From: a phage
Reading direction: 5' to 3' (one strand)
NCBI GenBank assembly: GCA_020619395.1
Contig: GCA_020619395.1_4860.1
DNA: 64,000 nucleotides
Shown: in pieces, positions 1-64,000 of the stretch
How the letters are laid out: each line of letters starts with the position of its first letter
How positions within the stretch are numbered: position 1 is the first letter of the stretch
Notes under the pieces: generated by a model
What the model was told of the DNA's origin: nothing
What the model saw: the letters and a program-made list of their open reading frames with translations, nothing else
Databases searched by the model: none
Program-made: the position numbers and the translations under genes

Positions 1-3000
1 CTAATGGCTCTGTTGTGTTGGCGTGTGGGTATGCCGACACTACTGGAACCGCCCGGTTTATGGAGTGGAAAGCAGGCAACAATACATTACGTATTGAGTC
101 GACTGGCAGTGCCTTGGGGATGGATAAGCTGACGCTTAATGGTACGACGTTACTGACCACAACTGCTCTCATGGGCTATCAACAAGACCCTGGTACCGGC
201 GGTGGTACCGTTGACCCGGATGACAACAAACTGTACATTAGCGGGGTGAACGGCATTACTTTCACGGGTAAAGGGTCAAAAGCCGATCCCGTCACCGGGA
301 AGGTCACAGCCAAACCCGCGACGACCTCTGAACCTGGCGTTGTGACGCTGACTGATAAGCCGAGCGATGTAGTCAAGGGACAAGCAGTCACCCCAGCTTC
401 GCTCTTACCGTACGAGGGTGATCTGTCTTCGTACGTCAGGAAAACAACGCTGCTGAATAACCAGCCGATGGACACTGGTAGCCGAACGCTAACGAAAAAG
501 GATTTGGGTCTGGACTTGGCTGATAACACAGCTGACGTCGATAAACCACTTTCTGATGCGTTGGCAGAAGCAGTTACCGGTCTTAGTGATAAAGATCACC
601 ATCACAACTTCGCCGATTTACAGATCCCAACGGCTTCTCAAACAGTTCCCGGTATCGCTCGATATTCTACCAACCTAAACGGCTTGTCGGATAATCGCGG
701 CGTTACCCCGAACGTTCTGAACGATTTGTCAAAACGTTTAGACGTAGTTGCAGCTGCGCTAGCAAACGCGAAAGAGGATTCCGTGACCGATTTTGCCGCT
801 GTGCGCGGTAAGACTTGGACTGTGGGATCTACACGTACCACCCTCGCCGTAACGGATTTGAATTATTTCTATCTGTTAAATGGTGCACGTAAAGAGGGGA
901 CGGTATCTGGTTCGATAGACTTGCAAACCACCCCGATGTTCCAGTGGTTCTCTCCAGATAACCGTATGGAAAGAACGTGGCAGAACGCGGTAATTAATAC
1001 CGGTGCCGGTATTGATTTTAGTGGGTTTGAGGTTGCCGTCCCGGAAACGAACTACGGTGCGCAGATTGGGTTAACGACAACCGGAATGGGTGATTTGTCG
1101 GTCGTTAACCTCTTGGCGAAAACGTGGGTTCGTTGCGACTCTGGTAAGCTGCGGATTTGGGTTCGTGGCGGTGGTGCTGTTTCTGTTTATCTGGACGGTG
1201 AAATTATCGGTGCGGGTATTACAGAAGCGGGGTATCTGGAGGCGAAGGTCAAGGAGGGGTGGAAGCAACACTGCTTAGCATTCCGTGCCGAGTGTAACGA
1301 TAGCGCTAAAGCAGCCGCAATTCGTTTCACAATTTACGACGGTGACTTTGCGGTTGGGGCCTCGGATAAAAACACCAAAGTTGCCCGCCTGCAGGAGTTT
1401 GTTAAGACGCCGAACGGTTTAAGGCATTACCTTTACGTGAACATGATAACCGATGCGTTATATTCGCGCGCCGAACCTATTGTGGACACGGAAGGTATTA
1501 ACCTGGAACGTGGGTATATCGGCCACATTGATGTCCCTGACGCGGGATTGGTTGCAGGCACGACTTACGAGTTTGAAACGACGTTTGATTTTGGCATGGC
1601 GTCCGAACTTAAACGGCACTTCGAAACACGTCTAGCACACGGGGTGAGTAACACCGACTGGTCGTTGACGGATAACCCGAAAATGCTGCCGTTGAATAAG
1701 GTTGATCCATTACCTAAACAATGGCTGTATGCGTATCCAACTAACCCGTCTGTTTCTGGGGATAACCTCGTTCGTTTAGATCGTGGGTTATTTGATTATA
1801 AATTCGTAAGTGCCACCTCGCTTAGGATTCTTCTTGCGGCGGTTGTTTCCACTGAAAACGCGTCCCCGTATTGCTGGTTTACACCAAGCAACCCGAAAGA
1901 AAATGGTATGGCGACATTCGAGGGTTCGGTGGTAATCGACACTGATTATCCTGAAGTCCCAAAAACCTCGGACGTCGAAGTTTCATTAAACTTCATGACC
2001 CCTTCTGCTGATGGGAAAGGTAAAACCAGAGTCCTGCGGTGGAGTAACACCAAGACCAGTTTAAATTGTGGCTTTATTGCCGCGCCGTACGATAAACCAA
2101 CCGGAAGAATTGCCAGCACACAATCCAGCGTTACTAATACGCTGGTTGATGCTCCTCGTGTAATCAAGAGCGTGGATGTTCAGTCGCCTGACTGTTTAGA
2201 CTATCTCCCGGTTTCAATCGCTAGCGAGTTCGCAGCCATTGGTTCGCGCTGGCTTATTCGTTATCGCTATATTGTTGATACGCAGATACTGCGAATATCG
2301 ACGATTAGTAAGATAGGTGGCCAGGCTTCGGCAACTGTTCGTGAGATAGAATACGACGTTCCGTTTGACGCGATTGATTATTTTAAAGGTGGCGCTTTAT
2401 CGATTAGTGTTACTGGCATCGAAACTGGTGAAGGCGTCACAATCAACCACGGTTTGATGGACCCCTCCACAACAGAAGTAGATTTAAATCGTTTCCATTA
2501 TCTACGCTCACTATTTGAGTCGTATATTGAGCGTTCTCCAGACAGCCAGTCTTCTGGGCATGAGGAGATGTCGATATCAACCGTCACGTTCGCGAACTTT
2601 GGAGATAACGTCGATAACCCGGTTACGGAATACATCACGATGTCTGCTGCAAGTGAGGGTTATCCGGAACTTGCACCGAACGGTAAACTCCCCGCACCGT
2701 TTTACAAAGGGCTGCAGAAACGTGGTGCTCCGCTACTTGAGTCGGCTCCTGCAGACTATACGTCTAACGGTGGTGAATGGAAGTACGGCTTTATGCGGGC
2801 TTATCGCCCAACTCAAAATGAGCGTTTTGTGTCGGTAAATGGGACAATGCTCTCTAACTACCCTGGATATATCATCGTGGGTAGTGAGAAAATTCCGGGT
2901 AATGTTATACCTTTCAGTGCATCGACAACAGCTGTTCAGATATCTGGGACTCTTGCCCGCACGAAACCGATGCAGCCAATTCACATCGTGTTCGTGCCTC

Positions 3001-3242
3001 CGGAAGGTTCTGTGCCGCCGCTGCAAGCGAAGTTCACTATTAATGGCGTGGGCAGTAGTGGTAATCCGATGTTCGTGATTACTGAAACGACACCGGTGGA
3101 ACTTCGCACTGGTGGCGAGACGATTCTCATTGAGAAGCGTAATCCATTCCACATCCCCACCAGGACATGGGATTGGATTTTACAAACGTTGGATACTGAA
3201 CGTAGAAACGAAGGCAACAACTCGGGTGAGTGGGCCTCTTAG
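1..3242 (+). CDS. Large tail fibre protein, 5' end probably outside window
   Basis: ORF open to window edge (no in-frame stop from nt 3; tracked GTG at 15 has no SD). 1075 codons. DKDHHHNFADL..TVPGIARYS motif recurs in the next gene. Fibre call is by size, composition and context. Confidence 0.6.
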   Translation, partial: NGSVVLACGYADTTGTARFMEWKAGNNTLRIESTGSALGMDKLTLNGTTLLTTTALMGYQQDPGTGGGTVDPDDNKLYISGVNGITFTGKGSKADPVTGKVTAKPATTSEPGVVTLTDKPSDVVKGQAVTPASLLPYEGDLSSYVRKTTLLNNQPMDTGSRTLTKKDLGLDLADNTADVDKPLSDALAEAVTGLSDKDHHHNFADLQIPTASQTVPGIARYSTNLNGLSDNRGVTPNVLNDLSKRLDVVAAALANAKEDSVTDFAAVRGKTWTVGSTRTTLAVTDLNYFYLLNGARKEGTVSGSIDLQTTPMFQWFSPDNRMERTWQNAVINTGAGIDFSGFEVAVPETNYGAQIGLTTTGMGDLSVVNLLAKTWVRCDSGKLRIWVRGGGAVSVYLDGEIIGAGITEAGYLEAKVKEGWKQHCLAFRAECNDSAKAAAIRFTIYDGDFAVGASDKNTKVARLQEFVKTPNGLRHYLYVNMITDALYSRAEPIVDTEGINLERGYIGHIDVPDAGLVAGTTYEFETTFDFGMASELKRHFETRLAHGVSNTDWSLTDNPKMLPLNKVDPLPKQWLYAYPTNPSVSGDNLVRLDRGLFDYKFVSATSLRILLAAVVSTENASPYCWFTPSNPKENGMATFEGSVVIDTDYPEVPKTSDVEVSLNFMTPSADGKGKTRVLRWSNTKTSLNCGFIAAPYDKPTGRIASTQSSVTNTLVDAPRVIKSVDVQSPDCLDYLPVSIASEFAAIGSRWLIRYRYIVDTQILRISTISKIGGQASATVREIEYDVPFDAIDYFKGGALSISVTGIETGEGVTINHGLMDPSTTEVDLNRFHYLRSLFESYIERSPDSQSSGHEEMSISTVTFANFGDNVDNPVTEYITMSAASEGYPELAPNGKLPAPFYKGLQKRGAPLLESAPADYTSNGGEWKYGFMRAYRPTQNERFVSVNGTMLSNYPGYIIVGSEKIPGNVIPFSASTTAVQISGTLARTKPMQPIHIVFVPPEGSVPPLQAKFTINGVGSSGNPMFVITETTPVELRTGGETILIEKRNPFHIPTRTWDWILQTLDTERRNEGNNSGEWAS

Positions 3243-3277
3243 GACGGACTGCCTACGGGCGGGTAGTCCGTAGGTAA

Positions 3278-3317
3278 ACCGCCCTTCCGTTATTGGGAGG
3301 GCGGTCTCCGTTTTATT
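3278..3317 (+). terminator. Rho-independent terminator after fibre gene 1
   Basis: 11-bp stem ACCGCCCTTCC/GGGAGGGCGGT, loop GTTATT, then CTCCGTTTTATT. A second hairpin (ACGGACT..AGTCCGT) lies at 3243-3273. Confidence 0.5.
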
Positions 3318-3337
3318 ACAGATTAGGAGTGTTTGCA

Positions 3338-6300
3338 ATGCCGAGAGAAGATGCGGCGCAGTTTAACGGTACCCTCAGTACCGCTACTTACCCGAACCGT
3401 TATTCGACGGTCATTCCCGTCGAAGCACCGTTCTATCGCATCGGGTTAACGTTAACCGTTACCGATAAAACAACCGGAACCAAACGCAAGTTAATAGAAG
3501 GTCTTGATTATTTCTTAGGACATTACTTCCAGGAATTAGCCGAGGCTGAGAACGATGCAATATACGGCAGCATAATGCTGCTGAACGCCACAGAGGTAGA
3601 ATACGAGTTGTTGTCGGTTGGTCGACAGTATCGCATCCCTGCTTCTGAAATCGGCAAGTATCTGGTTAAGACAGATATGAAAGACCCGCGTAACTGCGAT
3701 TGGTCTGAGCTGATGAAATATCCGCCGATTATCTCGCCAATCGACCCGCCAAAAGATCTCGAAGAAGCCATCCTTCGCGATGAGATTGTAAAGGCGCTGG
3801 AAGATATCCGACTGGGCATTTTAGAACGTGCCCACGAACTGGATGAGGCTTTTGCCGAAGTTACCGATTTGATTTATCAGAACGGTAAACAGGTGTTTGA
3901 TGACGAAATGTATCAACACCACCTGATTAAAAATGCACATGGTTACACCTGTGGCGATATCGGTGCACTCCCTGTGCTCGGTAAGGCCGTGGATGCGACT
4001 AAGGCGTTTGGACGTACACTGGCAGAGCTAGTGACGTTAATGTCTACCAGCGGCATCCAACAGAAACACGTTGACATGCTTCTGGATAATACCCTGGGTG
4101 ATTTACTGGGCCGTATGCGTGTTCTGAATAACGACGCGATTACGTTCCAAACAACGTCTGGTCACGTTATCAGCATGAAGGGTGAGAAGTTCATTATCAC
4201 CTCGACAAAACCGCTGGTATTAAAAGCTGACCAGGATAACAACGAACCGGGTATCGCTACGGAGTTCAGTGCTGGTCTGAACACGCTTTGGGTTCACTCG
4301 GGTAAAGCAGGTGACAAGTGGGGCGCTTATGATGCAGGTGTGCTTGCACCTGTATATAACAGCGTGTATCTCGTTACACCGGATATGGTTAAGATGTACT
4401 TGACCTCGGTGAAGATACTTCCAGCAAACGCCTACTTCAAGTCCAGCGACACGTTGAAGATTTACGGCTCTGGTAAAGAAACAAACAAAGTTTACATGAA
4501 TGCGGAGCTGCCTGCAGCAACCACAACTGTGCAGGGTTTGTTTGCGATTACTAACCTCTCGGCATCCGCTGCAGCGTCCACAGCGATTTCCCAAAAAGCT
4601 GTTACTGACTTGAAGAACAAACTCGACGGATATGTGGACGACACGTATACAGTCAATGGTAAAGGGTTTGTATTAGATTCAAACGGGCAGATGCATCTGA
4701 CCTTAACCGCGGCAGATTTCGGTATTGAGAAGATGAACAATACCGGACCGCTGGAGAAACCGGTTACTAATGCGTTGCGCACCGTGCTATCAGGCAAAGC
4801 GCTTACAACGCACACCCACACCATTGCAGATCTCGATAACGTGCCGTACGCATCCACGTCTGTTACAGGTTTGGCTAAACTGTGGGATGCAATCGACACT
4901 ACCTCGGATAAGATGGTCACTTCGCGTCAGGGCTTCTTGCTTGAACAAAAGATTGACACACTGAATGACAAGATTGCTACGCTGTTGCCCGCATGGACTG
5001 TCGGCGGATCATCGTACGGCAACAATAACTTCTTGCCTATACCTGTCCAGGGGAACTACGAAGGGTATACCAAAAACCAAACCTGGCAGAAAGGTTTGGC
5101 GCGTTACGAGTCTGGTAAGGTTTACTCGCTCCGTAACGGTTCTAACGGGAATCCACCAGGTGACTGGGCTATCTATTACGCCTATGCTGATGTGTCGCCA
5201 AGCAATACGCTGGAAAATATGCAGCAGACGTCCGTACGTTATCGACCCGCTGGAATGTCGGCGTATCCTGGGGTGAATCTGGTTGCTATTGTGATTACCG
5301 GTACCGATGCAATGATCTGCTTAGGCAGTGACGGTGCGTACTACCTGGTCATCTTCGATGGGACGATTGACCATGCAAAACATCATCGTGTTGTTAAAGT
5401 GGTGTTGGGTGATTACAAGAACGGTAATGGTGCGGGCACAGTAACGACAGCACCGTGGGCTCCAAACGCTTCTACAGACGATTTGATTGTTTGTAATGAG
5501 CGTGTCTACCTGTTGCGTACGGTGCTTACCTCCGGTGACTATTTCGTGAGTATGCGTAGCATCGCACTCAACGAACTTAATCCGGGTGGTAGCAACACGT
5601 TTGTGGCGGATGCGTTAACAGGCGGGATATTAACGTCGGGTGAAAACGTTTATCTACGACAGGGACAGAAACGTGCAGCTTCCGATGCGCTCCCAGCACC
5701 AGTTACACAGATCTACGCAGACGCGTTAGCGAAATGGAACAATGCAATCAACTTTGTACATGGCCCTGAGTGTAATCACGCGATTGGTGTTGATGGGCTG
5801 AAATTTCGTGTTGGTTTAACGCCAACAGTCTGGTTTGCCTCCTCCACAGGACAGACGATTAACTTTAAACAGTGGACGTCAAGCTTTGTTGTCGACTGTA
5901 GCGCATTAACGGTAACTCTGGAAGGCGCTGATCGATTCCCTATTGTGGCTGATCTTACCACGGTTCGTTATAACAGTGGTGCTGAGATTGGGATTCCGAG
6001 CCGGAAGTGGGGCGAAGGCCAAGCTAATAACAAAACCTTTGCAACATCGCAAGACAAGTATATTGTTTCGCAAGGACATGCAGGCGATCGCGACCTAATG
6101 CCTTATGTCACGATTACAACGTTAGATGACGGTGTGAGTTGGTACGAGTACCTGTCGTGCGACTACAACTTCACTGCCAGAAGTTTTAGTGCGGTAATGT
6201 TAAACCAAGGTCGTGGTTCTATCTACGAGCTGGGTATGGCGTATCCGCTGACTCTGGGAGCGAATTCCAGACTTATCTGGTTGTCACAACCGCGTTCCCG

Positions 6301-8521
6301 TTTGGCAATTGAAGTTGAGTTTGATCCGAACACCACTTACTCAGGTAAGGCGGGGTATGGCCCAACTAACAATCGTCGTGTAGTAGATTCTATCACGTAT
6401 GAGAATCTGTCGCAGATGTGCCACATTGTTACACCGGCGTCGCCTGGTACAGAGTTAAACGGCTGGTATTGCACAGGACCAGAAACATTCCCTTATCACA
6501 ACGTTTCTGGCACTTTCACGATTCATGCCGATCGGTTGACGCTGTCACAAGCCGAATGGGATAAGATGAAGCAGATGATCATCGACGGTGCACCGGCTGG
6601 CGCTGCGAATGGTTATGCTTCGGAATTTATCCTTGCCGCAAATAACGCAGGAAAGGCATTGTTCTCCGTTTGGTTCATCGGCATTGGTACGGCCACACCG
6701 CTCACGTTAGCACAAGTAGCATGTACGCGTACTGTGAACAACGTTAACGTGTTGGATATCTACTACTTTACACTGAAACCAACAATCAGCAACGGGCAGG
6801 TAACATTCCCCGCAGCGATATTGGCTTTGTTTGACTTCTATAACAACCTCGACTATGGCTTGAACTATGCTACGTTGGGTGAGATAACGGGAGGAAAAAC
6901 ACGCCGGCCGGGACAACCTACACTGGTGTCGGTAGATGGTACTCGGTTCGGGTTGTATCTTCCACACACGTTAACCTTGCGCCTGATTGGCGACTTGGGT
7001 GCGCTTAACTACGCTGTTGGTCTTACGCTGTCTAATGGTACTTGGACGCGTTCTTCTGCTCCACACGGCGTTGGACGTATGGCACCGGCACACACTCCAG
7101 TCAGTCCAGCTTATCTGGCCCATCGCGATCAAGTGATGCTACACAACTCATCTCTCGACTACGTCTACTGTGGTGGTATCGCAACGTCGTCGAGTGATTT
7201 TGTCGCGGCTCCTAATTTTAGTGGCCCGACTGAATCGGTTGTCATTGCTGGTGTGGAAACAGCTGAAGGTTGGCTGGTATATGTGACTGAGGAAGTTGAC
7301 CTGCGTTTCGGCTCGAGCACTTATAAGCTGCCTACGTGGTATATTGACCTCAGCGCAGCATTTCCAACAAACCATCAGAACCGGACATTCTACCTGCACG
7401 CCAAGGTAGAAAATGGTACACCGAAGTACGTAATGGACGTGATTCAACATCCAGACACTGAAACGGAACTCTATATCGGGTATGTTAAAACGGGCTCGTC
7501 GCGAGTCGTCGAGACTAACGTCGAACATGCTAAGCGATTAGGGGCGGTGAAACAACTGTTGGAACATGCGGCGGTTGAGAATAAGCATGATGTGGAGGTG
7601 GGAAGGGATGCAGCAACGGGCAGACTGGCACCATTGCGTAAAGAAGCGATGGGTCCTTTGTCGATCGATGCTACGAAAGGCTATCTGGATAGTCAGTTGC
7701 TTTATACCGTATCCGACGCACAGCGTCGCGGTAAAGCGATGGTGTCCAAACGTTTCGAAGGCTTGAAAACTTTGCCGGCGTTTACTCAGGCAAACAAGTC
7801 GGGGGCGTTTTGGAAACATCCTACAACAATTGCGACGGTAACGGCCGATGAGAACAGTGAAGCGACATCGTTGGGTATGGAGTGGGTAGGTATTCCAACG
7901 CCCGCTTTCGCTCCGACCTCAACAAACCTGATGGTGGTGGTGCAAAGTAAATTCGTCGTCCCAGGTACACCGGGAGTAGAAACGACCTTTAATGTCCACG
8001 TTGCCCCATGGGAGGCGGTGGATGGCTTTTTCTACAACGTCGAGGCGGAAGGTACGGATGTTAACATTGATGAAAATCCAGAAGTGTTATTGCCGTCACC
8101 ACATACCGTGCACCACAAACAGCACTCTCTGCCAGCAGGCGTGCCGTGTACCTTTACATTTGTCGCGGCGGTAAGTTCTTCAGCGCTCGAAACAGCTAAC
8201 CAGCATATTTGCTCTTGGCTTTTCACTGACGCTGGGGGACTACCAATCACCACCGATCTTTCGGATAGTAAGATTCAAATCTTACCACAGCCGGGAGAGA
8301 CCAACGGCACACCAGTTGTTCTGAACAGTCGTAGCTACACGTTTACGAATGTGACAGGTGCAATCCCGGTTGTTACCACGGGCGCTCAGGGTTTATTCCC
8401 ACCACCGATCGTGGCGTGGGATGGCGATGATCTTACGTTAACGATTGCGCACGATTGGGTGAACGAGAGGGGACGTCAACAGCCTGATGTTATCCAGGTC
8501 AATCTTATGTTCCGTACCTAA
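3338..8521 (+). CDS. Very large tail fibre protein (1727 aa)
   Basis: Start moved to ATG 3338 (AGGAG 8 nt upstream) from tracked 3293. TTHTHTIADL..SVTGLAKLW motif shared with upstream gene. Confidence 0.7.
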   Translation: MPREDAAQFNGTLSTATYPNRYSTVIPVEAPFYRIGLTLTVTDKTTGTKRKLIEGLDYFLGHYFQELAEAENDAIYGSIMLLNATEVEYELLSVGRQYRIPASEIGKYLVKTDMKDPRNCDWSELMKYPPIISPIDPPKDLEEAILRDEIVKALEDIRLGILERAHELDEAFAEVTDLIYQNGKQVFDDEMYQHHLIKNAHGYTCGDIGALPVLGKAVDATKAFGRTLAELVTLMSTSGIQQKHVDMLLDNTLGDLLGRMRVLNNDAITFQTTSGHVISMKGEKFIITSTKPLVLKADQDNNEPGIATEFSAGLNTLWVHSGKAGDKWGAYDAGVLAPVYNSVYLVTPDMVKMYLTSVKILPANAYFKSSDTLKIYGSGKETNKVYMNAELPAATTTVQGLFAITNLSASAAASTAISQKAVTDLKNKLDGYVDDTYTVNGKGFVLDSNGQMHLTLTAADFGIEKMNNTGPLEKPVTNALRTVLSGKALTTHTHTIADLDNVPYASTSVTGLAKLWDAIDTTSDKMVTSRQGFLLEQKIDTLNDKIATLLPAWTVGGSSYGNNNFLPIPVQGNYEGYTKNQTWQKGLARYESGKVYSLRNGSNGNPPGDWAIYYAYADVSPSNTLENMQQTSVRYRPAGMSAYPGVNLVAIVITGTDAMICLGSDGAYYLVIFDGTIDHAKHHRVVKVVLGDYKNGNGAGTVTTAPWAPNASTDDLIVCNERVYLLRTVLTSGDYFVSMRSIALNELNPGGSNTFVADALTGGILTSGENVYLRQGQKRAASDALPAPVTQIYADALAKWNNAINFVHGPECNHAIGVDGLKFRVGLTPTVWFASSTGQTINFKQWTSSFVVDCSALTVTLEGADRFPIVADLTTVRYNSGAEIGIPSRKWGEGQANNKTFATSQDKYIVSQGHAGDRDLMPYVTITTLDDGVSWYEYLSCDYNFTARSFSAVMLNQGRGSIYELGMAYPLTLGANSRLIWLSQPRSRLAIEVEFDPNTTYSGKAGYGPTNNRRVVDSITYENLSQMCHIVTPASPGTELNGWYCTGPETFPYHNVSGTFTIHADRLTLSQAEWDKMKQMIIDGAPAGAANGYASEFILAANNAGKALFSVWFIGIGTATPLTLAQVACTRTVNNVNVLDIYYFTLKPTISNGQVTFPAAILALFDFYNNLDYGLNYATLGEITGGKTRRPGQPTLVSVDGTRFGLYLPHTLTLRLIGDLGALNYAVGLTLSNGTWTRSSAPHGVGRMAPAHTPVSPAYLAHRDQVMLHNSSLDYVYCGGIATSSSDFVAAPNFSGPTESVVIAGVETAEGWLVYVTEEVDLRFGSSTYKLPTWYIDLSAAFPTNHQNRTFYLHAKVENGTPKYVMDVIQHPDTETELYIGYVKTGSSRVVETNVEHAKRLGAVKQLLEHAAVENKHDVEVGRDAATGRLAPLRKEAMGPLSIDATKGYLDSQLLYTVSDAQRRGKAMVSKRFEGLKTLPAFTQANKSGAFWKHPTTIATVTADENSEATSLGMEWVGIPTPAFAPTSTNLMVVVQSKFVVPGTPGVETTFNVHVAPWEAVDGFFYNVEAEGTDVNIDENPEVLLPSPHTVHHKQHSLPAGVPCTFTFVAAVSSSALETANQHICSWLFTDAGGLPITTDLSDSKIQILPQPGETNGTPVVLNSRSYTFTNVTGAIPVVTTGAQGLFPPPIVAWDGDDLTLTIAHDWVNERGRQQPDVIQVNLMFRT

Positions 8522-8568
8522 CAGATAGCGCTATGGGGCAAGGAAGCCCCAATCAAAGGAGTTTGGCA

Positions 8569-9771
8569 ATGGCCGAAATCATTTATCAGTACCCGCTTGA
8601 CCTTACCGGGACATTAACGTCGAACGCCGTTACACGGCGTATTACGTTAGGTTCTGGTAAAGTTAACCGGGCTTTTGCTTTTCCTGACGGAGCTTTCTAC
8701 GCGGATACCTTCCGCTTGGCAGCTGCGAATAAACCAGGTGTCTACCCGTACAAACGCGGCACAGACTACGAACTGATTTTTGCACATACTGCATATCAGA
8801 AAATGACCAAGAACCGCGAAGTGGTCATGGGTGTGGTGGTAACTAACTCGGCCATTCCTACTGATATCGAAGTCTCTGCGCAAGTCGTTGGTGGTTTTCA
8901 GTCCGCGAACGTCGAAGGTATCCGACAAGCGATTGCGTCGCTGAAAATTGAAGACCGTGTGGTGGACTTCAAGGATCTTCGAAACGTACCTGATACGTTC
9001 CCATCCGCCCCGACGTATAAAGACCTTGGCGATATCTACGGTTTTGAGTATATCATTACCGTACTCGCTGGGATTAAAGATGCGATTAACTCCGGCTCTG
9101 CAGTACAGCTGGAAGAAATCAAAGGTATTCTGGACGGTCTGAAAAACGACTTCCTCGATGCCTTAAATGCCCACATCAACGCCGAAGGTAACGTACACAA
9201 TCTCGACATTCATCAGGTTAATGGCCTGACGGAGACGGAGATTCGTGCTCTGATTCAAAGTGTACAGACTGCCATTGACGCCACTATCAAAGATATCGGC
9301 GACTTAAGAGCAGCAGACACGGCGTTGGGGCAACGCATCGATGCAATTGTGGCTTCGTTAGCCGCGTGGAACGACCAGCTTAATGTAGTTGCTCAAAATT
9401 ACCAGAAAATGTCGTTAGCATTAGCTAACCTTAATTCTCTGGTGTTGCAATTACAGAAGATGGTTAACGATCTTCAGTCTGCACTGAATGAAACAAATCA
9501 GCGCGTCACGGATCTTGAGAATCAGGGCAAAGACTTCCAACAGCAAATTGATAACCTGCAAGGACAAATCAACAGTCTTAAAACTCAGGTTATAAACAAC
9601 ACCAACGCAATTTCGCAGGCAAACCAGAATCTGGCGAACCATGCGGCTGCGGATAACCCACACCCGAATTACCTCCATAAACAGTATGGCGGTGTTGTGC
9701 AGGCTGCTGTTCACGTCAACAACAGCCTCACCTCGCGCGACGATGTTCAAGCTGAAGCGGGTACTAAGTAA
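8569..9771 (+). CDS. Fibre-associated protein with C-terminal coiled coil
   Basis: ATG 8569 with AAGGAG upstream (tracked start 8533). C-terminal heptad-like region LQKMVNDLQSALNETNQRVTDLENQGKDFQQQIDNLQGQINSLKTQ. Confidence 0.6.
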   Translation: MAEIIYQYPLDLTGTLTSNAVTRRITLGSGKVNRAFAFPDGAFYADTFRLAAANKPGVYPYKRGTDYELIFAHTAYQKMTKNREVVMGVVVTNSAIPTDIEVSAQVVGGFQSANVEGIRQAIASLKIEDRVVDFKDLRNVPDTFPSAPTYKDLGDIYGFEYIITVLAGIKDAINSGSAVQLEEIKGILDGLKNDFLDALNAHINAEGNVHNLDIHQVNGLTETEIRALIQSVQTAIDATIKDIGDLRAADTALGQRIDAIVASLAAWNDQLNVVAQNYQKMSLALANLNSLVLQLQKMVNDLQSALNETNQRVTDLENQGKDFQQQIDNLQGQINSLKTQVINNTNAISQANQNLANHAAADNPHPNYLHKQYGGVVQAAVHVNNSLTSRDDVQAEAGTK

Positions 9772-9784
9772 CTTGTTTACGAGC

Positions 9785-9820
9785 CGGACTATGTTTATGG
9801 ACATAGTCCGCTCGTTCTAC
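9785..9820 (+). promoter_or_regulatory. Hairpin between fibre gene and first Cys-repeat peptide gene (attenuator or terminator-like)
   Basis: CGGACTATGT/ACATAGTCCG 10-bp stem, loop TTATGG, followed by CTCGTTCTACTTTTT. Confidence 0.35.
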
Positions 9821-9836
9821 TTTTTAAGGAAGCGTA

Positions 9837-10229
9837 ATGGCGATATCTATTAAAGACGTCAGAAACCGCGTCCAGATAGTCGAAGCTAACATGGCGACAG
9901 GCCCCCGCATCGAGGCGCAAGTGGCCTCTAAAGCCCATAATGCAGCAGACCGATTTGGGGGTTGGACGAAAGCACAGCTAGATTGCGGCGGGACATGTTC
10001 TTGGACGTGCTCTAACGGTTGCTCGCATGGCTGTTCGAGCTGTTCAGGAAGCTGTTCTGCTTCTTGTATCGGTAGCTGTTCTTCGACGTGTGGCGGTAAC
10101 TGTTCTGGTTGCTCTGGTTGTTCTGGTGGTTGCAGTAGTAGCTGTACCGGTAACTGTTCAGGTGGTTGCGGCGGCTCTTGTTCCGCAAACTGCTCCGGGG
10201 CCTGCTCCGGCGGCTGTTCAGGTCGCTAA
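9837..10229 (+). CDS. Cys-repeat peptide 1 (130 aa): leader plus core with 21 Cys mostly at 4-residue spacing
   Basis: RBS AAGGAAG 5 nt before ATG. Leader MAISIKDVRNRVQIVEAN.., core CSWTCSNGCSHGCSSCSGSC... Candidate radical-SAM substrate. Confidence 0.6.
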   Translation: MAISIKDVRNRVQIVEANMATGPRIEAQVASKAHNAADRFGGWTKAQLDCGGTCSWTCSNGCSHGCSSCSGSCSASCIGSCSSTCGGNCSGCSGCSGGCSSSCTGNCSGGCGGSCSANCSGACSGGCSGR

Positions 10230-10625
10230 GGGGGATTAAATGGCAATTGGATTAAAAGAACTGAATAACCGATTAAACGCGATCGATGCAAACGCTTTAA
10301 AGAACACCACGAATGTGCAAAACTACATTCGCAATAAAGCTACGAATAACGCCGACTTGTTCGCAGGTCAAGGCCGTTCGCACTATGACTGTGGTGGCAC
10401 ATGCTCTTTTAGTTGCTCGAGTTGTTCTGGCGGGTGTACTGGGTCTGCTACGGGCGGTTGTGGGTCGACTTGTTCCGCAAACTGTGTATCGGGCTGTAGC
10501 AGTAGCTGTACGGGCTGTAGCTCTTCGTGCTCGGGTGGTTGTAGCGGAACGTGTACTGGTAACTGTTCTGGGGGTTGTGGTAAATCCTGCTCCGCAAACT
10601 GCTCCGGCGCGTGTTCTGGTGGTTG
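10000..10625 (+). repeat. Low-complexity codon repeats (TGC-TCN-GGN-GGN) within the Cys-repeat peptide genes
   Basis: Reiterated tgctctggttgctctggttgttctggtggttgc-type strings encoding C-S-G-G-C repeats; coding, not an array. Confidence 0.6.
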
Positions 10626-10641
10626 TTCAGGTCCTAACTGA
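10240..10641 (+). CDS. Cys-repeat peptide 2 (133 aa), paralog of peptide 1
   Basis: RBS GGGGGA before ATG. Leader MAIGLKELNNRLNAIDAN.., 20 Cys, CSANCSGACSGGCSG tail shared with peptide 1. Confidence 0.6.
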   Translation: MAIGLKELNNRLNAIDANALKNTTNVQNYIRNKATNNADLFAGQGRSHYDCGGTCSFSCSSCSGGCTGSATGGCGSTCSANCVSGCSSSCTGCSSSCSGGCSGTCTGNCSGGCGKSCSANCSGACSGGCSGPN

Positions 10642-10652
10642 CGGAGGCTTAT

Positions 10653-10859
10653 GTGATCAGTCTCAAGACTATTCGAAACCGTCTCGTTACGGTAGAAGGT
10701 TACATTACAACCGCACAGGCAAACAACTATATCGCTAACCAGGGCACCGTGTCGACCACAAATAACCTGGCTGGCTTACCGCTTTCTCACTATAACTGTA
10801 ATGGTGGGTGTAGCTGGTCCTGCAGCGGAAGCTGTAGCCGTGGAGCGGGGAATCGATAA
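10653..10859 (+). CDS. Cys-repeat peptide 3 (68 aa), short paralog
   Basis: GTG start with GGAGG 5 nt upstream. Homologous leader ISLKTIRNRLVTVE.., core CNGGCSWSCSGSCS (4 Cys). Confidence 0.45.
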   Translation: MISLKTIRNRLVTVEGYITTAQANNYIANQGTVSTTNNLAGLPLSHYNCNGGCSWSCSGSCSRGAGNR

Positions 10860-10881
10860 CAGAAAACGTTCGGAGTATTAA

Positions 10882-11769
10882 ATGAAAAACGATTTGCATC
10901 TTGCGTATAAAACCACATTCAACCACCCGCTGCATCTATCTTCCCCAGATTCAGTGCGTGCGCACCTTGCTGACAAAGTCAGACTGATTGCACAGATTCC
11001 TGGTGAGTGGCCAAAGGTTCGTGGTCGCTTCTTGACCGACAAGAAGAACTACACCGTAGAAAATACGTTTAAGATCCGTGATATGGTTGCAGAGGCCATC
11101 GTTATCTTTAACGGCGATGGTAACTCTCGTGGCGTGTTAGTCGACGGTAAGTATTTCTTCAGTGAAGGGATTTTGAACAACAGCGTCGATTTAGAACTGA
11201 TGTTTACACCGTTTGACGAACTTGAAGCAAAACCGATGGCGCGCCGTTGGTGGAGTCCGGACTATCTGGGCTCGTTCCCTTACTACTTTGTACTGGTACC
11301 TGCCGATACGGAAACGTATTTCGACACCGAACCGTACATCGATATCGAGGGATATAAAGAACTCGGCATCACCCGTTTAGCGGACATGATGGCGTATAGC
11401 TATAAGTTCGTGTGGGATAAAAAGCGTTCTGTCTGGTATGCGTTGACTGACGATTTTGAAATCACCAAACGTATTCGTAAGCCGTGGATGCAACACCTGG
11501 TTCAAACCCGATATGGGGATTACCCGGCGACAGAAGCGGATTTGAGTAAGCTGGTAAGCTTCCTCTTAACGAAGGTGGATTTAACGAAAGAAGAAGCAGA
11601 AGCTGTTTCTGAGATTCGTAGTCGTTCGGTAACGTTGGCCGATTTGAAACGCTTGAACGAAAGACACGCCGACCTGAACAAAATTTTAGCTGCCTATCAC
11701 GACCCGATGTTACTGGTGCCTGGCGCTAATGTAGACGAAGATCCTTTATTCGCCATTGATTATATTTAA
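10882..11769 (+). CDS. Hypothetical protein in Cys-peptide/rSAM cluster (295 aa)
   Basis: ATG with GGAG upstream. No recognisable motif; co-oriented and tightly spaced with the rSAM genes. Confidence 0.6.
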   Translation: MKNDLHLAYKTTFNHPLHLSSPDSVRAHLADKVRLIAQIPGEWPKVRGRFLTDKKNYTVENTFKIRDMVAEAIVIFNGDGNSRGVLVDGKYFFSEGILNNSVDLELMFTPFDELEAKPMARRWWSPDYLGSFPYYFVLVPADTETYFDTEPYIDIEGYKELGITRLADMMAYSYKFVWDKKRSVWYALTDDFEITKRIRKPWMQHLVQTRYGDYPATEADLSKLVSFLLTKVDLTKEEAEAVSEIRSRSVTLADLKRLNERHADLNKILAAYHDPMLLVPGANVDEDPLFAIDYI

Positions 11770-11791
11770 AAATATACTGGAGCAACCTGCA

Positions 11792-12706
11792 ATGACAGAT
11801 CAAGTAGAATCCAGGATCTCGTCTGAACTGTACGACAAACCGTCAATTCTGTCGGTTGTCGCAACTTCTAAGTGTAACTTAGACTGTAGCTTCTGTGGAG
11901 GGGCTTATTACATGGATAGAGAAGATACTTCTCGTGAGTTTCAACGCGAAGAGATTCTCTCGATTTTAGAGAAGAATCCGGATATCGGTGAGATTCATTG
12001 GACGGGCGGTGAGCCGCTGTTAGCGCAGCGTAAGATTGAAGACTTCGTGAACGAGTTGAAGGAGTCTCATCCGAACCTCCGTCATCACATGTACACCAAC
12101 GGTTTAAAGATGCGTAAATCACATCTGCCGTTGCTGAAACAGTTCGACCTTATCTTTGTGTCCATTGACGGCTACAAGAAGTCGGAACGTCCGTTTATGA
12201 ACTTTGTAAACGGTGGTAATCACGAAGCGCTGGAAGTGCTGTACGAGCTGGACAACTATTACACCTGGGGTGTGATGACGCGTGACCAGTTAGGTGATAA
12301 ACGCTGGTACGAAGATTTCATCGAGCTGCACCGAGCAATCTATCATTACCGTCCAGGTGGTGTGTCGTTGTTGTTTGATGCGATGATGCCGAAACCGTTA
12401 TCGCCAGACCACGTCATGAACTTCATGTACGGGTATTGGAAAATACTCGACAATATCGAACGCCTTAACATGCAGAACGATTCTGAATGTGGGCTCGCGA
12501 TCAGTAAAATGTTCGATACCGAGTGCAACACGTGCAGTGAAGTGCTGTGGCTTAACGCCGACGGTACGCAGGAGCAAATTCAGAACGCCCCAGAGATATT
12601 GGAAGTCGGCTGTAATCGCCTGGCGCGTTCTATCGGCGTTGATGCGTATAACTACATCAACCGTGTAATTTCTGCTAAGCGTAAACGGGCGGCGAACAAT
12701 GAGTAA
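11792..12706 (+). CDS. Radical SAM enzyme (304 aa)
   Basis: CNLDCSFCGG CxxxCxxC motif near N-terminus; additional C-terminal Cys cluster (ECNTCSE..VGC). Start moved to ATG 11792 (tracked 11756). Confidence 0.75.
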   Translation: MTDQVESRISSELYDKPSILSVVATSKCNLDCSFCGGAYYMDREDTSREFQREEILSILEKNPDIGEIHWTGGEPLLAQRKIEDFVNELKESHPNLRHHMYTNGLKMRKSHLPLLKQFDLIFVSIDGYKKSERPFMNFVNGGNHEALEVLYELDNYYTWGVMTRDQLGDKRWYEDFIELHRAIYHYRPGGVSLLFDAMMPKPLSPDHVMNFMYGYWKILDNIERLNMQNDSECGLAISKMFDTECNTCSEVLWLNADGTQEQIQNAPEILEVGCNRLARSIGVDAYNYINRVISAKRKRAANNE

Positions 12707-14027
12707 TAGCGAACAGCAAATCCAGTACACACCACGCACGTATCAGGTTGTGACTAACCTGTCATGTAACCTGGACTGCGAATACTGCTACGAGCGTAAA
12801 TATCCGCGTAACAACAAAGTAGCAGACGTGATTGATTTTATCCACGCTTGTTTCGAGCGCGATAAAGATATCCCGAACGTTGAAGTCATCATCGATATCA
12901 TCGGTGGTGAGCCGTTCATGCAGCCTAAACTTCTTTTGGCGGCCTTTGAAACCGCAGAGAAGTTATGCGCAGAACACAATCGCCCGTATATGTTCAGTAT
13001 CTCCACGAACGGTACGCTTCTGGACCGTCCGCTGAACAAAGAAATTATCGAGCGCTGGAAAGACAAACTGTCTATTGGGGTCTCCATCGATGGTTTACCT
13101 GAAGTCCATGACAAATATCGTATCTTTACCACGACGCGTGAAGGGTCGTACGAAGCTGCGGTACGCGGTTACAATTATCTGAAGAGTGTTGGCATCGCTG
13201 AACTGGGCGTAAAAGCGACGTTTACGATCGATACATTGCCGCACTATGCCGCCAGCATGAAATCGTTAATTGACATGTCCGGCGGTGGTACCATTTCTGG
13301 TAATGTAACGTACGAAGATATCCTGCCGCGCCATATGGCGTTGGATATCGCGAACCAGATGATGGACGTGATGGACTACTGGATTGAGAAGGGTCTGCAC
13401 ACCAACCCGCGTAACACGATTACACACATCATCCCGGATGGCCTGAACTTTATGGCAACTTGGGACCCGGATTGGCGTGACAAACTCTTACACGACGACT
13501 CTGTTCGTCTCGACCCAGAACGCCTGAAACCGTACTGCGGTACGTTGACGCACATGACCTGTCTCGGCTTTGATCGCAAGATTTACGGTTGTAACCGTTT
13601 CATGTCCACGGTAACTTCCCGCTCTGCTGTAGCGGAACTGGTCGGTCGTGAGTTTGTGAGTCTGGACGGTGGTAAGCTGTTAGAAGAGATTCAAACGCAG
13701 TACACCAACTACCCAGAAACCTGTTTAGGGTGTCCGATGAAACACAGCTGCGGTAGCTGCGCAGCGGCATCGTACGAAAACGGTGAAGGTACACTGGAAG
13801 ACCGTAAAGCGTATCACGCCGAGCGTCGTCAGTGTGGTTGGACTACTGCGAAGCTGATGGCGGCGGAATATTGGTATCAGAAAACTGGTACGACTCGCGC
13901 ATCAGATTTGCACGATAAATCCATGTGCTATTGTTCACGTTGTGTACGCCAACGTGCCGAAGCAGAAAAATTACAAAACGGAGCCCAGAATGAAGTCAAT
14001 ACTGATTCACAATTTTACGAAGCGTAA
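12699..14027 (+). CDS. Radical SAM enzyme with SPASM/twitch-like C-terminal Cys-rich domain (442 aa)
   Basis: CNLDCEYCYERK CxxxCxxC motif; C-terminal CLGCPMKHSCGSCAAAS..CGW..CYCSRC cluster typical of auxiliary Fe-S domains. Confidence 0.75.
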   Translation: MSNSEQQIQYTPRTYQVVTNLSCNLDCEYCYERKYPRNNKVADVIDFIHACFERDKDIPNVEVIIDIIGGEPFMQPKLLLAAFETAEKLCAEHNRPYMFSISTNGTLLDRPLNKEIIERWKDKLSIGVSIDGLPEVHDKYRIFTTTREGSYEAAVRGYNYLKSVGIAELGVKATFTIDTLPHYAASMKSLIDMSGGGTISGNVTYEDILPRHMALDIANQMMDVMDYWIEKGLHTNPRNTITHIIPDGLNFMATWDPDWRDKLLHDDSVRLDPERLKPYCGTLTHMTCLGFDRKIYGCNRFMSTVTSRSAVAELVGREFVSLDGGKLLEEIQTQYTNYPETCLGCPMKHSCGSCAAASYENGEGTLEDRKAYHAERRQCGWTTAKLMAAEYWYQKTGTTRASDLHDKSMCYCSRCVRQRAEAEKLQNGAQNEVNTDSQFYEA

Positions 14028-14556
14028 ACTGCACTTGGTCGATCGCTTCCTGCGCAAAAGCAAGCTGTACAATGTGCACGCAATTGTGGCAGGGGAAGAC
14101 TTCACTGATGAAATCCAAAGCCTGTTGATTAAATACGGGCTGAATGTGATGATCCCGGTCTACTGCGTTGAGAAAGGACACGAGTCTGTCGCGGAAATCG
14201 AAAAGCGCAACCCTGGCTTTGAGAAGCGACTGCTTGCATACCCACGCCACAAAATCGAACTGCTACGTCACTCTATTGATGAAGCCAGTCCTGAAAGTTT
14301 AGTGGCATTGGGCTTGTCATTCCCGCGGATGCGTATTCGTAACTTACGCTCCAATAACCCGGTTGACGCTTATTACACAGAACGTCAAATCTTCGAAGAA
14401 CACCTGCTCCCGCAGTTGGAAGAAGAAGAGCAACACAACATTTCTCTGTTGTGGGCCGGTAACCTCGATCAGGACTTCCAGATGCTGGACTTCGGTTTGT
14501 TGTTAGAACTTGGCCTGATTGAGGAGGACGAATGTCTGTTACTGACAAAAGCTTAA
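13990..14556 (+). CDS. Hypothetical protein, cluster member (188 aa)
   Basis: ATG 13990 with GGAG upstream (tracked start 13942 overlaps the rSAM gene). No assignable domain. Confidence 0.5.
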   Translation: MKSILIHNFTKRKLHLVDRFLRKSKLYNVHAIVAGEDFTDEIQSLLIKYGLNVMIPVYCVEKGHESVAEIEKRNPGFEKRLLAYPRHKIELLRHSIDEASPESLVALGLSFPRMRIRNLRSNNPVDAYYTERQIFEEHLLPQLEEEEQHNISLLWAGNLDQDFQMLDFGLLLELGLIEEDECLLLTKA

Positions 14557-15203
14557 CGAACGAAGAGATCCGCGCCCGTTATTTCCAGCGTGATTTGCCG
14601 ATTGATCGTCACGGTAATTTCATGGAACGAATCGGTGCGCAGGATCAGGGTCGTACCGGATTTTGTGCATTACTCCATTACCATCTCATCGAAGGGATGT
14701 CTGATAAAGAAGCCCTGGCACGCATGAAGCTGTATGAGATGTCGGAGATTGAAGCTAACTTCACATTGAAACGCACGAAAGAGTTTATTGCTAATGTGCT
14801 GGAGATTGACCTCGACGAAATTCGCGGGAATCTGAAATCTACCGCACGTTACATTTACGAAGACGTGCAGAAGATGCTGTTGGAACTCGACCACCGCTAC
14901 GAAGATGAGCGCCATGGTTATATCGAGTTTGAAGGTAGTCACTTTCAAGCCGATGAATCGTCGCGCACCATCCTCGGTCAATACATTCAGGCAGATACCG
15001 CACCAGAATACTGGCTCGATACGCTGAATACTAAGCACAGTCCGTTTACAGTAGCCCAATGTAAAGCGTTGCTGGCCGCTATTGTTGCACGTGACCAAGT
15101 GTTGCACTCAGCAATGGCAGATAACAAACGCCAAATCCGTGAGTTAGCTGAAAAGCGCGATTACACTGGATTAAAAACATTGTCCGAGTCACTCGGCATG
15201 TAA
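14532..15203 (+). CDS. Hypothetical protein, last gene of cluster (223 aa)
   Basis: GAGGAGG 4 nt before ATG; 25-nt overlap with upstream gene suggests coupling. Confidence 0.6.
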   Translation: MSVTDKSLTNEEIRARYFQRDLPIDRHGNFMERIGAQDQGRTGFCALLHYHLIEGMSDKEALARMKLYEMSEIEANFTLKRTKEFIANVLEIDLDEIRGNLKSTARYIYEDVQKMLLELDHRYEDERHGYIEFEGSHFQADESSRTILGQYIQADTAPEYWLDTLNTKHSPFTVAQCKALLAAIVARDQVLHSAMADNKRQIRELAEKRDYTGLKTLSESLGM

Positions 15204-15217
15204 GCAAAGAAAATAAA

Positions 15218-15258
15218 GGCCCTACCTCCCCGAAGGGAGGTAGGTACCTTTTATTTAT
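15218..15258. terminator. Bidirectional rho-independent terminator at convergent junction
   Basis: CCTACCTCCC-CGAA-GGGAGGTAGG hairpin flanked by A-run (left) and TTTTATTTATTT (right). Confidence 0.75.
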
Positions 15259-15284
15259 TTCTTAGAAACTACTAAGTTGTTTTG

Positions 15285-15812
15285 TTAAACGAATCCGTCC
15301 AGTTCACCGTTGGTGGTGCTCAGGTCAGTTTTAACGATTGGCTGCGTTACAGTATAAACTGCAAGGCTGGCAGGCTGGTATTTAATGTGGCCTTCTTTCA
15401 CCATAACAGTGATGATTTTCTCACCACTGTCGCCGTCCTCGCGTGAAATGGTGAGTTCAGACAATGCAAACGCATCTTCCGTTTTACCGGCGGCAATTAG
15501 ATCTGCGTTGACAAAAGCAAGCACTTCTTCATCGGTATCCCATTCTGCCTGGTCAGCGGTAACTGCTTTCGCACCGATGATGTTCAATGAATCGAGGCGG
15601 GTATAATGCAGCTCTTTCTCGCCAGTAAAGTTAGCGGATTCCGCGGTGGCAGTGATGGTGAGTTTGGAGTTGCGAGTGTCTCCAGAATCTGCTGGTGAAT
15701 AGTCAGCAACAGCGCCGAATGTAACGTCAGCAGAAGTTAACGGACTAGACAGTCCGCTGTTTGCAGCATTAAACAGCGCAACGAGTTGGTCTTTTGCAGA
15801 GATGACTGCCAT
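15285..15812 (-). CDS. Short member of fibre-module family (175 aa)
   Basis: N-terminal module (LVALFNAAN..RNSKLTITA..ELHYTRLDSL) plus C-terminal TNGELDGFV shared with C-type paralogs. Confidence 0.65.
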   Translation of the reverse strand: MAVISAKDQLVALFNAANSGLSSPLTSADVTFGAVADYSPADSGDTRNSKLTITATAESANFTGEKELHYTRLDSLNIIGAKAVTADQAEWDTDEEVLAFVNADLIAAGKTEDAFALSELTISREDGDSGEKIITVMVKEGHIKYQPASLAVYTVTQPIVKTDLSTTNGELDGFV

Positions 15813-15892
15813 GGTTGTTTCCTTATAGTAGGTTTGTGGTGCATACTAAATCGTTCTAAAAACAACATAGTGGGCTTAATATGACAGTAAAG

Positions 15893-15920
15893 TTGGCTGT
15901 TAAACGAGAAATTTTATACC
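15893..15920 (+). promoter_or_regulatory. Possible sigma70-like promoter for lipoprotein gene
   Basis: TTGGCT, 16-nt spacer, TATACC about 15 nt upstream of the RBS. Weak match. Confidence 0.25.
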
Positions 15921-15935
15921 ACTGAAAGGTACTCT

Positions 15936-16427
15936 ATGAAACGTCTATTTATCGTATTCGCGATTATAAACCTGTTGGCCGGTTGTGTTCAGTCGCCAAG
16001 CAACATAGGACAATTTAGCGCCACACCAGTAAAGAATCACGACTTGGTGATTTATACATGCACAGGGACGCAGGAGAAGTTTATAGACTACCGTCCGGTT
16101 CTGGACAATCTACAGATGATGCCGCGGTCAGTAACAGTAATGGATGTGGGTGCAAACTGGGTAGCAACGTGGGACGGTGGCAAACTAGAGTCACCGATGA
16201 TGTTTAAAGATACAATTGGCAAAATCGACGGGAATGTTAACACCACCACAGGTGAGCGTTATTACCGTATTAATAAAACCGTAAACGATAGCCCCACTTA
16301 CTCTTTTTCGGATGTGAACCCGTATACCGGCGAAGGTAAAGGGATGACATTCTTTCGCTGCAGCAGCGGGTTTATCGGTGAAGTTCCTACTCCGATTACG
16401 ATTGTTCCGTTAGAAGAAAATAAATAA
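15936..16427 (+). CDS. Lipoprotein (163 aa)
   Basis: Signal peptide MKRLFIVFAIINLLAGC with lipobox LAGC. Lone plus-strand gene between minus-strand genes, with its own terminator. Confidence 0.7.
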   Translation: MKRLFIVFAIINLLAGCVQSPSNIGQFSATPVKNHDLVIYTCTGTQEKFIDYRPVLDNLQMMPRSVTVMDVGANWVATWDGGKLESPMMFKDTIGKIDGNVNTTTGERYYRINKTVNDSPTYSFSDVNPYTGEGKGMTFFRCSSGFIGEVPTPITIVPLEENK

Positions 16428-16429
16428 TG

Positions 16430-16470
16430 CTTACCCACTCCCGTAAGGGGAGTGGGTAAGGGCTTTATTT
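16430..16470. terminator. Bidirectional terminator
   Basis: 13-bp stem CTTACCCACTCCC/GGGAGTGGGTAAG, loop GTAA, then GGCTTTATTT; A-rich on the other side. Confidence 0.7.
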
Positions 16471-16552
16471 ACCCTCTAAAACGCTCTGTAACGCTCTCTA
16501 AGCGCATTAAACGTATCAAATGATAAATGATATTACTTTTGATTAAAGTGGC

Positions 16553-17068
16553 TTAGATTTTAACTAGCTTGCTCCAATCGATGGGTTGTTGCTTAACCAC
16601 TTTAACGGTACCACGTGTCGGTGACCAGAAGGTGATATCAGGCTGGTTGCGTACGTCAACATGCAACCAGGTAATATCGCACTCGATAAAGTGAATAAAC
16701 GGAAACTCGTTAGGGTTCGCGGCAATATAGTCGTGTACTTTCTGCAACGGAGTATCAAGCATTGTTGCATCAAACGCATTACCGAATTTATGCATACTGC
16801 CTGATTCGGCGTACAGTTTGTTTGCACGAGTTTGCCAATCTCCACCCTTTGGTTTCTCTTGATTAATAAAGAACTGCAGGGTACGCAGACTACGCTGTTG
16901 CTGGGAACTGGTTAAAATCACCATCCGCCCAAAACGATTACGAATCTGTTGGAGCGAGATTAGCAGTAACGGATTAAGGAAACGAATAGCACCTTCACCG
17001 TATTTCGCGATGTACTCCTGCGGCATCAACTCTTTTAACGCGAAGTTGGCAGGATTCGGATGAAACAT
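16553..17068 (-). CDS. Peptidase M15-like (candidate L-Ala-D-Glu / D-Ala-D-Ala peptidase, endolysin-type)
   Basis: SMHKFGNAFD (H-x6-D) and WLHVDV (second His) resemble zinc-ligand motifs of M15/VanY peptidases. AAGGAG RBS. Confidence 0.5.
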   Translation of the reverse strand: MFHPNPANFALKELMPQEYIAKYGEGAIRFLNPLLLISLQQIRNRFGRMVILTSSQQQRSLRTLQFFINQEKPKGGDWQTRANKLYAESGSMHKFGNAFDATMLDTPLQKVHDYIAANPNEFPFIHFIECDITWLHVDVRNQPDITFWSPTRGTVKVVKQQPIDWSKLVKI

Positions 17069-17077
17069 TTTTTCTCC

Positions 17078-17719
17078 TTAAGGGGCAGTCAGGAACGCAC
17101 GTTTGATATTCAAATACTGCACGTTTACCGGTTGCCCATTAGTAATGTCAACACGTTCGTGTTCAGGAATCGCTAACGTACGAGATGTTCTAAAGAACAG
17201 GTAGTTGCGATTATAGGACAACGTCTTTTCTACCGGCCGGCTATAAACCACCTTAGAGTTATCGTCTACATAGGACGGCCAACCAAACTCGTGAACGGCA
17301 TGGTAGAAGGACTTACGAATAAAGGTGTCAACGCCTAATGCCTCCATGATGCGTAAGAACATCAGGTCAGCGAATGTTTTGTCACATGCACGAGATAGAT
17401 TACCTTCGACAGTGTCAGGGTAAAAGCCTACCGATGAACGTTTCTGGTAAAACAAATCATGCACACAAGCGGCAGCGGCCCAAGGCCCATCCGGATGCAG
17501 GATAGGACGTAACGCTTCTGGAATGCTTGCCAGGTCCGTCACAAATCCTCTCGGTACCGTTACCCATAACGGGGTATCCGGATGCACACCTGCTAATGCT
17601 ACCATCGCATCCATTCCGGTCTGTTCACGATAGAGGCTGCGCAACGTAAACTCGAAATGGAAATCATCCGTGAGGATAAACCACGGCTTCTCTAACAACG
17701 TATACTTAAGTGCTTCCAT
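17078..17719 (-). CDS. DUF1353-like protein
   Basis: VPRGFVTDLASIP..AAACVHDLFY matches the DUF1353 signature as recalled. Confidence 0.5.
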   Translation of the reverse strand: MEALKYTLLEKPWFILTDDFHFEFTLRSLYREQTGMDAMVALAGVHPDTPLWVTVPRGFVTDLASIPEALRPILHPDGPWAAAACVHDLFYQKRSSVGFYPDTVEGNLSRACDKTFADLMFLRIMEALGVDTFIRKSFYHAVHEFGWPSYVDDNSKVVYSRPVEKTLSYNRNYLFFRTSRTLAIPEHERVDITNGQPVNVQYLNIKRAFLTAP

Positions 17720-17782
17720 ACTGACCTCACGTCATATAACGCACGAGCATCGTGAGGACCATTAATCCCAGTAAAATGGACA

Positions 17783-17935
17783 TTAAGCCTTTCGGCCAGT
17801 CGTCGTTGTCGTATTGCATGGCTTTACCCTCCGACAGAAGATCGCGCGTAATAGTTTGAAGAACCCAGAATCGTAATACGTTTCCGGAACGGTTTGTACT
17901 TCGGGGAACTTAGGCGGAGTTGGACGGTGGGTCAT
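17783..17935 (-). CDS. Small hypothetical protein (50 aa)
   Basis: ATG with AAGGAG 9 nt upstream; below ORF-track size cutoff. Followed by an 18-codon hydrophobic micro-ORF (17727-17783) overlapping via TAATG. Confidence 0.3.
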   Translation of the reverse strand: MTHRPTPPKFPEVQTVPETYYDSGFFKLLRAIFCRRVKPCNTTTTTGRKA

Positions 17936-18007
17936 TACGTTTTCTCCTTGCGGCAAAAACAAGGGCGCGCCAGATAGCTTTCATTAAGGCAGCAAACCAA
18001 TTCTGTT

Positions 18008-18625
18008 TCATTTGCACATCCCCAACTTAGCCACGTAGTCTGGCATTTCCTGATAGACGCGGCCATACCAGCCGTAAGTAAACTCTTCGTTATCCTCACG
18101 CCCTTCACTGATTTCCGTGTAGTACGCAACCTGATGACAGGTTAAAGCGAACATCAGTCGATTCAGGCCCTCTTCCCCACGGGCTTTGATGAAGCCTTCT
18201 AACGCTGTTAACGTACGTGGCCCGATACCACCATCGGCATCGATATCATCGTATAGTTTACCCTGACGGTTTAATACGTTCAGAATACGTTGCAGGGACT
18301 TGATACAGTTACCGCGTCCTGCGTTGATGCCGAAATCAAACATTCGGTCAGCTAGCAGGACATTCATTTTCATAATCTGGTCTAAACGCATCCGCTGCCA
18401 CCAGAGCTTGTTGTAAATGTCTAACGCGATTTCTAAGCTCAGGTCACGCATATCCCCTTTATAGCCATATTCGCGCGCAGTGAGTTCGGTGACACCACGG
18501 TTCGTTGCTTTGCCCAAATCTTTCGGGTTATTAACGTAACCGGCTTCGATGTTTACTTTGGCACGAATAATGCCCTCTTTACTCCAACGATCGACCACGA
18601 TAACCTCCTGAGTTGATAGGGTCAT
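18008..18625 (-). CDS. GH108-like muramidase with peptidoglycan-binding domain (endolysin or virion lysozyme)
   Basis: EAGYVNNPKDLGKATNRGVT matches the GH108 EGGYVNDPxDxGGxTxxGIT signature; C-terminal DGGIGPRTLTAL region PG-binding-like. Start uncertain: ATG 18625, or GTG 18598 with AGGAGG 5 nt upstream. Confidence 0.6.
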   Translation of the reverse strand: MTLSTQEVIVVDRWSKEGIIRAKVNIEAGYVNNPKDLGKATNRGVTELTAREYGYKGDMRDLSLEIALDIYNKLWWQRMRLDQIMKMNVLLADRMFDFGINAGRGNCIKSLQRILNVLNRQGKLYDDIDADGGIGPRTLTALEGFIKARGEEGLNRLMFALTCHQVAYYTEISEGREDNEEFTYGWYGRVYQEMPDYVAKLGMCK

Positions 18626-18657
18626 AAAAAGAAAGCCTCTTCCCCGTGGGGAAGAGG
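18623..18657 (-). terminator. Hairpin with U-tract after 725-aa gene (leaky terminator or attenuator)
   Basis: CCTCTTCC..GGAAGAGG stem then CTTTCTTTTTAT on minus strand; overlaps the possible lysozyme start. Confidence 0.4.
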
Positions 18658-18703
18658 GCATGGGTTATCTTCAGGCTTTAAACCCGTCAAGTTCCTCGTT
18701 AAA

Positions 18704-20881
18704 TTACGATAACGGTATCGTTGGCCGCACCCACGGTTTAGGGGCAGATTTGGTATACGGATTACATTCCATCATTTTACCGAGATACGCATCGTAATAC
18801 ACGAAGCGATCGACATAGAACCTCTCCACCGGTGTACTACTGGTAGCCGATTTCACCCGGTTGCGTTCCACAGCGAGGCCAATCACCCCGGTAGGCGCGG
18901 GTTTTAGGGTGAACATTACCGCACGGTTGTAACGCCAAGTGTCGTGCACAATATCAAACTCCGATACACTGTGTGCCATGATACCAAACAATGTGGTGGC
19001 TGGTAAGTTGGCTACAGCATCGCCGTATGGTGTTCCCACCAAACCGCCGGGTATGTTTTGCTTTTTGAACAGCGTACCTGAAATAATCGTACCTAAGAAC
19101 TCCACAACTACAGGTTTGGTTGGGTCGGTGACTTTATCTATCCCATCCGCACTGGCCAATCGGTTGGCATCTAAATCTGCGAGGTAGTCGAGGAACTCTT
19201 GGTACTCGTCGGTGACATTCGGTTTCACCGTTCCGACGGATACCCAGTTGACGATACTTTTATTCCCACCGACGGCTTCGCCTGCCATCCCAGGGCGAGT
19301 CCATGACATCCCGTCTTCACGACCGTAGACATAGACCGGCGAGCCGGTAGCCGGGGTGTTCCATTGCTCGAACGCTGTATATCGTCCCGGCTGGCCCCAA
19401 TCGCCACCAGGACCGCCATAGTAGCGACTCTGGTAGCCGGTAAATTGTGCGACGACTAACTGGGTAGCACCGCCTTTGTCACGGGACCCAGCTAAGCCGT
19501 TACGGTTATTGGTGCCGCTGGGTACCGCCGCGCCTGGCCCGAGAGGCGCACCACCAGCTCCACCGATCTTGGTGGTGCTAAACGCATAGTAGTCGCCCCC
19601 ACCCCCACCTCCGGCGATGGTGCCGTAGTTTTCGATGGTGACTTTGCCGCGGAAGGCATCGGTAATGTGGATTGCGTCAGCTCCGTCTGCTGATGTGTTC
19701 GCAGGCAGAGAATAGACCATACCCGAACCACCACGACCAAGAATGGTTCCCCGGTTAACGAAGTTCCAAACCACCTCGCCAATTTGCGGCAATTCGTCGA
19801 TAACGAACGTCGGTTTCAGGTTGCTGTCGCGATAAACGAAAGCCCCCGCATCTACGGTCACGTTAACAAACAAACGCCCGCACGCCGCATGGTTGGTCAA
19901 CGTCGTGGCCCAGTAGCTGTCCGAAACTTGCGACGTAGTTGTGTAGTTCAGGTTAAGGGTTTGCTCGTTATCTTGATAGCGTGCCACATTCAACGTGGCA
20001 CTGCCCATGACTTTGTACGAACCCTCCACAGGTGCCAATTGCACTTGTCTTGGCCACTCGCCTGCCAGGTCCTCTACGGGAGCAATTTCGTTTACATCAA
20101 AAACACTCCGAATGCCGAGTGTCTCGATGGCCAGAGCATCATGCAGGCTACCGGTGAAATCATCCGGGACGTATGTGGTTTTGCCTGCATATGTCTCGAG
20201 TTTGTTACGTGAAAAGAACACATACTTCGTTCCAAACATCCCGCTCCCCGGTCTAGCGGTCAAAGCCACGACGCTGTTATACGCAGAGGTTTGGCCTATA
20301 TCCTCCGGGGACATCGGGGCGCTGACATCGACTTTATCAAGATCCACGATCCGTTTGGTTGCATTAGAGTAGAAGTTAATCCACTGCTGTTTATTCGCAG
20401 CCTTTAGCGTGAGAATGATGTTGGTAACAGTGTAGACGGTGTTGATATCCACGTCACCGTTTATCACATCTAGCGTTTGGCTGCCGTACCAGACAAGACT
20501 TGTCTGTTTCGCCTGGAACGTGATGCGCGCAGCATTGTTTGTCCAAGTGATAGGCAGGTCTTCAAAGTCGTCGGTTAAAAAGGTAATCCCCAGTAAAGTG
20601 TCTAAATGCGGCAACAGTTCGTGAATGGATGCACAAGTGGGAATGGCATCCAACTTAACCTTAGCGAAATAATCAGCAATATTTTGCTTCGTGACTTGGG
20701 CCGTAATTTGACCGTAATTTGAATACCCCGGACCCCCTGTCAGTGTGACGTCTAGGGTTTTTTCGTCACGATGCGCCACGGACACCAGGCGTACGTTAGC
20801 GGGGTCTACTGCTTTGGCGACCGCGTTTTTACGGTTGAGCGACCGAATCACGGTCGCCACTAAATCGGGAGTGTAGGACAT
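18704..20881 (-). CDS. Fibre-module family protein with Gly-rich region (725 aa), candidate receptor-binding protein
   Basis: N-terminal family module (RKNAVAKAVDPANV..YGQITAQV); AGGGGGGDYY..GGAGGAPLGPG Gly-rich block; C-terminal NPYTKSAPKPWVRP shared with 20896-22215. Confidence 0.65.
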   Translation of the reverse strand: MSYTPDLVATVIRSLNRKNAVAKAVDPANVRLVSVAHRDEKTLDVTLTGGPGYSNYGQITAQVTKQNIADYFAKVKLDAIPTCASIHELLPHLDTLLGITFLTDDFEDLPITWTNNAARITFQAKQTSLVWYGSQTLDVINGDVDINTVYTVTNIILTLKAANKQQWINFYSNATKRIVDLDKVDVSAPMSPEDIGQTSAYNSVVALTARPGSGMFGTKYVFFSRNKLETYAGKTTYVPDDFTGSLHDALAIETLGIRSVFDVNEIAPVEDLAGEWPRQVQLAPVEGSYKVMGSATLNVARYQDNEQTLNLNYTTTSQVSDSYWATTLTNHAACGRLFVNVTVDAGAFVYRDSNLKPTFVIDELPQIGEVVWNFVNRGTILGRGGSGMVYSLPANTSADGADAIHITDAFRGKVTIENYGTIAGGGGGGDYYAFSTTKIGGAGGAPLGPGAAVPSGTNNRNGLAGSRDKGGATQLVVAQFTGYQSRYYGGPGGDWGQPGRYTAFEQWNTPATGSPVYVYGREDGMSWTRPGMAGEAVGGNKSIVNWVSVGTVKPNVTDEYQEFLDYLADLDANRLASADGIDKVTDPTKPVVVEFLGTIISGTLFKKQNIPGGLVGTPYGDAVANLPATTLFGIMAHSVSEFDIVHDTWRYNRAVMFTLKPAPTGVIGLAVERNRVKSATSSTPVERFYVDRFVYYDAYLGKMMECNPYTKSAPKPWVRPTIPLS

Positions 20882-20895
20882 GGTGACACCTTAGT

Positions 20896-22215
20896 CTATA
20901 GCGGTGGATACCAAGGGACCGGGGCGGTTTTGCTATATGGACTGTAGACCATATAGCCGCCTTTGCTTGGGTCGTAATAGATGAAATAGTTACAGTAATT
21001 CGAGTAAATGCTCGTCATTTGTTTGGATTGGTATCCGTTACGGTATAGTCCCTGGTAAGTAATAGCTGATGTCGTGGTGGTGTAAGCAGTGTGGTACAGT
21101 ACCCGACGCCGGTTAGCAATACTTTCTTGGAACATTTCTTCGGTCGGAAACGCGTGTTGCATCAGCCGTCGAATACTCCCGGTACAGTATCGAGTGCCAT
21201 ACGGGGAACCCGTTAAATCATCCGCAGTTTCAGGCGATTCTGCCCGAGTCAACACGTACTCGTTTTGATACAACGTGACGCTCATCGAATTTGGGCTGGT
21301 TTCCCGGAAACTCATGTAACGCGCATAACGTTCGACGTCCTCTTCCTGCGCCAAATAGGCCACGTTATTTTTCGGACCAAAGTGCAAGAAGAACGGACGG
21401 CGGAGATTACCCATATCCTCAGGTGGCGTCAACTTCACGCAGTAATTGTACTCCCCACGCATATCAGGGTCTAAGCCTGGGTTGTTATTGCGTGTAGCGA
21501 CATACCCATAGAGGTCATACGGGTTATCAGTAGCAGCATTACCGATAGTGAACGGGATGCCCGACCATGCCGACAGCGCCGCGATGAACTGGGTCATGTA
21601 CGAGTTACTGTTTAGTCGCAGCGGGGTACCCATCGGGATATTGATTATCTGTTGGGTGTACATGCTCCAGTCGAGTCGATAGACCGTGCTGTAAACATCC
21701 ATGGGTTCCCAAGCTCCGGTTTCGGTGGTGTGGTACAAGTCGGCAAAGCTGGGCTCTTCACGAATAAAGCTAATAGGAATGTGACCCGTGAATGCGGGGT
21801 TATCCGATTTAATCGCCACCGTCCGATCGCCCGTTGCCACAGTGATCATTGCAAACTGGCTGTCAGGATACGTTAAATCGTCAGCAGTAAGCACCAGCCC
21901 ACAAGCTGCGGAAATCCGGTCGATGATGTCGCGGTAGGACGTCGCCCGATAAGGTACTTTAACCGGTACGCTGACGCCTTTAAAATACTGCGAAAGGTTT
22001 AAGCGGTCGTAGTAGATGTCCATCTTACCGCTGTAACCGCCACCCTGTAATCCGTTTACCACTATACGGCTGTTGCGGCCATCGCGCAAGGCATTGGTTA
22101 AAGGACCTTGTAATAACGCCACGTTGGTTGCGTTGAGTGGTTTCTTGAGCTGCGGGTTATCACGATTAATCTGATCCCAAACCAGCTGCATGACAGGTTT
22201 GTTATAGTTGATCAT
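20896..22215 (-). CDS. Fibre-module family protein (439 aa)
   Basis: N-terminus MINYNKPVMQLVWDQINRDNPQL..RNSRIVVNG..IYYDRLNLSQYF; C-terminal SPYSKTAPVPWYPPL. Confidence 0.65.
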   Translation of the reverse strand: MINYNKPVMQLVWDQINRDNPQLKKPLNATNVALLQGPLTNALRDGRNSRIVVNGLQGGGYSGKMDIYYDRLNLSQYFKGVSVPVKVPYRATSYRDIIDRISAACGLVLTADDLTYPDSQFAMITVATGDRTVAIKSDNPAFTGHIPISFIREEPSFADLYHTTETGAWEPMDVYSTVYRLDWSMYTQQIINIPMGTPLRLNSNSYMTQFIAALSAWSGIPFTIGNAATDNPYDLYGYVATRNNNPGLDPDMRGEYNYCVKLTPPEDMGNLRRPFFLHFGPKNNVAYLAQEEDVERYARYMSFRETSPNSMSVTLYQNEYVLTRAESPETADDLTGSPYGTRYCTGSIRRLMQHAFPTEEMFQESIANRRRVLYHTAYTTTTSAITYQGLYRNGYQSKQMTSIYSNYCNYFIYYDPSKGGYMVYSPYSKTAPVPWYPPL

Positions 22216-22225
22216 TGCAACGTCC

Positions 22226-22262
22226 TAAAAAAAGAAAATAGGCCCTTCAGGGCCTATTTTTA
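22226..22262. terminator. Bidirectional terminator
   Basis: TAGGCCC-TTCA-GGGCCTA hairpin flanked by A-run and TTTTT. Confidence 0.6.
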
Positions 22263-22289
22263 GCTGTTATGGTGAAGTACGCTATCCCT

Positions 22290-22382
22290 TTAACTCCAGC
22301 TGATTCGACCTGCGTGTTGGGGATTATCCCGCTGAATGAGCCGACACAACAGCTCAAGTGCAGTGGATGAGTAAAACCCCAT
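22290..22382 (-). pseudogene. 30-codon remnant of a C-type fibre-module gene
   Basis: Translates to MGFYSSTALELLCRLIQRDNPQHAGRISWS*, matching the N-termini of the C genes (MGLYSAPELELLCQQVVRDNPELAGRIS..). AGGAG RBS retained; stop after codon 30. Confidence 0.6.
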
Positions 22383-22393
22383 ATTAGCTCCTG

Positions 22394-23296
22394 TTAGCTA
22401 AGAACCAGTTCGATAACGTGGACTACCGACGCGCTATTGGTCGAAGAGGTGTACGATGGTGTGTCTGGTGAGTTGCTGCGATAGTACCAGGGGGTGGCGT
22501 TGTCATAACCGTTGGCAAACAATGTTGCGCTTGAATCGGTTGGACTACCGCCGGAGCGCGCCGGTAAGTCGCCAAAACGTCTTACGACGCCCGCGTAGCG
22601 GAACAAGCTTGCGAACGTGTTGTGCCACTCGCCATCTTGAAAATAACCACCGCTGCTTAGGTAGGTGCTGTGCCCATAACTGTAGTCTCCGAGTCGAGGC
22701 AAACGTACCACATACTCGTAACCGTCTTTATTAAATGTCCGACGCTGGTTAGTGGTAGCGACGCCCCGTGGCGGGAAACCGTAGTCATCTGTTCCCCAGG
22801 CCAGACCTTGCTGGTATTGTTCGTTCCACGTCGTCCCTAAACGGGTCACCGTGTCAGGAATGAACAGAATGCGTCCTTTGAAAACGAATTTATGGAACAA
22901 TGTTGGAGCTTGGTTCCAGGCATTAAAGCCAATTAAACCATTCAGCTCGGCATGGTTAAGAATAAATTCTTCGTTTGTCAGTGTGCCAAAGTAGCCACGA
23001 TGCCAATCGCCACGAATAAGTTCCTGTGGGCCGGGCCCTGTCATTGGAAAGTCGCCCTGTACAATCGGCAGCCCCATAACCTTTTCAGTGCCCTTTACCG
23101 CCACGATGCGATATTGATACGTTTTATACGCCTCGGTGGTCGTGTCCTCGTACGTCGTTGTGTTACCTGGTAGTGTTACAATAGGTTCCCCCGGTGCTAC
23201 TGGGTTAACACTTTGTCTGGGGTTGTCGTAACGATAGATTTCAATGGAATCTAAAGTCTGACCTGGCTGTTGTTTCCAGTTTAAGATAATCGACAT
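22394..23296 (-). CDS. Fibre-module paralog type A, triad 3 (300 aa)
   Basis: FN3-like N-terminus (TTYEDTTTEAYKTYQYRIVAV) and central GPGPQELIRGDWHRGYFG..ELF..HKFVFKGRILF domain. Confidence 0.7.
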   Translation of the reverse strand: MSIILNWKQQPGQTLDSIEIYRYDNPRQSVNPVAPGEPIVTLPGNTTTYEDTTTEAYKTYQYRIVAVKGTEKVMGLPIVQGDFPMTGPGPQELIRGDWHRGYFGTLTNEEFILNHAELNGLIGFNAWNQAPTLFHKFVFKGRILFIPDTVTRLGTTWNEQYQQGLAWGTDDYGFPPRGVATTNQRRTFNKDGYEYVVRLPRLGDYSYGHSTYLSSGGYFQDGEWHNTFASLFRYAGVVRRFGDLPARSGGSPTDSSATLFANGYDNATPWYYRSNSPDTPSYTSSTNSASVVHVIELVLS

Positions 23297-23299
23297 GTT

Positions 23300-24298
23300 T
23301 TACTCCACTAACTCGATAACGAATGCGTACAAACCGACCTTCTCAGCACTGTCAATTAACGTAACTTGGGAGAGGTTACGTTTCGACGTATTGGTTATGC
23401 TTGAATCGATAGGCGCAGACCCGCGAACCAGAACTAATCCCGATTCAGGATCACGTTCTTGGCACAAGAAACCTTTGCCTTGGTAAGCGCTACCGCTCCC
23501 ATAAATGGACGCTGGACTAATATTAGTCCAGTTAGGGAGCATTTGTTTGTTAGGGATACAATCTCCGAACGGATAAACAAAATCGTTATATTCGCAGCGA
23601 CCATATTCCAAGTCATCATGGTCTGCGTTTCGCAACGATTCATCCAATGTCATTACTGTCGGTTCGTCCCCGTCGGTTAAACCGCGCAGCAATCGCATCC
23701 GATAGGTGTCGCCTTGCCATTCAAACAACCCACTCTGGTCAACACCTGCCAAATCCCCACGTCCGTTATCAGGACCAAATCCATCAACACCGTACACAAG
23801 CCCCGCGTTATAAATGTCATTCCACGAGTAAAGTGTAGAGTTAAATCGTCCGCCGCTGTTCATCATGTAGTAAACTTTACCATGTCGATAAAACTTGTTC
23901 ATGATTAGCGTGCCCGTGCCCGATATCCCTGTTAATGCACGAAAGCCTGCAGGCAACGCGTCATAGGTCATCTGTTCTTCGAACGGCAACTGCCCCAGAA
24001 ACGCCAAGTCGTCAGTATCGGAATAGTTAATCTGGTCGACGCCACCCACACCACGACGGTTTTTAATGACAATGGATTTTTGTGGACTACCTACGGTACG
24101 GCCGTTAACAGTTACTGTTAAAAGATACCAGTAACGGGTGTTAAGAATAACGGTTTCGTCCGTCCATTCCGTTTCGCCATTACTTAAAGTTGCAATAGGG
24201 GCTGGTAATGCGGCTGTATTTATTTTAGCCGTGCCCCGATAAATGTTAACAATTGAACCTGCCGGATTTTCATTTTTCCAGCGTAGTGTGAATGCCAT
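23300..24298 (-). CDS. Fibre-module paralog type B, triad 3 (332 aa)
   Basis: MAFTLRWKNENPAGSIVNIYRG.. N-terminus; AAGGAG RBS; 3-nt gap to A gene. Confidence 0.7.
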   Translation of the reverse strand: MAFTLRWKNENPAGSIVNIYRGTAKINTAALPAPIATLSNGETEWTDETVILNTRYWYLLTVTVNGRTVGSPQKSIVIKNRRGVGGVDQINYSDTDDLAFLGQLPFEEQMTYDALPAGFRALTGISGTGTLIMNKFYRHGKVYYMMNSGGRFNSTLYSWNDIYNAGLVYGVDGFGPDNGRGDLAGVDQSGLFEWQGDTYRMRLLRGLTDGDEPTVMTLDESLRNADHDDLEYGRCEYNDFVYPFGDCIPNKQMLPNWTNISPASIYGSGSAYQGKGFLCQERDPESGLVLVRGSAPIDSSITNTSKRNLSQVTLIDSAEKVGLYAFVIELVE

Positions 24299-24308
24299 CT
24301 GTTACTCC

Positions 24309-25751
24309 TTAGAAGCCGTTCAACTCACCGTTCGCGGTTGCTAAATCTGTTTTAAGTGGAGGTTCTGCCTGAGTAGGCGGTAGTGGACGCGGTGCGTCGA
24401 CGTGTGGTTCAAGTACAACCATCGGCCTAACTGTACCTACGCTGTTCGACACTGTCGATAACGGCAGCGCAGTATCGACGTTTGGTTCACCCACCACAAT
24501 CGGGCTGATAGGTTCTTCCACCTGTTCCGCAGTTGTTGCTAGAGGTCTCGGCGCATCTGTTGTCGCAACCTCGACTGCAAGAGGGCGAATGCTATCAGGT
24601 TGTGGTGATGGTACATTAGGAATAACCCTAACGCGCCACACAACATCCCCTTCCACATCAGCTAAAGATAAGACGATGTCGTCCTTATTGATTTCCTCTA
24701 AAACAGGCCACCAGTAAGTGGTATCTGTAAGGGTTACCCATTCAACTGAGCCACCGCGCATATTGCAACGTTGTACTTTAACAGGGTTACCCCCGGTTAA
24801 CAGTTGTTGCGTGAAGAAGACGGTGGTTCTGGTTAACGTGGTGTCATTTGCCCAGTCGCCGCCCGTAGAACCGTCACCGAGTTGTGAAATAAGCCACAAC
24901 GGTGTGGCCTTTGATAAATCAGGGCTAACCGGAACGGAGACGCGGTAATAATGCGTCTTGTTATTCTCAGTTTTCGTGACAATCAAAGCCTGGTCAACAG
25001 GTTCGATACCGTCTGGATACGGACCAGTGTCACCTGTACCGAAAATGGCACCCGCTTGATAAAGGGCCGTCCAGGTTGCTGTTAACGTTCCGGTAGTCGG
25101 TAGATAAACAATCTTACCATCCTTGAAAAATTTCAACCATTCGAAAGTCATTTTCGTTGGGGCAACATCAGGACGAATTAGGTTGTTTAGTTCAGCAAAG
25201 GTAAATAACTCTTGCTGAGAAACGTGGCCGAAGTATCCGTTTGTGCTGTCCCCTGCCAACAAATATTTATTGCCTGGCCCAGAATCTGGATAGTAGCCCA
25301 CGGCTTCATTCAAATAATCGACCGGGATATAGCCGCGATAGCATACGCTATTATACGCGGTTAAATTAATACGTGTTGGCGTTGCCAGCGATTTGATAGG
25401 CGCGTCTACCGACTGTACACTGCTATCAGATAACCAAACACCGTATAAATCGCGTAGAGCTGGGAGAAGATCCCGCACGGTCTTGGCCGTTTGTGGTACG
25501 TAGACGCGCGGAGCTATTTTAAATAGATCTGATAATGTTAAACGGTCGTAATAAACCGTGCACTCCCCAGAGAAACCTTTACCGGGTTTACCTACCAACG
25601 TAATTACCGTGTTACGACCATTCTTAGTGGTCTCGGCAGGAATACCCCTCACCCCAATCGAATCAGCGCTGATTCTTCCTGCGAGTTCAGGGTTATCCCT
25701 TACGACTTGTTGGCAGAGCAATTCCAGTTCGGGTGCGCTATACAATCCCAT
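24309..25751 (-). CDS. Fibre-module paralog type C, triad 3 (480 aa)
   Basis: N-terminal family module (VRDNPELAG..GRNTVITLVGKPGKGF..VYYDRLTLSDLF), central GPG..GYFG..ELF domain, DAPRPL repeats, C-terminal TANGELNGF. Confidence 0.7.
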   Translation of the reverse strand: MGLYSAPELELLCQQVVRDNPELAGRISADSIGVRGIPAETTKNGRNTVITLVGKPGKGFSGECTVYYDRLTLSDLFKIAPRVYVPQTAKTVRDLLPALRDLYGVWLSDSSVQSVDAPIKSLATPTRINLTAYNSVCYRGYIPVDYLNEAVGYYPDSGPGNKYLLAGDSTNGYFGHVSQQELFTFAELNNLIRPDVAPTKMTFEWLKFFKDGKIVYLPTTGTLTATWTALYQAGAIFGTGDTGPYPDGIEPVDQALIVTKTENNKTHYYRVSVPVSPDLSKATPLWLISQLGDGSTGGDWANDTTLTRTTVFFTQQLLTGGNPVKVQRCNMRGGSVEWVTLTDTTYWWPVLEEINKDDIVLSLADVEGDVVWRVRVIPNVPSPQPDSIRPLAVEVATTDAPRPLATTAEQVEEPISPIVVGEPNVDTALPLSTVSNSVGTVRPMVVLEPHVDAPRPLPPTQAEPPLKTDLATANGELNGF

Positions 25752-25762
25752 GAAGTCTCCTG

Positions 25763-26662
25763 TTAAGGCAGAACGAGTTCAAGTACCGCAATGGAGCGTA
25801 TTGTAGTGGTACCGTAGTTACTCCATGCCGGCGACTCAGGGTAAGGTGGACGGTTGTACCACTGACTGGACGTGTTATTCATAGCCGCAAAGAATGCAGA
25901 TTGTTGGGCAGTAACCGAATCGATTGAACCGACCGGAAGGTCGTCAAAGCGCGGAAACTGCCCACTGTAGTTGTACAGGCGCGCGAAGGTGTTAAACCAC
26001 TCACCGTCGAGATACAACTCAGTGTTACCGCTTCCAACGTAAGACGTCCAGTATTTGTAGTCGAACAAATACGGCAAGCGCACCACGTATTCGTAACCGT
26101 TCTTCGCCACCGTGCGGCGTTGGTTACGTGCAGTAGCCCAGCCCGGTACATATCCATTGCCATCCTGGCCGTACATCATCCCCTGGTTATAAATGAACTG
26201 CGGGCTAGCGTTTATTATCGAGTTATCGGACATAAACAGAATACGGTTTTTGTAAATGAATTTATGCCAGGCACCAACGGCGGAACTGAACATATTCACC
26301 ACGAGGCCGTTCAGTTCCGTGTTAGTGAATAACTCTGCTGGCGTTACTGTTCCAAAGTATCCAGCGTGCCAGTCGCCGTATAACAGTTTCTGGGGGCCAG
26401 GCCCGGTGTCTAAAAAGAACCCTTGGGCGGTAGGGGTGTTGAAGACACGCTCACCGTCTTTAACCGCAGCTATCCAATAACGGTAAGTGGTGTTGTTTTC
26501 CACAGCGTTGTCTTCGTACGATGTAGCGTCACCCGGAAGGGTTGCCAGAGGCGTTCCCGGTGCATTAACATCAATTGTGGCGTTGCCCGGCGTCTTGCGA
26601 TAGATTTCGATGTTATCGAGCGCCTGTGGCTTCCGTTGTGCAAAGTGTAATGTAATAGGCAT
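25763..26662 (-). CDS. Fibre-module paralog type A, triad 2 (299 aa)
   Basis: Start set to ATG 26662 (MPITLHF..), 2 nt after upstream stop; tracked 26698 start overlaps. About 60% identity to the other A copies in the central domain. Confidence 0.7.
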   Translation of the reverse strand: MPITLHFAQRKPQALDNIEIYRKTPGNATIDVNAPGTPLATLPGDATSYEDNAVENNTTYRYWIAAVKDGERVFNTPTAQGFFLDTGPGPQKLLYGDWHAGYFGTVTPAELFTNTELNGLVVNMFSSAVGAWHKFIYKNRILFMSDNSIINASPQFIYNQGMMYGQDGNGYVPGWATARNQRRTVAKNGYEYVVRLPYLFDYKYWTSYVGSGNTELYLDGEWFNTFARLYNYSGQFPRFDDLPVGSIDSVTAQQSAFFAAMNNTSSQWYNRPPYPESPAWSNYGTTTIRSIAVLELVLP

Positions 26663-26664
26663 GA

Positions 26665-27654
26665 TTAATCCTCGATAAGCTCGATTACTGGAATCCAAAT
26701 ACCGCCCACGGTCGCACCAGGGACATGTTGTATACGCTGGAGGTTATCCACGGTATCAGTGGAATCCGCCGCCGCCAATCCGCGCGTCAGCCCCAACTTA
26801 CGTTCTGGGTCAAACTCCTGACAATGCGCCCCACGGCCTGCCACCAGCGATCCATTTCCGAATATGCTGGAGTTCGACCACTTTATCAGGGACATCACTT
26901 TTTTCTTTTCTGGGAACCAGCTACTTATCCCATAGATGAGTCGGTTGTATTCGCTATCGGCAGTATACGGTGACGCGTCATGGAGTTTACCGTCCCACTG
27001 TGCATCGAGTGTCATGACCGGGCTTTCACTGTCGAGTGTTAAACCGCGCAGCAGGCGCATCCGATAGCGGTCACCCAACCACGTAAACTCCCCAGCCTGG
27101 TCAACGTCAGGTAAATCGCCATGACCGCCTTCCGGACCAGGTCCCGCCACACCGTACAGCAAACCCGCGTTATAAATCGCATCACGGCTATACAGCGTGT
27201 TGCCGTTCACACGAAGACCACTAAACAGATACAGAATTTTACCGTCTAGCTGGAACTTCATCAAGCCCGGCTTAACAGTTGGGTCGTATCCAGAAAGGGC
27301 CACAAACCCTGGCGGATAATCACCCGCGCTAGGTAATTCACCGTACGCCACGTACCCGTAATACGCAAAGCGGTCATCACCGTACTGTGGAGCCACGATG
27401 CCGATACCGCGACGGTTCTGAATTAGAATTGATTTCTGCGGACTGAACAGTGTCCGACTTCCCACTGTCACGGTGGTCATGTAGTAATACGTTGTCCCCA
27501 GTATCGCTGTTCGGTCAGTATACTCAGTTTCCCCGTTAGTGAACGTTGCCAGGGGTTCAGGTAATGCCGTACGCACCAGAGGTTTGGTGTCGCGGTACAG
27601 CTTCACGGTCGAAGCCCCAGGGTTATTGTTCGTCCAACGAATTGTAAAAGCCAT
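26665..27654 (-). CDS. Fibre-module paralog type B, triad 2 (329 aa)
   Basis: MAFTIRWTNNNPGASTVKLYRD.. homologous to the other B copies. Confidence 0.7.
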   Translation of the reverse strand: MAFTIRWTNNNPGASTVKLYRDTKPLVRTALPEPLATFTNGETEYTDRTAILGTTYYYMTTVTVGSRTLFSPQKSILIQNRRGIGIVAPQYGDDRFAYYGYVAYGELPSAGDYPPGFVALSGYDPTVKPGLMKFQLDGKILYLFSGLRVNGNTLYSRDAIYNAGLLYGVAGPGPEGGHGDLPDVDQAGEFTWLGDRYRMRLLRGLTLDSESPVMTLDAQWDGKLHDASPYTADSEYNRLIYGISSWFPEKKKVMSLIKWSNSSIFGNGSLVAGRGAHCQEFDPERKLGLTRGLAAADSTDTVDNLQRIQHVPGATVGGIWIPVIELIED

Positions 27655-27666
27655 TGTCGTTACCTC

Positions 27667-29163
27667 TTATTGGAATCCATCCAACTCACCGTTAGTATCG
27701 CCCAGAGTAATTTTTGAAGGTTGGGCGATTTGGTCAGTCGTGAGAATAATCGGTCTAATCTTAACGCTAGCCATGCCTGTTACCGCGACGGAATATGCAC
27801 GTTCATCATTGTCCGTCGTGGCAAGCAGAGGACGTGGTGAGTCTGATGACGCTTCCCGCAGCCAGGCAGGGGTGGCAGTTTCGGTGTTGTCGGTGTTGAA
27901 AACTAACGGACGTGGATTCGCTGCGGCGGAGGTTTCCGTAATAGGCACCACACGAAGCGATTCATTTTGGTCGATGTCCGTCAGAGTAACCACGGACGGT
28001 GCCCATGTTAGCTCTGCACCTTCGTCAATCAACGGCACAGGTTCATTGGCAACATCAAACATCTCCAGGATTGGCCAAAAGCCAGAAGAGGTGTAGATGT
28101 AGGTGTTTGAACGATAGCTCGCGCTGATAGACTGGTAATACGCTTGGTCGGCACCGAACTGGTGTCGTAACCACACGTAATCCAGGAAGTTAGCATCAGT
28201 CGTGCTAAGAGTTCCCCACTCCCCATATACGTTCACCGACCCCAATTTGCTGGTCAGTGACAGGATAGAGGTGATTGACGGCGGTTTACTCCAATCAGGC
28301 GCGGCGGCGTTCTCGGTGTAATACGGGATAGACATTCTGAAATAATGCGTTCCTTCATCATCCCGTTTTACCATGTATTTCAACTGTTCAACATCGACAG
28401 GTGTGTAAGTCGACTTCGGGCGAGGTCCTGCGTCTCCGGAATCAAATATTGCACCCTTGTTGTACAGGTCTGCCCAGGTAACGTTGCAAATCGCACGGGT
28501 CGGAACAAACACTACCGCCCCATTCAGAAAGAATTTGAGCCACTTGATAGCGTAGCGGTTAGGCCAGTTGGTGCCGTTATAAAGGGCATACACCATTTCA
28601 TCAGATGTGAATAACTCTTCCGCGCTTACCAGCCCAAAGAATCCGTATAACTCATTACCAGCCATTAATCCTTTTGGCCCAGGACCCGACTTCGGATACA
28701 TCGCAATCGGTTCGTAAACATAGGTCATCTTGCATGACCCGGTATAGCACAAGGAGTTAGCGTGCGCCGTCAGAGTTACAGTTTCCGGCGTAGCGTATTT
28801 CATTAATGCAACGTTTGGACTGGTGATATCACTCGCGGTTAAGTTCAACCCGTTCAATTCATTGAACGCCGGTAACGCTTCCGCATGGGTTTGTGCGCTA
28901 CGTGGAATACTCACCATATTCGGGCCAGACTTAAATAGACTGGCCAGATTCAACCGGTCGTAATATACCGTTATTTCCCCAGCAAATCCTTTACCGGGTT
29001 TTCCTACCAACGTAATCTGAGTGTTTCGTCCGTTAACGTTTTTCGCAACAGGAACACCCCTGACCCCAATGGAGTCAGGGGTGATTTTTCCTGCTAAACC
29101 GGGATTGTCACGCACAATTTGTTGGCAGAGCAGTTCCATTGAAGGTTCTGTATACAACCCCAT
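27667..29163 (-). CDS. Fibre-module paralog type C, triad 2 (498 aa)
   Basis: N-terminus about 75% identical to the triad-3 C copy; NPRPL/SPRPL repeats; C-terminal TNGELDGFQ. Confidence 0.7.
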   Translation of the reverse strand: MGLYTEPSMELLCQQIVRDNPGLAGKITPDSIGVRGVPVAKNVNGRNTQITLVGKPGKGFAGEITVYYDRLNLASLFKSGPNMVSIPRSAQTHAEALPAFNELNGLNLTASDITSPNVALMKYATPETVTLTAHANSLCYTGSCKMTYVYEPIAMYPKSGPGPKGLMAGNELYGFFGLVSAEELFTSDEMVYALYNGTNWPNRYAIKWLKFFLNGAVVFVPTRAICNVTWADLYNKGAIFDSGDAGPRPKSTYTPVDVEQLKYMVKRDDEGTHYFRMSIPYYTENAAAPDWSKPPSITSILSLTSKLGSVNVYGEWGTLSTTDANFLDYVWLRHQFGADQAYYQSISASYRSNTYIYTSSGFWPILEMFDVANEPVPLIDEGAELTWAPSVVTLTDIDQNESLRVVPITETSAAANPRPLVFNTDNTETATPAWLREASSDSPRPLLATTDNDERAYSVAVTGMASVKIRPIILTTDQIAQPSKITLGDTNGELDGFQ

Positions 29164-29176
29164 GGTATTTACTCCA

Positions 29177-30100
29177 TTACGGTAAGACTAATTCAAAAGC
29201 AAAGAATATCGTGGCCGAGTTCCCGACACCTGCGGTGTTACTAATCCCCATAGGCACGGTGCCATACGCATAAGCGAATATGTTGTTGCTCCACAAAGGA
29301 GCTAATACAGCGGCACCTGACTCATTCGGCTGCGCAGTCGCGCCTTGTCTTTCAAGTGAGTCAATCGCACCAAGACCGAGGGCTGCGTACTGTGCACCGA
29401 CAGGATACAAACGGCCCATTGTGTTTCGCCATTCACCGTTGTTGTAATCCTGTCCTGAGAGTGCCGCGTCGTACGGGACTGCGTAAGGTAATCGGATACG
29501 GTACGTACGACCATCCTTCGTGACCTTACAATCTTGTTTAGTCGCCGTGGCTCCCTGCGGAACAATACTTCCGACATCATCGGTCCCGTACATCATGCCG
29601 TACTGATACGCCATTTGTACCGAGTTGCTTTTCGAATGCATCGTCGCTGGGAAGAAGACAATTCGCCCACGGAAAATAAACTTGTGCCATTCCTGAGGGT
29701 CGTAAGTAAACATGTTTCCCTGCTGCGCGGTTAACATGAGTTTTAACTCGGCAGTATTAAAGAACTCGGTATTAGATACCGTACCGAAATAGCCTGACGC
29801 CCAATCGCCACGCAAAATAGTTTGTGGCCCCGGTCCAGTGTCCGGATAGAACCCTTGCGTAATCGGATTGCCGATAAGTCGTTCACTATCTTTCACAGCA
29901 GCTACCCAGTAACGATAAGTTGTATTCTTCGTCAGGGTATCGATATTATCTACGAACTCTACCGCGCTACCGGATAAGGTGGCGTGGGGTGTACCTGGGT
30001 TGTAAACGTCGATTGTTGCGTTCCATCCTTCCTTGCGGTAGATTTCAATCGCGGTAAGACCTTTGCTGGCTTGGGACGGCCAGCTTAACCGTATAGTCAT
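29177..30100 (-). CDS. Fibre-module paralog type A, triad 1 (307 aa)
   Basis: GPGPQTILRGDWASGYFG..EFF..HKFIFRGRIVFF central domain; AAGGGG RBS. Confidence 0.7.
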   Translation of the reverse strand: MTIRLSWPSQASKGLTAIEIYRKEGWNATIDVYNPGTPHATLSGSAVEFVDNIDTLTKNTTYRYWVAAVKDSERLIGNPITQGFYPDTGPGPQTILRGDWASGYFGTVSNTEFFNTAELKLMLTAQQGNMFTYDPQEWHKFIFRGRIVFFPATMHSKSNSVQMAYQYGMMYGTDDVGSIVPQGATATKQDCKVTKDGRTYRIRLPYAVPYDAALSGQDYNNGEWRNTMGRLYPVGAQYAALGLGAIDSLERQGATAQPNESGAAVLAPLWSNNIFAYAYGTVPMGISNTAGVGNSATIFFAFELVLP

Positions 30101-30109
30101 GACTGCCCC

Positions 30110-31108
30110 TTACTCGACCAGTTCAAAGATAGGGTAGTAGCGCCCTTTCGTGGTGGGTGATAAATAGTTTATACGCTGAATCGTGGATACGGGTGTTCCA
30201 CCGGCATTGTTAAAAATACCACGATGGAGCACACGGTCTTCCGCGGTATCGTGTTCCATACAGAGAACACCACCGCCGAAATACTGTGCCAAGGTTCCCA
30301 AAGTACCTTGCCCCAGATAAGTATAACCGATTGTTGCCCAGTTAGCCCAACGCTGTTTCTTCGGCACCTCGTTAACCATCGTGTAAAGTAAATCGTTATA
30401 CTCACACGGGTTGGTTAGAGAAGCGATTTCATCATGGGTTTTCCCATTATAGTCAGCTACGAAAGGATACGCAGGAGGCTCGCTAGACATCGTCAGGCCG
30501 CGAGGAAGACGCATGATGTACGTATCCCCTTTGTGGACTATCTTAGCGTCTTGTGGAGTGGCCGGTAGCGTTCCATGGCCGTTCTCTGGACCAGCATCGC
30601 CCGTACCATAGACTAAACCAGCTTGATAGAGGGAAGCCCAGTCCACAGGCGTATTCGGGAACTGCGACGTGCTAGATAGCATGTAATAGATCTTCCCGTT
30701 TCGGGTAAATTTATACAACGCCACACGATCGGTTAGTAGGTTAGGGAACATCGCCAAAAATGCAGGTGGCATTTGCGACGGAAGCCACTGTTCGTCGTAA
30801 GGAACCGCACCCATAAACCCTAAACGGTCGTCACCGTTTAGAATAGTCATTGGACCGATCCCACGCTTTATCTCAATGGTGTATTTCTGGCTAGACGATG
30901 CCACTGTTTTACCGTTGGCGGTTACCGTCAGAAGGTAATAATAGGTTGCGCCTGGTGTGGCGGTGGTATCACGCCATTCTGTCTCGCCATTTGAGAGCGT
31001 TGCAATCGGTTCAGGCAAAGCGCTTGGTGTGATATCTTTAACATCACGGTAGATTTTTACTACCGTAGGGATTACGTTTGGATTTTTCCAACGCAAAGTA
31101 AAAGACAT
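30110..31108 (-). CDS. Fibre-module paralog type B, triad 1 (332 aa)
   Basis: MSFTLRWKNPNVIPTVVKIYRD.. homologous to the other B copies. Confidence 0.7.
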   Translation of the reverse strand: MSFTLRWKNPNVIPTVVKIYRDVKDITPSALPEPIATLSNGETEWRDTTATPGATYYYLLTVTANGKTVASSSQKYTIEIKRGIGPMTILNGDDRLGFMGAVPYDEQWLPSQMPPAFLAMFPNLLTDRVALYKFTRNGKIYYMLSSTSQFPNTPVDWASLYQAGLVYGTGDAGPENGHGTLPATPQDAKIVHKGDTYIMRLPRGLTMSSEPPAYPFVADYNGKTHDEIASLTNPCEYNDLLYTMVNEVPKKQRWANWATIGYTYLGQGTLGTLAQYFGGGVLCMEHDTAEDRVLHRGIFNNAGGTPVSTIQRINYLSPTTKGRYYPIFELVE

Positions 31109-31119
31109 AGATGATACCT

Positions 31120-32532
31120 CTACTTAAAGCCGTCCAGTTCACCGTTAAGAGACGTTAACGTTGTCTTGTCAGGGGGCGTATACATTTCAGCGGTAGCCGC
31201 AATAGGTTGGAAGTCGACTGTCTTCGGCAGCATTAAAGCAGGCGGATGCAGTGCGAAACTGTTTTCTGAAGTAACAACTACCGGTTCGAAATCGGTAGTA
31301 TCCGGATTACCGAGCACTAACGGCTTGAGACTAAATGTGTTTTCTGCGGACACGCTGCACGGTTGGAGACTGTAATCTGCCGTACCGTGGATATCTTCTA
31401 AACCCAAGGTAACTGTGGACTTATCCACCAACTCCAGCACCGGGAACCAGTAGTAGTTGCCCGCACTCGATGATTTTTCTAAGTTTGTCCAACTTGCTCC
31501 AGACAACGTCGCCATGCGATGATTGGCGACGTTGGTCTTCAGTGTATCTTTCAATAAACAGAACAGCGTCCAGTAACTGTTAATCGGTTTGTCCCACGTT
31601 CCATTATACAGAAAGTTGAACATCTCAAACTCACTACCTGCTAACTCAGCGGCAGTTGGGGTGCCGCTGACGTATGGGTCTTTCCCGGCACTAGGTAGAC
31701 GAACGCGGAAGTAAAACCTTTTGTTGTCTGCGCCTGTAAAGCTAATGATGCGTCCCTGGTTAACGGGCGTCGCCGCAGGGTATTTACCATTATCGTCTGT
31801 TCCGTAAACGAGTCCGTTTGTATATAACGTATTCCAGGAGATGGAGCTAGCGACAGGACTGATCGGAAGGTAAATAACCCTACCCTGGTAAAAGAACTTG
31901 TACCAACCTTCGGCACCAGAATGTACCGGTGGTAACGCACCGGCCGATATAGTGGCATTAAGAAGTTGAGAGTGTGTAAACAACTCTGCAGTTCTGGTTG
32001 TTCCGAAATAACCCGCGATAGTGTTACCTTGCAGCAACGTTTTAGGGCCAGGTCCAGAATCGGGGTAAATTGCACCACTCGGGACGGTATAACGTATCGT
32101 TAAGCTGCCTGTAAACGCAGGGCAATTGCCTGAGATATTTAATTTCAACGTCTGCGGCGAAACGCTCGGTTTAGGTAAACTTGCGTCAGGTGACTGCAAA
32201 TCAGAAGCAACTAATGTAAGCCCCAATGCGTCGTTTATTGCAGGTAGCGCGTCTCGTACCGTTAAGACTGTATCTTTGATAGCCACAGTCGGCACAAAAT
32301 TAAATAAAGTGGCCAGGTTAATCCGGTCGTAGTACACGGTAACATTACCTTGTACACCTGTCCCTGGATACCCGGTGAAAACAGCTTTGGTGTTACGTTG
32401 GTTTAACGTAACTGAAGTTGGGCCACTGGTTAAAGCAGCGATAGCCGGCGTCAGCTTAACAACTAAATCAGGGTTATCCCGATTGACTTGGTCGTATACA
32501 AGCAGTGCCGACTCCTTCGAGTAAAATAGCAT
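31120..32532 (-). CDS. Fibre-module paralog type C, triad 1 (470 aa)
   Basis: VNRDNPDL..RNTKAVFTGYPGTG..VYYDRINLATLF N-terminal module; C-terminal LNGELDGFK. Confidence 0.7.
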   Translation of the reverse strand: MLFYSKESALLVYDQVNRDNPDLVVKLTPAIAALTSGPTSVTLNQRNTKAVFTGYPGTGVQGNVTVYYDRINLATLFNFVPTVAIKDTVLTVRDALPAINDALGLTLVASDLQSPDASLPKPSVSPQTLKLNISGNCPAFTGSLTIRYTVPSGAIYPDSGPGPKTLLQGNTIAGYFGTTRTAELFTHSQLLNATISAGALPPVHSGAEGWYKFFYQGRVIYLPISPVASSISWNTLYTNGLVYGTDDNGKYPAATPVNQGRIISFTGADNKRFYFRVRLPSAGKDPYVSGTPTAAELAGSEFEMFNFLYNGTWDKPINSYWTLFCLLKDTLKTNVANHRMATLSGASWTNLEKSSSAGNYYWFPVLELVDKSTVTLGLEDIHGTADYSLQPCSVSAENTFSLKPLVLGNPDTTDFEPVVVTSENSFALHPPALMLPKTVDFQPIAATAEMYTPPDKTTLTSLNGELDGFK

Positions 32533-32545
32533 AGGGACTCCGCAT

Positions 32546-32576
32546 CGCCAAAAGAGGGGGGCTCCGAAGAGCCCCT
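32546..32576 (-). terminator. Hairpin terminator between short-paralog genes and triad 1
   Basis: Minus-strand GGGGCTC-TTCG-GAGCCCC followed by CCTCTTTTGG. Confidence 0.45.
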
Positions 32577-32580
32577 ACAC

Positions 32581-33408
32581 TTAGCTGTTATAGTGGTAGT
32601 ACGCCACGCCTTTCACGCCTTCCTCATCGATACCCGTTTGGATAACCACGCGGTCGTACGATTTGTTAGCGAACTGAGCGGTGGATGTCGGCACATCCTG
32701 AACGGTGTTACTGTTCAGTGGCCCCGCGTAGTTCGGAATACCCAGGTCATCCAACACCTTACGCAAACCAGCCCACTGCGGTAGGCCAGAAGCATCTACT
32801 GTCAGTAGGTTTTTATACGCGGTAAAGTCAATACCGTACGTCAACAAATCAATACACTTCTTACCGAGAGACGGTGAAATAGGCTCTTGAATCGCATTCA
32901 AGACATCTGATTTCACCGAAGTGTCTAGTACCGGTAAACCACGGTTATAACGCAACGTCGCAGAACCGATATAAGCCGGAGATGTCGATAGCGCTGCAAT
33001 GGTCTGTGTATTGGTGTAATTTGGGGTATTGGCACCAAACAGTGAGTAGTTTTGGATATCGATTGCGGAGAAGTTTACTCCGTAAGTATCCAAGAGCACC
33101 GAAAAGGCTGAGTGGAGGTTGGGCGCGTCAAACGTGACGAACTGCGCCTGGACAGAAGGACCCCACGGCAATAACCGCGCTAAGTTCACACGGTCGTAGT
33201 AAACGGTGATTGCGTCTCGAAATCCGGAACCCTGAATACCGCGCAAGCGTGCCGACGTATTGCGGTTGTTGGAAGCTGCATTAACGGGAACCTGCGTCAC
33301 TTTCTCCACGTAGCAGTTTGCCGGCGACGCTTTAATAGGTAGGTTTGGGTTATCCCGGTTAATGAGGTCAAAGACCAACTCGTTTGACGGCTTAGCATAG
33401 TTGATCAT
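32581..33408 (-). CDS. Fibre-module family short paralog (275 aa)
   Basis: ATG 33408 (tracked TTG 33411). N-terminal module INRDNPNL..RNTSARLRGIQGSGF..VYYDRVNLARLL; C-terminal YYHYNS. Confidence 0.65.
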   Translation of the reverse strand: MINYAKPSNELVFDLINRDNPNLPIKASPANCYVEKVTQVPVNAASNNRNTSARLRGIQGSGFRDAITVYYDRVNLARLLPWGPSVQAQFVTFDAPNLHSAFSVLLDTYGVNFSAIDIQNYSLFGANTPNYTNTQTIAALSTSPAYIGSATLRYNRGLPVLDTSVKSDVLNAIQEPISPSLGKKCIDLLTYGIDFTAYKNLLTVDASGLPQWAGLRKVLDDLGIPNYAGPLNSNTVQDVPTSTAQFANKSYDRVVIQTGIDEEGVKGVAYYHYNS

Positions 33409-33411
33409 CAA

Positions 33412-34299
33412 TTATACCTCGCTTGGATCGTCCAGATCGTTGAACTGGAGATACAACGTTCCGACGATGGTGGTACAGGTAACAGGCAGTTTCAACACCA
33501 GCGCATACTTGTACTTCGCGTTTGTCGGCATTGCAACAGGGTCATTCAGACCAACGCTGATAACCTCCGCGCCCGCCAAACCGTAGGAAGCGGAGGTGGT
33601 CGCTACCCATGCAGTACCCGTGATATCTTTCAGCAGGTTAACCATATCCGTTAACGGCTGTCCGGACAGAATACCCGGCACGTATGCCAGCAACTCATCA
33701 CGGTATTTGGTGAAGTTGTACGGGTAGGAATAAACCTCTGCAATGACCGCAGTAACGGTTTCGGAACCCATCTGACCGTTCGGGTATTTCAGACCGGTCA
33801 GGACGTTAGTGGTGACCGCAGAGACTAACGACTCATCGCCTTTCACGACTTTAAATGTCGCCTGTCCAACCCAACCGATAGACTCAGGATGTGCAACAAC
33901 ACGCACAGTTCCTTCGGTCTTATCACCGTTCCATTCGATATCTGCGTCCTGCAGGTCAGCTTCTTCCAGAACAAAACCGTAACGTTGGTTCAGTCCAGGA
34001 ATGGCCGCATACAAGGTTTCGTTGGATGGGCCGATCGCCAACGTGTCACCAATCAGCACTAACAAGTCTTCGATTTTCATGCGGTTGTAGAAGACATTTT
34101 TCTTACCCGACCAGGTAGAGCCCGTTACCCCATCTGCCGTAATTTTAATTTGCGTGTTACGGTTAGTCAGCGTTTCCTTCTCCGTACCACGGATGTCCTT
34201 TGGCGAGGACCAGATGATGTCAGTCATCTTAACAGCAAGCGAGTTCTGTGCGTTCACTGCTGCCAACAGGACGTCTTTAGAAGGTTGATAAATAGCCAT
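33412..34299 (-). CDS. Fibre-module family short paralog (295 aa)
   Basis: N-terminal module (NRNTQIKITADGVTG..FYNRMKIEDLL); C-terminus LYLQFNDLDDPSEV. Confidence 0.65.
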   Translation of the reverse strand: MAIYQPSKDVLLAAVNAQNSLAVKMTDIIWSSPKDIRGTEKETLTNRNTQIKITADGVTGSTWSGKKNVFYNRMKIEDLLVLIGDTLAIGPSNETLYAAIPGLNQRYGFVLEEADLQDADIEWNGDKTEGTVRVVAHPESIGWVGQATFKVVKGDESLVSAVTTNVLTGLKYPNGQMGSETVTAVIAEVYSYPYNFTKYRDELLAYVPGILSGQPLTDMVNLLKDITGTAWVATTSASYGLAGAEVISVGLNDPVAMPTNAKYKYALVLKLPVTCTTIVGTLYLQFNDLDDPSEV

Positions 34300-34309
34300 T
34301 CGCTAATTC

Positions 34310-35149
34310 CTAGTTGTTGTAGTGCAACATACACTCGCCGATTACTTTCGGGTCGTTCTGAATGCCGGTAATCAGCAATACGTTATCGTACGCTTTATTG
34401 GCGGTCGCCAACTCACTCGTTTTGTAGCGGGTAATTGTGCAGTTCGTCGGATCAAACGACGGTACCCCACGTGCGACCAATGTGGCCATCAGATTGGACG
34501 TGTAACCCAAATCAAAGTTACTTCCTACGTCCATTCGCCCGTTCTTAAACGAGGCCATAACCTGCACTTCATCAGTAAAGTCTTCCCCGTACGTCAAGAA
34601 GCCCATGTATTTCTTACCAGTGCTTGCTGCTGCAGGGTGGTTCAAAGCCGACAAGATGTCGTTTACCACGAGGTCTTCGAGACTATTCTTACCCCGGATA
34701 GACATAAAGGTGATGCTGCCAGTGTATTGGATACAGCTAGCGTTAATGCGCATCGTGTTGTTTACGTTCAGATAAACGTATTGTTCTGGGATATCGTCTG
34801 CAACCAGGTTTAATCCATAACGACCGTTCAGGTTCTGCGCAAACGCAGTACGTTTCGACTCCACGTTCAACCAACCGTAGGCATTCGGTGCAGTTACCTG
34901 AGGTGTCATGTTCTTAAATAAGTCGTTCAGCGACAAGCGCTTATAACGGAACGTCTGAGGACCGATATAGCCACGACCTTGACGACCACGAATGATAATC
35001 TCAGTATTGGCACCGCTTGCTGTCGGTGTGATTGCTTTCGGCGTACCGATGATAGCATTGTCTAAACCCATCGGTAGAACAGCATCCGGGTTTTCGGCAT
35101 TAATCGCATCGTACAGATATTGTCGCTGAGACAGACTATATAAAGCCAT
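34310..35149 (-). CDS. Fibre-module family short paralog (279 aa)
   Basis: ATG 35149 (MALYSLSQ..) with GAGGAGG 5 nt upstream; tracked 35167 start would translate the RBS. C-terminal MLHYNN. Confidence 0.65.
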   Translation of the reverse strand: MALYSLSQRQYLYDAINAENPDAVLPMGLDNAIIGTPKAITPTASGANTEIIIRGRQGRGYIGPQTFRYKRLSLNDLFKNMTPQVTAPNAYGWLNVESKRTAFAQNLNGRYGLNLVADDIPEQYVYLNVNNTMRINASCIQYTGSITFMSIRGKNSLEDLVVNDILSALNHPAAASTGKKYMGFLTYGEDFTDEVQVMASFKNGRMDVGSNFDLGYTSNLMATLVARGVPSFDPTNCTITRYKTSELATANKAYDNVLLITGIQNDPKVIGECMLHYNN

Positions 35150-35167
35150 AATAGCCTCCTCGGCCAA

Positions 35168-35206
35168 AAAAGAAAGGAGTAGCCAGGAGGAGGATTTCCT
35201 CCTCCC
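35168..35206 (-). terminator. Hairpin terminator-like element
   Basis: GGAGGAGG-ATTT-CCTCCTCC stem-loop; U-run begins 9 nt downstream on minus strand. Confidence 0.35.
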
Positions 35207-35218
35207 AGCGAGGCCTAA

Positions 35219-36130
35219 TTAGGCATTAAAGTGCAGGTACATGACGCCCTGGAAGTTGGTGCACAGAGTGTCATCCAGCTGCAGCAGCAGAACCTGGTTG
35301 TAAGCAGTGTTTGCACCTTCAACCGGTTTCTTAGGATCGTCGCCTGAAGCAGTGCCATCGTCAGTAGTAGAACCAACGTACAACACGTTAGCACCTTTCA
35401 GGTTATAATCCGCAGGCTCATCAGATGCAACCCACAGTTCCGGCACAACTTTATTCAGCTCAACCGGGAATGCAGAGTCGCCAGCGATAACACCTTTCGC
35501 CTGTACTTTCAGGAATGCTGCGATTGCTGTGCAGTCTACACCGTAAGAGTAGATGTAGCCCTGACCCTTCGCTTCGCTTGGACCATCTGGGTAAACCAGG
35601 CCGTCGAGCTTGGTTTGTGTTACCACCAGACTCAGACGTTCACCAACCTGAGGCTTAGCACCGATTTTAACCGGGATGCTGCCCAGATATGCGTAGCAGT
35701 CTTCTTTGAAGGTAATGACATGGTCAACCGGTGCTGGGTCCGGATCGTTCGGGTTAGTCAGCGGCGGGTTGGTATTTTCCGGAATAGCCGCCGGAACGAT
35801 ATCGTCTTCGGTCAGCTTCAATCCATATTGGTTGTTCAGGGTCGTCAGCAGGTCTGTGGTGGTTTTCGGCAGTTTAACGTCGAGGTATGCTGTTACGTTA
35901 CGGAACAGCGCACCGCCTTCCAGGCGATTATAAGTCACGTCCTGAGTACCGATGTACCCGGAGTTCTTTTTCGCAGTCAGGGTCATGCTGGTATTGCGAT
36001 CGGCACCTCCATCGATAATAGGGGTCGGTGTGCCGAGCGTTATTTTAGAAAGTTCCAGTTCTGCGTCTGGGTTTTTCTCATTAATAAAATCCAGAACCAG
36101 CTGATCGGACGTTTTGTTTAAAGGTTTCAT
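35219..36130 (-). CDS. Fibre-module family short paralog (303 aa)
   Basis: N-terminal module (INEKNPDAEL..DRNTSMTLTAKKNSGYIG..TYNRLEGGALF); C-terminal MYLHFNA. Confidence 0.65.
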   Translation of the reverse strand: MKPLNKTSDQLVLDFINEKNPDAELELSKITLGTPTPIIDGGADRNTSMTLTAKKNSGYIGTQDVTYNRLEGGALFRNVTAYLDVKLPKTTTDLLTTLNNQYGLKLTEDDIVPAAIPENTNPPLTNPNDPDPAPVDHVITFKEDCYAYLGSIPVKIGAKPQVGERLSLVVTQTKLDGLVYPDGPSEAKGQGYIYSYGVDCTAIAAFLKVQAKGVIAGDSAFPVELNKVVPELWVASDEPADYNLKGANVLYVGSTTDDGTASGDDPKKPVEGANTAYNQVLLLQLDDTLCTNFQGVMYLHFNA

Positions 36131-36151
36131 TCTTACTTCCTTTACTCAGGA

Positions 36152-36997
36152 TTAATCAGGGTCGTTGTAGTGCAAATACAAACGCCCGCCAAAATTCAGA
36201 CAGTACAACGACAGCTCCACAATCAGCACGTTGTCGACTGCTGGGTTGGTTGGTAATTCCGCTTTGTTACGCCCGTTATAGACGACGACGGCTTCACGAA
36301 GGTTAAAGTCGATTGGGTTACGGTACGTTGTCCAGTTATCACCGGTGACCGTTTTGAGAATCTGTGCCAGACGTTCTGCGGTTATCGCAGCACCTAGTCG
36401 TTGAAATTCCTCCGCGAAATTATCAAAGCGCCAGGGATACGAATAAACTGCACCTTGACCGACCTTGATGTTAAAATACGGATACTCGTAAGGTGTTACT
36501 GTTAAGGGTTCGAAGTTTGCAGGAAGCAACGCATCGCCTGGTAACAGCTGTACCTGTTGTTGCCCTATCCAACCTAAAGAAGTGGGCGTGGCAATCAGAT
36601 CCACACGCCATGTCTTCCTGTCGATTTCGGTATTCACCACATCTGCAGGTTTAAGGCTGAGACCGTAATACTGGTTAATTAACCCGACCACGTCATGCAT
36701 CTGGTAAACGGCATCGAGACGTGCAGGAACACGTAGAGGTTGAATCCCGTCTGGGTCGGTAAACATGTCTGCGAAGTCAACACGATCGTAATACACGGTA
36801 GTGGCACCGATAGCATTAGCGGTGGCCAATGCCTGAATGCGCACCATCGCGTTATGACCATTGGCTTTTGCCAGGTCTTCGTCAGACGTCGGAATCGCAG
36901 GGACACCGAAAACCACATCTTCGACTTTTAAATCGAGATTGTTTTCGACGTTAACCTCCGCGATAATAATCTTTTCAGCAGTGGCTAAAAGTGGCAT
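36152..36997 (-). CDS. Fibre-module family short paralog (281 aa)
   Basis: Divergent N-terminal module ..TTVYYDRVDFADMF; C-terminal LYLHYNDPD. Confidence 0.6.
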   Translation of the reverse strand: MPLLATAEKIIIAEVNVENNLDLKVEDVVFGVPAIPTSDEDLAKANGHNAMVRIQALATANAIGATTVYYDRVDFADMFTDPDGIQPLRVPARLDAVYQMHDVVGLINQYYGLSLKPADVVNTEIDRKTWRVDLIATPTSLGWIGQQQVQLLPGDALLPANFEPLTVTPYEYPYFNIKVGQGAVYSYPWRFDNFAEEFQRLGAAITAERLAQILKTVTGDNWTTYRNPIDFNLREAVVVYNGRNKAELPTNPAVDNVLIVELSLYCLNFGGRLYLHYNDPD

Positions 36998-37007
36998 GTC
37001 AAAATCC

Positions 37008-37850
37008 TTATATCGGGAGATAGTGAAGGATGAGATTACCGGCGTAGTTGCTGTCCGCAGCTAGCTTGATAATCGCCACACGCTGATAATCGGGGTTGTA
37101 ACTATCGTTCGGTGTGACTGAAGTTATCCCCATAAATCGCGCACCTTGGAGTGCAATTTGTTCAGGTTGCGCAGTCGCCCCCGTCACATATGCAAACTTT
37201 AATGGCACCACTTCGTTCAGCAATTCAACATCCGCCGCGGTGATTGCGCGGTTGTAAGCCCAATCGGTAGTGAACTGTTTTTGCAGTTCAGTCCAATCGT
37301 AACCATACGCCACATACTCAGCCTGTGGTTTACTAGCAACCACGAACGGCGCGATAATTGCGCTGAGGTCAACATCCGTCACCACATCCGCCAAGTTCGG
37401 GAAGAACTTCGCAAAGCGTAAACGGAAACCACCTTGCCAGGCCAAGCAACCAGGCTTAATAGTCACATCGATTAACCAGCTTTCTCCCAAATCTTTTACT
37501 GACTGGTCAACGATATCGTCGGCAACTAAAGACAAGCCGTATTTCGCATTCAGAAACGGCAACAACTCAGAGAGTTTATTTACCGGGTCGGCAACGACTA
37601 CCGGTATTACGTTCCTGAACAGAATTTCCATTTCGATACGGTCGTATTCGAGCGTAACGTTGCCTTTGTAGCCCTTGCCGTTCAACCCGTATAAGAGCAC
37701 ACGCGTATTCCGGTCAGCGCCAGGCGTTTGGACAGACTCAGGGAAGCCAGTTGCAACCTGCTCCCATGTGAGTGGATTGGCCGTTAATCCGTTCTGTCGG
37801 TTAATAGCATCTAACAACATCTCTTTCGAGGGCTTATCGTAAATAGACAC
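37008..37850 (-). CDS. Fibre-module family short paralog (280 aa)
   Basis: GTG start with AGGAGG 8 nt upstream. INRQNGL..DRNTRVLLYGLNGKGYKG..EYDRIEMEILF; C-terminal LILHYLPI. Confidence 0.65.
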   Translation of the reverse strand: MSIYDKPSKEMLLDAINRQNGLTANPLTWEQVATGFPESVQTPGADRNTRVLLYGLNGKGYKGNVTLEYDRIEMEILFRNVIPVVVADPVNKLSELLPFLNAKYGLSLVADDIVDQSVKDLGESWLIDVTIKPGCLAWQGGFRLRFAKFFPNLADVVTDVDLSAIIAPFVVASKPQAEYVAYGYDWTELQKQFTTDWAYNRAITAADVELLNEVVPLKFAYVTGATAQPEQIALQGARFMGITSVTPNDSYNPDYQRVAIIKLAADSNYAGNLILHYLPI

Positions 37851-37860
37851 CTATACCCTC

Positions 37861-38658
37861 CTAGTTGTTAAAGTGTAGGTTGAGGCTGCCCTGGAAGTTC
37901 GTACATTTATCGGTCAGTTGCACTGACACGACTTTCGCGAACGCCGTATTTGCTCCCGGCAAGTCTGCAGGTACGCCGTCGAATACGACAGTGGCACCAC
38001 GCAGGTTATACGGGGATGGGGTATCTTCAGCTACCCAAATCTCAGGAACACATTTGTTGAGTTCGATTGCCAACGCCGTGTCATCTACCTCGATACCGAC
38101 CGCTAAGAGGCTCAGGAAACGAGAGATGTGGCTACAATCGATGTCACGCGAATAGATATACGCCTGACCCAACTGGATGTCCTGGTGATCCGGGTACAGA
38201 AGACCGCTCAACTCTGTATTGGTTACTACTTCTGCCAGAGGTGTAGCAGGTTTCAGCTCGATGACCGCTTGACTTCGCCACTCGTGGGAAGTTTCAACAG
38301 CAACGACTGTGTGCGTCTGTCCATCAATGGGGTTATCTTCGATATCCTCAGGTAAGATAGACAGATTAAAACGCTCGTTAATCGCCGCGAGTAAGTCGTG
38401 CGTGGTTTGCACGTCCTCGTCTCCAAAGGCAACATCGCCTTTAAGGTAGTCCTCTAATGGACGACGATGGTAGTCCACAATCACTTGCGTACCTTCATCA
38501 CCGCGCATCTTCGAGGTAAGGACTACCTCCGAATCACGACCGTCTACTGACACAACCTCCGGCAGTCCGATATCAACATCGTCAAAGGTAAGCGGTGGGC
38601 TTATCTTATTCTCTTCGTTGATGAGTTTTAGCAGATTCTGTTTTGAAGTAAAAGACAT
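37861..38658 (-). CDS. Fibre-module family short paralog, first gene of array (265 aa)
   Basis: ATG 38658 preceded by palindrome TTAACTCGAGTTAA and no clear SD; C-terminal LNLHFNN. Confidence 0.6.
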   Translation of the reverse strand: MSFTSKQNLLKLINEENKISPPLTFDDVDIGLPEVVSVDGRDSEVVLTSKMRGDEGTQVIVDYHRRPLEDYLKGDVAFGDEDVQTTHDLLAAINERFNLSILPEDIEDNPIDGQTHTVVAVETSHEWRSQAVIELKPATPLAEVVTNTELSGLLYPDHQDIQLGQAYIYSRDIDCSHISRFLSLLAVGIEVDDTALAIELNKCVPEIWVAEDTPSPYNLRGATVVFDGVPADLPGANTAFAKVVSVQLTDKCTNFQGSLNLHFNN

Positions 38659-38760
38659 CGCGTTAACTCGAGTTAAGGGATTATTGAGGTCGTAAGATTT
38701 TTAGACCCCCTGCCAGCATATTAAAAGCGTAGTGCGTACCAGAATCTGAACAAGAGCAAA

Positions 38761-38810
38761 CAAAAAAAAAGAAAAGGAAACAAAAAAAGAAGGGGAGCCG
38801 AAGCTCCCTT
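38761..38810 (-). terminator. Strong rho-independent terminator upstream of the paralog array
   Basis: Minus-strand GGGAGC-TTCG-GCTCCC hairpin followed by a long T-rich run (CTTCTTTTTTTGTTTCCTTTTCTTTTTTTTT). Confidence 0.7.
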
Positions 38811-38814
38811 TTCT

Positions 38815-39246
38815 TCACGACTTCGACTGCTCCCATTCAGGATAGACGAAGTTTCCATTGTGTTCTTTGTAGTGTTTGTAGAGTTCCTGGACAAGATCAG
38901 AAATCTTATCCCCGCAATCATGAAACCAACTATCCCAGCAAAAGTGCGGGAAGTCGTTCCACGAATAAGATACCTTGTCATTGAAAGCTTCCCAACTGAC
39001 ATACCACCAATAGCCCTTCTGCAGTTCATAGGCATCCCAGAACTTATACCCACTAGACGTTTCGTATACCACGATAATCCATTTGACATCGTTCGTCCCT
39101 TCGTCGCAGATACCGAATGCGTGGTCGGTGGTGTCGAACGTGTAGTCCGTCTTATAGGGTTTGTTTTTGTTGTTTATCCGAATACGTGCACCCTTCGGCA
39201 TCAGAGCATGGAAAGTATCGCCGTTCAGCTTTTTGATTACGTTCAC
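38815..39246 (-). CDS. Hypothetical protein (143 aa), Trp/Tyr-rich
   Basis: GTG start with GAGGA 9 nt upstream; no recognisable domain. Confidence 0.5.
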   Translation of the reverse strand: MNVIKKLNGDTFHALMPKGARIRINNKNKPYKTDYTFDTTDHAFGICDEGTNDVKWIIVVYETSSGYKFWDAYELQKGYWWYVSWEAFNDKVSYSWNDFPHFCWDSWFHDCGDKISDLVQELYKHYKEHNGNFVYPEWEQSKS

Positions 39247-39267
39247 GACTTTATCCTCAATCGTCGA

Positions 39268-39486
39268 TTAACAGACCCACACAAGGCCGTTATTCTTTGG
39301 GCGGTCTTTAACACCGTAGGTTACTTCAACATTGTCAATCATTTTATCGCCGTCTTTCATTGTTTTCATGAAAGCTTTGGCTTCTGCTGCAGACATTTTC
39401 AGCAGCAGGTCAATCATGTCAGGCTTACGTTTGGCGGTGGTTTCAACAACAGGTTTGATTTCAGATTTGGAGAAGAGGTTGCGCAT
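39268..39486 (-). CDS. Hypothetical small protein (72 aa)
   Basis: ATG with AAGGA 9 nt upstream. Confidence 0.45.
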   Translation of the reverse strand: MRNLFSKSEIKPVVETTAKRKPDMIDLLLKMSAAEAKAFMKTMKDGDKMIDNVEVTYGVKDRPKNNGLVWVC

Positions 39487-39547
39487 GGGATATTCCTTTT
39501 TTGTAGATTGCAGGTTGATTGGCGGGACTTTGCCCGCCGAGTTATTA

Positions 39548-39994
39548 TTAGTGTACTTCTTTTTCTAAACGCAGGCGATGTGTTGCTAAGGCAACCGCGC
39601 GGTTTTCGAATTCAAGACTGAATGGGCTGATTTGTGCCATGTATTTCTTTACGATGTCGTCAGAGACAACTTGACGACGATAATCACGAATCATTTCAGC
39701 AAAGCTGCTAGTAGGAAGTTCATCGTATTCGATTTCCATACCACGTCTATTGATGTAGTACGAAGCAACCATGTCGTTAAACATTACATCGCCGGCTTCA
39801 CCTAGGGGGAACTCGTCGCGGGTAGGTTCTGTGGTCTGGAACGTGGCTTCTTTGGCGTTAGCGATAATCTCTTCGAAGACCTCAGTAGTGAATTCGCTAG
39901 GGTCTTGTTTGTTGGCCGCCATCACGATTAGGAAAGAAATCATAATCGGGTTTTTGCTAGCGTACTTAGTAAGTTCGTTATTCAGAATGTACAT
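39548..39994 (-). CDS. Hypothetical protein (148 aa)
   Basis: AAGGAG 8 nt before ATG; preceded by the conserved leader cassette. Confidence 0.6.
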   Translation of the reverse strand: MYILNNELTKYASKNPIMISFLIVMAANKQDPSEFTTEVFEEIIANAKEATFQTTEPTRDEFPLGEAGDVMFNDMVASYYINRRGMEIEYDELPTSSFAEMIRDYRRQVVSDDIVKKYMAQISPFSLEFENRAVALATHRLRLEKEVH

Positions 39995-40025
39995 GTTAAA
40001 ACTCCTTAAGATAATGGTCGAGTAA

Positions 40026-40072
40026 GAGAGTTAATGGTTAACTCTCACCTAAGTAATATATATCTGAAAATT
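40026..40072 (-). promoter_or_regulatory. Conserved upstream motif plus leader hairpin (copy 1 of duplicated leader cassette)
   Basis: Plus-strand AACTCTCACCTAAGTAATATATATCTGAAAA and hairpin GAGAGTTAA-TGG-TTAACTCTC; about 75 nt near-identical to 58103-58180. Confidence 0.45.
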
Positions 40073-40087
40073 ATTGTAATCGGACTA

Positions 40088-40127
40088 GACAAAAAAAGAA
40101 GAAACCCTACTCCCGAAGGAGTAGGGT
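40088..40127 (-). terminator. Rho-independent terminator
   Basis: Minus-strand CCCTACTCC-TTCG-GGAGTAGGG followed by TTTCTTCTTTTTTTG. Confidence 0.7.
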
Positions 40128-40167
40128 GCTGCTTTATTGACCGCTTTTGGGATAAGTGCCTCTCAAG

Positions 40168-40608
40168 TCAATCGGCCACGTAATCACGTAAGAGTTTCCG
40201 GGCTGCTACTGTAGCAGAAACTTGCTCTTTATTAGCGTTAATGCCGATACCATTAAAACGTTTTAGTTTGTCTAAGAAAACGCTAATGTTTTCTTTCGGC
40301 ATAGGGCGTGGGAACTTACGCAGAAAATAAAGTTGTTCGCGGCCAGGCACCCAACTGAGTACCCAGCACGCTTTCAGTGTACGGAAGATATCACGGTAGG
40401 GTTTCTTCTCTTGAAAGAAGTCCCCTTTTAACTGACAACGGTCTTCAACCATTGCCTGGAGTTGAGTGGCTACGTTGGCCATTGCCGGCCAGGTGATAAG
40501 ACGACTACGGTGTTTACCCACGTAGAGACGTCCACCTGTAATACGACGAGACTGTGGATGTACTATTTTGACAAACTGTAATCTTTTCTGTTTGCGTGGC
40601 TTTAACAT
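40168..40608 (-). CDS. Hypothetical basic protein (146 aa)
   Basis: AAGGAG 8 nt before ATG; Lys/Arg-rich; no confident domain. Confidence 0.55.
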   Translation of the reverse strand: MLKPRKQKRLQFVKIVHPQSRRITGGRLYVGKHRSRLITWPAMANVATQLQAMVEDRCQLKGDFFQEKKPYRDIFRTLKACWVLSWVPGREQLYFLRKFPRPMPKENISVFLDKLKRFNGIGINANKEQVSATVAARKLLRDYVAD

Positions 40609-40635
40609 TTAAATACTCCTTAAGGGGCTATGACA

Positions 40636-40968
40636 CTACGGCCGTACAGTTAACATTTCTCTCAGATCGGTCACATCGAGCTTAGCAATCATGGGTGACG
40701 TCGTGATGTGTGCGCAACGAGGCTGTACTCGGTACGCCTCAAGTGGAAAAGGTTTGTTAAATGCTTTTATCTGGTCGCGGCGGAGCTTCTCCATCGCACG
40801 TTTGGCTAATGTCCTTTTTAAAGGTGACCACTTCGCTGCTAAACCGAGAATGATAACATCGACGATTAGCTGGTTCTCTTGATACTCGAATGTACCAATG
40901 AGTTTCTTACCTTTATAGAGTCGCGCACGTCCCTGCTGGAACACGACTGACGTTCGTTTCGTTTTCAT
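40636..40968 (-). CDS. Hypothetical protein (110 aa)
   Basis: ORF in operon orientation; weak RBS. Confidence 0.45.
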   Translation of the reverse strand: MKTKRTSVVFQQGRARLYKGKKLIGTFEYQENQLIVDVIILGLAAKWSPLKRTLAKRAMEKLRRDQIKAFNKPFPLEAYRVQPRCAHITTSPMIAKLDVTDLREMLTVRP

Positions 40969-41011
40969 TGCTTGTGGTTTCCATGGTTAAAGGGAAAACA
41001 AACTGTTATTT

Positions 41012-41413
41012 TTACTCATCTTTTACCTCGAAACCGTGACTACGAAAATACTCGATGGCCGCAGAACGTCTACCTACGCAGGAGAGTTTTTCATAGAGTA
41101 ACTCAAGGAGTGTCTTTGGTTCCCAACGCTGCTCTATGAAATAGATTAGGGCACCCAGGTTCCATCCCAACATCTTATCACGCAGATCCGCATCTCGTCG
41201 GGCATCTCGTAGCTCGTCTTCGAGTTTCCGGTTCTTAGACTGTTCCTCAGAAAGTAATCGTGTAAGCTTACGGCGTTCTTCGAAAGATTCATCGAGATTT
41301 CTCTTCCACGCTTCTTTCGAAATTTCCAACTCAGTCTTTGAGAGGCTGAGTTCCAATTCCAGTATTTCTAATTGGCGACGCAATTGTTTTTTCTCCTGAA
41401 ACAGGCCGAACAT
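41012..41413 (-). CDS. Hypothetical coiled-coil protein (133 aa)
   Basis: ATG 41413 with AAGGAG 7 nt upstream (tracked 41428). Heptad-rich LRRQLEILELELSLSKTELEISKEAWKR. Confidence 0.55.
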   Translation of the reverse strand: MFGLFQEKKQLRRQLEILELELSLSKTELEISKEAWKRNLDESFEERRKLTRLLSEEQSKNRKLEDELRDARRDADLRDKMLGWNLGALIYFIEQRWEPKTLLELLYEKLSCVGRRSAAIEYFRSHGFEVKDE

Positions 41414-41478
41414 GTTTTCTCCTTGCAATAGCTCTATCGATTCTGTTACGAACTTCTGCTAACGATAATGGTTCCCAC

Positions 41479-41799
41479 TTAAAATCCATTGCGACCTCCC
41501 TGTGCGATGTATAACGCACATTTCGCATTGAGTGCTTCGATATTAGCGATAAGTATCATCACCCCGCCGAGTGTGCGCGGTACGCGAACTGCTTCGTATT
41601 CACGCCCTTGCGTGCGGACACAATATTCATCGCCCAGGAACGCGATTTCGTAATACTCAGCACGTAACGGTACAAATGACTGTAGCAACATATCTGCGGT
41701 TTGATAGTCGTCAGTCAGTTTCCCGCCCTCGAGTAAATATTTCTGAATCTCGTGAATGGTCAATCCCTGTAATGAAATAGACACCGGCTTCTCCTTCAT
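41479..41799 (-). CDS. Hypothetical protein (106 aa); start uncertain
   Basis: Overlaps upstream ORF by 89 nt in a different frame; no SD at either candidate start. Confidence 0.35.
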   Translation of the reverse strand: MKEKPVSISLQGLTIHEIQKYLLEGGKLTDDYQTADMLLQSFVPLRAEYYEIAFLGDEYCVRTQGREYEAVRVPRTLGGVMILIANIEALNAKCALYIAQGGRNGF

Positions 41800-42136
41800 G
41801 GTCGATTAATAACAGTTCAGGTGGCACGTCATAGTCGATGGGTGCGGACTCCTCCATCGCGCTATATAATCGCTGATAGAACTCTCTGGAAGTTTCCAGG
41901 TGCCCTCTTGACACATGTCTGACATGCGGTATGTTAGGATGATAAAACTCGCCGTAGGTTATCGCTAACTCAACAAACCATAGACACAGTTCTCTTGGCC
42001 CGTACCGGTTATAAAACTTTATCACCCCAACATCAAACATCTTGTTGTAATGCGGTAAATCACGATAACGAAGTTTTAGTGTACCTACGCCGATGCGTTG
42101 AAGCTCGATAGAGATAGCTACGTCTATGGTTACCAT
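41711..42136 (-). CDS. Hypothetical protein (141 aa)
   Basis: ORF with weak AAGGG RBS. Confidence 0.45.
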   Translation of the reverse strand: MVTIDVAISIELQRIGVGTLKLRYRDLPHYNKMFDVGVIKFYNRYGPRELCLWFVELAITYGEFYHPNIPHVRHVSRGHLETSREFYQRLYSAMEESAPIDYDVPPELLLIDHEGEAGVYFITGIDHSRDSEIFTRGRETD

Positions 42137-42159
42137 TCACAATTACCCTTATCTACCGA

Positions 42160-42543
42160 TCAGTTAAATCCGGTATATTCGTTGATGCTACCGTCCTTGA
42201 TATACACGCCTGGCGTCAGTGCAACTTTACGTGGATCGTTATCAGCACGCTCGCCGTTACACTGAACGTTCCACTCGTTGACTAAGCGCTCCATTTCGCG
42301 CGATGCATATAGGCGCACGTCTGTAACCAGCTCGCTGGCCTCACCCAGATGCGTTGCGTGAAGCACGCTATTCTCCAGGCCGTAGAGTTTAGCGAGCAGG
42401 ATTTTGTTAAGTTCTAACGCTGCTTTTGCAACGAGCGCGTACCCTTGACGTTGTCCATCTATGTCTGCGTTCAGTAACGTCAGCTGATGATTTTTCATGT
42501 GCTCGATAGCCAGTGCTAAATCGGTGTTCGGTGGTGTTTCCAT
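42160..42543 (-). CDS. Hypothetical protein (127 aa)
   Basis: Start overlaps upstream stop (TAATG coupling). Confidence 0.55.
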   Translation of the reverse strand: METPPNTDLALAIEHMKNHQLTLLNADIDGQRQGYALVAKAALELNKILLAKLYGLENSVLHATHLGEASELVTDVRLYASREMERLVNEWNVQCNGERADNDPRKVALTPGVYIKDGSINEYTGFN

Positions 42544-42863
42544 TAGTCTTTATCCTCACGTTTACTAAATTCTTCTAACATCTCGTCGTACGCACTCCTG
42601 GTATCTTTTAATCCCTGAACGGCCGCGTCATAGGCACGCCGCGCAGGGGACGTAAGATGGTAGTGCCCAATACGTTCGATAATGTCGTGACAGCGACTTA
42701 TGTGCGTGCAGAGCCTACTCGCATTAACGCCCAGTTCCGCGAGGTCGTGTCTTAACTGCAAGTTATCGGCCTGTACACGACGGTTAGCGGCAGCTAATTC
42801 TCGGTTTTCTTCGTACAGTTGTTTTTGTCGCTTGTTAATCAGCGCCAGTAACCAGTTCAACAT
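42543..42863 (-). CDS. Hypothetical coiled-coil protein (106 aa)
   Basis: AAGGGGGA RBS before ATG. Confidence 0.55.
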   Translation of the reverse strand: MLNWLLALINKRQKQLYEENRELAAANRRVQADNLQLRHDLAELGVNASRLCTHISRCHDIIERIGHYHLTSPARRAYDAAVQGLKDTRSAYDEMLEEFSKREDKD

Positions 42864-42873
42864 CCTGTCCCCC

Positions 42874-43392
42874 TTAACGCTTCAGATAGATAACGTTATG
42901 GTTTTCGTACTTCGCGTCTACCCAGGAAAATTCCCAGTAATGTCTCGGACGATCGGCGATTTTCATGTCCAGTTCCAGTATACCGTCCATAGGTACCTGT
43001 CTGAGCACCTCTACGATGCTCTGCAGCTCGTTACGAGGCCGGTCGTGGATTAGCTCCAGATAACGCTCCAAACGCGCAGGCGTCGCTACAGTGCGAATAT
43101 GAGTACGTTTATCATCGTCGTGCAGGTAAAGGAAGTTTGGTGTGCGTGGAACGTACCAGTGCCAGGTACCGATATACGGACCAGGCTGATAATCAGACAG
43201 TTGTTTGATTGCATTTAATACCGACGAACAACGGAAATACCAGATGTCCCATTCATCACGAGGGAACAGTTCCGCGACTTTCACTTTCAATGGGTCGATA
43301 CTAATATCCCCCGCAGCCAATACTTCCGGGGCAACGCCAGATTCTAAAACGTTACGTTCCCGTTTGGTATACAGGTTCATGATAATATTCAC
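42874..43392 (-). CDS. Hypothetical protein (172 aa)
   Basis: GTG 43392 with AAGGAG 8 nt upstream. Confidence 0.55.
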   Translation of the reverse strand: MNIIMNLYTKRERNVLESGVAPEVLAAGDISIDPLKVKVAELFPRDEWDIWYFRCSSVLNAIKQLSDYQPGPYIGTWHWYVPRTPNFLYLHDDDKRTHIRTVATPARLERYLELIHDRPRNELQSIVEVLRQVPMDGILELDMKIADRPRHYWEFSWVDAKYENHNVIYLKR

Positions 43393-43419
43393 TTAATGCT
43401 CCTTAGGATTTAAAATAGC

Positions 43420-43704
43420 TTACTGTTTAGCCCAGTATTCGGCTAACGTTTGGTCACCTTTACCGATGCGAGCATGAATGCCCATTTTACGCAGCCGGTA
43501 CAGTTCAAGGGACATGGTGTTTAGTTTGATAAGATTTACGTCTGTTGGACTCTTAAGGCAATCGTCTAATACATTAACGAATTTATCCAGCGCCTCTTGC
43601 GGAACTTTACCTTCTGGGTAGTCGTACAGTGTTATCACTTTAAAGGTGTAACCGTCGATATTCGACAACTGTTTTACAGCTTCACCGATATCACGATTTA
43701 TCAT
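43420..43704 (-). CDS. Hypothetical protein (94 aa)
   Basis: ATG 43704 with AGGA 7 nt upstream chosen over tracked 43773, which overlaps the upstream gene. Confidence 0.4.
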   Translation of the reverse strand: MINRDIGEAVKQLSNIDGYTFKVITLYDYPEGKVPQEALDKFVNVLDDCLKSPTDVNLIKLNTMSLELYRLRKMGIHARIGKGDQTLAEYWAKQ

Positions 43705-43747
43705 TGGTGTCCTATTGAGACGCATTGGTCTGGCAACACCGATTACT

Positions 43748-44080
43748 CTACTCATTGACCACCCCCAAACCACTTACAGTGGATGCTGCGGGGACATCCA
43801 GGTTATTCATCCATAGCGACAGCTTGTTCATCTTCGCTGCGGTCTCTGGGCTAGGGTTATTGCGCAATTCACTTAAAGCCATCGCATACTGGGTTGCCAG
43901 TATTTGACTGCCGTAGAAAGCACCACGGCTTACAGGCAGCGCTTCGAAGCGTGCATCGAAATTGTTTGCTTGGTTAAGTTCTTTAACAGTGCTCAGAATG
44001 GCTTCTTGCATTCGAAGTTCACCGTCGCCTTCAAGGTCAGTTGCCTGACGCAATACCGCAATGTGATAGACTTTAGACAT
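43748..44080 (-). CDS. Hypothetical protein (110 aa)
   Basis: AAGGAG RBS; preceded by conserved upstream motif and terminator. Confidence 0.6.
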   Translation of the reverse strand: MSKVYHIAVLRQATDLEGDGELRMQEAILSTVKELNQANNFDARFEALPVSRGAFYGSQILATQYAMALSELRNNPSPETAAKMNKLSLWMNNLDVPAASTVSGLGVVNE

Positions 44081-44140
44081 TTTAATTGCTCCTTAATACA
44101 TGACATAAGTTCTGATTGAAACGTAAATTTCAGAGGTTCA

Positions 44141-44162
44141 CTGAGATAACATCTATCTGAAA
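44141..44162 (-). promoter_or_regulatory. Conserved upstream motif (GAGATAACATCTATCTGAAA class)
   Basis: Plus-strand CTGAGATAACATCTATCTGAAA 60-80 nt upstream of the ATG at 44080; same core at 51581, 59856, 40040, 58148. Confidence 0.4.
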
Positions 44163-44202
44163 TAAAATAAAGCGTACCAGCCACCCCGAAGGATAGCTGG
44201 TA
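44163..44202 (-). terminator. Rho-independent terminator
   Basis: Minus-strand CCAGCTATCC-TTCG-GGGTGGCTGG (two G-U pairs) followed by TACGCTTTATTTTATTT. Confidence 0.6.
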
Positions 44203-44207
44203 TACAC

Positions 44208-45020
44208 TTAGTTAGTTTCGAGTGGATCGTCTGGAATAGTAAACGTTATATCAAGTGAAGCTGTTGTGTGGTTGGGGATTGCCAAGTCGTGATAGATATC
44301 ATGCCCTGCACCATGTTCTTTATAGAGGAGATACAACCCGATTGCACGCATCGCTTCCCCGGTATAAAACCCAAAGGCTTGACCGTTATCCGTAGTAGGG
44401 TTTGCCCACGGAGACCAGGCACCGTTAATGGCTTTTCCTGGAATGTCTGTGACGGTGAAGTTGTCACCCATCTCTTTCATCCCCATATCCATAATTCGGT
44501 CTAACCCATCCACCGTACAACCGGCCATTGCTGCGTAAGCACTGCCTGCTATCCAGAGCGCACACATATGTGCTGTGAAATCATTCTCTACCCATACCGG
44601 TTTATTTGGTGCCGTAGGGAATTCATTCGGGGTGTGGTTGTCAAAGCGGTCTAAGAACCCTACGAGCCACTTAGCCCAATTTTCAACGTACACTACTAGC
44701 TCAGGTGGAACCTCTTTACCACGCACCACCAACTCGTACCAACAACGCGCAGCGGCGTTATACGCGCGCGGCTGATAACCTGCCCACGGATGTCCATCGC
44801 CCCAATGGAACGTTGTCCACGTATCTGCCGGACCGTAAGGGTAGTTATCCCAACGGTTCCAAATATACGCCGCACAACCTGGACCTAACTCACCTATCTG
44901 CGTTTGGTAGTTGGTTTGTGAATCGTGCATAAACCGAATCTGATTTAAGAGCCAGTCTTTGTAGCGATCATCGGTGTGTATGGTGTACATAAACGGATAC
45001 TGATAGCCGGGATACGGCAT
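44208..45020 (-). CDS. Hypothetical protein (270 aa), Trp/His-rich
   Basis: Long ORF in operon orientation; no assignable motif. Confidence 0.55.
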   Translation of the reverse strand: MPYPGYQYPFMYTIHTDDRYKDWLLNQIRFMHDSQTNYQTQIGELGPGCAAYIWNRWDNYPYGPADTWTTFHWGDGHPWAGYQPRAYNAAARCWYELVVRGKEVPPELVVYVENWAKWLVGFLDRFDNHTPNEFPTAPNKPVWVENDFTAHMCALWIAGSAYAAMAGCTVDGLDRIMDMGMKEMGDNFTVTDIPGKAINGAWSPWANPTTDNGQAFGFYTGEAMRAIGLYLLYKEHGAGHDIYHDLAIPNHTTASLDITFTIPDDPLETN

Positions 45021-45034
45021 CCCGTGCCATGCAC

Positions 45035-45313
45035 CTAGCTGATACGTTCCTTCCGAATAAATGTTCGAGAACGGTATCGTACCTGGACAATACGCGAGCG
45101 AGTCAAGACGGTAATCTTCTTACCGTTAGGTTTACGTGCTTTCGCAATGTACGCTTGCGAGGTACGGGCACTTTCAACACCTAAGTCGATTGGCCCTACT
45201 CCGCTTATCACAATCTCGTCAGGCGATAATGACAAGCCGTTATCGTGATTAATCAACGCCACGACAAGCGCTTTCGACGAGAGTGTTAGGTCGGGCTGAT
45301 AGCGGTCTGCCAT
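45035..45313 (-). CDS. Hypothetical protein (92 aa)
   Basis: ATG 45313 with GGAGG 6 nt upstream, immediately after a terminator; tracked 45349 start lies inside the hairpin. Confidence 0.45.
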   Translation of the reverse strand: MADRYQPDLTLSSKALVVALINHDNGLSLSPDEIVISGVGPIDLGVESARTSQAYIAKARKPNGKKITVLTRSRIVQVRYRSRTFIRKERIS

Positions 45314-45326
45314 TAACGCCTCCAGA

Positions 45327-45370
45327 AACAAAAAAAAATAAGCTACCACACATATGATCGTGTGGTAGCC
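45327..45370 (-). terminator. Rho-independent terminator
   Basis: Minus-strand GCTACCACAC..GTGTGGTAGC 10-bp stem followed by TTATTTTTTTTTG. Confidence 0.75.
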
Positions 45371-45383
45371 TACTCGTACGGTG

Positions 45384-45779
45384 TTAGTGCAGTGTAGCGC
45401 TGTGCACTACAGTTAACCCGCGACGTCCGATTTCATCCGCGATGGATTGCAACAGCTTATCGTAACCCACCTTTACAAATTCAGGTAAGCCGCGGTCAAC
45501 CATCTCCATCTCGGTGATTTCTTCACGGAAAACTTGACAACAGCCTTCTAAATAACGTTTAGCTTCTGTCACGTCATCGACATACCGCGCATAACTCAGG
45601 GCGATCGCGTAACCTTCTGCAATAAACGCATACTTCATGAAGACTTCAGGGTCGAGTTCTTCAACTGCCACGTCTAGACGTGAAGCGGTCTGACGTACAG
45701 AGTTACGTAATGATTCAGAAAACAGTGTAGTCGTAACCATATCCTGATTAGGAACGGTTTTAGGCATAATCAATTTCAC
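45384..45779 (-). CDS. Hypothetical protein (131 aa)
   Basis: GTG start with AAGGAG about 9 nt upstream. Confidence 0.55.
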   Translation of the reverse strand: MKLIMPKTVPNQDMVTTTLFSESLRNSVRQTASRLDVAVEELDPEVFMKYAFIAEGYAIALSYARYVDDVTEAKRYLEGCCQVFREEITEMEMVDRGLPEFVKVGYDKLLQSIADEIGRRGLTVVHSATLH

Positions 45780-45790
45780 GAGGACTCTCC

Positions 45791-46174
45791 TTACGATAAC
45801 TCGCCCATGTAAATTACTTCATAACCGAACCACTCACCGATTTCAATAAGGTAAGAAACTAGCAAGTGGCGATGACAGAATTTCCCCGGTGGGCAATAGC
45901 ACATTAGTACGACCTCGCCCTGGCGGAGAATCTCTATCAACTTATCAGTGTCTTCATCAAACAACCGACTAAGTTTCTGCAGGTAGCGTTTGGTATACGC
46001 AGCTTCTGCGTCGGGGCCTTTGTCAGACTTCTTGTAGTCCATCAGAAAGTCCCAGTCAGGTGCCAAATATTTCAGCCCCGACTTAACCGTTATATCCAGC
46101 TTTGGCAAATTCCGTTTTTCAGCTATCCGCCACTTCGCCAGTTGGAGCGTCCACAGCTTTACTTGCTTTGGCAT
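45791..46174 (-). CDS. Hypothetical protein with CYCPPGKFCHRH motif (127 aa)
   Basis: Start set to ATG 46174 (MPKQVKLW); Cys/His cluster near C-terminus; overlaps 3' end of upstream gene by 56 nt. Confidence 0.45.
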   Translation of the reverse strand: MPKQVKLWTLQLAKWRIAEKRNLPKLDITVKSGLKYLAPDWDFLMDYKKSDKGPDAEAAYTKRYLQKLSRLFDEDTDKLIEILRQGEVVLMCYCPPGKFCHRHLLVSYLIEIGEWFGYEVIYMGELS

Positions 46175-47126
46175 TTTTCGCTCTCTCTTTTTCTTTCTCC
46201 TGAAGCGCTTTAAAATGCGGTGCATATTCGCACCACTCTTCTGCTGTAAATGACGTGATAAACAGTCTTTCGGTATCTTCAGTTACCGTAAAGGTTGTGT
46301 GATTTCTTTTCGGGTCCTTAAAGTTAGCAAAAGTCGGTACGTCCAAACCCATAGCAGAAATAGCACCACCAAGAGCAGAGCACCATACCCGTCTGTAAGC
46401 ATCGTTGATTTTAATCTCCCATCCCACAGACGGTGTAATACCAAGACTACGATAATTCTGCGACTTTGCCGACGGATGGGCATAAACGATGAGCATGTTA
46501 TTCTCACGGTCTATCGCGAATTCGTAGTTGTTGTAGTTACTGACCTGCACCAATCTACGAATGTCTTCCGGCAACTCCTGCCACATTTCCAGTTTCTCTT
46601 TATCCCACGCAGGTGTTAGAAGCGGTGGAACGCGGCCGGCATGATCTTGGAAATACATCAGTTCGCTATAAAGGTTCTTTAAGCGAGCGTACTCGTCTAA
46701 TGTCCAATCTCCCAGCTCTAGACTATTCTCCAACGCATCTAGCTTATTCCAGCCAACAACTGCATAGGCGTGGTGCTGTTTGCGTGTAATGTCGCACATC
46801 AGTTTAGCGAGACCGTTAACAACATTGCCTTGCTGAACCAGAGGCGACCAGCCGTTAGCGTAGCCGGCGCTAACGACAGGCGGAAAGTTCTCTTCCCCGA
46901 GCACCGCCCATGTAACACGATCGGTTTGTGCGTGGTATCTGTCCATTAACCGTTCAACAATGGCCACACTACAAAGAATTTCCATGAAGTTCGCGTTACC
47001 TCCATTCCACATGGAGAAATATGCAGGACGGACATGTCGCGCTTCATTGGCCGGTGCTTTGCACAACAGCTGATACATTATCCAGGTGGAATCCAACCCT
47101 GCTGAAAACGAAACGAGCTTCGTCAT
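46119..47126 (-). CDS. PP-loop superfamily ATP pyrophosphatase-like enzyme (335 aa)
   Basis: N-terminal SFSAGLDST resembles the SGGxDS PP-loop (QueC / PAPS-reductase-like families); GAGG RBS. Confidence 0.55.
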   Translation of the reverse strand: MTKLVSFSAGLDSTWIMYQLLCKAPANEARHVRPAYFSMWNGGNANFMEILCSVAIVERLMDRYHAQTDRVTWAVLGEENFPPVVSAGYANGWSPLVQQGNVVNGLAKLMCDITRKQHHAYAVVGWNKLDALENSLELGDWTLDEYARLKNLYSELMYFQDHAGRVPPLLTPAWDKEKLEMWQELPEDIRRLVQVSNYNNYEFAIDRENNMLIVYAHPSAKSQNYRSLGITPSVGWEIKINDAYRRVWCSALGGAISAMGLDVPTFANFKDPKRNHTTFTVTEDTERLFITSFTAEEWCEYAPHFKALQEKEKERAKNAKASKAVDAPTGEVADS

Positions 47127-47134
47127 CCTTTACC

Positions 47135-47467
47135 TCACTTTTGTTTCTGTTTTTCTTCACGCATCAACTTAGCGTTCAGGTCGACCATGTAACCCGGTTT
47201 TTCCATCACCTGCACTTCTTCCCAGTTGCTTCCCACCGTCATTTTGAGTGTTCCTTGACGTACCGCGATTTCTTTTGCAGTGTCACGGCAGACCTCTAAC
47301 GCTTCGTCCAAATCGTTAAAGGTTGTCTTCTGTGGTCCGTTAAAGGTTTTAGCGCATTCCAGGAATACACGTTCGTAAACATCCTGGTCGAGTAAGAGTG
47401 GTTTGTCCGCAGCGTGGGCAACCATAGGCGCAACGAGTGCGCCTAACAGAACTAAAACTTTCTTCAT
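47135..47467 (-). CDS. Secreted/periplasmic small protein (110 aa)
   Basis: Start set to ATG 47467: MKKVLVLLGALVAPMVAHA signal peptide with AHA-A cleavage-like site. Confidence 0.55.
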   Translation of the reverse strand: MKKVLVLLGALVAPMVAHAADKPLLLDQDVYERVFLECAKTFNGPQKTTFNDLDEALEVCRDTAKEIAVRQGTLKMTVGSNWEEVQVMEKPGYMVDLNAKLMREEKQKQK

Positions 47468-47557
47468 TGTTTCACCGTGCGTATAAGTTGATAACGTAGG
47501 GTTAAAATTAAATCCATGTAACCTAGGGTCAATAGCGCACATGCGGCGCTATTAGCA

Positions 47558-49318
47558 CTATGCTTTCTCTGTCCAAGCGTGACCACGCAGCGTTTCACCA
47601 CGTATGTCGTATTGCTTATATTTCGAAGAGTCGTAAGACGCAGGTAAGAAGATCTGATGAACAATATCCGCCAGTCGACGAGCACCAAGGTTCTCTACAG
47701 CATTGGCTTCCATTGTTTTCTCAGCGATGAACGTATAGGTGTCCATGTCGTACTGCGTTTCCACCCCTTCGGTTTTCAACAACTTAATCATGCCGTGGAA
47801 CTCACTGTTATCCAACTTACAGATAGCAATCAGTGCCTCGGTATCCAGCGAAGACATTTTCGCCCTTAACGGAAAACGTCCCTGGAGTTCTGCCATGAGT
47901 TTAGAAACAGGCGCTTGAGCAAACGACCCAGCAGCGACAAAAAGCACATTGGTTGTGTCAACGCCATGATAAATACCTCCTTCAACCATTTTCAACAAGC
48001 TACGCTGCACACCACTACGGGATACACGTGCAGAGTGTTGCGTGTCAACCTCGATAAGTTTGTCAAACTCATCCAGGAACACCACCGCAAAGTTCTCAAC
48101 GAAATCATGCCCATTACAGTTGGGTAGTTTCTTGAGGTCTTTGCGGCTGACTGTTTCTTTTTCTGGTGCAACTGTTTCAGGTATCTCGTAATGCCAGAGT
48201 CGTTCATCAGCGTATTTGGTAAATTCTGGAGAACCTTCGAACACGTCATCCCACCAACGACACCACTTCTCAGGATCTTCCAAACGAGACAACATGCGAA
48301 TAGTAAACGCTGCAGCGTCGATCGGGAACCAATTAATGCCCACCGGCTCGGCGTCCTCGTCGTCGCCGTTAAACGTGTCGAACAAATCGTAGAAATCTGA
48401 GCCATCGGCACATGAGAGCGGAAGGTTATTCGACATCAACTTTTGACCAGCATCAACGTATAAGTCAATCTGTTCGCCTAAAGCCATCAGCGACATAAAC
48501 TCACCCATATACCCAATCGTGCCCGGTATATCGCCACCCATTAACTCATCGACTTGACTTTCAAGTTCTTCACTATTTAACAGTTCAGAAATTGACGAGA
48601 CACCGAGCAGACTCCTTGCGATTTCCGACATCTTATCTATCCATTCCTGCACAGTACGACCACCGAGCGCAACAGAATAAATATCGAAGTCTTCGTAGGT
48701 TAAATTATGTTGACGGCAATAGCCAACCATAAACGCGCGAAGACAATAGATGTCTTGGTATTCTTCGTACAACTCCTTCGGATCGAGTATACCCTGACGC
48801 CGTAATAGTTCGGTGTGTTCACGTTTAGCTTGATACCGCAGCTGGCGCTCAGCGGCGCGCTCGTCTAGTTCACGTTCAACTTCCTTGCGGGATTCACGCT
48901 CCCACTCTTCTCGAGTAAGACGATTACCGTCTACTTCCGACTCGACACGACGTTTGGTACGCAGTTCGATATACCAGTCGGGCAATTCGACAGAACGCGC
49001 TAAGTCGGCTAAGTCCTTGCCGATTGATGTAACTTCCCGGCCTACGTAGCCCGATTCTGTAAACGCGGTCATGTCGAGTTCCAGTACGGGTAAACCGAAT
49101 TTAGTTTTCAGTACCCGCATCAACGCCGTTTTACCCGTGCCTGTTGGACCTTCTATTAAAAGGTTCTGTTTGTGGACCGACATACGGTCCACTACGTTGA
49201 GTTTGTTGGCACGATATCGATTACGTAGCGCAATCGCCAGCATTTTCTTTGCCTGCGTTTGTCCGTATACGTAACGGTCGAATAGCGCCACTATCTCAAT
49301 CGGCGTAAGGTTTTCCAT
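47558..49318 (-). CDS. HslU/ClpX-family AAA+ ATPase (586 aa)
   Basis: N-terminus TPIEIVALFDRYVYGQTQAKKMLAIALRNRYR..LIEGPTGTGKTALMR..FTESGYVGREV and C-terminus VFLDEFDK..GVQRSLLKMVEG..ENLGARRL parallel E. coli HslU block by block (from memory). Confidence 0.75.
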   Translation of the reverse strand: MENLTPIEIVALFDRYVYGQTQAKKMLAIALRNRYRANKLNVVDRMSVHKQNLLIEGPTGTGKTALMRVLKTKFGLPVLELDMTAFTESGYVGREVTSIGKDLADLARSVELPDWYIELRTKRRVESEVDGNRLTREEWERESRKEVERELDERAAERQLRYQAKREHTELLRRQGILDPKELYEEYQDIYCLRAFMVGYCRQHNLTYEDFDIYSVALGGRTVQEWIDKMSEIARSLLGVSSISELLNSEELESQVDELMGGDIPGTIGYMGEFMSLMALGEQIDLYVDAGQKLMSNNLPLSCADGSDFYDLFDTFNGDDEDAEPVGINWFPIDAAAFTIRMLSRLEDPEKWCRWWDDVFEGSPEFTKYADERLWHYEIPETVAPEKETVSRKDLKKLPNCNGHDFVENFAVVFLDEFDKLIEVDTQHSARVSRSGVQRSLLKMVEGGIYHGVDTTNVLFVAAGSFAQAPVSKLMAELQGRFPLRAKMSSLDTEALIAICKLDNSEFHGMIKLLKTEGVETQYDMDTYTFIAEKTMEANAVENLGARRLADIVHQIFLPASYDSSKYKQYDIRGETLRGHAWTEKA

Positions 49319-49527
49319 TATTTTTCCTCTTTCAATATCTCAGCAACCGCTTTGCGACACGCGTTCACCGCGTCAGGATAAGTGCTATTGTTCGGGTCTA
49401 CTCGATCAATACACATTCTGAACGTACTGGTTGCGGTCTCGCGACGTTCTGCAGTGCGGGTACTGGTACTGACGGCGATATAAATACAGAACAACACAGC
49501 AGCTGCAATCGGCCAACGTAAGTTCAT
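49318..49527 (-). CDS. Small membrane-anchored protein (69 aa)
   Basis: Hydrophobic N-terminus WPIAAAVLFCIYIAVS; start and stop overlap neighbours by TAATG-type coupling. Confidence 0.45.
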   Translation of the reverse strand: MNLRWPIAAAVLFCIYIAVSTSTRTAERRETATSTFRMCIDRVDPNNSTYPDAVNACRKAVAEILKEEK

Positions 49528-50225
49528 CAGTAATCCCCCGTTGCCCCTATCGCAGTCGCTACTTTACTGGCAACCTCGTCAACCGGAAGCACCACCTCGT
49601 CTTTCTTGCTCACAATCTCTGGCACTTCTTTGACATGTTCAACGGTCACGTCAAATTTCCGAGTATAACCAACAAGTAACTTTGCCATTTCTGCACGACT
49701 AACGAACTGTTGTTCTTCTGACAGATGCAACGACGTATCAAGTAGTCCGGAATGCATGAAGTTTTCAATGAGTTGGTCTTCTTCTGCTTTGAAGTCGTAC
49801 CGCTCGTTCGGTGCAGCCACAAATGCATAACCGAAATACTTCCCCTCTTCCTGTTCAGGGCGTAACGATTTAACTAACTCCTCAGCGTGTTCACAGAAGT
49901 CCGCCAAAGTATAATCGTCAAGTGTGGCAACTGCGGTTTCTGTTACAATTTCACCGCTGTCGAGTTCGGTGAGGTGCATCACCCACAGGTGCCATGGGCG
50001 CGGTTGGTCGAACAGCCCACCGACTAACATGTCTGTGGCGATAGCACGAATACGTGGACTTGCTGTAAAGTGAAAACCGCGGCCCGCGTACGGGCCGAGA
50101 CGGCGAATGGAGCTGCCAATAAAGGTGATGCGGTTCAGCGCGTTTTCAGCGATGGTGTGCGCTGTACGCTCTGTAGCAGCTTTTGGGTTATACTTTTTGT
50201 TACGGGGTTTCTTTTGCTTAGCCAT
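49527..50225 (-). CDS. Hypothetical protein (232 aa)
   Basis: ORF directly upstream of the HslU-like gene; no HslV-like motifs. Confidence 0.55.
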   Translation of the reverse strand: MAKQKKPRNKKYNPKAATERTAHTIAENALNRITFIGSSIRRLGPYAGRGFHFTASPRIRAIATDMLVGGLFDQPRPWHLWVMHLTELDSGEIVTETAVATLDDYTLADFCEHAEELVKSLRPEQEEGKYFGYAFVAAPNERYDFKAEEDQLIENFMHSGLLDTSLHLSEEQQFVSRAEMAKLLVGYTRKFDVTVEHVKEVPEIVSKKDEVVLPVDEVASKVATAIGATGDY

Positions 50226-50695
50226 TACTTAAAAACCTTTTTGCAAACTGTGTGGAATACTTTACGAATTTCACGAAGGGATTGTTCGGTGTGCAGATAA
50301 CGATACGTTATCTTCCACGCGTTATACGTGTTTTTCAGGGTGATTTCGCTGAGGTCATAAACGAAATCATCATCAGGGTACATGAGTCTCGCCATGGATA
50401 AATCCCACAATGGTGGAATATCCGCTTTCATTAACTCAGCGACAAGCTCATGTGCTTTGTGTTCAAAGCCGATGCCAAGAACGAACACCACATGAAATTC
50501 CCCCGGTGTGTTCTTTTTAGAATATGGTCCGTGTCCATGACACGACCAGATTGTCGTGGCACCAGGATAACTACAAATGACCTCACACGCATCCCGTACG
50601 CCTTTCTCAACCCAACCGTTTACGAGCGCCTTAGACGTTCGTAGTTTAAACCGACCCAGAACATCCAGGTCCACGCCACCGTATAAAACTGGCAT
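50225..50695 (-). CDS. Hypothetical protein (156 aa)
   Basis: AAGGAG RBS; no assignable domain. Confidence 0.55.
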   Translation of the reverse strand: MPVLYGGVDLDVLGRFKLRTSKALVNGWVEKGVRDACEVICSYPGATTIWSCHGHGPYSKKNTPGEFHVVFVLGIGFEHKAHELVAELMKADIPPLWDLSMARLMYPDDDFVYDLSEITLKNTYNAWKITYRYLHTEQSLREIRKVFHTVCKKVFK

Positions 50696-50723
50696 CTTTA
50701 ATTCTCCTTAAGGGTGTCTTCAT

Positions 50724-51176
50724 TTAATGGTTATGTTCTGTAAAAATTGCGAGTGCGAGCCAGTGCTCCATCACTCTTTCCATCACATCCGGGTCAGGTC
50801 GATAGTTGAGTCTAAACGTCCAGCTTGGATAACAGAGGTTCGCGTTGCCTTCTTGACGCAGCCAAGTAAAGTTTAACTGAAAACGTTTCCCGTATTCGTG
50901 CGGCTGCCATCCTTCTAATAAATGATTAATGTCTTTAAGACCCGCCTCGGTTGCCACAAATGTTAAGCTGTGGTGTCTACGTGTACGAAGCTTGTCTCCG
51001 TCTTTGCGAACTTCTCCCGTGAATGCCCAAACGGTTGCGATATTCGGCCATTCGCTAAATGCCCTAATGATTGCACGCGTTTTAACATCGACTGGTTTTT
51101 CAGCATCCAGCGCCCGGATTGTGCGCTGCTTGTACGCGGCCAATTCCGCATCATTGACGACTGAACATTGAAACAT
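50724..51176 (-). CDS. Hypothetical protein (150 aa)
   Basis: ORF with G-rich RBS. Confidence 0.5.
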   Translation of the reverse strand: MFQCSVVNDAELAAYKQRTIRALDAEKPVDVKTRAIIRAFSEWPNIATVWAFTGEVRKDGDKLRTRRHHSLTFVATEAGLKDINHLLEGWQPHEYGKRFQLNFTWLRQEGNANLCYPSWTFRLNYRPDPDVMERVMEHWLALAIFTEHNH

Positions 51177-51196
51177 GGTATACCCCCCAAAGGGTT

Positions 51197-51237
51197 AAAA
51201 ATAAAAAGAACCCTACCTAACCGAAGTTAGGTAGGGG
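51197..51237 (-). terminator. Rho-independent terminator
   Basis: Minus-strand CCCTACCTAAC-TTCG-GTTAGGTAGGG followed by TTCTTTTTATTTTT. Confidence 0.75.
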
Positions 51238-51242
51238 ACTAC

Positions 51243-51548
51243 TTAAGCGACAGCGCGTTTGCGTTTATCGACGACTTTCTTGGTTGCTTTCGCTGCCTTC
51301 TTACTGGCAGGGATAGTATCAACCGGGGTGTCGGCTACCAAGGCACGCTCTACACCGTCTGCACGTACGACGCGCAGATTCTTCGCCTGTGGTAAGCCTT
51401 TGAAAGTGATGGTCAAACCCGCGCGGAGACCTTGATACAGAAACCCTTGCAGGTTCAGTTTCTTGGCGGTTGCAGTGTTCTCACAACCTTTCTCCACGTA
51501 CAGCAGAGTCGTACCTGCGCGTTTAACAATTGTGTATTGTTTAGCCAT
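51243..51548 (-). CDS. Small basic protein (101 aa), possible nucleic-acid-binding
   Basis: Lys-rich C-terminus KKAAKATKKVVDKRKRAVA; preceded by conserved upstream motif. Confidence 0.55.
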   Translation of the reverse strand: MAKQYTIVKRAGTTLLYVEKGCENTATAKKLNLQGFLYQGLRAGLTITFKGLPQAKNLRVVRADGVERALVADTPVDTIPASKKAAKATKKVVDKRKRAVA

Positions 51549-51580
51549 CTACTTTTTCCTTTCTTTACAGTTAGGTTCAG

Positions 51581-51602
51581 TAAAATAACATCTATCTGAA
51601 AA
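51581..51602 (-). promoter_or_regulatory. Conserved upstream motif
   Basis: Plus-strand TAAAATAACATCTATCTGAAAA about 35-55 nt upstream of the ATG at 51548. Confidence 0.4.
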
Positions 51603-51610
51603 GTCGTGCG

Positions 51611-51943
51611 TTAGACCATCATCTCTAAGCGCACATACTCTTTACGGCTAGGATGTACCTGCGCCATAATCCGATGATGTACACGGTCGATGAGCAGCGT
51701 TTCGTTTACGCGCGGAATAAACCGAAATACGTTTAACGGTAACGTGAACTCAACACCCGTCACAATATTAGACAGTGTCATTAGTTCTTCGCCGATACCT
51801 TTAACTTCTGCAACCACGGAACGATCGTGTACCTCACCACCTAACGGGGGTGTGAACGCCCGAATAAAGCGGACGTGCAGTTCCTGGTGCGTCAGTGTGG
51901 GCTCAATGGGGTTTAGGTTCGACATGAAGCTGTCCTGGGGCAT
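51611..51943 (-). CDS. Hypothetical protein (about 110 aa); start uncertain
   Basis: Tracked 183-aa ORF overlaps 51903-52220 in another frame; only the C-terminal part looks protein-like. Start at MPQDSF (51943) or MSNL (51925). Confidence 0.35.
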   Translation of the reverse strand: MPQDSFMSNLNPIEPTLTHQELHVRFIRAFTPPLGGEVHDRSVVAEVKGIGEELMTLSNIVTGVEFTLPLNVFRFIPRVNETLLIDRVHHRIMAQVHPSRKEYVRLEMMV

Positions 51944-52220
51944 ACGCGGTACCTTTTTCATTGGTTGTGTTAGCAACGCACCACATCCACTGTTTAGTTT
52001 CTTTGTCTTGCCAAGAAAACAAGATAGAACCCTCGCGGATTTCAGACGCATCAACTTCGGGATGGAATAACATGAATTCGTTTTCATCGTTGTCCACCAC
52101 GACATACTGCCCTTCTTCCATACGGTCGAAGTTAGCGACACCAACGGTAATCGGTTCCGCATCGACAGAAAGAGTCACTTCACGTTTTGGCAGGTCACGA
52201 TGAATAGCACTTAACCACAT
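51903..52220 (-). CDS. Hypothetical acidic protein (105 aa)
   Basis: AGAGGA RBS; downstream of terminator. Confidence 0.5.
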   Translation of the reverse strand: MWLSAIHRDLPKREVTLSVDAEPITVGVANFDRMEEGQYVVVDNDENEFMLFHPEVDASEIREGSILFSWQDKETKQWMWCVANTTNEKGTAYAPGQLHVEPKPH

Positions 52221-52271
52221 TCTCTTAATTCCTCTTTACGTGGGTTGTTTCACATAAGTTAGTGGACTGAT

Positions 52272-52310
52272 GTAAATAAAAAGGGACCTCCTTACCCGTG
52301 GGCAAGGAGG
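52272..52310 (-). terminator. Rho-independent terminator
   Basis: CCTCCTT..AAGGAGG interrupted stem followed by TCCCTTTTTATTT on minus strand. Confidence 0.55.
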
Positions 52311-52316
52311 CAAACC

Positions 52317-52799
52317 TTACAGTTGGTTTTCTTCGCGGTCGTCTGTCAGGACGGCTGCGCAGATAAAGCGCGCGAGTTTCAATTTCGCAGCCGCCGTCTC
52401 CTCTGCAGTCGGATTCGGGTCAACCGGCGCAGCCAAATCGACATCTGCCAGCTCTTCCGCGTATTTCTCAGCAGCTTCATCGAAGCCTGCACGGATACCT
52501 GCCAGAAGGTCTTGTACTTCATCGCTTGGCACAGGACCATCGATAAGAATCTTCTGAGCGTCAGACGGCTCTACATCGGCAAAGTTCATTTCGTTCAACA
52601 TGCCAATGCGTTCTGCGTTAGAGGTGATGAGTTGTGCCAACAGTTTTTCAAAACGGTTGATGTGTTCATCGTCCAACGGTTGACCGGTCAGTAGCTCGTA
52701 GTAGCGGGCCATAAGTGTGTTCGCGTCGGCCCCTTCCTCATGACGCACGCCTAAATCAAAATCGTGCTGAGGGAGCTGACCTAATTCGATCATATCCAT
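52317..52799 (-). CDS. Hypothetical highly acidic protein (160 aa)
   Basis: ATG 52799 with GAGG 7 nt upstream (tracked TTG 52811). Asp/Glu-rich. Confidence 0.55.
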   Translation of the reverse strand: MDMIELGQLPQHDFDLGVRHEEGADANTLMARYYELLTGQPLDDEHINRFEKLLAQLITSNAERIGMLNEMNFADVEPSDAQKILIDGPVPSDEVQDLLAGIRAGFDEAAEKYAEELADVDLAAPVDPNPTAEETAAAKLKLARFICAAVLTDDREENQL

Positions 52800-52839
52800 A
52801 GTTAACCTCAACGGTGTTTAAGGGTCATACAATGGCGAA

Positions 52840-53118
52840 TTACGCCGTTACCGGAACAGGGGTGATTAACAGCTCCCCTTCCACCTCACGTAACTGATAA
52901 CCGTACATAACGTTGTAGGATTTAATGCCGTCGCGTTGTTTGGCTTTCGCGACGAGCTTTTCCAACACGCGGCTATGTGCGCGAGTCATTTCTTCTTTCG
53001 AATAAACGACTTGGAGTACGTGCTGTTCGTCAATAACGGCACGGAACTGCATTACGTCGCCGTCCTCAACGTTGTAAACGACTTCTTTAGACTTCGACAC
53101 TGTACGATTAATTTGCAT
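52840..53118 (-). CDS. Hypothetical protein (92 aa)
   Basis: ATG 53118 with GGAG 8 nt upstream (tracked 53130 lacks SD). Confidence 0.5.
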   Translation of the reverse strand: MQINRTVSKSKEVVYNVEDGDVMQFRAVIDEQHVLQVVYSKEEMTRAHSRVLEKLVAKAKQRDGIKSYNVMYGYQLREVEGELLITPVPVTA

Positions 53119-53920
53119 TATTTTCTCCATTAGTAGTTTTCAGGGCACGTCCGTACACATAACTTTCGGGTAGCCAACCATTTTCTAATAACCACATTGC
53201 GGCTGGTCCCCCAGTATATTGGTGGTAAGTGTAAACTAATTCATCCCCCACCGGTAATTCAGACTGGATACAGTGCATCAACAGTCCGAACTCCTCTCGA
53301 GTTAGAGTAACCACCCCTTCTGCGGTAAACCATCCACCAATAACCCAGCGTCGTCCACGATGTGAGAGCACTGTCAGTTTGTAACTATCGCTGCTCCGCC
53401 ATGACATCATCCTCCCGCCCATGACAAGCGTTGAGTAGATAGAGCTTGTACCGTAAAGCATCCTAACCCAATCCAAGAACGCTTTCTTACTATCGAACAA
53501 CGAACTGACATCCCCACAGAAATCCTCATCGTGGCTAGGCACCGATGTATTAATTTTGCGGTAGTTTATCGTTTCGCAACAAAAGCCCATGCGCGAATAT
53601 TCGTCCCCTTCCGAACGAGTAAAATGCATCGCGTAGTTACACCCCGCTGAGCGGAGTAAAGCATCCGCAAGCGAGGTTAACTGGGCGTCTAAAGCACGAA
53701 CCATATTGATAACTTCTAACATGTATCCGTGGTCCAGACAGAGCACGATCGCATCAGGCGCAACTGTGTCCCGACTGAATACTTCAAAGATTCGGTAGTA
53801 AAGACGACGTTCATCTTGTAACGTGGAAGGATCGATATCATTTAACAACGATAACGCTTTACGGTCTTCCAACCACGTTCGGTCCAGAATCCTCTCCGTG
53901 CGTTCGATAACTCTCAGCAT
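53108..53920 (-). CDS. Hypothetical protein (270 aa)
   Basis: AAGGAGAG RBS. Confidence 0.6.
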   Translation of the reverse strand: MLRVIERTERILDRTWLEDRKALSLLNDIDPSTLQDERRLYYRIFEVFSRDTVAPDAIVLCLDHGYMLEVINMVRALDAQLTSLADALLRSAGCNYAMHFTRSEGDEYSRMGFCCETINYRKINTSVPSHDEDFCGDVSSLFDSKKAFLDWVRMLYGTSSIYSTLVMGGRMMSWRSSDSYKLTVLSHRGRRWVIGGWFTAEGVVTLTREEFGLLMHCIQSELPVGDELVYTYHQYTGGPAAMWLLENGWLPESYVYGRALKTTNGENNAN

Positions 53921-53929
53921 ATTCTCTCC

Positions 53930-54733
53930 TTACGCAAGGGTGTAGTGATGCGTGATTACACGATACTCTAACCCTTCGATAGAAGGAAACTCGTGCTCTA
54001 TCGCAACGCCCATGTTGACCTTCTTACCTTTCTGTCCCGCCAAATGCAAAATGGCGTGGTAGTGTTTTAGAAACTCTACCGAGTAGGCAATCGGGTCAAA
54101 ACTTTGGCAGCAGAATTGCTCAGTAATGATGCTCTTCGGGAACTCCTTATAGAGCATTAATGAAAACGGTTTCTGGCCGTGTAACCCTACAAACGCGGAA
54201 ACAAAACCATTTGCTAATTCACCCAACATCTCACGCGTTCCTGCGTCTTTTAGCGTGGGCCGCATTAGATAGCAAACATCTTGGGTTTGTTCTAATGACA
54301 ATGTCTCCAACGGGACAACTGATGGGTCTGACGTAAAGCCGTATTTCGGACTAACAGTAATCTCCACACGCTTCGTTACAGCTTCGAACCCCAGACGTTG
54401 GTACAATGCCGCATGTTCGGTGTCATGCGGAAAACAGGTAATATCAAGCATCTGCACTTCCAGGAGTCGCGTTAAACGCTTCCACTCGTGGAACAGGGGC
54501 TCGGAAAGCACGTGCAACTCGTAGATGTAGTAAACAATACCTGAACGACATCCACGAAAATACATTTGCGCACGACCGCTATTGCTCAACACTAACCAAT
54601 GATCATCTTCTTGGTCTGCGACGGGTCGCAAATCTTGAATCCGTTCACGGAGTTGCCCCAAGGTGGTCAATCGACCACTAAACTCTACGGTCAGGTCATT
54701 ATTGTCCATACCGTATAGATTAAATAGTTGCAT
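53930..54733 (-). CDS. Hypothetical protein (267 aa)
   Basis: ORF tightly packed in operon. Confidence 0.6.
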   Translation of the reverse strand: MQLFNLYGMDNNDLTVEFSGRLTTLGQLRERIQDLRPVADQEDDHWLVLSNSGRAQMYFRGCRSGIVYYIYELHVLSEPLFHEWKRLTRLLEVQMLDITCFPHDTEHAALYQRLGFEAVTKRVEITVSPKYGFTSDPSVVPLETLSLEQTQDVCYLMRPTLKDAGTREMLGELANGFVSAFVGLHGQKPFSLMLYKEFPKSIITEQFCCQSFDPIAYSVEFLKHYHAILHLAGQKGKKVNMGVAIEHEFPSIEGLEYRVITHHYTLA

Positions 54734-54743
54734 GTAAGGTACC

Positions 54744-55562
54744 TTATAAGGTGCCGATTAGCTCTGTCACTGATTTACGTTTATTCGCGTCGGCGGACAT
54801 ATATCGACCTACCTGAACTTCACGCCAGGTAAAACCGTAGTAGATGTCACGTGTGAGTAACGTATCTGCGTTTGACAGAACGACCTTATTGCCATCGGCA
54901 GCTTGTTGTTTTAAAAGTTTCGCTAACTCGCGGTGGTCAGCTTGTGAAAATTCCTTGCTGTGATACTGCGCATGTTTAGCCGTATCCGAAAGTGGGATGT
55001 ATGGCGGGTCAGCGTATATCACTGCGTTAGATGGGCACTTATTTAGGATGTCGCGGAAGTCGGCGCAGAGCAGCTCGACGTTGGTTTCCGAACAACGTTT
55101 TGCCCACGCCAGAATTTCCTCTTCAGGGAAATAGACACCGTTCGGATGTTGACCATAGGGCACGTTAAACCCACCCGACCGATTGTATCTGCACAAGCCG
55201 TTGTAACCATGACGTGTAAGATACAGGAACATCGCAGCGCGCTGGAGATTAGGTTTCCCCGTGGTTGTCTCGCTGTTAAATTCCTCACGCCGTTTCATGT
55301 ACAGACCGCGGTCCAGCCCATTTGCAAAGAGCGCCTTTGCTTCCAGTATCAACGCCTCCGGACGATCACGCGCCATGGTCAATAACTCGATTAAGTCCGG
55401 GTTCGTGTCGCCGAGAATATAGTTCGGGTATTTAGTGTTTAAAAACACTGACCCTGCACCCACAAACGGTTCAACGAAATACTCAGCATCCGGAAGCACC
55501 TGTAGAAGCTCGGGCAGTACACGACTCTTACCACCCATCCATTTTAAAATTGGTCTTATCAC
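54744..55562 (-). CDS. dam: DNA adenine methyltransferase (Dam family, GATC-type N6-adenine MTase)
   Basis: LKWMGGK, VEPFVGAGSVFLNT, FLYLTRHGYNGLCRYNRSGGFNVPYG, DPPYIPLS: near-collinear with E. coli Dam motifs (from memory). GTG start. Confidence 0.85.
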   Translation of the reverse strand: MIRPILKWMGGKSRVLPELLQVLPDAEYFVEPFVGAGSVFLNTKYPNYILGDTNPDLIELLTMARDRPEALILEAKALFANGLDRGLYMKRREEFNSETTTGKPNLQRAAMFLYLTRHGYNGLCRYNRSGGFNVPYGQHPNGVYFPEEEILAWAKRCSETNVELLCADFRDILNKCPSNAVIYADPPYIPLSDTAKHAQYHSKEFSQADHRELAKLLKQQAADGNKVVLSNADTLLTRDIYYGFTWREVQVGRYMSADANKRKSVTELIGTL

Positions 55563-55565
55563 CCG

Positions 55566-56567
55566 TTAGCATCCTCTCATGCCAGATTGAAACATGTCAT
55601 TAATCGTTGGTCTGGGGTTGGTCTCCACCGGGAGGCTAGGTTCTTCTTTCAGCACTCGGTCGGCGCGGTTCCCTTTTACGCGTTTCCAGCTAATAAGCTC
55701 AGGGTCGCGTTTCAACGTTAGTGTACGCAGTACCTGTTTGCAACGTAGGATGTTGCCATACAGGTGATTTGCTGGATTATTATCAGCAGCTGTTTCAATA
55801 TAGACTTGGTCGGAATGACGTTGTGCGAAATCGAATAGCGCGCCCATTAACCGGCGACCAATGTCACGTTTACGATGCGTAGGTGCAACCGTCAAGCCAG
55901 AAAGTTCAACGACGCCTGGTGTAACCAAGCGCATCTGGGCAATACCGACGATATCGCGGCCGTCTCGCCAAATTGCAGTCTCCACATTAGCGTGCTGAAT
56001 TCTTGCTATTACTGTTTCTGCTAACGGACCAATGTGCGTATAGTGGCCGCGCACATCGTACTCTAGCTCTTCGCAAATTGCACCACTGACCAGATTCAGG
56101 ATAACGTCTTTGTCGTCCTTGGAAAGTTCTGCGTATGCGTCACCAGAAATAATCTTGATTTCCGATGCAGTTATTACTTTATCAAACAGTTTAGAATGAC
56201 ATGCCCAGACGATATCTGAAAGAACAAACCCTTTTTCGACCAGTTTTTGTTCAACATCGTCAGTAGGTGCTGGACATGACATATATTCGAATCCGGTATG
56301 GTCTAGCACAAGGGATAAACCAACTTTATCGAATGCCCCAGGTACAAACTCCTCAAAATAGTGACAGGTTAGTGTGGGGTCACCGTGTCGATAAGTGGCC
56401 ACTAAATAACCCTCCCAGGTTTCTTTATTCTGTACCACGTAAACAGAATAAGTCTCGTCCTTTAGAAACTCTTTTAGGCGGCGTGCTCGTACAGTATCGG
56501 TACCGACGTTATTTTGGAACTCGGCAGAGCGAATGCTGCTGCGGAACAATTTAGCCACAGTTTTCAT
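55566..56567 (-). CDS. GNAT-family acetyltransferase-like protein (333 aa)
   Basis: ATG 56567 with GAGGG 8 nt upstream (tracked GTG 56597 lacks SD). C-terminal VELSGLTVAPTHRKRDIGRRLMGALFDFA resembles GNAT acetyl-CoA motif A. Confidence 0.6.
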   Translation of the reverse strand: MKTVAKLFRSSIRSAEFQNNVGTDTVRARRLKEFLKDETYSVYVVQNKETWEGYLVATYRHGDPTLTCHYFEEFVPGAFDKVGLSLVLDHTGFEYMSCPAPTDDVEQKLVEKGFVLSDIVWACHSKLFDKVITASEIKIISGDAYAELSKDDKDVILNLVSGAICEELEYDVRGHYTHIGPLAETVIARIQHANVETAIWRDGRDIVGIAQMRLVTPGVVELSGLTVAPTHRKRDIGRRLMGALFDFAQRHSDQVYIETAADNNPANHLYGNILRCKQVLRTLTLKRDPELISWKRVKGNRADRVLKEEPSLPVETNPRPTINDMFQSGMRGC

Positions 56568-56613
56568 TGTAATGCCCTCAAAAGGTAATGCTGTCACAAC
56601 ATGAGGATAACGC

Positions 56614-56654
56614 GTAAAAAGACAAAAAATTAAGGGGTCCGAAGACCCCTTAAT
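56614..56654 (-). terminator. Rho-independent terminator
   Basis: Minus-strand TTAAGGGGTC-TTCG-GACCCCTTAA followed by TTTTTTGTCTTTTT. Confidence 0.75.
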
Positions 56655-56656
56655 GA

Positions 56657-57313
56657 TTACAGTTCAGGTTTGGAGACAAGCGCCGTCCAAGTTTCAGAAT
56701 GTTTGACACTGACGTGCGCCAAGCGATTCACCATGAACGCAAATTTGTCCATATGCTTCTGCACTTCGTTATCAGTCAGATTACCAGCGATAACTTTACC
56801 GTCTTTGGTCAGCACGATATAACCGTGGTTGTTGTCTACCGTAGTAAACGCCACGTCAATCGTAACTGGGTACAGTTTCACCAGCGTCGGCAGAATATGA
56901 CCAACACGATCCGCCATACCCGCAAGCTGACCACAAAGGTCGGCTTTATCCTGCATAAACAAACGCAACATCGCTACTGCAAACACCGGATAGATGTTTT
57001 CGATTTGCGTGTCGTAACGAGACAGACCGATAACTTCATCACCACGTGTTAGCACCATGTTGTTCAGATGCGCGCCTTTATAGATGGTAAAGCGTACGTC
57101 GCTACCAAGGTTAACCGCAACGATTTCCTGACCAAGGTCAATCGGATATTCGCGCTCGATGTGAATTGTTTTCAGACGTTCACTGATTGGTACAATTACA
57201 TCCGGTTTAGGAATGGTAGGTGAACGCGGAGATTCGGTAGTACGCGTTTTTGTGGCTTTAATCGCGTTGCTTGCCATTGAATCTTTTGCTACAGTTTTAG
57301 GGGCCTTCGCCAT
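56657..57313 (-). CDS. Hypothetical protein (218 aa)
   Basis: ATG 57313 with AAGGAG 7 nt upstream (tracked 57391 overlaps upstream gene). Confidence 0.55.
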   Translation of the reverse strand: MAKAPKTVAKDSMASNAIKATKTRTTESPRSPTIPKPDVIVPISERLKTIHIEREYPIDLGQEIVAVNLGSDVRFTIYKGAHLNNMVLTRGDEVIGLSRYDTQIENIYPVFAVAMLRLFMQDKADLCGQLAGMADRVGHILPTLVKLYPVTIDVAFTTVDNNHGYIVLTKDGKVIAGNLTDNEVQKHMDKFAFMVNRLAHVSVKHSETWTALVSKPEL

Positions 57314-57335
57314 GATATACTCCTTAAGGGTTATA

Positions 57336-57725
57336 TTAGTTATCCCAGAAAGCTGCTTCTGGAAAGTCGTGTTCAAATGCCCGACGGTCATTCTCTACAC
57401 GGTTTAAATGTGTCGGTAAAGACACGCAGTTATTACAGATACAAAGTTCTTTATCCCCTTGACTGGGGTCAAAGTCGTACCATTTCCACTCAACAGTATC
57501 CCGTTTCGGGAAGGTACCTTTGCAATCGTCGCAGACCACTTCTTCAGCTGCAATTTCAGCCTGCAGCTTTTCCCAGCAGTTCTCGCACATGTAATACGTT
57601 TCGCGGCCCCATGGGTCGCACTCTGCCGTATAACGTGGAGCTATAGACCCCACTTTAAGATGTTTACATCGATCATCCTCTTCCGTCATTACACGACGGG
57701 TGATACCATTTACAAACCAATTCAT
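57336..57725 (-). CDS. Cys-rich zinc-ribbon-like protein (129 aa)
   Basis: Paired Cys motifs CENCWEK, CDDCKG, CICNNC. Confidence 0.55.
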   Translation of the reverse strand: MNWFVNGITRRVMTEEDDRCKHLKVGSIAPRYTAECDPWGRETYYMCENCWEKLQAEIAAEEVVCDDCKGTFPKRDTVEWKWYDFDPSQGDKELCICNNCVSLPTHLNRVENDRRAFEHDFPEAAFWDN

Positions 57726-57736
57726 ACGTTTGCTCC

Positions 57737-58102
57737 CTACATCACTGCAGAAGGTTTACGTGCCATGACTTTAAGTCCTGTTTCTCGTACCCGGATAGGA
57801 CAGTTATTCATGTAGTCGATGCAGGATTCAATTTTGAAGCTATGGCGGCATTTGCCGTTGATGGAACGGTAAACGATTTCGTAATTCAGGCGCAGTGTAT
57901 CGGCAACACGCATCAGAGTTTCGATAGTCACGGCTTTCTCGCGTTCATTTTTAATCGCAGAGATTTGTGACGGTGAGCAGCCTACCAACAATGCAATGTC
58001 TTTCTGCGTAACATCCTTCGCAGTGACACGAGTAATAATGTAAGAGAGACGAACCAGAAATGCTTTCTTTGCCAACACAACAGTTTGATGTTTAAAACGC
58101 AT
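57737..58102 (-). CDS. HTH (XRE-like) transcriptional regulator
   Basis: KDIALLVGCSPSQISAIKNEREKAVTIETLMRVADTL fits helix-turn-helix_3 pattern; AAGGAG RBS; first gene after the conserved leader cassette. Confidence 0.65.
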   Translation of the reverse strand: MRFKHQTVVLAKKAFLVRLSYIITRVTAKDVTQKDIALLVGCSPSQISAIKNEREKAVTIETLMRVADTLRLNYEIVYRSINGKCRHSFKIESCIDYMNNCPIRVRETGLKVMARKPSAVM

Positions 58103-58133
58103 TAGAATACTCCTTTAGATTAATAGTCGATTA

Positions 58134-58177
58134 GAGAGTTTAACGACAACTCTCACTAAGGTAATATATATCTGAAA
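58134..58177 (-). promoter_or_regulatory. Conserved upstream motif plus leader hairpin (copy 2 of duplicated leader cassette)
   Basis: Hairpin GAGAGTT-TAACGAC-AACTCTC and AACTCTCACTAAGGTAATATATATCTGAAA; 58103-58180 near-identical to 39995-40072. Confidence 0.45.
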
Positions 58178-58217
58178 TTTAGTGGACTGGAAGCAAAAAG
58201 CATAGGACTGTTCTGAT

Positions 58218-58259
58218 CTGTAAAAAAGACAATGCCCTCTTACCCGAAGGTAAGAGGGG
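58218..58259 (-). terminator. Rho-independent terminator
   Basis: Minus-strand CCCTCTTACC-TTCG-GGTAAGAGGG followed by CATTGTCTTTTTTACAG. Confidence 0.7.
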
Positions 58260-58264
58260 TACAA

Positions 58265-58888
58265 CTAACCTGCCAGAATACGTTCAACGATACGGGCGGC
58301 CTGTAACGCCATATCGTCGTCTGCTGTAATTCGCATCAGTGGAAACTTATCACCACCGTCTGTAGTGATGTGGAACGCAAAACGGTAATGGTCGCGTAAG
58401 GCGTCCCAATCGGTCTGTGAGCGCAGATACTTCGCTGTCAGTACCTCATCATCCCAGTGCTTACCTTGTGCTTCTACGCGCTTCTTAAAGCGTTCTGTGG
58501 CGGTTTCGTAAGATACATCGGTTGCCACGTAAAGCTTTGGTGCGTTAATGTGGTCTAATACTCGCGAACGGAAAACTTCCCCTTTACCATCTACGCCCTG
58601 GTAGACAATGGTCGATTGACAAAAACGGTCAAAAATAACGACATCGTGCTCTGGTACAACGAAATCCATTGTATATTGGAAATCCAGACACATCGCTTTG
58701 GCAATACGTTCATTAGAGGCGTGCTGGATAACCAGAGAGCGTGCACTAATACCGGCTTCAGTGGTATTCGTCGGGTGATTGACGATGGTGACATTAACGC
58801 CAGCGGAGCGCAACATCGCTTGAATCATTTTCGCGAGTGTTGATTTGCCAGAAAAGTCCGGACCATCCAGCGCCACTGAGTTTAACAT
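58265..58888 (-). CDS. tmk: Thymidylate kinase-like dNMP kinase (207 aa)
   Basis: P-loop ALDGPDFSGKST and DRFCQSTIVYQG (DRY..AYQG-like) typical of dTMP kinases. ATG 58888 with GGGGAAG upstream (tracked GTG 58930 lacks SD). Confidence 0.65.
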   Translation of the reverse strand: MLNSVALDGPDFSGKSTLAKMIQAMLRSAGVNVTIVNHPTNTTEAGISARSLVIQHASNERIAKAMCLDFQYTMDFVVPEHDVVIFDRFCQSTIVYQGVDGKGEVFRSRVLDHINAPKLYVATDVSYETATERFKKRVEAQGKHWDDEVLTAKYLRSQTDWDALRDHYRFAFHITTDGGDKFPLMRITADDDMALQAARIVERILAG

Positions 58889-58948
58889 TTTATTCTTCCC
58901 CAAAAGTTTAATTAATTGTAGTGGTGTCACAATATAGCGAGCATACGT

Positions 58949-58986
58949 AAAGAAAAAAAATAATAGGCACTCCGAAGAGTGCCTAG
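58949..58986 (-). terminator. Rho-independent terminator
   Basis: Minus-strand TAGGCACTC-TTCG-GAGTGCCTA followed by TTATTTTTTTTCTTT. Confidence 0.75.
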
Positions 58987-58991
58987 CTTAC

Positions 58992-59756
58992 TTAGAAGTC
59001 AACTCGCGTTTTCGATTTTTCCTCAATGCCTTCTGGCCATGAATCAATCCACGCCTGCAGCACCGCAGCTACACGGGGCTCAGCTAAGAACTTCTTCAAC
59101 AACGGCCATGACTGGAGAGGATATAAAAACTTCAACGAAACTTGACCTGGGTCAAACTCATTCCGAACAGTAAACGGTAAACGGAAATCATAAGTTACCT
59201 GAACAACTGGCTCACTGAAAGGCTGGCCAAAGAAACTCAGGTTCCGAGTTACCGAAAGGACGTGCCCTGCAAACTCACCCCGAATCAGTTCGCTGCTCTT
59301 AACGGAGACAAACGAATAACCGTCGGTGTTCGGCTTACGCAGTCGTTCGGTTTTCATCACGTTAGCGAAGAAGTTATCAATCACTTCTTCGACCAATACG
59401 TAATTCAGACACTCCCCACGCAACGCCTCGAGATTGTGTTGAGACCATGCATCCCATAGCGCCGGTTTTCTGGCAATCAGCTTAAAGAACAGACGTGCAG
59501 AAACCGCCCGGAGTTCGCCGAGCATTTTCTTGGTCAGTTCAGTTTGATCCCAACTAGGGGCACAAAAGATTGTCCTTCCGCCGGAACCTACTAAGGTGGC
59601 ACCGGTCACGCTGTTAATCAGTTTGTGACTTAACATGTGCGGAATACCTTTTGGTGTCAGGTCATTTTCGTTATACGTGAATACGTAGCGATACTGACCA
59701 TCTGCGGTAGGTACGGAAAGCCATTCTTTGGTTGCTGCTTTATTGAGTTTTGACAT
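58992..59756 (-). CDS. Hypothetical protein (254 aa)
   Basis: ORF following conserved upstream motif. Confidence 0.55.
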   Translation of the reverse strand: MSKLNKAATKEWLSVPTADGQYRYVFTYNENDLTPKGIPHMLSHKLINSVTGATLVGSGGRTIFCAPSWDQTELTKKMLGELRAVSARLFFKLIARKPALWDAWSQHNLEALRGECLNYVLVEEVIDNFFANVMKTERLRKPNTDGYSFVSVKSSELIRGEFAGHVLSVTRNLSFFGQPFSEPVVQVTYDFRLPFTVRNEFDPGQVSLKFLYPLQSWPLLKKFLAEPRVAAVLQAWIDSWPEGIEEKSKTRVDF

Positions 59757-59855
59757 TTTGTTTACTCGCTTTTAAGTTTAAGTTGGTGAGTTTTAACCGA
59801 CTCACAACGGCTTCTAGCATATGCTAAGGATGAAACGTAATTTTTGCACGTCTCC

Positions 59856-59879
59856 CTAAGATAACATCTATCCAAAAAA
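59856..59879 (-). promoter_or_regulatory. Conserved upstream motif
   Basis: Plus-strand CTAAGATAACATCTATCCAAAAAA, with TGAAACGTAATTT shared with the 44101-44140 copy. Confidence 0.35.
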
Positions 59880-59880
59880 G

Positions 59881-59913
59881 AATAGAGTCGACCCACTCCC
59901 GAAGGAGTGGGTA
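59881..59913 (-). terminator. Rho-independent terminator
   Basis: Minus-strand ACCCACTCC-TTCG-GGAGTGGGT followed by CGACTCTATTCTTTTTTGG. Confidence 0.6.
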
Positions 59914-59917
59914 TAAC

Positions 59918-60514
59918 TCACTGATGATCAACTGTCGGTTCAGACCACTCGGGAACTGTCGGAAGTTTAATATCAGCTGCGTATTCTGAAGGTACTGCAA
60001 GTGTGGTAAATCCACGACATGCTAAATAGTGCTGCATTCGTGCTGCCTGGTTTGGTGTGTCAGTAATCACCAAATGGGTCTTACGCATAAGTGCGAGTAC
60101 CGCCTGTCCTTCTTGCGGTGTAGGCGTACGTGGATGCTTACTGATAATGCTCATTAACCAGTCACGTGCAATACCACCTACATTACAACTGGCCTCACGC
60201 AAATCAACCACACCTTCTCCCTCACCGACCACCTGTTTGGTGGAGTTAGGATAAAAGCGATACGGTGCACGACGACGCTTACGACGTACTTCTGAAATAG
60301 CACGCCCGAGTATCATCTGTGCATGTTTAACGCTACAGCCTTCCACCGGTCTACGCATGTTCGTTACTAAACAGGCAATCTCTAGTACCTTACCGATTTG
60401 ATAACGACGCTTAAAGCCATGACGACTTATGTCTACGTATTCTGGAAGATTGCCGTTTTTATTGATGTTTGCAACCGTAATCAAAAACAGCGAATCGAGA
60501 ATCATCTCAGACAT
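59918..60514 (-). CDS. Hypothetical protein (198 aa)
   Basis: ATG 60514 with AAGGGGAG 6 nt upstream. Confidence 0.55.
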   Translation of the reverse strand: MSEMILDSLFLITVANINKNGNLPEYVDISRHGFKRRYQIGKVLEIACLVTNMRRPVEGCSVKHAQMILGRAISEVRRKRRRAPYRFYPNSTKQVVGEGEGVVDLREASCNVGGIARDWLMSIISKHPRTPTPQEGQAVLALMRKTHLVITDTPNQAARMQHYLACRGFTTLAVPSEYAADIKLPTVPEWSEPTVDHQ

Positions 60515-60526
60515 CACAGTCTCCCC

Positions 60527-60898
60527 TTAAAACCCCGCAACGACTGCAGCCATAAAGTCATGCACGACTTTACGTTGTTCTGCAAGCGGGTAGCCAAATT
60601 TAGTAATGTCGTGCATCCACCGAACCCGGTGAGTCCGACCATCGTGACTGAATGTGGAGCGCAGTACCAGGAAATAATCCGCACTGACTCGAAAATGTAA
60701 CGAGCAGCTGCCATGTTTGGCTCGCACGGTCAACTGAATACGCTTTACACCGCCGCCTAAATACTTAGCGTCGATGTCGACCTGGTCAACCTCCGACACA
60801 GCCCGTAAGGCTTGCGCGACGTCTTCCAGGTCCCCGTTCTTGCTCACATTAGCGCCATGGAGCGCTGCGGTACAGAGTTGAAGCTCTCGATAGAACAT
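60527..60898 (-). CDS. Hypothetical protein (123 aa)
   Basis: AGGAGA RBS; 55-nt overlap with upstream gene. Confidence 0.5.
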   Translation of the reverse strand: MFYRELQLCTAALHGANVSKNGDLEDVAQALRAVSEVDQVDIDAKYLGGGVKRIQLTVRAKHGSCSLHFRVSADYFLVLRSTFSHDGRTHRVRWMHDITKFGYPLAEQRKVVHDFMAAVVAGF

Positions 60899-61452
60899 CC
60901 TTCTAGTCTCCTGTCCCTCCCATAGTTCAAGGGATTTTTATAATACCAATCTTCATGCACAGGAGTCACGCGGATATACCGGCTGTAAAACAACAAGTAT
61001 TTGTAGAAGGTATCAATACTGACGTCTTTGTCTACCGATAGAAAGTAGTTTAAAGACGGGTCGTCTGGGAACGACACAAAGATACCGGTGAAGTACGCAT
61101 CGGCATAGGGGCCATTAAACGGCGTCACTTCACACCTCAGGCAAGGTAAGCCAACCTGAAACGCGTTCTGTCCTGTCCAGTAAATTCCACGTGTGGTTGC
61201 ATCGCGTGTTTTCCCATCGGGACGACAAACAACCCCTGCTATAAAACTGGACCGTTGACTTGGGTCAGCCGCATTTAAGAACTGGGCTATTCTGTCTACT
61301 GAAAAATATTTTAACGTGCCGGGCGGTAATTGCCAGAACTGTCCCATCGCACGTACCACCTTCCAACCAGGGCGATTTCTTGCCCCAAAACGCTTTACAC
61401 AAAAAGTATATCGCGAGCCAGTCTGATGTGGCACGCTGCGGACAGCTACCAT
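60844..61452 (-). CDS. Hypothetical protein (202 aa)
   Basis: ORF coupled to upstream GNAT gene. Confidence 0.55.
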   Translation of the reverse strand: MVAVRSVPHQTGSRYTFCVKRFGARNRPGWKVVRAMGQFWQLPPGTLKYFSVDRIAQFLNAADPSQRSSFIAGVVCRPDGKTRDATTRGIYWTGQNAFQVGLPCLRCEVTPFNGPYADAYFTGIFVSFPDDPSLNYFLSVDKDVSIDTFYKYLLFYSRYIRVTPVHEDWYYKNPLNYGRDRRLEGCSIESFNSVPQRSMALM

Positions 61453-61453
61453 G

Positions 61454-61921
61454 TTAAAGCTCCTTTACCATATCCTGGTATTCAGTTCGGAATCCGAAAC
61501 GTTCATAAAACGCAATAGCACGGTCGTTATTACCGAGCACGTTAAGCTGCATCCATGCGCAGCCTTTTGATTTGCCATAGTTCTCTACGGCTTCGATCAG
61601 TTCATGACCAACGCCTTGTGAACGAACCGATTCATCTACAAAAAAGTTATATACCCAGAGGAAACGTTGTCCCTTTTTGGTGTAGCCAAAGGTGATGAAG
61701 CCAACAGCCACATCACGGTCATCAACGGCGCAAGCGCACAGCGTACCTTCACCCCAAACCTCCTCCAGTTTTGAGATTTGATTAAACCCTTCACGACCGT
61801 TTAAGTCGGCAAGTTTTATTTTCTGATCGTCGTATAACTTGTTGTGTAGTCCTAACAAGTCGGCGTAATATTTCTTTCCATACGGAGAGTTGGGCTTGGT
61901 GACAAAAACAATTTTCATCAT
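61454..61921 (-). CDS. GNAT-family N-acetyltransferase (155 aa)
   Basis: FFVDESVRSQGVGHELIEAVENYGKSKGCAWMQLNV..AIAFYERFGF matches GNAT motifs A/B. Confidence 0.75.
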   Translation of the reverse strand: MMKIVFVTKPNSPYGKKYYADLLGLHNKLYDDQKIKLADLNGREGFNQISKLEEVWGEGTLCACAVDDRDVAVGFITFGYTKKGQRFLWVYNFFVDESVRSQGVGHELIEAVENYGKSKGCAWMQLNVLGNNDRAIAFYERFGFRTEYQDMVKEL

Positions 61922-63051
61922 TTCACCTCAGCCAACGATTGCTTCGTCCACTCCATTAGACCCTCCGCCACACGTACCAACGCCGTGGTGAAAGCGTCTT
62001 CCATCGCCATTGCATTACGGTAACGTAACGTGGCCTCCTTCAGCTCATCCCCTTCTAGGTTCTTAAGCTCGGACTTCATCGCTTCCACTTCTTCGTAAAT
62101 GCCGGTGTAGCCCACAACACGGTTCTTTGTTCCACGTGCAGCAATAGATTTGATAAGTGCTTCCACAGCCTCTATTGCTTTCCCACACTGATGCATATCC
62201 AGCGATTTAATGGTTTCACCATACTCACCGTCACGCGCAATTGCCCAACTGACCTTACCACTATGGTGCTCAACCACAACGATATTTCCAGGGACAGGAA
62301 AAGCTTCCACCTTTTTAAAGGGATCGATGATGCCAAGCAACCCAGCAGCACGCTTAACTGCCCAGTTCGTGGACTTGCTGATTTGTTTTAAGCCCGGCCC
62401 TTCGAATGCTTTGCTTTTCTTCAGAGCGGTGCGTGTGTAAACCGTGTACTTTTGCACGACGCCTTCGTACGCATTTGTTTGTTTAGAAAACTTAACACAC
62501 GCTTCAAAATCGGGTCGATCTTCAAAGCAAATTTTAGACGTCCAGCTACTCGTGTGAACGTCGACCGCAGCGAGTGTTTTGTGGTCATCTAACAGCGACA
62601 TTCGCGTTTTAAGCTTATTGAGCTTACGTTCCATGAAAGCAGCTTTCGAAGTTATTTCTTTCAAACGGTCGGCTTGTTCTTTCGCTAGCGCTTCCGCGAA
62701 ATCGTAAAAGCGTAATGCGAGCTTTTTCGAAAGTTTACCCGCGCCCTTTGCGGTTGCACCTAGTCCAGCACCCACTAACTTTCCAGTACCTTTAACAGCT
62801 TTCGCAGTAATGCGCCCTGCTGCGCGATGGATGCCAGCCCGCGGGTCAGTATCAGTCATAAACTGAGCACGCTCCATCGCTTCGCGCGATTCACGAGCAA
62901 CCAACATATCTTCACCGTCGTCGGTTAAGCACCAACGCTGACGAATCGCGCAAACCGCAGGGAAGTCGGGCTTAACTCCCAGACCTTCGAGTGCGACCAG
63001 GCGATCGTAGTCGTCAGTCAGGACTTCTAAATCTAAATCGAGCGTCGACAT
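61918..63051 (-). CDS. Hypothetical protein (377 aa)
   Basis: Long ORF; Lys/Ala-rich central segment. Confidence 0.55.
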   Translation of the reverse strand: MSTLDLDLEVLTDDYDRLVALEGLGVKPDFPAVCAIRQRWCLTDDGEDMLVARESREAMERAQFMTDTDPRAGIHRAAGRITAKAVKGTGKLVGAGLGATAKGAGKLSKKLALRFYDFAEALAKEQADRLKEITSKAAFMERKLNKLKTRMSLLDDHKTLAAVDVHTSSWTSKICFEDRPDFEACVKFSKQTNAYEGVVQKYTVYTRTALKKSKAFEGPGLKQISKSTNWAVKRAAGLLGIIDPFKKVEAFPVPGNIVVVEHHSGKVSWAIARDGEYGETIKSLDMHQCGKAIEAVEALIKSIAARGTKNRVVGYTGIYEEVEAMKSELKNLEGDELKEATLRYRNAMAMEDAFTTALVRVAEGLMEWTKQSLAEVK

Positions 63052-63061
63052 CCCCTGCTCC

Positions 63062-63334
63062 TTACATCTGCGTCAAAGTATAGTAGTAGTTGCGATGTGG
63101 CCATCGAACACACAAGGCAAATATCTCTCCCGTATCCGGCGTGGTGTAAACTGTCTGAATTGGGTCATTTTCTTGTGGTGCGACTTTCGAATCAAAACCG
63201 TGGCGTTCCAGGTAATCGAAGAACTCATCCTCGGAGCCTGGGAACAAGCGAAGGCTAGTCACCTTCTTAATCGGTTTTGACGGCGTAGGGAAGAATGCTT
63301 CCCACAAACGACGAGCTAAACTGGTAGTTTGCAT
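63062..63334 (-). CDS. Hypothetical protein (90 aa)
   Basis: ORF in operon orientation. Confidence 0.5.
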   Translation of the reverse strand: MQTTSLARRLWEAFFPTPSKPIKKVTSLRLFPGSEDEFFDYLERHGFDSKVAPQENDPIQTVYTTPDTGEIFALCVRWPHRNYYYTLTQM

Positions 63335-63364
63335 AATAGCGACCTCTGATTAAAGGCAACGTGG

Positions 63365-63964
63365 TCATAATAAGCACAAGCTCTCAAGCCACAGATGTCC
63401 TTCAAGCGCATGGTGGTAACAAGGAATACCACACTGCTTAGCGTATTTCACGCCCATGGCAGTACCGCCGGTCGGATTACCTTGTTTATCTAAAGGCGCA
63501 GAGTAATAAACTGCGTCTACAGGCGTTGCTAAATCATCGCCCATAATTATATTCAGATTACGGCCATGAAGCGCCCAGGCGAACTCCTGGAGCTTTTCTG
63601 GCGCGGGATGAAGCTTACCTACTATCTCACGATAGCGGTCATCCTGAGGGATTACACGGAACTCTACGTTGGGATTCTGTTTCTTGAGCCAGAGCTTTTT
63701 CTCATCGGGTAGGTAACAAATGAACTCATCATCCCACACCACTTTCTTGCCGGTATCTTGGTCGATTGTATTCGCCCACTGTCGGGCAAATCGGAATTGC
63801 AATTGGTCTGGACCACACCAGCAGCCGCCAGAGGAAAAATGAATCGTGTAATCTTTGGCGTGCAGCGCATTAAACCCACGTAACAGTCGCATGTACATTT
63901 CAGACATGGTATCTTCATCAGTCTTCCGAGAACCGATTACCGCAATTTTATAAATCTTTTTCAT
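63365..63964 (-). CDS. Hypothetical protein, possible Rossmann-like nucleotide-binding fold (199 aa)
   Basis: N-terminal KIAVIGSRKTDE..FSSGGCWCGPDQ pattern; fold assignment tentative. Confidence 0.4.
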   Translation of the reverse strand: MKKIYKIAVIGSRKTDEDTMSEMYMRLLRGFNALHAKDYTIHFSSGGCWCGPDQLQFRFARQWANTIDQDTGKKVVWDDEFICYLPDEKKLWLKKQNPNVEFRVIPQDDRYREIVGKLHPAPEKLQEFAWALHGRNLNIIMGDDLATPVDAVYYSAPLDKQGNPTGGTAMGVKYAKQCGIPCYHHALEGHLWLESLCLL

Positions 63965-64000
63965 GGACTTACCTCCTATACGGAGTGGACGATTCGTAAG

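Follow-up and report, generated by a model that had tools for sequence, protein, structure and literature searches.

Why should two unrelated genes of one phage stand behind leaders that look like copies of each other, and what keeps those leaders alike? The window, a 64,000-nucleotide stretch of phage DNA, raises this question at copy A (40072-39995, minus strand), which precedes an ORF at 39548-39994(-) encoding 148 amino acids and belonging to phrog_8484 (unknown function), and at copy B (58180-58103, minus strand), which precedes an ORF at 57737-58102(-) whose 121-aa product matches HTH_3 at E=2e-7. A Pfam search gave no match for the 148-aa protein, and no similarity was found between the two products; since they are unrelated, an origin of the likeness in related downstream proteins was rejected. 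Its 97% identity with Salmonella phage SPN3US and related phages places the window in an SPN3US-like jumbo phage, which is related to phiKZ and nucleus-forming. SPN3US itself serves as a genetic model for the enterobacterial nucleus-forming jumbo phages. The genes and both cassettes are read on the minus strand of the window, which corresponds to the plus strand of SPN3US; there, RefSeq gp131 is the gene behind copy A, and gp165, with the annotation 'HTH DNA binding protein', the gene behind copy B.

In a gapped global alignment the copies share 63 of 80 columns (79%, with 4 gaps), scoring 42 against -12.9 +/- 5.0 for random segments of the window, and a repeat search independently paired them as family D9 (52 nt, 81%). 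The original prediction had described a near-identical cassette; it is present at both places with the parts then listed, although at 79% identity the wording was somewhat too strong. The differences are concentrated in the inner stem and loop of the hairpin. Read 5' to 3' on the minus strand, both copies present the same order of parts: a terminator, a promoter motif, an inverted repeat, a short box, AAGGAG and ATG (Table 1). The motif common to both is TTTCAGATATATATTAC(Y)TTAGGTGA; on this strand the plus-strand sequence TAATATATATCTGAAA becomes TTTCAGATATATATTA, and CTCCTT becomes the Shine-Dalgarno (SD) sequence AAGGAG. The predicted combination of a GAGAGTT..AACTCTC hairpin with a ribosome-binding site was thus borne out, the inverted repeat lying where expected and CTCCTT being an SD on the gene strand.

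Table 1. Coordinates of the cassette parts and of the other motif sites in the window.
Feature	Coordinates	Strand	Remarks
Intrinsic terminator upstream of cassette A	40104..40127	-	10-bp stem, cUUCGg loop, T-run to ~40091; closes the upstream transcription unit (ORF 40168-40608)
Cassette A promoter motif TTTCAGATATATATTACTTAGGTGA, class I	40045..40069	-	PWM score 36.8; core TATATTAC at 40060-40053; GTGA, presumptive start region, at 40048-40045
Cassette A leader hairpin GAGAGTTAA-CCA-TTAACTCTC	40026..40046	-	9 bp stem, 3-nt loop; begins 2 nt past the G of GTGA; covariance-model match 40019-40065, 53.7 bits
Cassette A pre-SD box ACTCGACCAT, AAYCGACYAT variant	40014..40023	-	
Cassette A SD and start codon	39992..40007	-	AAGGAG at 40007-40002, ATG at 39994-39992
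Intrinsic terminator upstream of cassette B	58235..58258	-	10-bp stem, cUUCGg loop; comes after the thymidylate kinase gene 58265-58930
Cassette B promoter motif TTTCAGATATATATTACCTTAGTGA, class I	58153..58177	-	PWM score 36.7; core TATATTAC at 58168-58161; GTGA, presumptive start region, at 58156-58153
Cassette B leader hairpin GAGAGTT-GTCGTTA-AACTCTC	58134..58154	-	7 bp stem, 7-nt loop; covariance-model match 58127-58173, 35.6 bits
Cassette B pre-SD box AATCGACTAT	58123..58132	-	
Cassette B SD and start codon	58100..58115	-	AAGGAG at 58115-58110, ATG at 58102-58100
Class II site TTTCAGATAGATGTTATCTCAGTGA	44138..44162	-	Behind a terminator, before ORF 43748-44080; no good anchored hairpin
Class II site	51577..51601	-	Short unstructured leader, before ORF 51243-51548
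Class II site	59853..59877	-	Behind a terminator, before ORF 58992-59756; hairpin at the anchored position, then a long structured leader

The two copies turn out to have company. A 25-nt position weight matrix (PWM) of the motif picks out five places in the window, each of them on the gene strand and ahead of an ORF, and a 17-mer of the motif has two further relatives within the window. Applied to the SPN3US genome, the same matrix returns 24-26 sites (0-1 in shuffled genomes), and almost every one is intergenic and co-directional with the next gene. The sites take two forms: class I, to which A and B belong, ends in ...ATATATATTAC-N4-GTGA, and class II in ...GATAGAT(A/G)TTAT-N4-GTGA. An exact-pattern scan of IMG/VR for the class I core recovered 39 loci with 40 different cassettes. 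These come from some 12 genomes of jumbo phages (SPN3US, several Erwinia phages and uncultured contigs), and BLAST with a 96-nt cassette places it about six times in each SPN3US-type genome and three to six times in each Erwinia phage genome. Within a genome it stands ahead of at least seven unrelated genes. Many of these copies are related by descent, and the counts are not counts of independent events. The description of a cassette duplicated before two genes, correct for the 148-aa and HTH genes, consequently understates a family that is genome-wide and clade-wide. By the same comparisons, A and B appear as paralogous members of one family with at least six or seven hairpin-bearing copies per genome. 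Their likeness would be maintained by a common function and probably also by recombination; that a gene-specific regulator common to A and B is the cause is not supported.

The promoter is the part most readily placed. Promoters of the phiKZ early type are recognised by the virion multisubunit RNA polymerase (Wicke 2020, PMC8244752; PMC7598289), as Ceyssens reportedly described in 2014. In phiKZ itself, TATATTAC occurs 33 times on the plus strand and 9 times on the minus strand, and about 25 intergenic sites there read TTTAAACAG/TTAAGATC-TATATTAC-N4-(G/A)TG(A/T), with the core and spacing found in the window; we equate these sites with the published early promoters by their description as an AT-rich extended -10 element, not by coordinates. 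The phiKZ-related jumbo phages use a virion RNA polymerase (vRNAP) for early genes and an encoded nvRNAP for later ones (PMC7598289, PMC13282480). Early promoters in phiKZ consist of an AT-rich element centred near -10 (PMC7598289, PMC8244752), and the early starts have been mapped by 5'-RACE, dRNA-seq and ONT-cappable-seq. A second line of evidence comes from the genes served. By the RNAP subunit assignment for SPN3US (PMC5105663; original and RefSeq gene numbers add up to 266), each of the three nvRNAP clusters (original gp22-23, gp34-35 and gp76-78) has motif sites directly upstream, and the vRNAP genes have none there. The nvRNAP genes are early (PMC13282480) and must be transcribed by the injected enzyme, so the sites ahead of them support an early promoter of the vRNAP type. 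A host sigma-70 promoter was ruled out at both copies, as a promoter scan found no sigma-70-like match on the gene strand of A or B.

Where transcription would begin can be narrowed by anatomy. Family members of SPN3US that have no hairpin place the SD only 12-18 nt after GTGA, the motif-to-ATG distance in phiKZ is 23-54 nt, and phiKZ early 5'UTRs are typically 31-40 nt long (PMC8244752). Together with the -10 position of the element, these short leaders point to a +1 in or beside GTGA. The searchable literature yielded no transcription map for SPN3US-type phages, and we infer start site, timing and polymerase from homology and anatomy. Within those terms, the cassette promoter is very probably an early promoter of the phage-polymerase type.

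What lies downstream of the promoter is less familiar. Folded singly, the A and B leaders give z = -1.2 and -0.8, neither of them significant, so that the case for a hairpin rests wholly on comparison. A MAFFT alignment was ungapped and left the 3' arms out of register, and was replaced by a stem search anchored on the promoter and by realignment to a covariance model. In 29 of 36 non-redundant cassettes, drawn from about 12 phages, the anchored search finds a stem of 6-11 bp that begins 0-4 nt past the G of GTGA. The anchored stem score over the 36 cassettes is 15.1, against 7.9 +/- 0.6 for shuffles, and the mean minimum free energy is -7.3 kcal/mol for the cassettes and -3.2 kcal/mol for shuffles. 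The covariance model was built from seven in-register copies; 48 matches were realigned to it, 43 of them distinct. As such an alignment is fitted to the structure, slid and shuffled registers served as controls. Among the 43 distinct copies, 91.1% of the cells at paired positions can pair (75.9 +/- 1.5% in shuffles), and 42 cells carry compensatory double changes (16.1 +/- 2.6 in shuffles). Covariation stands at 0.310, compared with 0.123 for shuffles and 0.012-0.063 for slid registers, and compensatory changes occur at five of the eight hairpin pairs.

The manner in which the hairpin varies is as informative as its presence. In the 5' arm, the first six positions (GTGAGA) are near-invariant, presumably because they also form the first stretch to be transcribed; at positions 6-10 the sequence varies, with the 3' arm changing to match. 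The loops are 3 to 8 nt long, depending on the copy. In 27 of 34 copies the sense strand gives the more stable fold when both strands are folded as RNA (p=8e-6). The anchored stems contain 31 G-U and 2 A-C pairs, a count that is biased by a stem finder that accepts G-U and penalises A-C. Selection on the hairpin thus appears to act through the gene-sense strand, and the simplest place for it is the transcript, though a hairpin in the non-template DNA would produce the same bias. What seems to be under selection is pairing only, the sequence and length of the loop being free and the position fixed relative to the inferred start. Taken together, these features make it likely that selection maintains the hairpin as an RNA structure located at the 5' end of the message or close to it. 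It matched no curated RNA family: Rfam 15 gave no match at the gathering threshold anywhere in the window and none at E<=1 in 39900-40200, and that candidate was ruled out. The rest of the A and B leaders, SD included, is unstructured.

The hairpin also follows a particular subset of promoters. In SPN3US it accompanies all six class I sites and five of 18 class II sites (p=0.003). The early leaders of phiKZ show no enrichment at all, with a stem score of 7.5 against 7.6 in shuffles and good stems at only 3 of 25 sites. This comparison, which doubles as a negative control for the stem search, shows, as far as the sampled sequences reach, a leader module specific to the clade of enterobacterial SPN3US and Erwinia phages and not universal in chimalliviruses. 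Because phiKZ works without such a hairpin, the hairpin is not needed for transcription by a virion polymerase as such.

Following copy B from phage to phage offers a closer view of these changes. The sequence GAGAGTT...AACTCTC stands ahead of the HTH gene in all five Seoulvirus genomes compared (the window, SaP7, SPN3US, SEGD1 and Lh1B), enclosing a 7-nt loop that reads GTCGTTA, ACTACTA or GCTCGTA. Between the window and SPN3US, five of the seven loop positions are substituted as against five of 121 flanking positions (p=2e-5), and the loops at this locus are hypervariable even between phages that are 95-99% identical. Such extreme loop variability is not something that a simple stabiliser model predicts. 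The Erwinia phages Asesino and phiEaH2 keep the stem around loops that differ again, and in the Erwinia phage pEa29, GAGCATT...AATGCT replaces GAGAGTT...AACTCT, a double compensatory change. SPAsTU has an extra gene inserted at this locus, downstream of the promoter and upstream of the HTH gene. It is this newcomer that now has the promoter, a hairpin (GAGCGTT...AACGC) and a box in front of it, and the HTH gene, which has become an internal cistron, retains the box and SD only. This arrangement implies that promoter and hairpin belong to the 5' end of the transcript, and the box to the translation start of each cistron.

The box has a distribution of its own that agrees with this division. In SPN3US, AAYCGACYAT has 12 plus-strand occurrences and no minus-strand ones, against an expectation of about 0.9. 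Eleven of them stand immediately 5' of an SD, two of these being intercistronic and having no promoter motif. In the cassettes of other phages, CGACTAT with at most one mismatch is present in 15 of 34, compared with 1.5 in shuffled leaders, and always 19-30 nt ahead of the ATG; from GTGA to ATG the median distance in cassettes is 53 nt. Three pairing partners for the box were tried and rejected. The longest run complementary to 16S rRNA is 7-8 nt, no better than for shuffled boxes. An antisense partner within the phage fails on the zero minus-strand matches in SPN3US, which leave no reverse complement on the gene-sense strand. Complementarity of the copy B loop to the box, found by eye, amounts to 4 nt (GUCG:CGAC) in the loop of the window only and is absent in SPN3US and Lh1B.

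At its other end, the cassette is often closed off by a terminator. A strict test places one within 60 nt upstream in 13 of 34 cassettes from other phages, and the CCTACTCCTTCGGGAGTAGGG terminator stem of copy A recurs often ahead of unrelated genes in different phages. Comparison of the window with EC001 and JN03 reveals indels at 38823-39241, 40139-40167 and 40623-41010. At the second of these, 0.8-1.4 kb is inserted in EC001 and JN03, and the point where their homology with the window breaks abuts the 5' edge of the copy A terminator. A cassette thus sits at an indel or gene-swap boundary at copy A, against EC001 and JN03, and in SPAsTU at copy B; the observation covers these loci only, and breakpoints are expected to be intergenic anyway. 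A role in recombination and a function of the leader are not mutually exclusive.

These parts can be assembled into a working model, which we favour with somewhat better than even confidence: a composite early cassette that joins a vRNAP promoter to a 5'-terminal stem-loop that protects the message or boosts its expression and to a translation-start module, often behind a terminator. In this model, the intrinsic terminator would insulate the cassette from upstream transcription, and the injected virion RNA polymerase would read the TATATTAC-N4-GTGA promoter and start in or beside GTGA, placing the stem-loop, of 7-11 bp, at the extreme 5' end of the mRNA. There, the stem-loop would most likely shield the 5' end from decay by RppH and RNase E or otherwise lift expression of the strongest early transcripts. 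The AAYCGACYAT box, directly 5' of a strong AAGGAG SD, would form part of the translation start of each cistron. Selection on pairing only, a fixed position, a free loop and an SD left unoccluded are best fitted by a generic structural role. Stabilisation is one of several sequence-independent roles open to a 5' stem. Precedent exists in the enterobacterial 5' stem-loops of the ompA type, which protect the mRNA 5' end from RppH/RNase E decay. By this analogy, stabilisation may be the specific role of the hairpin, a possibility we rate at a little under even.

Other readings share some of this evidence and have to be weighed against it. The hairpin, with or without the box, may be a recognition signal for a specific phage or host factor, directing early vRNAP transcripts to export from the early-infection vesicle, selective ribosome loading or translational control, and not a passive stabiliser. 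The tight leader architecture, with its 53-nt median, the clade specificity of the module and a box that is conserved in sequence, strand-specific and tied to translation starts would all suit such a signal, as would an early transcription that is compartmentalised and for which RNA-binding export factors have been proposed (PMC13282480). We nonetheless regard it as unlikely, given that neither the loop, in sequence or length, nor the sequence of the inner stem is conserved, that a good box is found in only 15 of 34 cassettes, and that many early-type promoters of the same genome do without hairpin and box. A more specific form, in which hairpin and AAUCGACUAU box together make an early-transcript leader signal that a factor reads for vesicle exit or privileged ribosome access, is something of a long shot; there, the variability of the loop would be the mark of an arms race, for instance escape from an RNA-targeting host defence. 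The original prediction had offered a choice between a shared regulatory RNA structure and an operator, and had suggested autoregulation by the HTH protein. Of that choice, the structure on the sense strand gains from the compensatory changes and the 27/34 bias, and the operator loses from stems that differ among copies and arms spaced 3-8 nt apart. As a DNA site for the HTH_3 protein 57737-58102, serving autoregulation or early shut-off, the inverted repeat or the promoter core would account for the HTH_3 gene lying directly behind cassette B, a linkage conserved into the Erwinia phages, for the 5+5 dyad AGATA-N5-TATCT in the class II core, and for two SPN3US sites between divergent genes that score on both strands. 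However, A and B have a class I core, which forms no dyad, the G-U pairs and the greater stability of sense over antisense speak for single-stranded sense RNA and not for duplex DNA, and the HTH gene of SPAsTU is separated from promoter and hairpin. With hypervariable loops and at least seven unrelated genes behind the cassette as well, autoregulation is not supported, and we hold an operator to be quite improbable.

The remaining readings concern transcription or deny the leader a function. That the hairpin acts while the message is being made, as a pause or attenuator or as an aid to promoter escape or RNA exit for the virion polymerase, draws on a CUUUUA that follows the stem in many copies, on a true terminator right behind the hairpin in two SPN3US cassettes (165683 and 167502), and on the 5'UTR terminators known to give short RNAs in phiKZ and 201phi2-1. 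It is made improbable by the two copies themselves, where CUCUUACUCG (A) or CUCUAAUCG (B), and no U-tract, comes after the stem; the stems are short and AU-rich, at about -7 to -10 kcal/mol, neither leader shows the G+C-rich stem plus U-tract of an intrinsic terminator, a generic terminator scan calls neither hairpin, and the homologous promoters of phiKZ work without one. A DNA-level promoter element, extruded in one strand as in phage N4, would agree with promoters used by a virion-delivered polymerase, with an inverted repeat at a fixed distance from a conserved core, and with the sense-strand bias, which fits a non-template DNA hairpin too. Here, though, the repeat comes downstream of the presumed start and its sequence is unconstrained, and the hairpin is missing at 13 of 18 class II sites in SPN3US and at 22 of 25 sites in phiKZ, which argues that promoter function does not require it; this reading seems to us highly improbable. 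The likeness may, finally, be similarity and nothing else, that of a mobile or recombinogenic cassette resembling the PeSL (promoter-early stem-loop) elements of T4-type phages, or of a host sigma-70 promoter, with a leader that does nothing. The indel breakpoints that coincide with the copy A terminator-promoter unit between close relatives, the SPAsTU gene that arrived along with its own cassette, and the same terminator sequence upstream of unrelated genes would be explained. The compensatory substitutions and the difference in rate between stem and loop would not, as they show selection on pairing, and the sigma-70 consensus is absent at A and B; a leader devoid of function is accordingly very improbable.

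The composite early cassette, if correct, adds to what is known of these phages in several respects. The promoter class is already known in kind, and early-promoter motifs have been predicted bioinformatically for every RNAP-encoding jumbo phage (PMC7598289). Neither the covarying 5' hairpin and its association with the TATATTAC class nor the pre-SD box and the clade specificity came up in text searches of the searchable literature, and the conserved leader hairpin and box appear to be previously undescribed. The analysis supplies predicted early promoters and start sites for SPN3US, tied by sequence to the early-promoter core of phiKZ, and indicates that the class with the strongest consensus carries an extra, maintained module at the mRNA 5' end that phiKZ lacks. 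Should the hairpin stabilise or boost early mRNAs, a phage that brings its own polymerase would also arm its first transcripts against host RNases, and the unit of terminator, promoter, hairpin, box and SD could serve phage engineers as a small, portable part for expression. The cassette also appears to mark boundaries between modules at which accessory genes come and go.

Comparison with known systems helps to delimit what the cassette may be. The closest relatives of its promoter are the phiKZ early promoters, which share the TATATTAC core with (G/A)TG(A/T) 4 nt later, AT-richness, an intergenic and co-directional placement ahead of small early-type genes and nvRNAP genes, and a number of about 25-30 sites per genome. 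They differ in the upstream half, which is TTTCAGATA in the window phage and TTTAAACAG or TTAAGATC in phiKZ, and in leaders without an enriched 5' hairpin; a dyad-like class II (GATAGATATTATC) is common in SPN3US. For the hairpin, the nearest parallel is found in the ompA-type stabilisers, the stem-loops of the ompA 5'UTR kind that Emory, Bouvet and Belasco reportedly described in 1992. Both are short hairpins within a few nucleotides of the 5' end (in the cassette, of the inferred 5' end), both belong to enterobacterial hosts with RNase E and RppH, and in both, pairing matters and sequence and loop are free, as the covariation, the compensatory change in pEa29 and the hypervariable loops attest for the cassette. 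The cassette hairpin is distinct in being a repeated, promoter-linked viral module.

Phage N4 provides an instructive counterpart. Its promoters are likewise early, used by a virion-delivered polymerase and equipped with a short inverted repeat. The N4 hairpins lie upstream of the start and have conserved features of stem and loop, and the polymerase is a single-subunit enzyme. In N4, the hairpin is the promoter itself, whereas the repeat of the cassette is absent from most sites of the motif family, and the cassettes do not show a conserved hairpin upstream of +1 at every promoter. A different likeness is to the PeSL elements (PMC2839356, PMC4122927), which also set a terminator, an early promoter, an SD and a start codon before unrelated small genes, and which are found at boundaries of insertion, deletion and gene swapping between close relatives, where the cassette lies at copy A and, in SPAsTU, at copy B. 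The promoters of PeSLs are of the host sigma-70 kind, whereas A and B, each behind an upstream terminator, lack a near-consensus host sigma-70 promoter and have one of phage-polymerase type. Likewise, the sole stem-loop of a PeSL is its upstream terminator, to which the cassette adds a covarying stem-loop within the transcript and a pre-SD box. In marking module boundaries, the SPN3US cassette would carry the PeSL idea beyond the T4-type phages.

Each of the four terminators that lie 5′ of motif sites in the window carries a C(UUCG)G tetraloop, and near-identical terminator stems are found again before unrelated genes of different phages, so that the composite of terminator and promoter is a repeated unit in itself. 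In the Salmonella phage SPAsTU, an inserted 150-aa gene with a promoter, hairpin and box cassette of its own separates the thymidylate kinase gene from the HTH gene, which retains only the box and Shine-Dalgarno sequence.

Around cassette A, the copy that precedes the 148-aa ORF, the window has a hotspot where genes have been gained and lost relative to phages EC001 and JN03. A stretch of ~420 bp with ORFs 38721-39089 and 38815-39246 is missing from the related phages EC001 and JN03, as is ORF 40636-40968. Conversely, these phages hold 0.8-1.4 kb of additional DNA between ORF 40168-40608 and the cassette A terminator; in EC001, the homologue of that ORF is annotated inside a longer 267-aa ORF. 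Elsewhere in the window, paralogous genes form a long array that contains repeat families D1, D2, D4, D5, D7, D11 and D12; its counterpart in SPN3US is the cluster of "virion structural protein" paralogues (RefSeq gp113-gp128).

Features discussed in the text and their coordinates
Feature	Sequence	Coordinates	Strand	Remarks
Terminators preceding motif sites	Window	40104-40127, 58235-58258, ~44175-44200, ~59895-59915	-	
Gain/loss hotspot	Window	38823-39241, 40139-40167, 40623-41010		Versus EC001 and JN03
Long paralogous gene array	Window	22394-38658	-	Genes ~265-500 aa
Cassette B hairpin loop	Window	58141-58147	-	7 nt; orthologues in SPN3US, SEGD1, SaP7, Lh1B (L054-L056)
Class II motif site and leader	Window	59770-59877	-	Before ORF 58992-59756
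Locus of the inserted 150-aa gene	SPAsTU (L057)	201-750		
Class II motif scoring on both strands	SPN3US (L001, L004)	15610/15636, 191598/191624		
Cassettes with leader terminator	SPN3US (L004)	165683-165780, 167502-167600		Beyond window

In cassette B, which precedes the HTH gene, the hairpin loop is hypervariable although the phages are 95-99% identical at the locus. Its versions are GTCGTTA, ACTACTA and GCTCGTA, and differences at 5/7 loop positions versus 5/121 in the flanks place the variation far above neutral divergence. Template switching, conversion and diversifying selection are candidate causes.

The core of the class II form of the promoter-like motif, AGATA-N5-TATCT, is a 5+5 dyad, and at two SPN3US places the motif scores on both plus and minus strands. 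One of these (191598/191624) separates divergently transcribed genes, a placement that suggests a putative bidirectional promoter or dimeric binding site. In the window, a terminator, a class II site and a ~95-nt leader follow one another upstream of ORF 58992-59756. On folding, this leader forms three hairpins (MFE -20.3, z -2.57), and the segment may be a structured leader or short RNA.

In two SPN3US cassettes, a strong intrinsic terminator directly follows the promoter and 5′ hairpin, ahead of the box, Shine-Dalgarno sequence and gene. Both are candidates for attenuation within the leader or for short early RNAs, and they recall the 5′UTR-derived sRNAs reported for phiKZ and 201phi2-1.

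Follow-up and report, generated by a model that had tools for sequence, protein, structure and literature searches.

Candidate early promoters of the virion RNA polymerase in an SPN3US-like jumbo phage

Introduction

Ceyssens et al. reportedly described in 2014 the early promoters of phage phiKZ as dependent on the virion RNA polymerase (vRNAP). These promoters, refined by dRNA-seq (PMC8244752) and ONT-cappable-seq (PMC10914365), are published as an extended -10 box with a T-rich motif upstream of -19, and -10, -20 and -30 regions are published for both phiKZ and 201phi2-1. According to a review (PMC7598289), an AT-rich motif centred near -10 precedes the early operons of all jumbo phages that encode an RNAP; bioinformatics suffices to find this motif, which is the early promoter wherever jumbo-phage transcripts have been profiled. 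The early motifs of 201phi2-1 and AR9 were found by bioinformatics and then confirmed by TSS mapping (PMC11512511, PMC5312081). In SPN3US, a five-subunit vRNAP (gp42, gp218, gp240, gp241 and gp244) is packaged in the head (PMC5105663).

The window analysed here, a stretch of 64 kb, originates from an SPN3US-like jumbo phage (Seoulvirus, phiKZ-related), as it shares 98% identity with Salmonella phage 1252 and 96% with SPN3US. A packaged multisubunit virion RNAP is assigned to it through this identity with the SPN3US group, the vRNAP genes being located outside the 64-kb window. It contains five copies of a motif which, by analogy with phiKZ, are very probably early promoters read by the vRNAP. 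This promoter class is already known from phiKZ; the SPN3US-type motif adds a new case and leaves the current understanding of jumbo-phage transcription unchanged. The literature searched contained no mapped 5' ends of transcripts, no timing data and no in vitro transcription for SPN3US-type phages, and full-text searches with the motif strings returned nothing relevant.

Motif and its five sites in the window

The motif reads 5'-yTCnAAa-N5-TTTCAGATAkATATTAyCTwnGTGAg-3' on the coding strand and spans approximately 37 bp. Scored with a 37-position matrix built from the SPN3US genome sites, the five window sites reach 32-44 bits, compared with 8.1 bits for the next best window position on either strand and 16.6 bits for the best score across 10 shuffled 240-kb genomes. 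The string TAACATCTATCTGAAA, allowing up to three mismatches, has five matches in the window against 0.48 expected, a number reached in none of 100 shuffles. All five sites are on the minus strand and lie 30-98 nt before minus-strand start codons, which agrees with the position upstream of start codons claimed in the original prediction. The three main copies which it listed (44141-44162, 51581-51602 and 59856-59879) are exactly where it placed them, and its variant TAATATATATCTGAAA does occur twice, at 40054-40069 and 58162-58177, 14 nt away from the positions 40040 and 58148 given for it. A "degenerate" sixth copy proposed near 38741 does not belong to the set, as ATCTGAA is present at 38743-38749 with a score below 5 bits, before a virion-structural paralogue gene. 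The sites and their predicted transcription units are as follows.

40043..40079, minus strand: putative early-promoter site 1, T-type, TTTCAGATATATATTACTTAGGTGAG; matrix score 44.4; ATA start 40063, invariant G (putative +1) 40046
39994-39548 onwards, minus strand: predicted site 1 unit, 148-aa gene and following genes, to the terminator at 38808-38793
44136..44172, minus strand: putative early-promoter site 2, G-type, TTTCAGATAGATGTTATCTCAGTGAAC; matrix score 39.9; ATA start 44156, putative +1 44139
44080-40168, minus strand: predicted site 2 unit, about 10 small genes, to the terminator at 40127-40104
51575..51611, minus strand: putative early-promoter site 3, G-type, TTTCAGATAGATGTTATTTTACTGAAC; matrix score 32.1; ATA start 51595, putative +1 51578
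51548-51243, minus strand: predicted site 3 unit, a single 101-aa gene, terminator at 51236-51211
58151..58187, minus strand: putative early-promoter site 4, T-type, TTTCAGATATATATTACCTTAGTGAG; matrix score 44.4; ATA start 58171, putative +1 58154
58102-57737 onwards, minus strand: predicted site 4 unit, gene for an HTH DNA-binding protein (matching HTH_3 and phrog_7126) and two further genes, to the terminator at 56654-56629
59851..59887, minus strand: putative early-promoter site 5, G-type, TTTTGGATAGATGTTATCTTAGGGAGA; matrix score 36.0; ATA start 59871, putative +1 59854
59756-58992, minus strand: predicted site 5 unit, 254-aa gene preceded by a 98-nt leader, terminator at 58985-58964

The count matrix of 23 sites shows ATATTA to be invariant or nearly so, together with the conserved blocks TTTCAGATA and yTCnAA, while A-12 and G17 (motif numbering) are invariant. 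Taking the invariant G as the putative +1, the blocks are yTCnAA (about -32 to -28), TTTCAGATA (about -23 to -15), ATATTAy (-13 to -7) and TG at -1/+1, i.e. an AT-rich element of approximately 10 nt near -10 with extra conservation near -20 and -30. The leaders from this G to the start codon measure 52, 59, 30, 52 and 98 nt at sites 1-5, respectively. The sites fall into two subclasses, ATAGATATTATCT (G-type) and ATATATATTACyTAGGTGAG (T-type), with a 5-bp inverted repeat, AGATA-N5-TATCT, inside the G-type core. In IMG/VR, exact matches to the T-type 22-mer are almost confined to contigs of jumbo phages, 107-246 kb in length.

As the original prediction had noticed, the copies usually follow a terminator: a strong stem-loop is present approximately 20-85 nt upstream of four of the five sites, three of these stem-loops being called terminator-like by the scan. 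The one before site 5, identified by eye, was missed because a gap of more than 2 nt separates its stem from the T-run.

40104..40127, minus strand: UUCG-loop terminator at the end of the site 2 unit, 10 pairs (6 G-C) followed by a T-run, approximately 25 nt upstream of the site 1 motif
44175..44202, minus strand: stem-loop terminator of 12 pairs directly upstream of site 2
58235..58258, minus strand: stem-loop terminator after the thymidylate kinase gene, upstream of site 4 (terminator scan)
59892..59911, minus strand: stem-loop CCCACTCC-CGAA-GGAGTGGG (plus-strand reading) directly upstream of site 5 (by eye)

Rfam covariance models gave only two sub-threshold, chance-level matches between 38000 and 60500, neither of them at a motif site. 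In the proposed mechanism, the vRNAP ejected with the DNA would recognise the five window sites and start transcription at the invariant G, or within 1-2 nt of it (40046, 44139, 51578, 58154 and 59854). Transcription would run leftwards along the minus strand of the window, and each start would open a short unit composed of small non-structural genes and closed by a strong UUCG-loop terminator.

Distribution in SPN3US and conservation across genera

The genome-wide scan, which had been proposed as a check, identifies 23 sites in SPN3US with scores of 24-47 bits, above the maximum of 16.6 bits in shuffled genomes. All 23 have the same orientation as the gene downstream. By the annotation, 21 are intergenic, one extends into the end of the gene before it, and one is intragenic (25228). 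Five sites head a plus-strand gene block just past a divergent minus-strand gene. In the SPN3US annotation, neither a vRNAP gene nor an annotated virion gene comes first after any of the 23 sites, and the motif is absent upstream of the virion-structural clusters, including positions 1-38658 of the window. The sites are thus upstream of, and co-oriented with, putative early operons, including the genes of the non-virion RNAP (nvRNAP): one SPN3US site lies 26 nt before gp34/gp35, and this arrangement is kept in Asesino, ChrisDB and pEa_SNUABM_38 with protein identity down to 54%, so that a site stands directly before nvRNAP genes in four phage genera. Not every nvRNAP gene of 201phi2-1 has an adjacent early promoter, and the nvRNAP argument is therefore supportive rather than compulsory.

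Two tandem SPN3US sites (15616 and 15709) head an operon holding a homologue of PHIKZ055. The 617-aa gene behind them was considered as a candidate for the nuclear-shell protein (chimallin), an identity that is not claimed here: PHIKZ054 used as a tblastn query gave nothing, nor did pairwise BLASTP or a sequence search of the PDB; its position next to the PHIKZ055 homologue in SPN3US is the sole remaining tie to that idea.

Positional orthologues of all five window sites exist in Erwinia phage Asesino, which belongs to a different genus. In the coordinates of Asesino (L008), they include those of site 1 (25936), site 2 (20475, directly after a tail protein gene), site 3 (10778) and site 4 (5617, likewise before an HTH gene).

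Comparison with known promoter systems

Aligned in register with seven phiKZ TATATTAC sites, the SPN3US consensus shares 14 positions with them, namely T-15, A-12, A-11, T-6, T-4, A-2, ATATTA at 4-9, G17 and A18. Both types contain T-15, AA at -12/-11, TTT at -6 to -4, ATATTA(C), six bases and then TGA, and both precede small early genes. The SPN3US matrix picks out phiKZ sites at 14-28 bits, including the one before PHIKZ054, which is among the seven; the primary TSS of this gene carries the early motif (PMC8244752). With G17 as +1, the SPN3US blocks fall at -10, -20 and -30, and it is this placement together with the in-register phiKZ match that points to early promoters of the virion RNAP; from the same analogy we infer the enzyme that would read the motif, the exact +1 and the early timing. 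The original suggestion of a phage-specific promoter class is thereby supported, as the motif is asymmetric and strand-specific and aligns in register with phiKZ early promoters. The SPN3US-type motif differs from that of phiKZ in its two subclasses and in its -20 block (CAGATA), the conservation of which is much stronger. The G+C content of the SPN3US-type genome is 48.5%, against 37% in the first 50 kb of phiKZ, and the SPN3US-type sites therefore stand out sharply.

201phi2-1 and AR9 are similar in having a phage-specific AT-rich motif with -10, -20 and -30 conservation before hypothetical early genes (PMC11512511, PMC5312081), while their consensus sequences probably differ from the SPN3US type; AR9 moreover has uracil-containing DNA and no phage nucleus.

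The virion RNAP of phage N4 is a single-subunit enzyme that recognises a DNA hairpin upstream of +1. The SPN3US-type sites resemble the N4 system in that early promoters would be read by a polymerase injected from the virion and that a hairpin is present at part of the sites, but the SPN3US-type hairpin starts at the putative +1 and is found in the T-type subclass only. Reading the seven phiKZ sites by eye reveals no evident hairpin. The resemblance of site 5 (TTAGGGAGA) to the start region of the T7 promoter was discarded, as the other sites do not have it and as no single-subunit RNAP is listed in the RefSeq annotation of SPN3US.

Leader elements

The T-type sites in the window are followed by a predicted hairpin and a conserved box.

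40026..40046, minus strand: hairpin GAGAGTTAACCATTAACTCTC starting at the putative +1 of site 1, with a predicted energy of -9.6 kcal/mol (z = -5.1)
40021-40014, minus strand: leader box TCGACCAT after the site 1 hairpin (box enrichment)
58134..58154, minus strand: hairpin GAGAGTTGTCGTTAAACTCTC starting at the putative +1 of site 4, with a predicted energy of -8.8 kcal/mol (z = -3.2)
58130-58123, minus strand: leader box TCGACTAT after the site 4 hairpin (box enrichment)

In the ATATATATTAC subclass, 36 of 48 distinct sites have a compensated hairpin whose first base is the invariant G, and a comparison of 29 distinct homologous sites shows stem changes that compensate each other. The hairpin is confined to the T-type subclass and is coupled to a UCGACyAU box, located at +24 to +27 immediately ahead of the Shine-Dalgarno sequence. 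The hairpin is more simply explained as a 5' stem-loop of the RNA than as a promoter hairpin. 5'-terminal stem-loops of ompA-type leaders stabilise E. coli mRNAs, and the T-type transcripts are likewise predicted to begin in a stem-loop with no unpaired 5' nucleotides. Unlike the ompA type, the T-type hairpin, a putative leader element, is coupled to the downstream box, for which we know of no counterpart. SPN3US/Erwinia-type phages may, tentatively, have two early-promoter classes, with the ATATATATTACyTAGGTGAG class hard-wired to a leader module of hairpin and UCGACyAU. No description of this module was found in the literature searched.

A second box had been noted 10-25 nt from two of the copies.

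44117..44130, minus strand: "second box", plus strand TGAAACGTAAATTT, coding strand AAATTTACGTTTCA, in the site 2 leader (about +10 to +23)
59831..59844, minus strand: "second box", second copy, coding strand AAAATTACGTTTCA, in the site 5 leader

Exactly two perfect copies of TGAAACGTAA do exist in the window, at 44117 and 59831. Its 10-mer with up to one mismatch is at chance level there (6 found, 7.2 expected), so that the window by itself does not support the box. The core GAAAWTTACG occurs at an equal distance in the Asesino orthologue at 20475 and in an IMG/VR locus (L019), and the box is kept as a candidate because related phages conserve it at the matching position. Judged from its placement, the box is part of the putative transcribed leader, downstream of the putative +1.

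Alternative explanations

The sites might be promoters of host sigma-70 RNAP, of the extended -10 or AT-rich type used in polymerase-less phages, as the G-type core contains TATTAT (a 5/6 match to TATAAT) in an AT-rich context, and sigma-70 promoters share with them an AT-rich hexamer approximately 7-13 nt upstream of the start as well as strand specificity. This reading is extremely improbable. A pattern scan of the minus strand finds nothing of the sigma-70 type at any of the five sites, as the original prediction had held, and TTGACA-like and TATAAT-like hexamers spaced 16-18 bp apart are found at none of them; overall, the scan yields no more patterns than expected from shuffles (20, with 26.6 expected, and 0, with 4.2 expected). 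The SPN3US-type sites have no -35 element, their -20 and -30 blocks are unlike TTGACA, TG is absent at -15/-14 and an invariant TG is present at -1/+1 instead. Moreover, the motif is common to phiKZ, in which early transcription has been shown to be independent of the host RNAP. It is also highly implausible that the nvRNAP, instead of the virion enzyme, reads the sites as middle or late promoters, although some nvRNAP genes of 201phi2-1 are expressed from middle promoters. The middle and late promoters of phiKZ, with TATG at the start site and a weak AT-rich/TACT element around -22 to -24, differ from the motif, while the motif matches the early consensus in register, heads nvRNAP genes that must precede the nvRNAP itself, and is missing before the virion-structural clusters. 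A quick look at post-terminator regions without the early motif, as possible middle or late promoters, found no convincing shared motif.

The original prediction had also offered an operator, and the motif could serve, also or instead, as the binding site of a phage DNA-binding protein, such as the HTH protein encoded behind site 4, that switches early transcription on or off. The inverted repeat AGATA-N5-TATCT of the G-type sites, the weak matrix matches (10-15 bits) on the reverse strand of some sites and the HTH_3 protein gene directly downstream of one site in SPN3US-type phages and Asesino are consistent with this idea, which is nevertheless unlikely. The conserved positions are asymmetric and extend well past the repeat to the invariant A-12 and G17, the T-type and phiKZ sites (ATATTAC) have no repeat, and the weak reverse-strand scores are within the shuffled-genome range. 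A symmetric operator needs no fixed orientation to genes, and 23 of the 23 sites have one; the dyad and orientation-independent conservation typical of a symmetric repressor operator are thus not found. An operator as an additional role is not needed to explain the motif, while a protein operator could overlap the promoter in G-type sites.

Implications

Read as early promoters of the vRNAP, the sites provide a testable map of early starts in SPN3US-type phages, with 5 predicted in the window and 23 in the genome. SPN3US-type phages are the main genetic model for giant Salmonella phages. The 37-bp consensus aligns position by position with phiKZ early promoters, and the bases constant between the Pseudomonas and enterobacterial phages are AA at about -29/-28, ATATTA at -13 to -8 and TG at -1/+1. 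We know of no promoter-recognition subunit of the vRNAP, and the motif may be of use for future structural work on this enzyme as well as for engineering early-expression cassettes. If the leader module is real, it could mark some immediate-early mRNAs for stability, translation or handling in the vesicle stage of infection, i.e. before any phage protein is made.

Motif copies in the window

Over 9 kb around the motif region, the window shares 98.3% identity with Salmonella phage 1252 and ~96% with SPN3US; both belong to the genus Seoulvirus, jumbo phages of 240 kb that are related to phiKZ. The minus strand of SPN3US corresponds to the plus strand of the window, so that the motif-bearing minus-strand genes are read in the direction in which the phage is mainly transcribed.

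The repeated motif is real; a 16-mer with ≤3 mismatches finds five matches in the window versus 0.48 expected. Three main copies lie exactly where the original prediction had placed them, and the variant TAATATATATCTGAAA exists in two copies as claimed, while its positions had to be corrected by 14 nt to 40054–40069 and 58162–58177. A further "degenerate" copy proposed near 38741 scores <5 bits on a position matrix derived from the SPN3US genome sites, and is not a member. With this matrix, five window sites (named by the start of their ATA: 40063, 44156, 51595, 58171 and 59871) score 32–44 bits, all on the minus strand, and the next best position reaches 8.1. An alignment of the five copies, read on the coding (minus) strand, extends over ~37 nt (TTTCAGATA[G/T]AT[G/A]TTA[C/T]...), with both flanks conserved. 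Four of the five sites have a strong stem-loop closely upstream, three being terminator-like by scan and the fourth (59892–59911) read by eye.

Genome-wide pattern and consensus in SPN3US

The genome of SPN3US (NC_027402.1) was put together from six pieces and scanned with the matrix. This genome-wide scan, which the original prediction had proposed, yields 23 sites of 24–47 bits, compared with a best score of 16.6 in ten shuffled genomes, and all 23 share the strand of the next gene. Relative to annotated genes, 21 of the 23 sites are intergenic; site 174956 overlaps the final bases of the preceding gene, and site 25228 (38 bits; piece L002) is the only clearly intragenic one, situated inside a coding region, with the next gene starting 261 nt further on. 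Five sites head plus-strand gene blocks right after a divergent minus-strand gene, and tandem pairs occur at two loci, 15616/15709 (L002) and 72488/72686 (23488 and 23686 of piece L003).

The count matrix of the 23 sites gives the consensus 5'-yTCnAAa-N5-TTTCAGATAkATATTAyCTwnGTGAg-3', in which A-12, A4, T5, T7, A9 and G17 are invariant (start of ATA = 0). Two subclasses are distinguished: the G-type, ATAGATATTATCT (window sites 44156, 51595 and 59871), and the T-type, ATATATATTACyTAGGTGAG (window sites 40063 and 58171). In the five window sites, G17 is at 40046, 44139, 51578, 58154 and 59854 (minus strand). If G17 is the transcript start, the window leaders from G17 to the start codon are 30–98 nt long.

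Conservation in related phages

Erwinia phage Asesino (genus Erskinevirus) is ~73% identical to the query region, and the matrix finds five sites in its syntenic 40 kb, each orthologous in position to one window site, including a site before the HTH gene and a site directly after a tail protein gene. A site before the non-virion RNA polymerase (nvRNAP) beta gene has the same spacing to the start codon in four phages, SPN3US, Asesino, ChrisDB (Machinavirus) and pEa_SNUABM_38 (Derbicusvirus), across which identity of the beta protein drops to 54%. IMG/VR contains 38 occurrences of the exact T-type 22-mer, on contigs of 107–246 kb and one 7-kb fragment. In total, 110 distinct sites were collected over all retrieved loci.

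Leader features

In 36 of 48 distinct T-type sites, a downstream hairpin starts exactly at G17, and over the first 32 nt the T-type averages a folding z-score of -2.2, versus -0.5 for the G-type. The T-type stem varies with compensation, its fourth pair being A-U, C-G, G-C or U-A and its fifth G-C, U-A or A-U. This start of the stem at G17 is an independent argument for G17 being the 5' end. In addition, the box T[CT]GAC[CT]AT (UCGACyAU) is found in 12 of the 48 T-type leaders (0.005 expected per leader), usually at +24 to +27, just upstream of the ribosome-binding site. Both elements occur in Asesino (5617 and 25936 of region L008), at many IMG/VR loci and in the window T-type leaders:

40046–40014, minus strand, hairpin and UCGACyAU box
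58154–58123, minus strand, hairpin and UCGACyAU box

The G-type promoters mostly have neither hairpin nor box. A "second box" shared by two motif copies had been noted in the original prediction; its two perfect copies stand, belonging to the leaders of two G-type sites (44117–44130 and 59831–59844), while the frequency of the short string in the window is not above chance. Its coding-strand core, GAAAWTTACG, lies at a fixed distance (~+9 to +18) in both window leaders, a spacing kept in the orthologues of Asesino (L008, ~20490–20510) and IMG/VR (locus L019). The second box looks conserved as sequence rather than as structure, since the surrounding stems differ. No known RNA family matches the motif region (38000–60500).

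Between the +1 hairpin and the gene, the leader of the SPN3US T-type site 165689 has a stem-loop resembling a terminator (GGCTACCTTCGGGTAGCC, then a T-run; 165706–165760; ~36706–36760 of piece L004). This stem-loop could be an attenuator or a source of a short RNA, comparable to the short 5'-UTR RNAs reported in phiKZ (PMC10914365).

Downstream genes and putative transcription units

In every case, the gene that directly follows a site is small hypothetical or non-structural (an HTH protein gene, 58102–57737, after the fourth window site, 58171), and never an annotated virion gene or a gene of a subunit of the virion-packaged RNA polymerase (vRNAP). The head-packaged vRNAP of SPN3US consists of gp42, gp218, gp240, gp241 and gp244, while gp35 belongs to the non-virion enzyme (PMC5105663). 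As RefSeq locus tags are numbered in reverse (original gpN = 266 minus the tag number), gp34/gp35 are ACQ60_gp232/231, and site 28971 lies 26 nt upstream of them. The operon with the homologue of PHIKZ055, an nvRNAP subunit of phiKZ, is headed by the tandem sites 15616/15709. The 617-aa gene after 15709 adjoins this homologue, at the place of the nuclear-shell gene in phiKZ, and has no detectable sequence similarity to PHIKZ054. Site 72488 is followed by an ATG with a good ribosome-binding site (TAAGGAGACAGTAATGG) in a place where no gene is annotated, and thus the SPN3US annotation may lack a small ORF.

The sites and strong UUCG-loop terminators mark out short units in the window. The minus-strand terminators, which split the strand, are very regular, mostly 9–12 bp G+C-rich stems with a UUCG loop and then a T-run:

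38808–38793, minus strand, terminator of the unit from promoter 40063
40127–40104, minus strand, terminator of the unit from promoter 44156
44202–44175, minus strand, terminator
45375–45336, minus strand, terminator
51236–51211, minus strand, terminator of the unit from promoter 51595
52311–52286, minus strand, terminator
56654–56629, minus strand, terminator of the unit from promoter 58171
58258–58235, minus strand, terminator
58985–58964, minus strand, terminator of the unit from promoter 59871

Several units, such as 56597–52317 and 51176–45384, lack the early motif and are presumably served by other, middle or late, promoters. The motif is likewise absent from the tail/virion genes at 51176–44208 and from the entire structural region left of 38658. 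This region includes an array at 22394–38658 (minus strand), a long run of like-sized ORFs (~265–500 aa) that matches the "virion structural protein" run ACQ60_gp113–gp128 of SPN3US; the ORFs are probably paralogues, and none of the array contains the motif.

Between two early units, the stretch 44208–49318 is where the window departs from SPN3US, which covers 81% of the 9-kb query (phages 1252 and SPLA3, 100%). In relatives, this stretch is annotated alternately as "tail protein" and as "glycosyl hydrolase", suggesting a host-range cassette that can be swapped.

Probable promoter class

According to a review, every jumbo phage encoding RNA polymerases has a conserved ~10-nt AT-rich motif, centred near -10, before its presumed early operons, and in every transcript-profiled case this proved to be the early promoter of the injected vRNAP (PMC7598289). 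The first 50 kb of phiKZ contain seven plus-strand copies of TATATTAC upstream of genes, among them PHIKZ054, the primary transcription start site of which bears the early motif (PMC8244752). Sites of phiKZ score 14–28 bits on the SPN3US matrix, and the SPN3US and phiKZ consensus sequences share 14 positions in the SPN3US register (T-15, A-12, A-11, T-6, T-4, A-2, ATATTA, G17 and A18). With G17 as the putative exact +1, ATATTAy would span -13 to -7, and the T-rich block and TCnAA would occupy -23 to -21 and -32 to -28, respectively. A near-copy (TTTAAGATCTATATCAT) is located upstream of the phiKZ nvRNAP beta cluster PHIKZ070.1/071 (~63035–63100; ~2760–2830 of piece L110), differing by ATATCA in place of ATATTA and by the lack of a G at the expected +1, and scores <10 bits.

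Reading the sites as sigma-70 promoters is rejected, as a pattern scan finds no minus-strand match at any of the five, in agreement with the original prediction. Middle or late promoters of the nvRNAP are very unlikely, because the published middle and late motifs differ from the window motif, which moreover stands at the head of the nvRNAP genes themselves. An operator is unlikely: a 5-bp inverted repeat is present in G-type sites only, the conservation of the motif is asymmetric and the orientation of the sites is uniform. A regulatory site may overlap the promoter, but is not required. The phage-specific promoter reading of the original prediction is supported, and its class can be named: the window motif is very probably a vRNAP early promoter of phiKZ-related phages, a class which, together with its presence in every such phage, is already published (PMC7598289).

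Follow-up and report, generated by a model that had tools for sequence, protein, structure and literature searches.

A divergent QueC/Cap9-like PP-loop protein and an overlapping DUF488-N3a gene in an SPN3US-type Salmonella jumbo phage

The motifs of QueC have been defined, and mutagenesis has shown that Y35, R99, Y131 and Y189 are essential for preQ0 synthesis (PMC13329287). Work from 2025–2026 revealed that bacteria have turned the same scaffold into protein-modifying anti-phage enzymes, Cap9 in type IV CBASS and QatC in QatABCD; at least two separate repurposings of it have produced enzymes that modify a protein N-terminus, and in QatC the active site is fully remodelled (PMC13329287, PMC13279940). 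The DUF488/DUF4326 clade is predicted to act on the phosphate of ribose- or ADP-ribose-type groups and not on sulfur, and its viral DUF4326 members have been described as fused to Macro, NADAR or SLOG domains (PMC9503650). In phage phiKZ, knock-down of gp151 raises plaque counts about 10-fold and alters phage transcription (PMC12571901). Here we describe a locus in which a PP-loop protein related to QueC and Cap9 is encoded next to an ortholog of gp151.

Layout of the locus

The window, meaning the whole 64-kb stretch of DNA that was analysed, comes from an SPN3US-type Salmonella jumbo phage. The features of the locus, all on the minus strand, are as follows.

51211–51236, minus: terminator-like hairpin with a T run after its 11-bp stem, upstream of the unit
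47558–49318, minus: gene for an HslU/ClpX-like AAA+ ATPase of 586 aa with a long insertion
47135–47467, minus: gene for a Sec-signal protein of 110 aa, ortholog of SPN3US gp118
47411–47467, minus: predicted signal peptide of the 110-aa protein, residues 1–19
46119–47126, minus: gene for a divergent PP-loop ATP pyrophosphatase of 335 aa, ortholog of SPN3US gp119
47085–47105, minus: PP-loop motif S8-A-G-L-D-S-T14, predicted to hold the pyrophosphate moiety of ATP
46119–46174, minus: out-of-frame overlap of 56 nt between the 3′ end of the PP-loop gene and the 5′ end of the DUF488 gene
45791–46174, minus: gene for a DUF488-N3a protein of 127 aa, ortholog of SPN3US gp120 and phiKZ gp151
45869–45901, minus: CYCPPGKFCHR motif of the DUF488-N3a gene
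45384–45779, minus: gene for a 131-aa protein, ortholog of SPN3US gp121, the final gene ahead of the terminator
45336–45375, minus: strong hairpin of the intrinsic-terminator type with a T run after its 17-bp stem, closing the unit

The two hairpins, identified by consensus match only, flank nine same-strand genes, gp113 to gp121, in a predicted unit. The three open reading frames called by the first-pass annotation (the 335-aa protein, the small overlapping protein and the signal-peptide protein) were all recovered, as was the overlap between the first two. Its statement that the signal-peptide gene follows the PP-loop gene holds on plus-strand coordinates only; in the direction of transcription this gene lies upstream. 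The longest open reading frame of the DUF488 gene spans 45791–46225, which would extend the overlap to 107 nt; the ATG at 46174 has a purine-rich ribosome-binding site and is the start annotated in both SPN3US and phage 1252. The 131-aa protein matches phrog_17719, of unknown function, and gave no significant Pfam match. No tRNA genes were found in the 64-kb window, and neither a second DUF488 gene (an ‘inactive’ paralog) nor a second PP-loop gene was detected in it at E<10.

The PP-loop protein and its relation to QueC and Cap9

The N-terminus of the 335-aa protein is MTKLVSFSAGLDSTW, in which V5-S-F-S-A-G-L-D-S-T14 directly follows the strand formed by residues 2–6, as expected of the SGGxDS(T) loop of the superfamily. 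The motif by itself is weak evidence, since the window, translated in six frames, contains a relaxed form, [ST][AG]G.DS[ST], at two places (0.03 expected in shuffles). Real evidence for a PP-loop protein comes from residue conservation, to which the predicted fold adds. G10, L11, D12, S13 and T14 are invariant across 12 homologs, and G10 and S13 remain so across 46 members of the family, whose other clades have T/S-G-G-L-D-S-T in place of SAGLDST. P172 and K178, which form the P-L/W-x4-5-K motif of the superfamily, are likewise invariant in the 46 sequences. The predicted structure, an AF2 model built on 12 sequences only, has the Rossmann-like alpha/beta fold of the HUP class. Motif, conservation and fold thus bear out the first-pass assignment to the PP-loop ATP pyrophosphatases. 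Judged by its class, the protein would be expected to cleave ATP to AMP and PPi in a substrate-dependent manner, and the alanine that replaces the first glycine of SGGxDS in the SPN3US subclade might lower ATP binding. The protein divides into three parts.

Residues ~1–195: PP-loop/HUP domain
Residues 196–325: family-specific C-terminal domain
Beyond residue 325: disordered tail rich in Lys and Glu

K221 and G229 are invariant in the C-terminal domain, for which no match to any solved fold was found.

QueC (PF06508) and Cap9 are the closest relatives whether judged by fold or by profile, with Cap9 the best on both, and in the fold comparison these two outscore the GMP or NAD synthetases. In a profile search of the kind proposed in the first-pass annotation, the 46-sequence family profile matched Cap9 (E=5.7e-5), QueC (2.4e-3) and TilS (2.9e-3). 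No QueC match reached a curated threshold. A Pfam scan of the protein from the window returned no family at E≤1, and single-sequence NCBIfam and PADLOC scans of the gp119-like protein returned no match. Within the family, weak Pfam matches to QueC were found in 15 of the 46 members and to ATP_bind_3 in 10. One homolog, P0017, is named 7-cyano-7-deazaguanine synthase by JGI, a name that rests on a sub-threshold match to TIGR00364 (12.8 bits against a cut-off of 150). Alignment by hhalign with a sequence that we take to be that of E. coli QueC extended over 163 columns (92.3%, E=5.5e-7) and paired SAGLDST with SGGQDST, E49 with E42, N101 with N100, G125 with G122, E133 with E125, P172 with P159 and K178 with K165. 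The motif positions in that sequence agree with those published (PMC13329287). The P172/K178 pair also aligns with PLLDWHK of Cap9.

The differences from QueC lie in the residues that serve its substrate and its zinc. The zinc motif C(x)8CxxCxxC is absent, the hhalign alignment ending before the zinc region, and the protein is about 105 residues longer, with the added C-terminal domain. The essential R99 of QueC is replaced by G100. Y35, Q37 and H39 become M39, N41 and G43, with the glutamate kept as E49. In place of VPxRN the protein has V97-Q-Q-G-N101, with only the asparagine kept of the RN pair, and in place of YPDC it has G139-D-W-T142, so that the essential Y131 is not conserved. With these residues and the zinc motif gone, identification of the protein as QueC was rejected. 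Cap9 and QatC both keep the zinc-cysteine motif that is absent here, and neither the Cap9 motifs (F/YxQ(x)5E, RN, YxDC) nor the QatC motifs (D(x)4R(x)7WxR, HP, P(x)4TK) were found in the 46-sequence consensus. Unlike Cap9 and QatC, the PP-loop gene is phage-borne and lies outside any defence island.

The family is small, counting 17 clusters in a set of 5.8 billion proteins and 47 in one of 1.84 billion representatives, and is absent from Pfam and NCBIfam. A scan of 185,579 species genomes with a close pattern, which would miss distant relatives, found none, and every genomic context inspected was that of a jumbo phage. In the phage records listed, all members are labelled ‘hypothetical’ but one, a distant relative from Klebsiella phage Miami that bears the name ‘rossmann fold-containing protein’.

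The DUF488-N3a protein and the neighbouring genes

Its sequence places the 127-aa gp120-like protein among the DUF488-N3a enzymes, within the rhodanese-phosphatase superfamily, as an ortholog of phiKZ gp151. It matches Pfam PF22751 (DUF488-N3a) with E=6.2e-12 and 46.3 bits against a cut-off of 27, PF04343 (DUF488) with 28.1 bits against 22.2, and DUF4326 weakly; no sequence match was found in the PDB. The DUF488 clades were reportedly defined by Burroughs and Aravind in 2023. The signature C-Y-C-x2-G-x-F-C-H-R forms part of an intact Cys/His/Arg site, and C92, C94, F99, C100, H101, R102, G124 and E125 are invariant in 19 homologs that span 37% to 91% identity. A zinc-finger reading of CYCPPGKFCHR was considered and set aside in favour of DUF488 active-site residues, supported by the Pfam match. 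phiKZ gp151, of the same length class, is 39% identical and itself matches PF22751 (E=2e-9). Unlike the viral DUF4326 fusions (PMC9503650), the gp120-like protein stands alone. Phage records with such a protein number 290, those of phiKZ, PhiPA3, Phabio and Noxifer among them, and most of the 290 have no PP-loop gene. The first-pass description of a Cys/His-motif partner of the PP-loop enzyme is not upheld.

The synteny of the two genes was compared across the inspected loci (numbered with an L). The PP-loop/DUF488 overlap is kept at 44–56 nt in Salmonella and Erwinia phages (Erwinia loci L004 and L005), at 34% identity, and in L006 and L008, where gene order is rearranged, the PP-loop, DUF488 and AAA+ genes are still no more than 4 kb apart. 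The kept overlap and proximity of these genes are some evidence of a functional link. In L008 it is another gene, coding for 163 aa, that shares 53 nt with the PP-loop gene, so that overlap is not specific to DUF488. No DUF488 gene was found near the PP-loop gene in EL, Miami, L007, L011, L012, L022 or L024, and no PP-loop gene near DUF488 in phiKZ, L014, L016 or L017; in phiKZ there is neither a PP-loop nor an HslU-like gene within 8 kb of gp151, and in L017, where gp114, gp115 and DUF488 are kept, the PP-loop and AAA+ genes are missing, as is gp118. Downstream of the distant PP-loop genes in L007, L011, L018, L023 and L024 no shared small partner was found, none of the genes there being alike and none DUF488-like. 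The pairing is specific to one lineage, so that a functional partnership stays conjectural.

The 110-aa gp118-like protein begins MKKVLVLLGALVAPMVAHA-ADKP, the hyphen marking the end of the predicted signal peptide, which by inspection has the Sec-type plan of a basic n-region (MKK), a hydrophobic h-region (VLVLLGALVAPMV) and an AxA cleavage site (AHA, followed by AD). Its mature part contains two cysteines. The protein matches phrog_10627, of unknown function, and is found in only 32 phage records; in Erwinia phage phiEaH2, too, its gene directly precedes the PP-loop gene. gp116, also small and with a hydrophobic N-terminus, could not be aligned with gp118 as a paralog. The signal-peptide protein is a lineage-specific neighbour, probably unrelated to the two enzymes. 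The 586-aa protein matches Pfam AAA_2 and AAA, with the hslU and clpX models matching both AAA+ halves. Its NCBIfam hslU match (TIGR00390, E=8e-62) scores 209.6 bits against an equivalog cut-off of 362.45, so that it can be called HslU-like only, and, compared with HslU and ClpX, its long insertion stands where the I-domain would be. No HslV was found among the scanned neighbours in the window. The AAA+ gene is present in phage 1252, L004, L005, L006, L008 and L009; in SPN3US it is replaced by an unrelated 161-aa gene.

Possible functions of the two enzymes

With a probability of roughly 0.55, the locus encodes a remodelled adenylate-forming ligase of the QueC/Cap9 branch, acting on a substrate other than that of QueC, together with an independent DUF488-N3a enzyme. 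The gp119-like protein would be a QueC/Cap9-type PP-loop ATP pyrophosphatase, so far seen only in jumbo phages, that has retained the parts that bind and split ATP (the PP-loop, E49, N101, the G125 strand and the lysine of P172…K178); all of the QueC substrate and zinc motifs would have been replaced and a new C-terminal domain gained. It would adenylate its substrate, which would not be 7-carboxy-7-deazaguanine, at a carboxyl or carbonyl oxygen, after which a nucleophile would displace AMP in the manner of an amide or amidine ligase. It has an acidic pI of 5.7, and no domain known to bind RNA or DNA, such as THUMP or PUA, was recognised in it. On this negative evidence the favoured substrate is a small molecule, nucleobase- or nucleotide-like, or a protein, ahead of tRNA and DNA. 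The invariant Cys/His/Arg site of the gp120-like protein would probably carry out phosphate transfer, or act as a phosphatase, on a ribose- or nucleotide-type group, and it appears to do so without the PP-loop enzyme in many phiKZ-like (nucleus-forming) jumbo phages. We infer that the two are separate enzymes set side by side by shared lineage history.

The first-pass annotation had suggested a different role, in which the PP-loop enzyme and its Cys/His partner make a modified base, either a 7-deazaguanine derivative or a thio-base, in DNA or tRNA and so block restriction. The ranking of QueC and Cap9 as top structural and profile neighbours is consistent with this, as are the JGI name of P0017 and the annotated QueC proteins of some phiKZ-like phages (Noxifer, RSF1), yet it is now very improbable. 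The zinc motif and the residues essential for preQ0 synthesis (Y189 as well as those listed above) are missing, the name of P0017 stems from a sub-threshold match, and the protein is acidic and has no nucleic-acid-binding domain. In SPN3US the annotation of the 40 kb surrounding the ortholog (85–125 kb) lists no DpdA/TGT, QueD, QueE or FolE, no Pfam match of the FolE/QueD/QueE or DpdA/TGT type was found among the scanned window neighbours, and SPN3US is absent from the available part of the supplementary files of Hutinet et al. 2019. As to sulfur insertion, cysteine is present in at most 11 of the 46 sequences in every column of the family alignment and none is conserved for persulfide or Fe-S chemistry, which argues against such a reaction by the PP-loop protein alone. 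A split ThiI-like pair, with gp119 adenylating a uridine or other carbonyl and gp120 supplying sulfur from a cysteine persulfide, is scarcely credible: compared with ThiI the PP-loop protein has no THUMP domain, no catalytic or resolving cysteine and no Fe-S ligands, the adjoining protein belongs to the DUF488 phosphatase-like clade, predicted to handle phosphate (PMC9503650), and is not a rhodanese sulfur carrier, and in most lineages each gene is found without the other. No evidence for a link to anti-restriction was found, and nothing in the present analysis connects the PP-loop enzyme to DNA modification.

Another reading is a ligase that works as Cap9 and QatC do, adenylating a carboxylated base or other acid and coupling it to the N-terminus or a lysine of a partner, which could be gp120, the HslU-like ATPase or a host protein; its role could lie in takeover or in interference with the deazaguanylation-dependent immunity of type IV CBASS and QatABCD. 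The first place of Cap9 in both comparisons, the precedent of the repurposed scaffold (PMC13329287, PMC13279940), the acidity of the protein, a new C-terminal domain as a possible docking site for a protein, and synteny with an unfoldase-type AAA+ gene are all in keeping with this. We nevertheless consider it unlikely, given the missing zinc-cysteine motif, the absence of a PADLOC match and the presence of the PP-loop gene without the AAA+ gene or DUF488 in SPN3US, EL and Miami. Moreover, no CD-NTase, QatB-like, KAP ATPase or TatD partner was found beside the gene, and its neighbours, with the N-termini MPKQ, MKKV (the signal peptide), MENL and MKLI, have no flexible N-terminal glycine motif of the kind required in QatB or CD-NTase. 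A bolder reading, which we hold to be quite unlikely, makes gp119 the first phage-borne repurposed QueC-type enzyme, a counter-defence or takeover ligase adenylating a new substrate; it would, for example, use up or divert host carboxy-deazaguanine needed by type IV CBASS or Qat, or tag a protein, RNA or nucleotide, and may act jointly with the DUF488 phosphatase and the HslU-like unfoldase. It is also doubtful that gp119 serves the nucleotide pool as an amidoligase of the GMP-synthase or NAD-synthetase type, acting on a free (deoxy)nucleotide or cofactor during takeover. A thymidylate kinase was the only match in a Pfam scan of nine neighbours of DUF488 or PP-loop genes (phiKZ, L012, L014, L016), but only a single EL-like group shows this adjacency, which may be synteny kept by descent, a glutamine amidotransferase partner was seen in no locus, and GMP and NAD synthetases score below QueC and Cap9. 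Were gp119 an ordinary metabolic amidoligase, it would be of modest interest.

On the preferred reading of a remodelled ligase with a substrate of its own, the gp119-like family would be a third, independently remodelled version of the QueC scaffold, on the phage side and with no zinc site. Once identified, its substrate might point to novel adenylation chemistry or to a new means by which nucleus-forming phages manipulate host nucleotide or deazapurine metabolism. As the DUF488-N3a gene is the ortholog of gp151, whose knock-down effect was seen in phiKZ, the locus offers a handle on a widely conserved phiKZ-like gene.

Gene order around the PP-loop gene

By megablast, the region 44000-50000 matches SPN3US-like jumbo phages of Salmonella (genus Seoulvirus); the top hit is Salmonella phage 1252 at 98.8% identity, and every gene in the region lies on the minus strand. 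The three ORFs noticed in the first-pass annotation, and their coordinates, were exact and match SPN3US gp120, gp119 and gp118.

45791-46174, minus strand: gp120 ortholog (127-aa DUF488-N3a protein), 99% identical to the SPN3US protein
46119-47126, minus strand: gp119 ortholog (335-aa PP-loop protein), 99% identical to the SPN3US protein
47135-47467, minus strand: gp118 ortholog (110-aa signal-peptide protein), 99% identical to the SPN3US protein
51236-51211, minus strand: terminator-like hairpin, upstream boundary of a nine-gene unit
45375-45336, minus strand: terminator-like hairpin, downstream boundary of the same unit

Between these hairpins lie nine genes of one strand, gp113 to gp121, so that their co-transcription is likely, judging from the sequence. 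The gp119-like ORF has the N-terminus MTKLVSFSAGLDSTW and a good Shine-Dalgarno sequence, AGGTAAAGG. The gp120-like ORF, which carries CYCPPGKFCHRH, starts at the annotated and RBS-supported ATG at 46174, so that its first 56 nt overlap the end of the PP-loop ORF in a different frame. The gp118-like ORF begins with MKKVLVLLGALVAPMVAHA, followed by ADKP, a textbook Sec signal peptide; the earlier description of it as a signal-peptide protein holds, although its gene does not follow the PP-loop gene but lies upstream by transcription direction.

An HslU/ClpX-like AAA+ ATPase of 586 aa with a long insertion is encoded at 47558-49318 (minus strand). It is found at full coverage in only 3 of 41 near-identical phage records, and Erwinia jumbo phages retain it at 50% identity to that of the window; in SPN3US its slot is filled by gp117, called 'head maturation protease' in RefSeq and without a Pfam match. 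A paper on a related phage reported HslV-like genes and no HslU. Directly upstream is a 69-aa gp116-like ORF (49318-49527, minus strand) whose stop codon shares one base with the AAA+ start codon; with its hydrophobic N-terminus and two Cys it resembles gp118 in layout, with no detectable sequence similarity between the two.

The window is ~2.92 kb shorter than SPN3US and phage 1252 at 45035-45349 / 44208-45020, with the junction near 45106-45126. Of the 1005-aa tail-associated gp124 the C-terminal 270 aa are left; gp123 is missing altogether and gp122 for the most part. In a chimeric 104-aa ORF, 81 aa of gp122 continue into 27 aa read within gp124. Since the short imperfect repeat at the junction, AGACGGTAAYYTTYTT, is found at both ends in intact phages, the loss suggests a microhomology-mediated deletion. 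At 22394-38658 (minus strand) ~16 consecutive ORFs of 265-498 aa correspond to SPN3US genes annotated 'virion structural protein' and, from their similar sizes, look like a paralog array.

A small PP-loop family with a QueC-like core

In six-frame translation the window has two matches to a relaxed PP-loop pattern, against 0.03 expected. The second match, SAGADSS at 2755 (minus strand), is antisense to the large plus-strand ORF 15-3242 and is probably due to chance, so that the motif by itself is weak evidence. The gp119-like sequence matches phrog_8825, of unknown function, in PHROGs; searched singly it had no match in Pfam, NCBIfam or PADLOC. The family is very small, with 17 clusters in 5.8 billion proteins and 47 clusters at E<=1e-3 for a 12-sequence profile against 1.84 billion representatives. 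By tblastn it was found in 68 phage records, almost all from Salmonella and Erwinia jumbo phages, and the gene is annotated as hypothetical in all records listed. No relative was found among 185,579 bacterial and archaeal species, one genome each, using close patterns that distant relatives escape. Through a distant member, P0071, the family is connected to ORF200 of Pseudomonas phage EL and to gp102 of Klebsiella phage Miami, the latter annotated 'rossmann fold-containing protein'. In several SPFM records (LR535901-LR535917) the PP-loop, DUF488 and gp118 sequences match in 3-6 short pieces with 24-70% query coverage, which looks like frameshift-rich assembly and not true gene decay.

Across 12 sequences G10, L11, D12, S13, T14, W15, Q98, Q99, G100, G125, W126, D130, E133, P172, W174, K178, K221 and G229 are invariant, of which G10, S13, Q98, G125, P172, K178 and K221 remain so across 46. 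The 46-sequence profile matched PDB sequences of Cap9 (E=5.7e-5), the QueC-family ligase of type IV CBASS, QueC (2.4e-3) and TilS (2.9e-3), with alignments that take in the PP-loop and, less strongly, the 'P-L-x-x-x-K' segment. Weak Pfam matches to QueC (15/46) and ATP_bind_3 (10/46) were seen among the members. A structure model built on 12 sequences retrieved its own family first from predicted viral structures and then QueC-annotated phage proteins (RSF1, Noxifer; E 1e-8 to 1e-5). Because conservation, profile and fold agree, the earlier identification of the 335-aa protein as a PP-loop enzyme is sound, with QueC/Cap9 as its closest branch; matches to QueC and TilS appear with the family profile and not when the gp119-like sequence is searched singly against Pfam or NCBIfam.

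Canonical QueC carries SGGxDS, YxQxHxxE (35-42), VPxRN (96-100), YPDC (131-134), K165 and C(x)8CxxCxxC (186-204), and its function is abolished by Y35A, R99A, Y131A or Y189A (Libby et al. 2026, PMC13329287). The family profile aligned to E. coli QueC with 92.3% probability (hhalign, E=5.5e-7, 163 columns); the motif positions in the QueC sequence used agree with PMC13329287. QueC SGGQDST (SAGLDST in the gp119-like protein), E42 (E49), N100 (N101), G122 (G125), E125 (E133), P159 (P172) and K165 (K178) are kept. Y35, Q37 and H39 (M, N and G), R99 (G100) and YPDC (GDWT) are not, and nothing aligns with the zinc region, so that an identity as QueC is rejected. The kept positions are the ones that in PP-loop enzymes hold ATP and stabilise the adenylate, and the replaced ones those by which QueC recognises 7-carboxy-7-deazaguanine. 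The protein is a QueC-like PP-loop ATPase that lacks the zinc site and has one domain matching no solved fold.

The DUF488-N3a protein and its association with the PP-loop gene

The gp120-like protein scores above the Pfam cut-offs for DUF488-N3a (PF22751, 46.3 bits versus 27) and DUF488 (PF04343), with a weak match to DUF4326. Burroughs and Aravind reportedly grouped RapZ-C, DUF488 and DUF4326 in 2023 and predicted that they act on phosphates of sugars, nucleotides and nucleic-acid ends. C92, C94, F99, C100, H101, R102, G124 and E125 are invariant in 19 homologs, and from this the Cys/His motif singled out earlier is predicted to be an enzyme active site; the DUF488-N3a match and this conservation rule out a zinc finger. 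A tblastn search retrieved the protein from 290 phage records, among them phiKZ, PhiPA3, Phabio, Noxifer, Serratia 2050HW and Vibrio BONAISHI. The phiKZ ortholog, gp151 (phiKZ 155325-155675, 39% identity), also matches PF22751. Its antisense knock-down gave ~10x more plaques and, at 30 min, strongly altered the levels of phage transcripts (PMC12571901), so that the small enzyme may hold back or modulate infection.

For a functional link between the two genes counts their overlap of ~45-55 nt in Erwinia phages (L004, L005), as in the Salmonella phages, with PP-loop proteins just 34% identical to the Salmonella ones. So does the presence of PP-loop, AAA+ and DUF488 genes within 4 kb, despite the changed order (PP-loop, AAA+, DUF488), in the related locus L006 and in a metagenomic phage (L008, L009). 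The adjacency may simply be inherited, since synteny among these phages extends over the entire region, with matches to gp113, gp115 and gp127 as well. Against a link count the change of overlap partner in L008, where the PP-loop gene overlaps another downstream gene, the occurrence of each gene without the other, and the restriction of the gp118-like protein to 32 records. DUF488 was not found in the flanks examined around the PP-loop gene, which reach ~20 kb in Miami and, counted across the circular junction, in EL, and are shorter or contig-limited in L007, L011, L012, L022 and L024; in phiKZ, L014, L016 and L017 no PP-loop gene was found up to 8 kb from DUF488. L017 has gp114, gp115 and DUF488 in order, without the PP-loop gene, AAA+ gene or gp118, and SPN3US has the PP-loop gene with an unrelated 161-aa gene in place of the HslU-like ATPase. 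We read DUF488 as a gene conserved widely in phiKZ-like phages, and the stretch upstream of it as a variable slot, occupied in some lineages by the PP-loop gene, AAA+ gene and gp118. Evidence that neighbouring genes work with the gp119-like enzyme is weak.

Probable chemistry of the gp119-like enzyme

The best-supported reading, from residue conservation, is that of a remodelled adenylate-forming ligase whose substrate would differ from that of QueC. As the protein is acidic and without a nucleic-acid-binding module, a small molecule or protein is a more likely substrate than tRNA or DNA. The DNA or tRNA base modification put forward in the first-pass annotation conflicts with the features tested: a deazaguanine link is not supported, given the replaced substrate motifs and unaligned zinc region, and neither is sulfur insertion, Cys being present in at most 11 of 46 sequences in any alignment column. 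A split ThiI-like thiolation pair of the gp119-like and gp120-like proteins conflicts with them likewise. The proposed tie to anti-restriction also found no support. Inspection for pathway genes covered 64 kb of this phage and the annotated genes in 40 kb of SPN3US.

The enzyme could instead be a protein ligase like Cap9 or QatC, which modify protein N-termini. Cap9, however, retains both the QueC motifs and the zinc site, whereas the gp119-like family has neither, and QatC (of QatABCD) has a rebuilt active site and still the zinc motif that this family lacks. A nucleotide-pool amidoligase is a further candidate. Three deeply diverged members (EL ORF200, followed by ORF201; L012, 8001-9959; L022, 6001-7956) lie directly upstream of a thymidylate kinase gene, an adjacency that hints at nucleotide metabolism. 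In these EL-like jumbo phages the PP-loop gene is preceded by a conserved 272-310-aa protein of unknown function, adjacent to it in L012 and L022 and separated from it by one small ORF in EL. In the window the thymidylate kinase gene (58265-58930, minus strand) is 11 kb upstream of the PP-loop gene.

The gp119-like enzyme has so far been seen in jumbo phages only and is outside Pfam and NCBIfam coverage; it gains interest from the recent finding that QueC scaffolds have been put to new use by bacteria in immunity.
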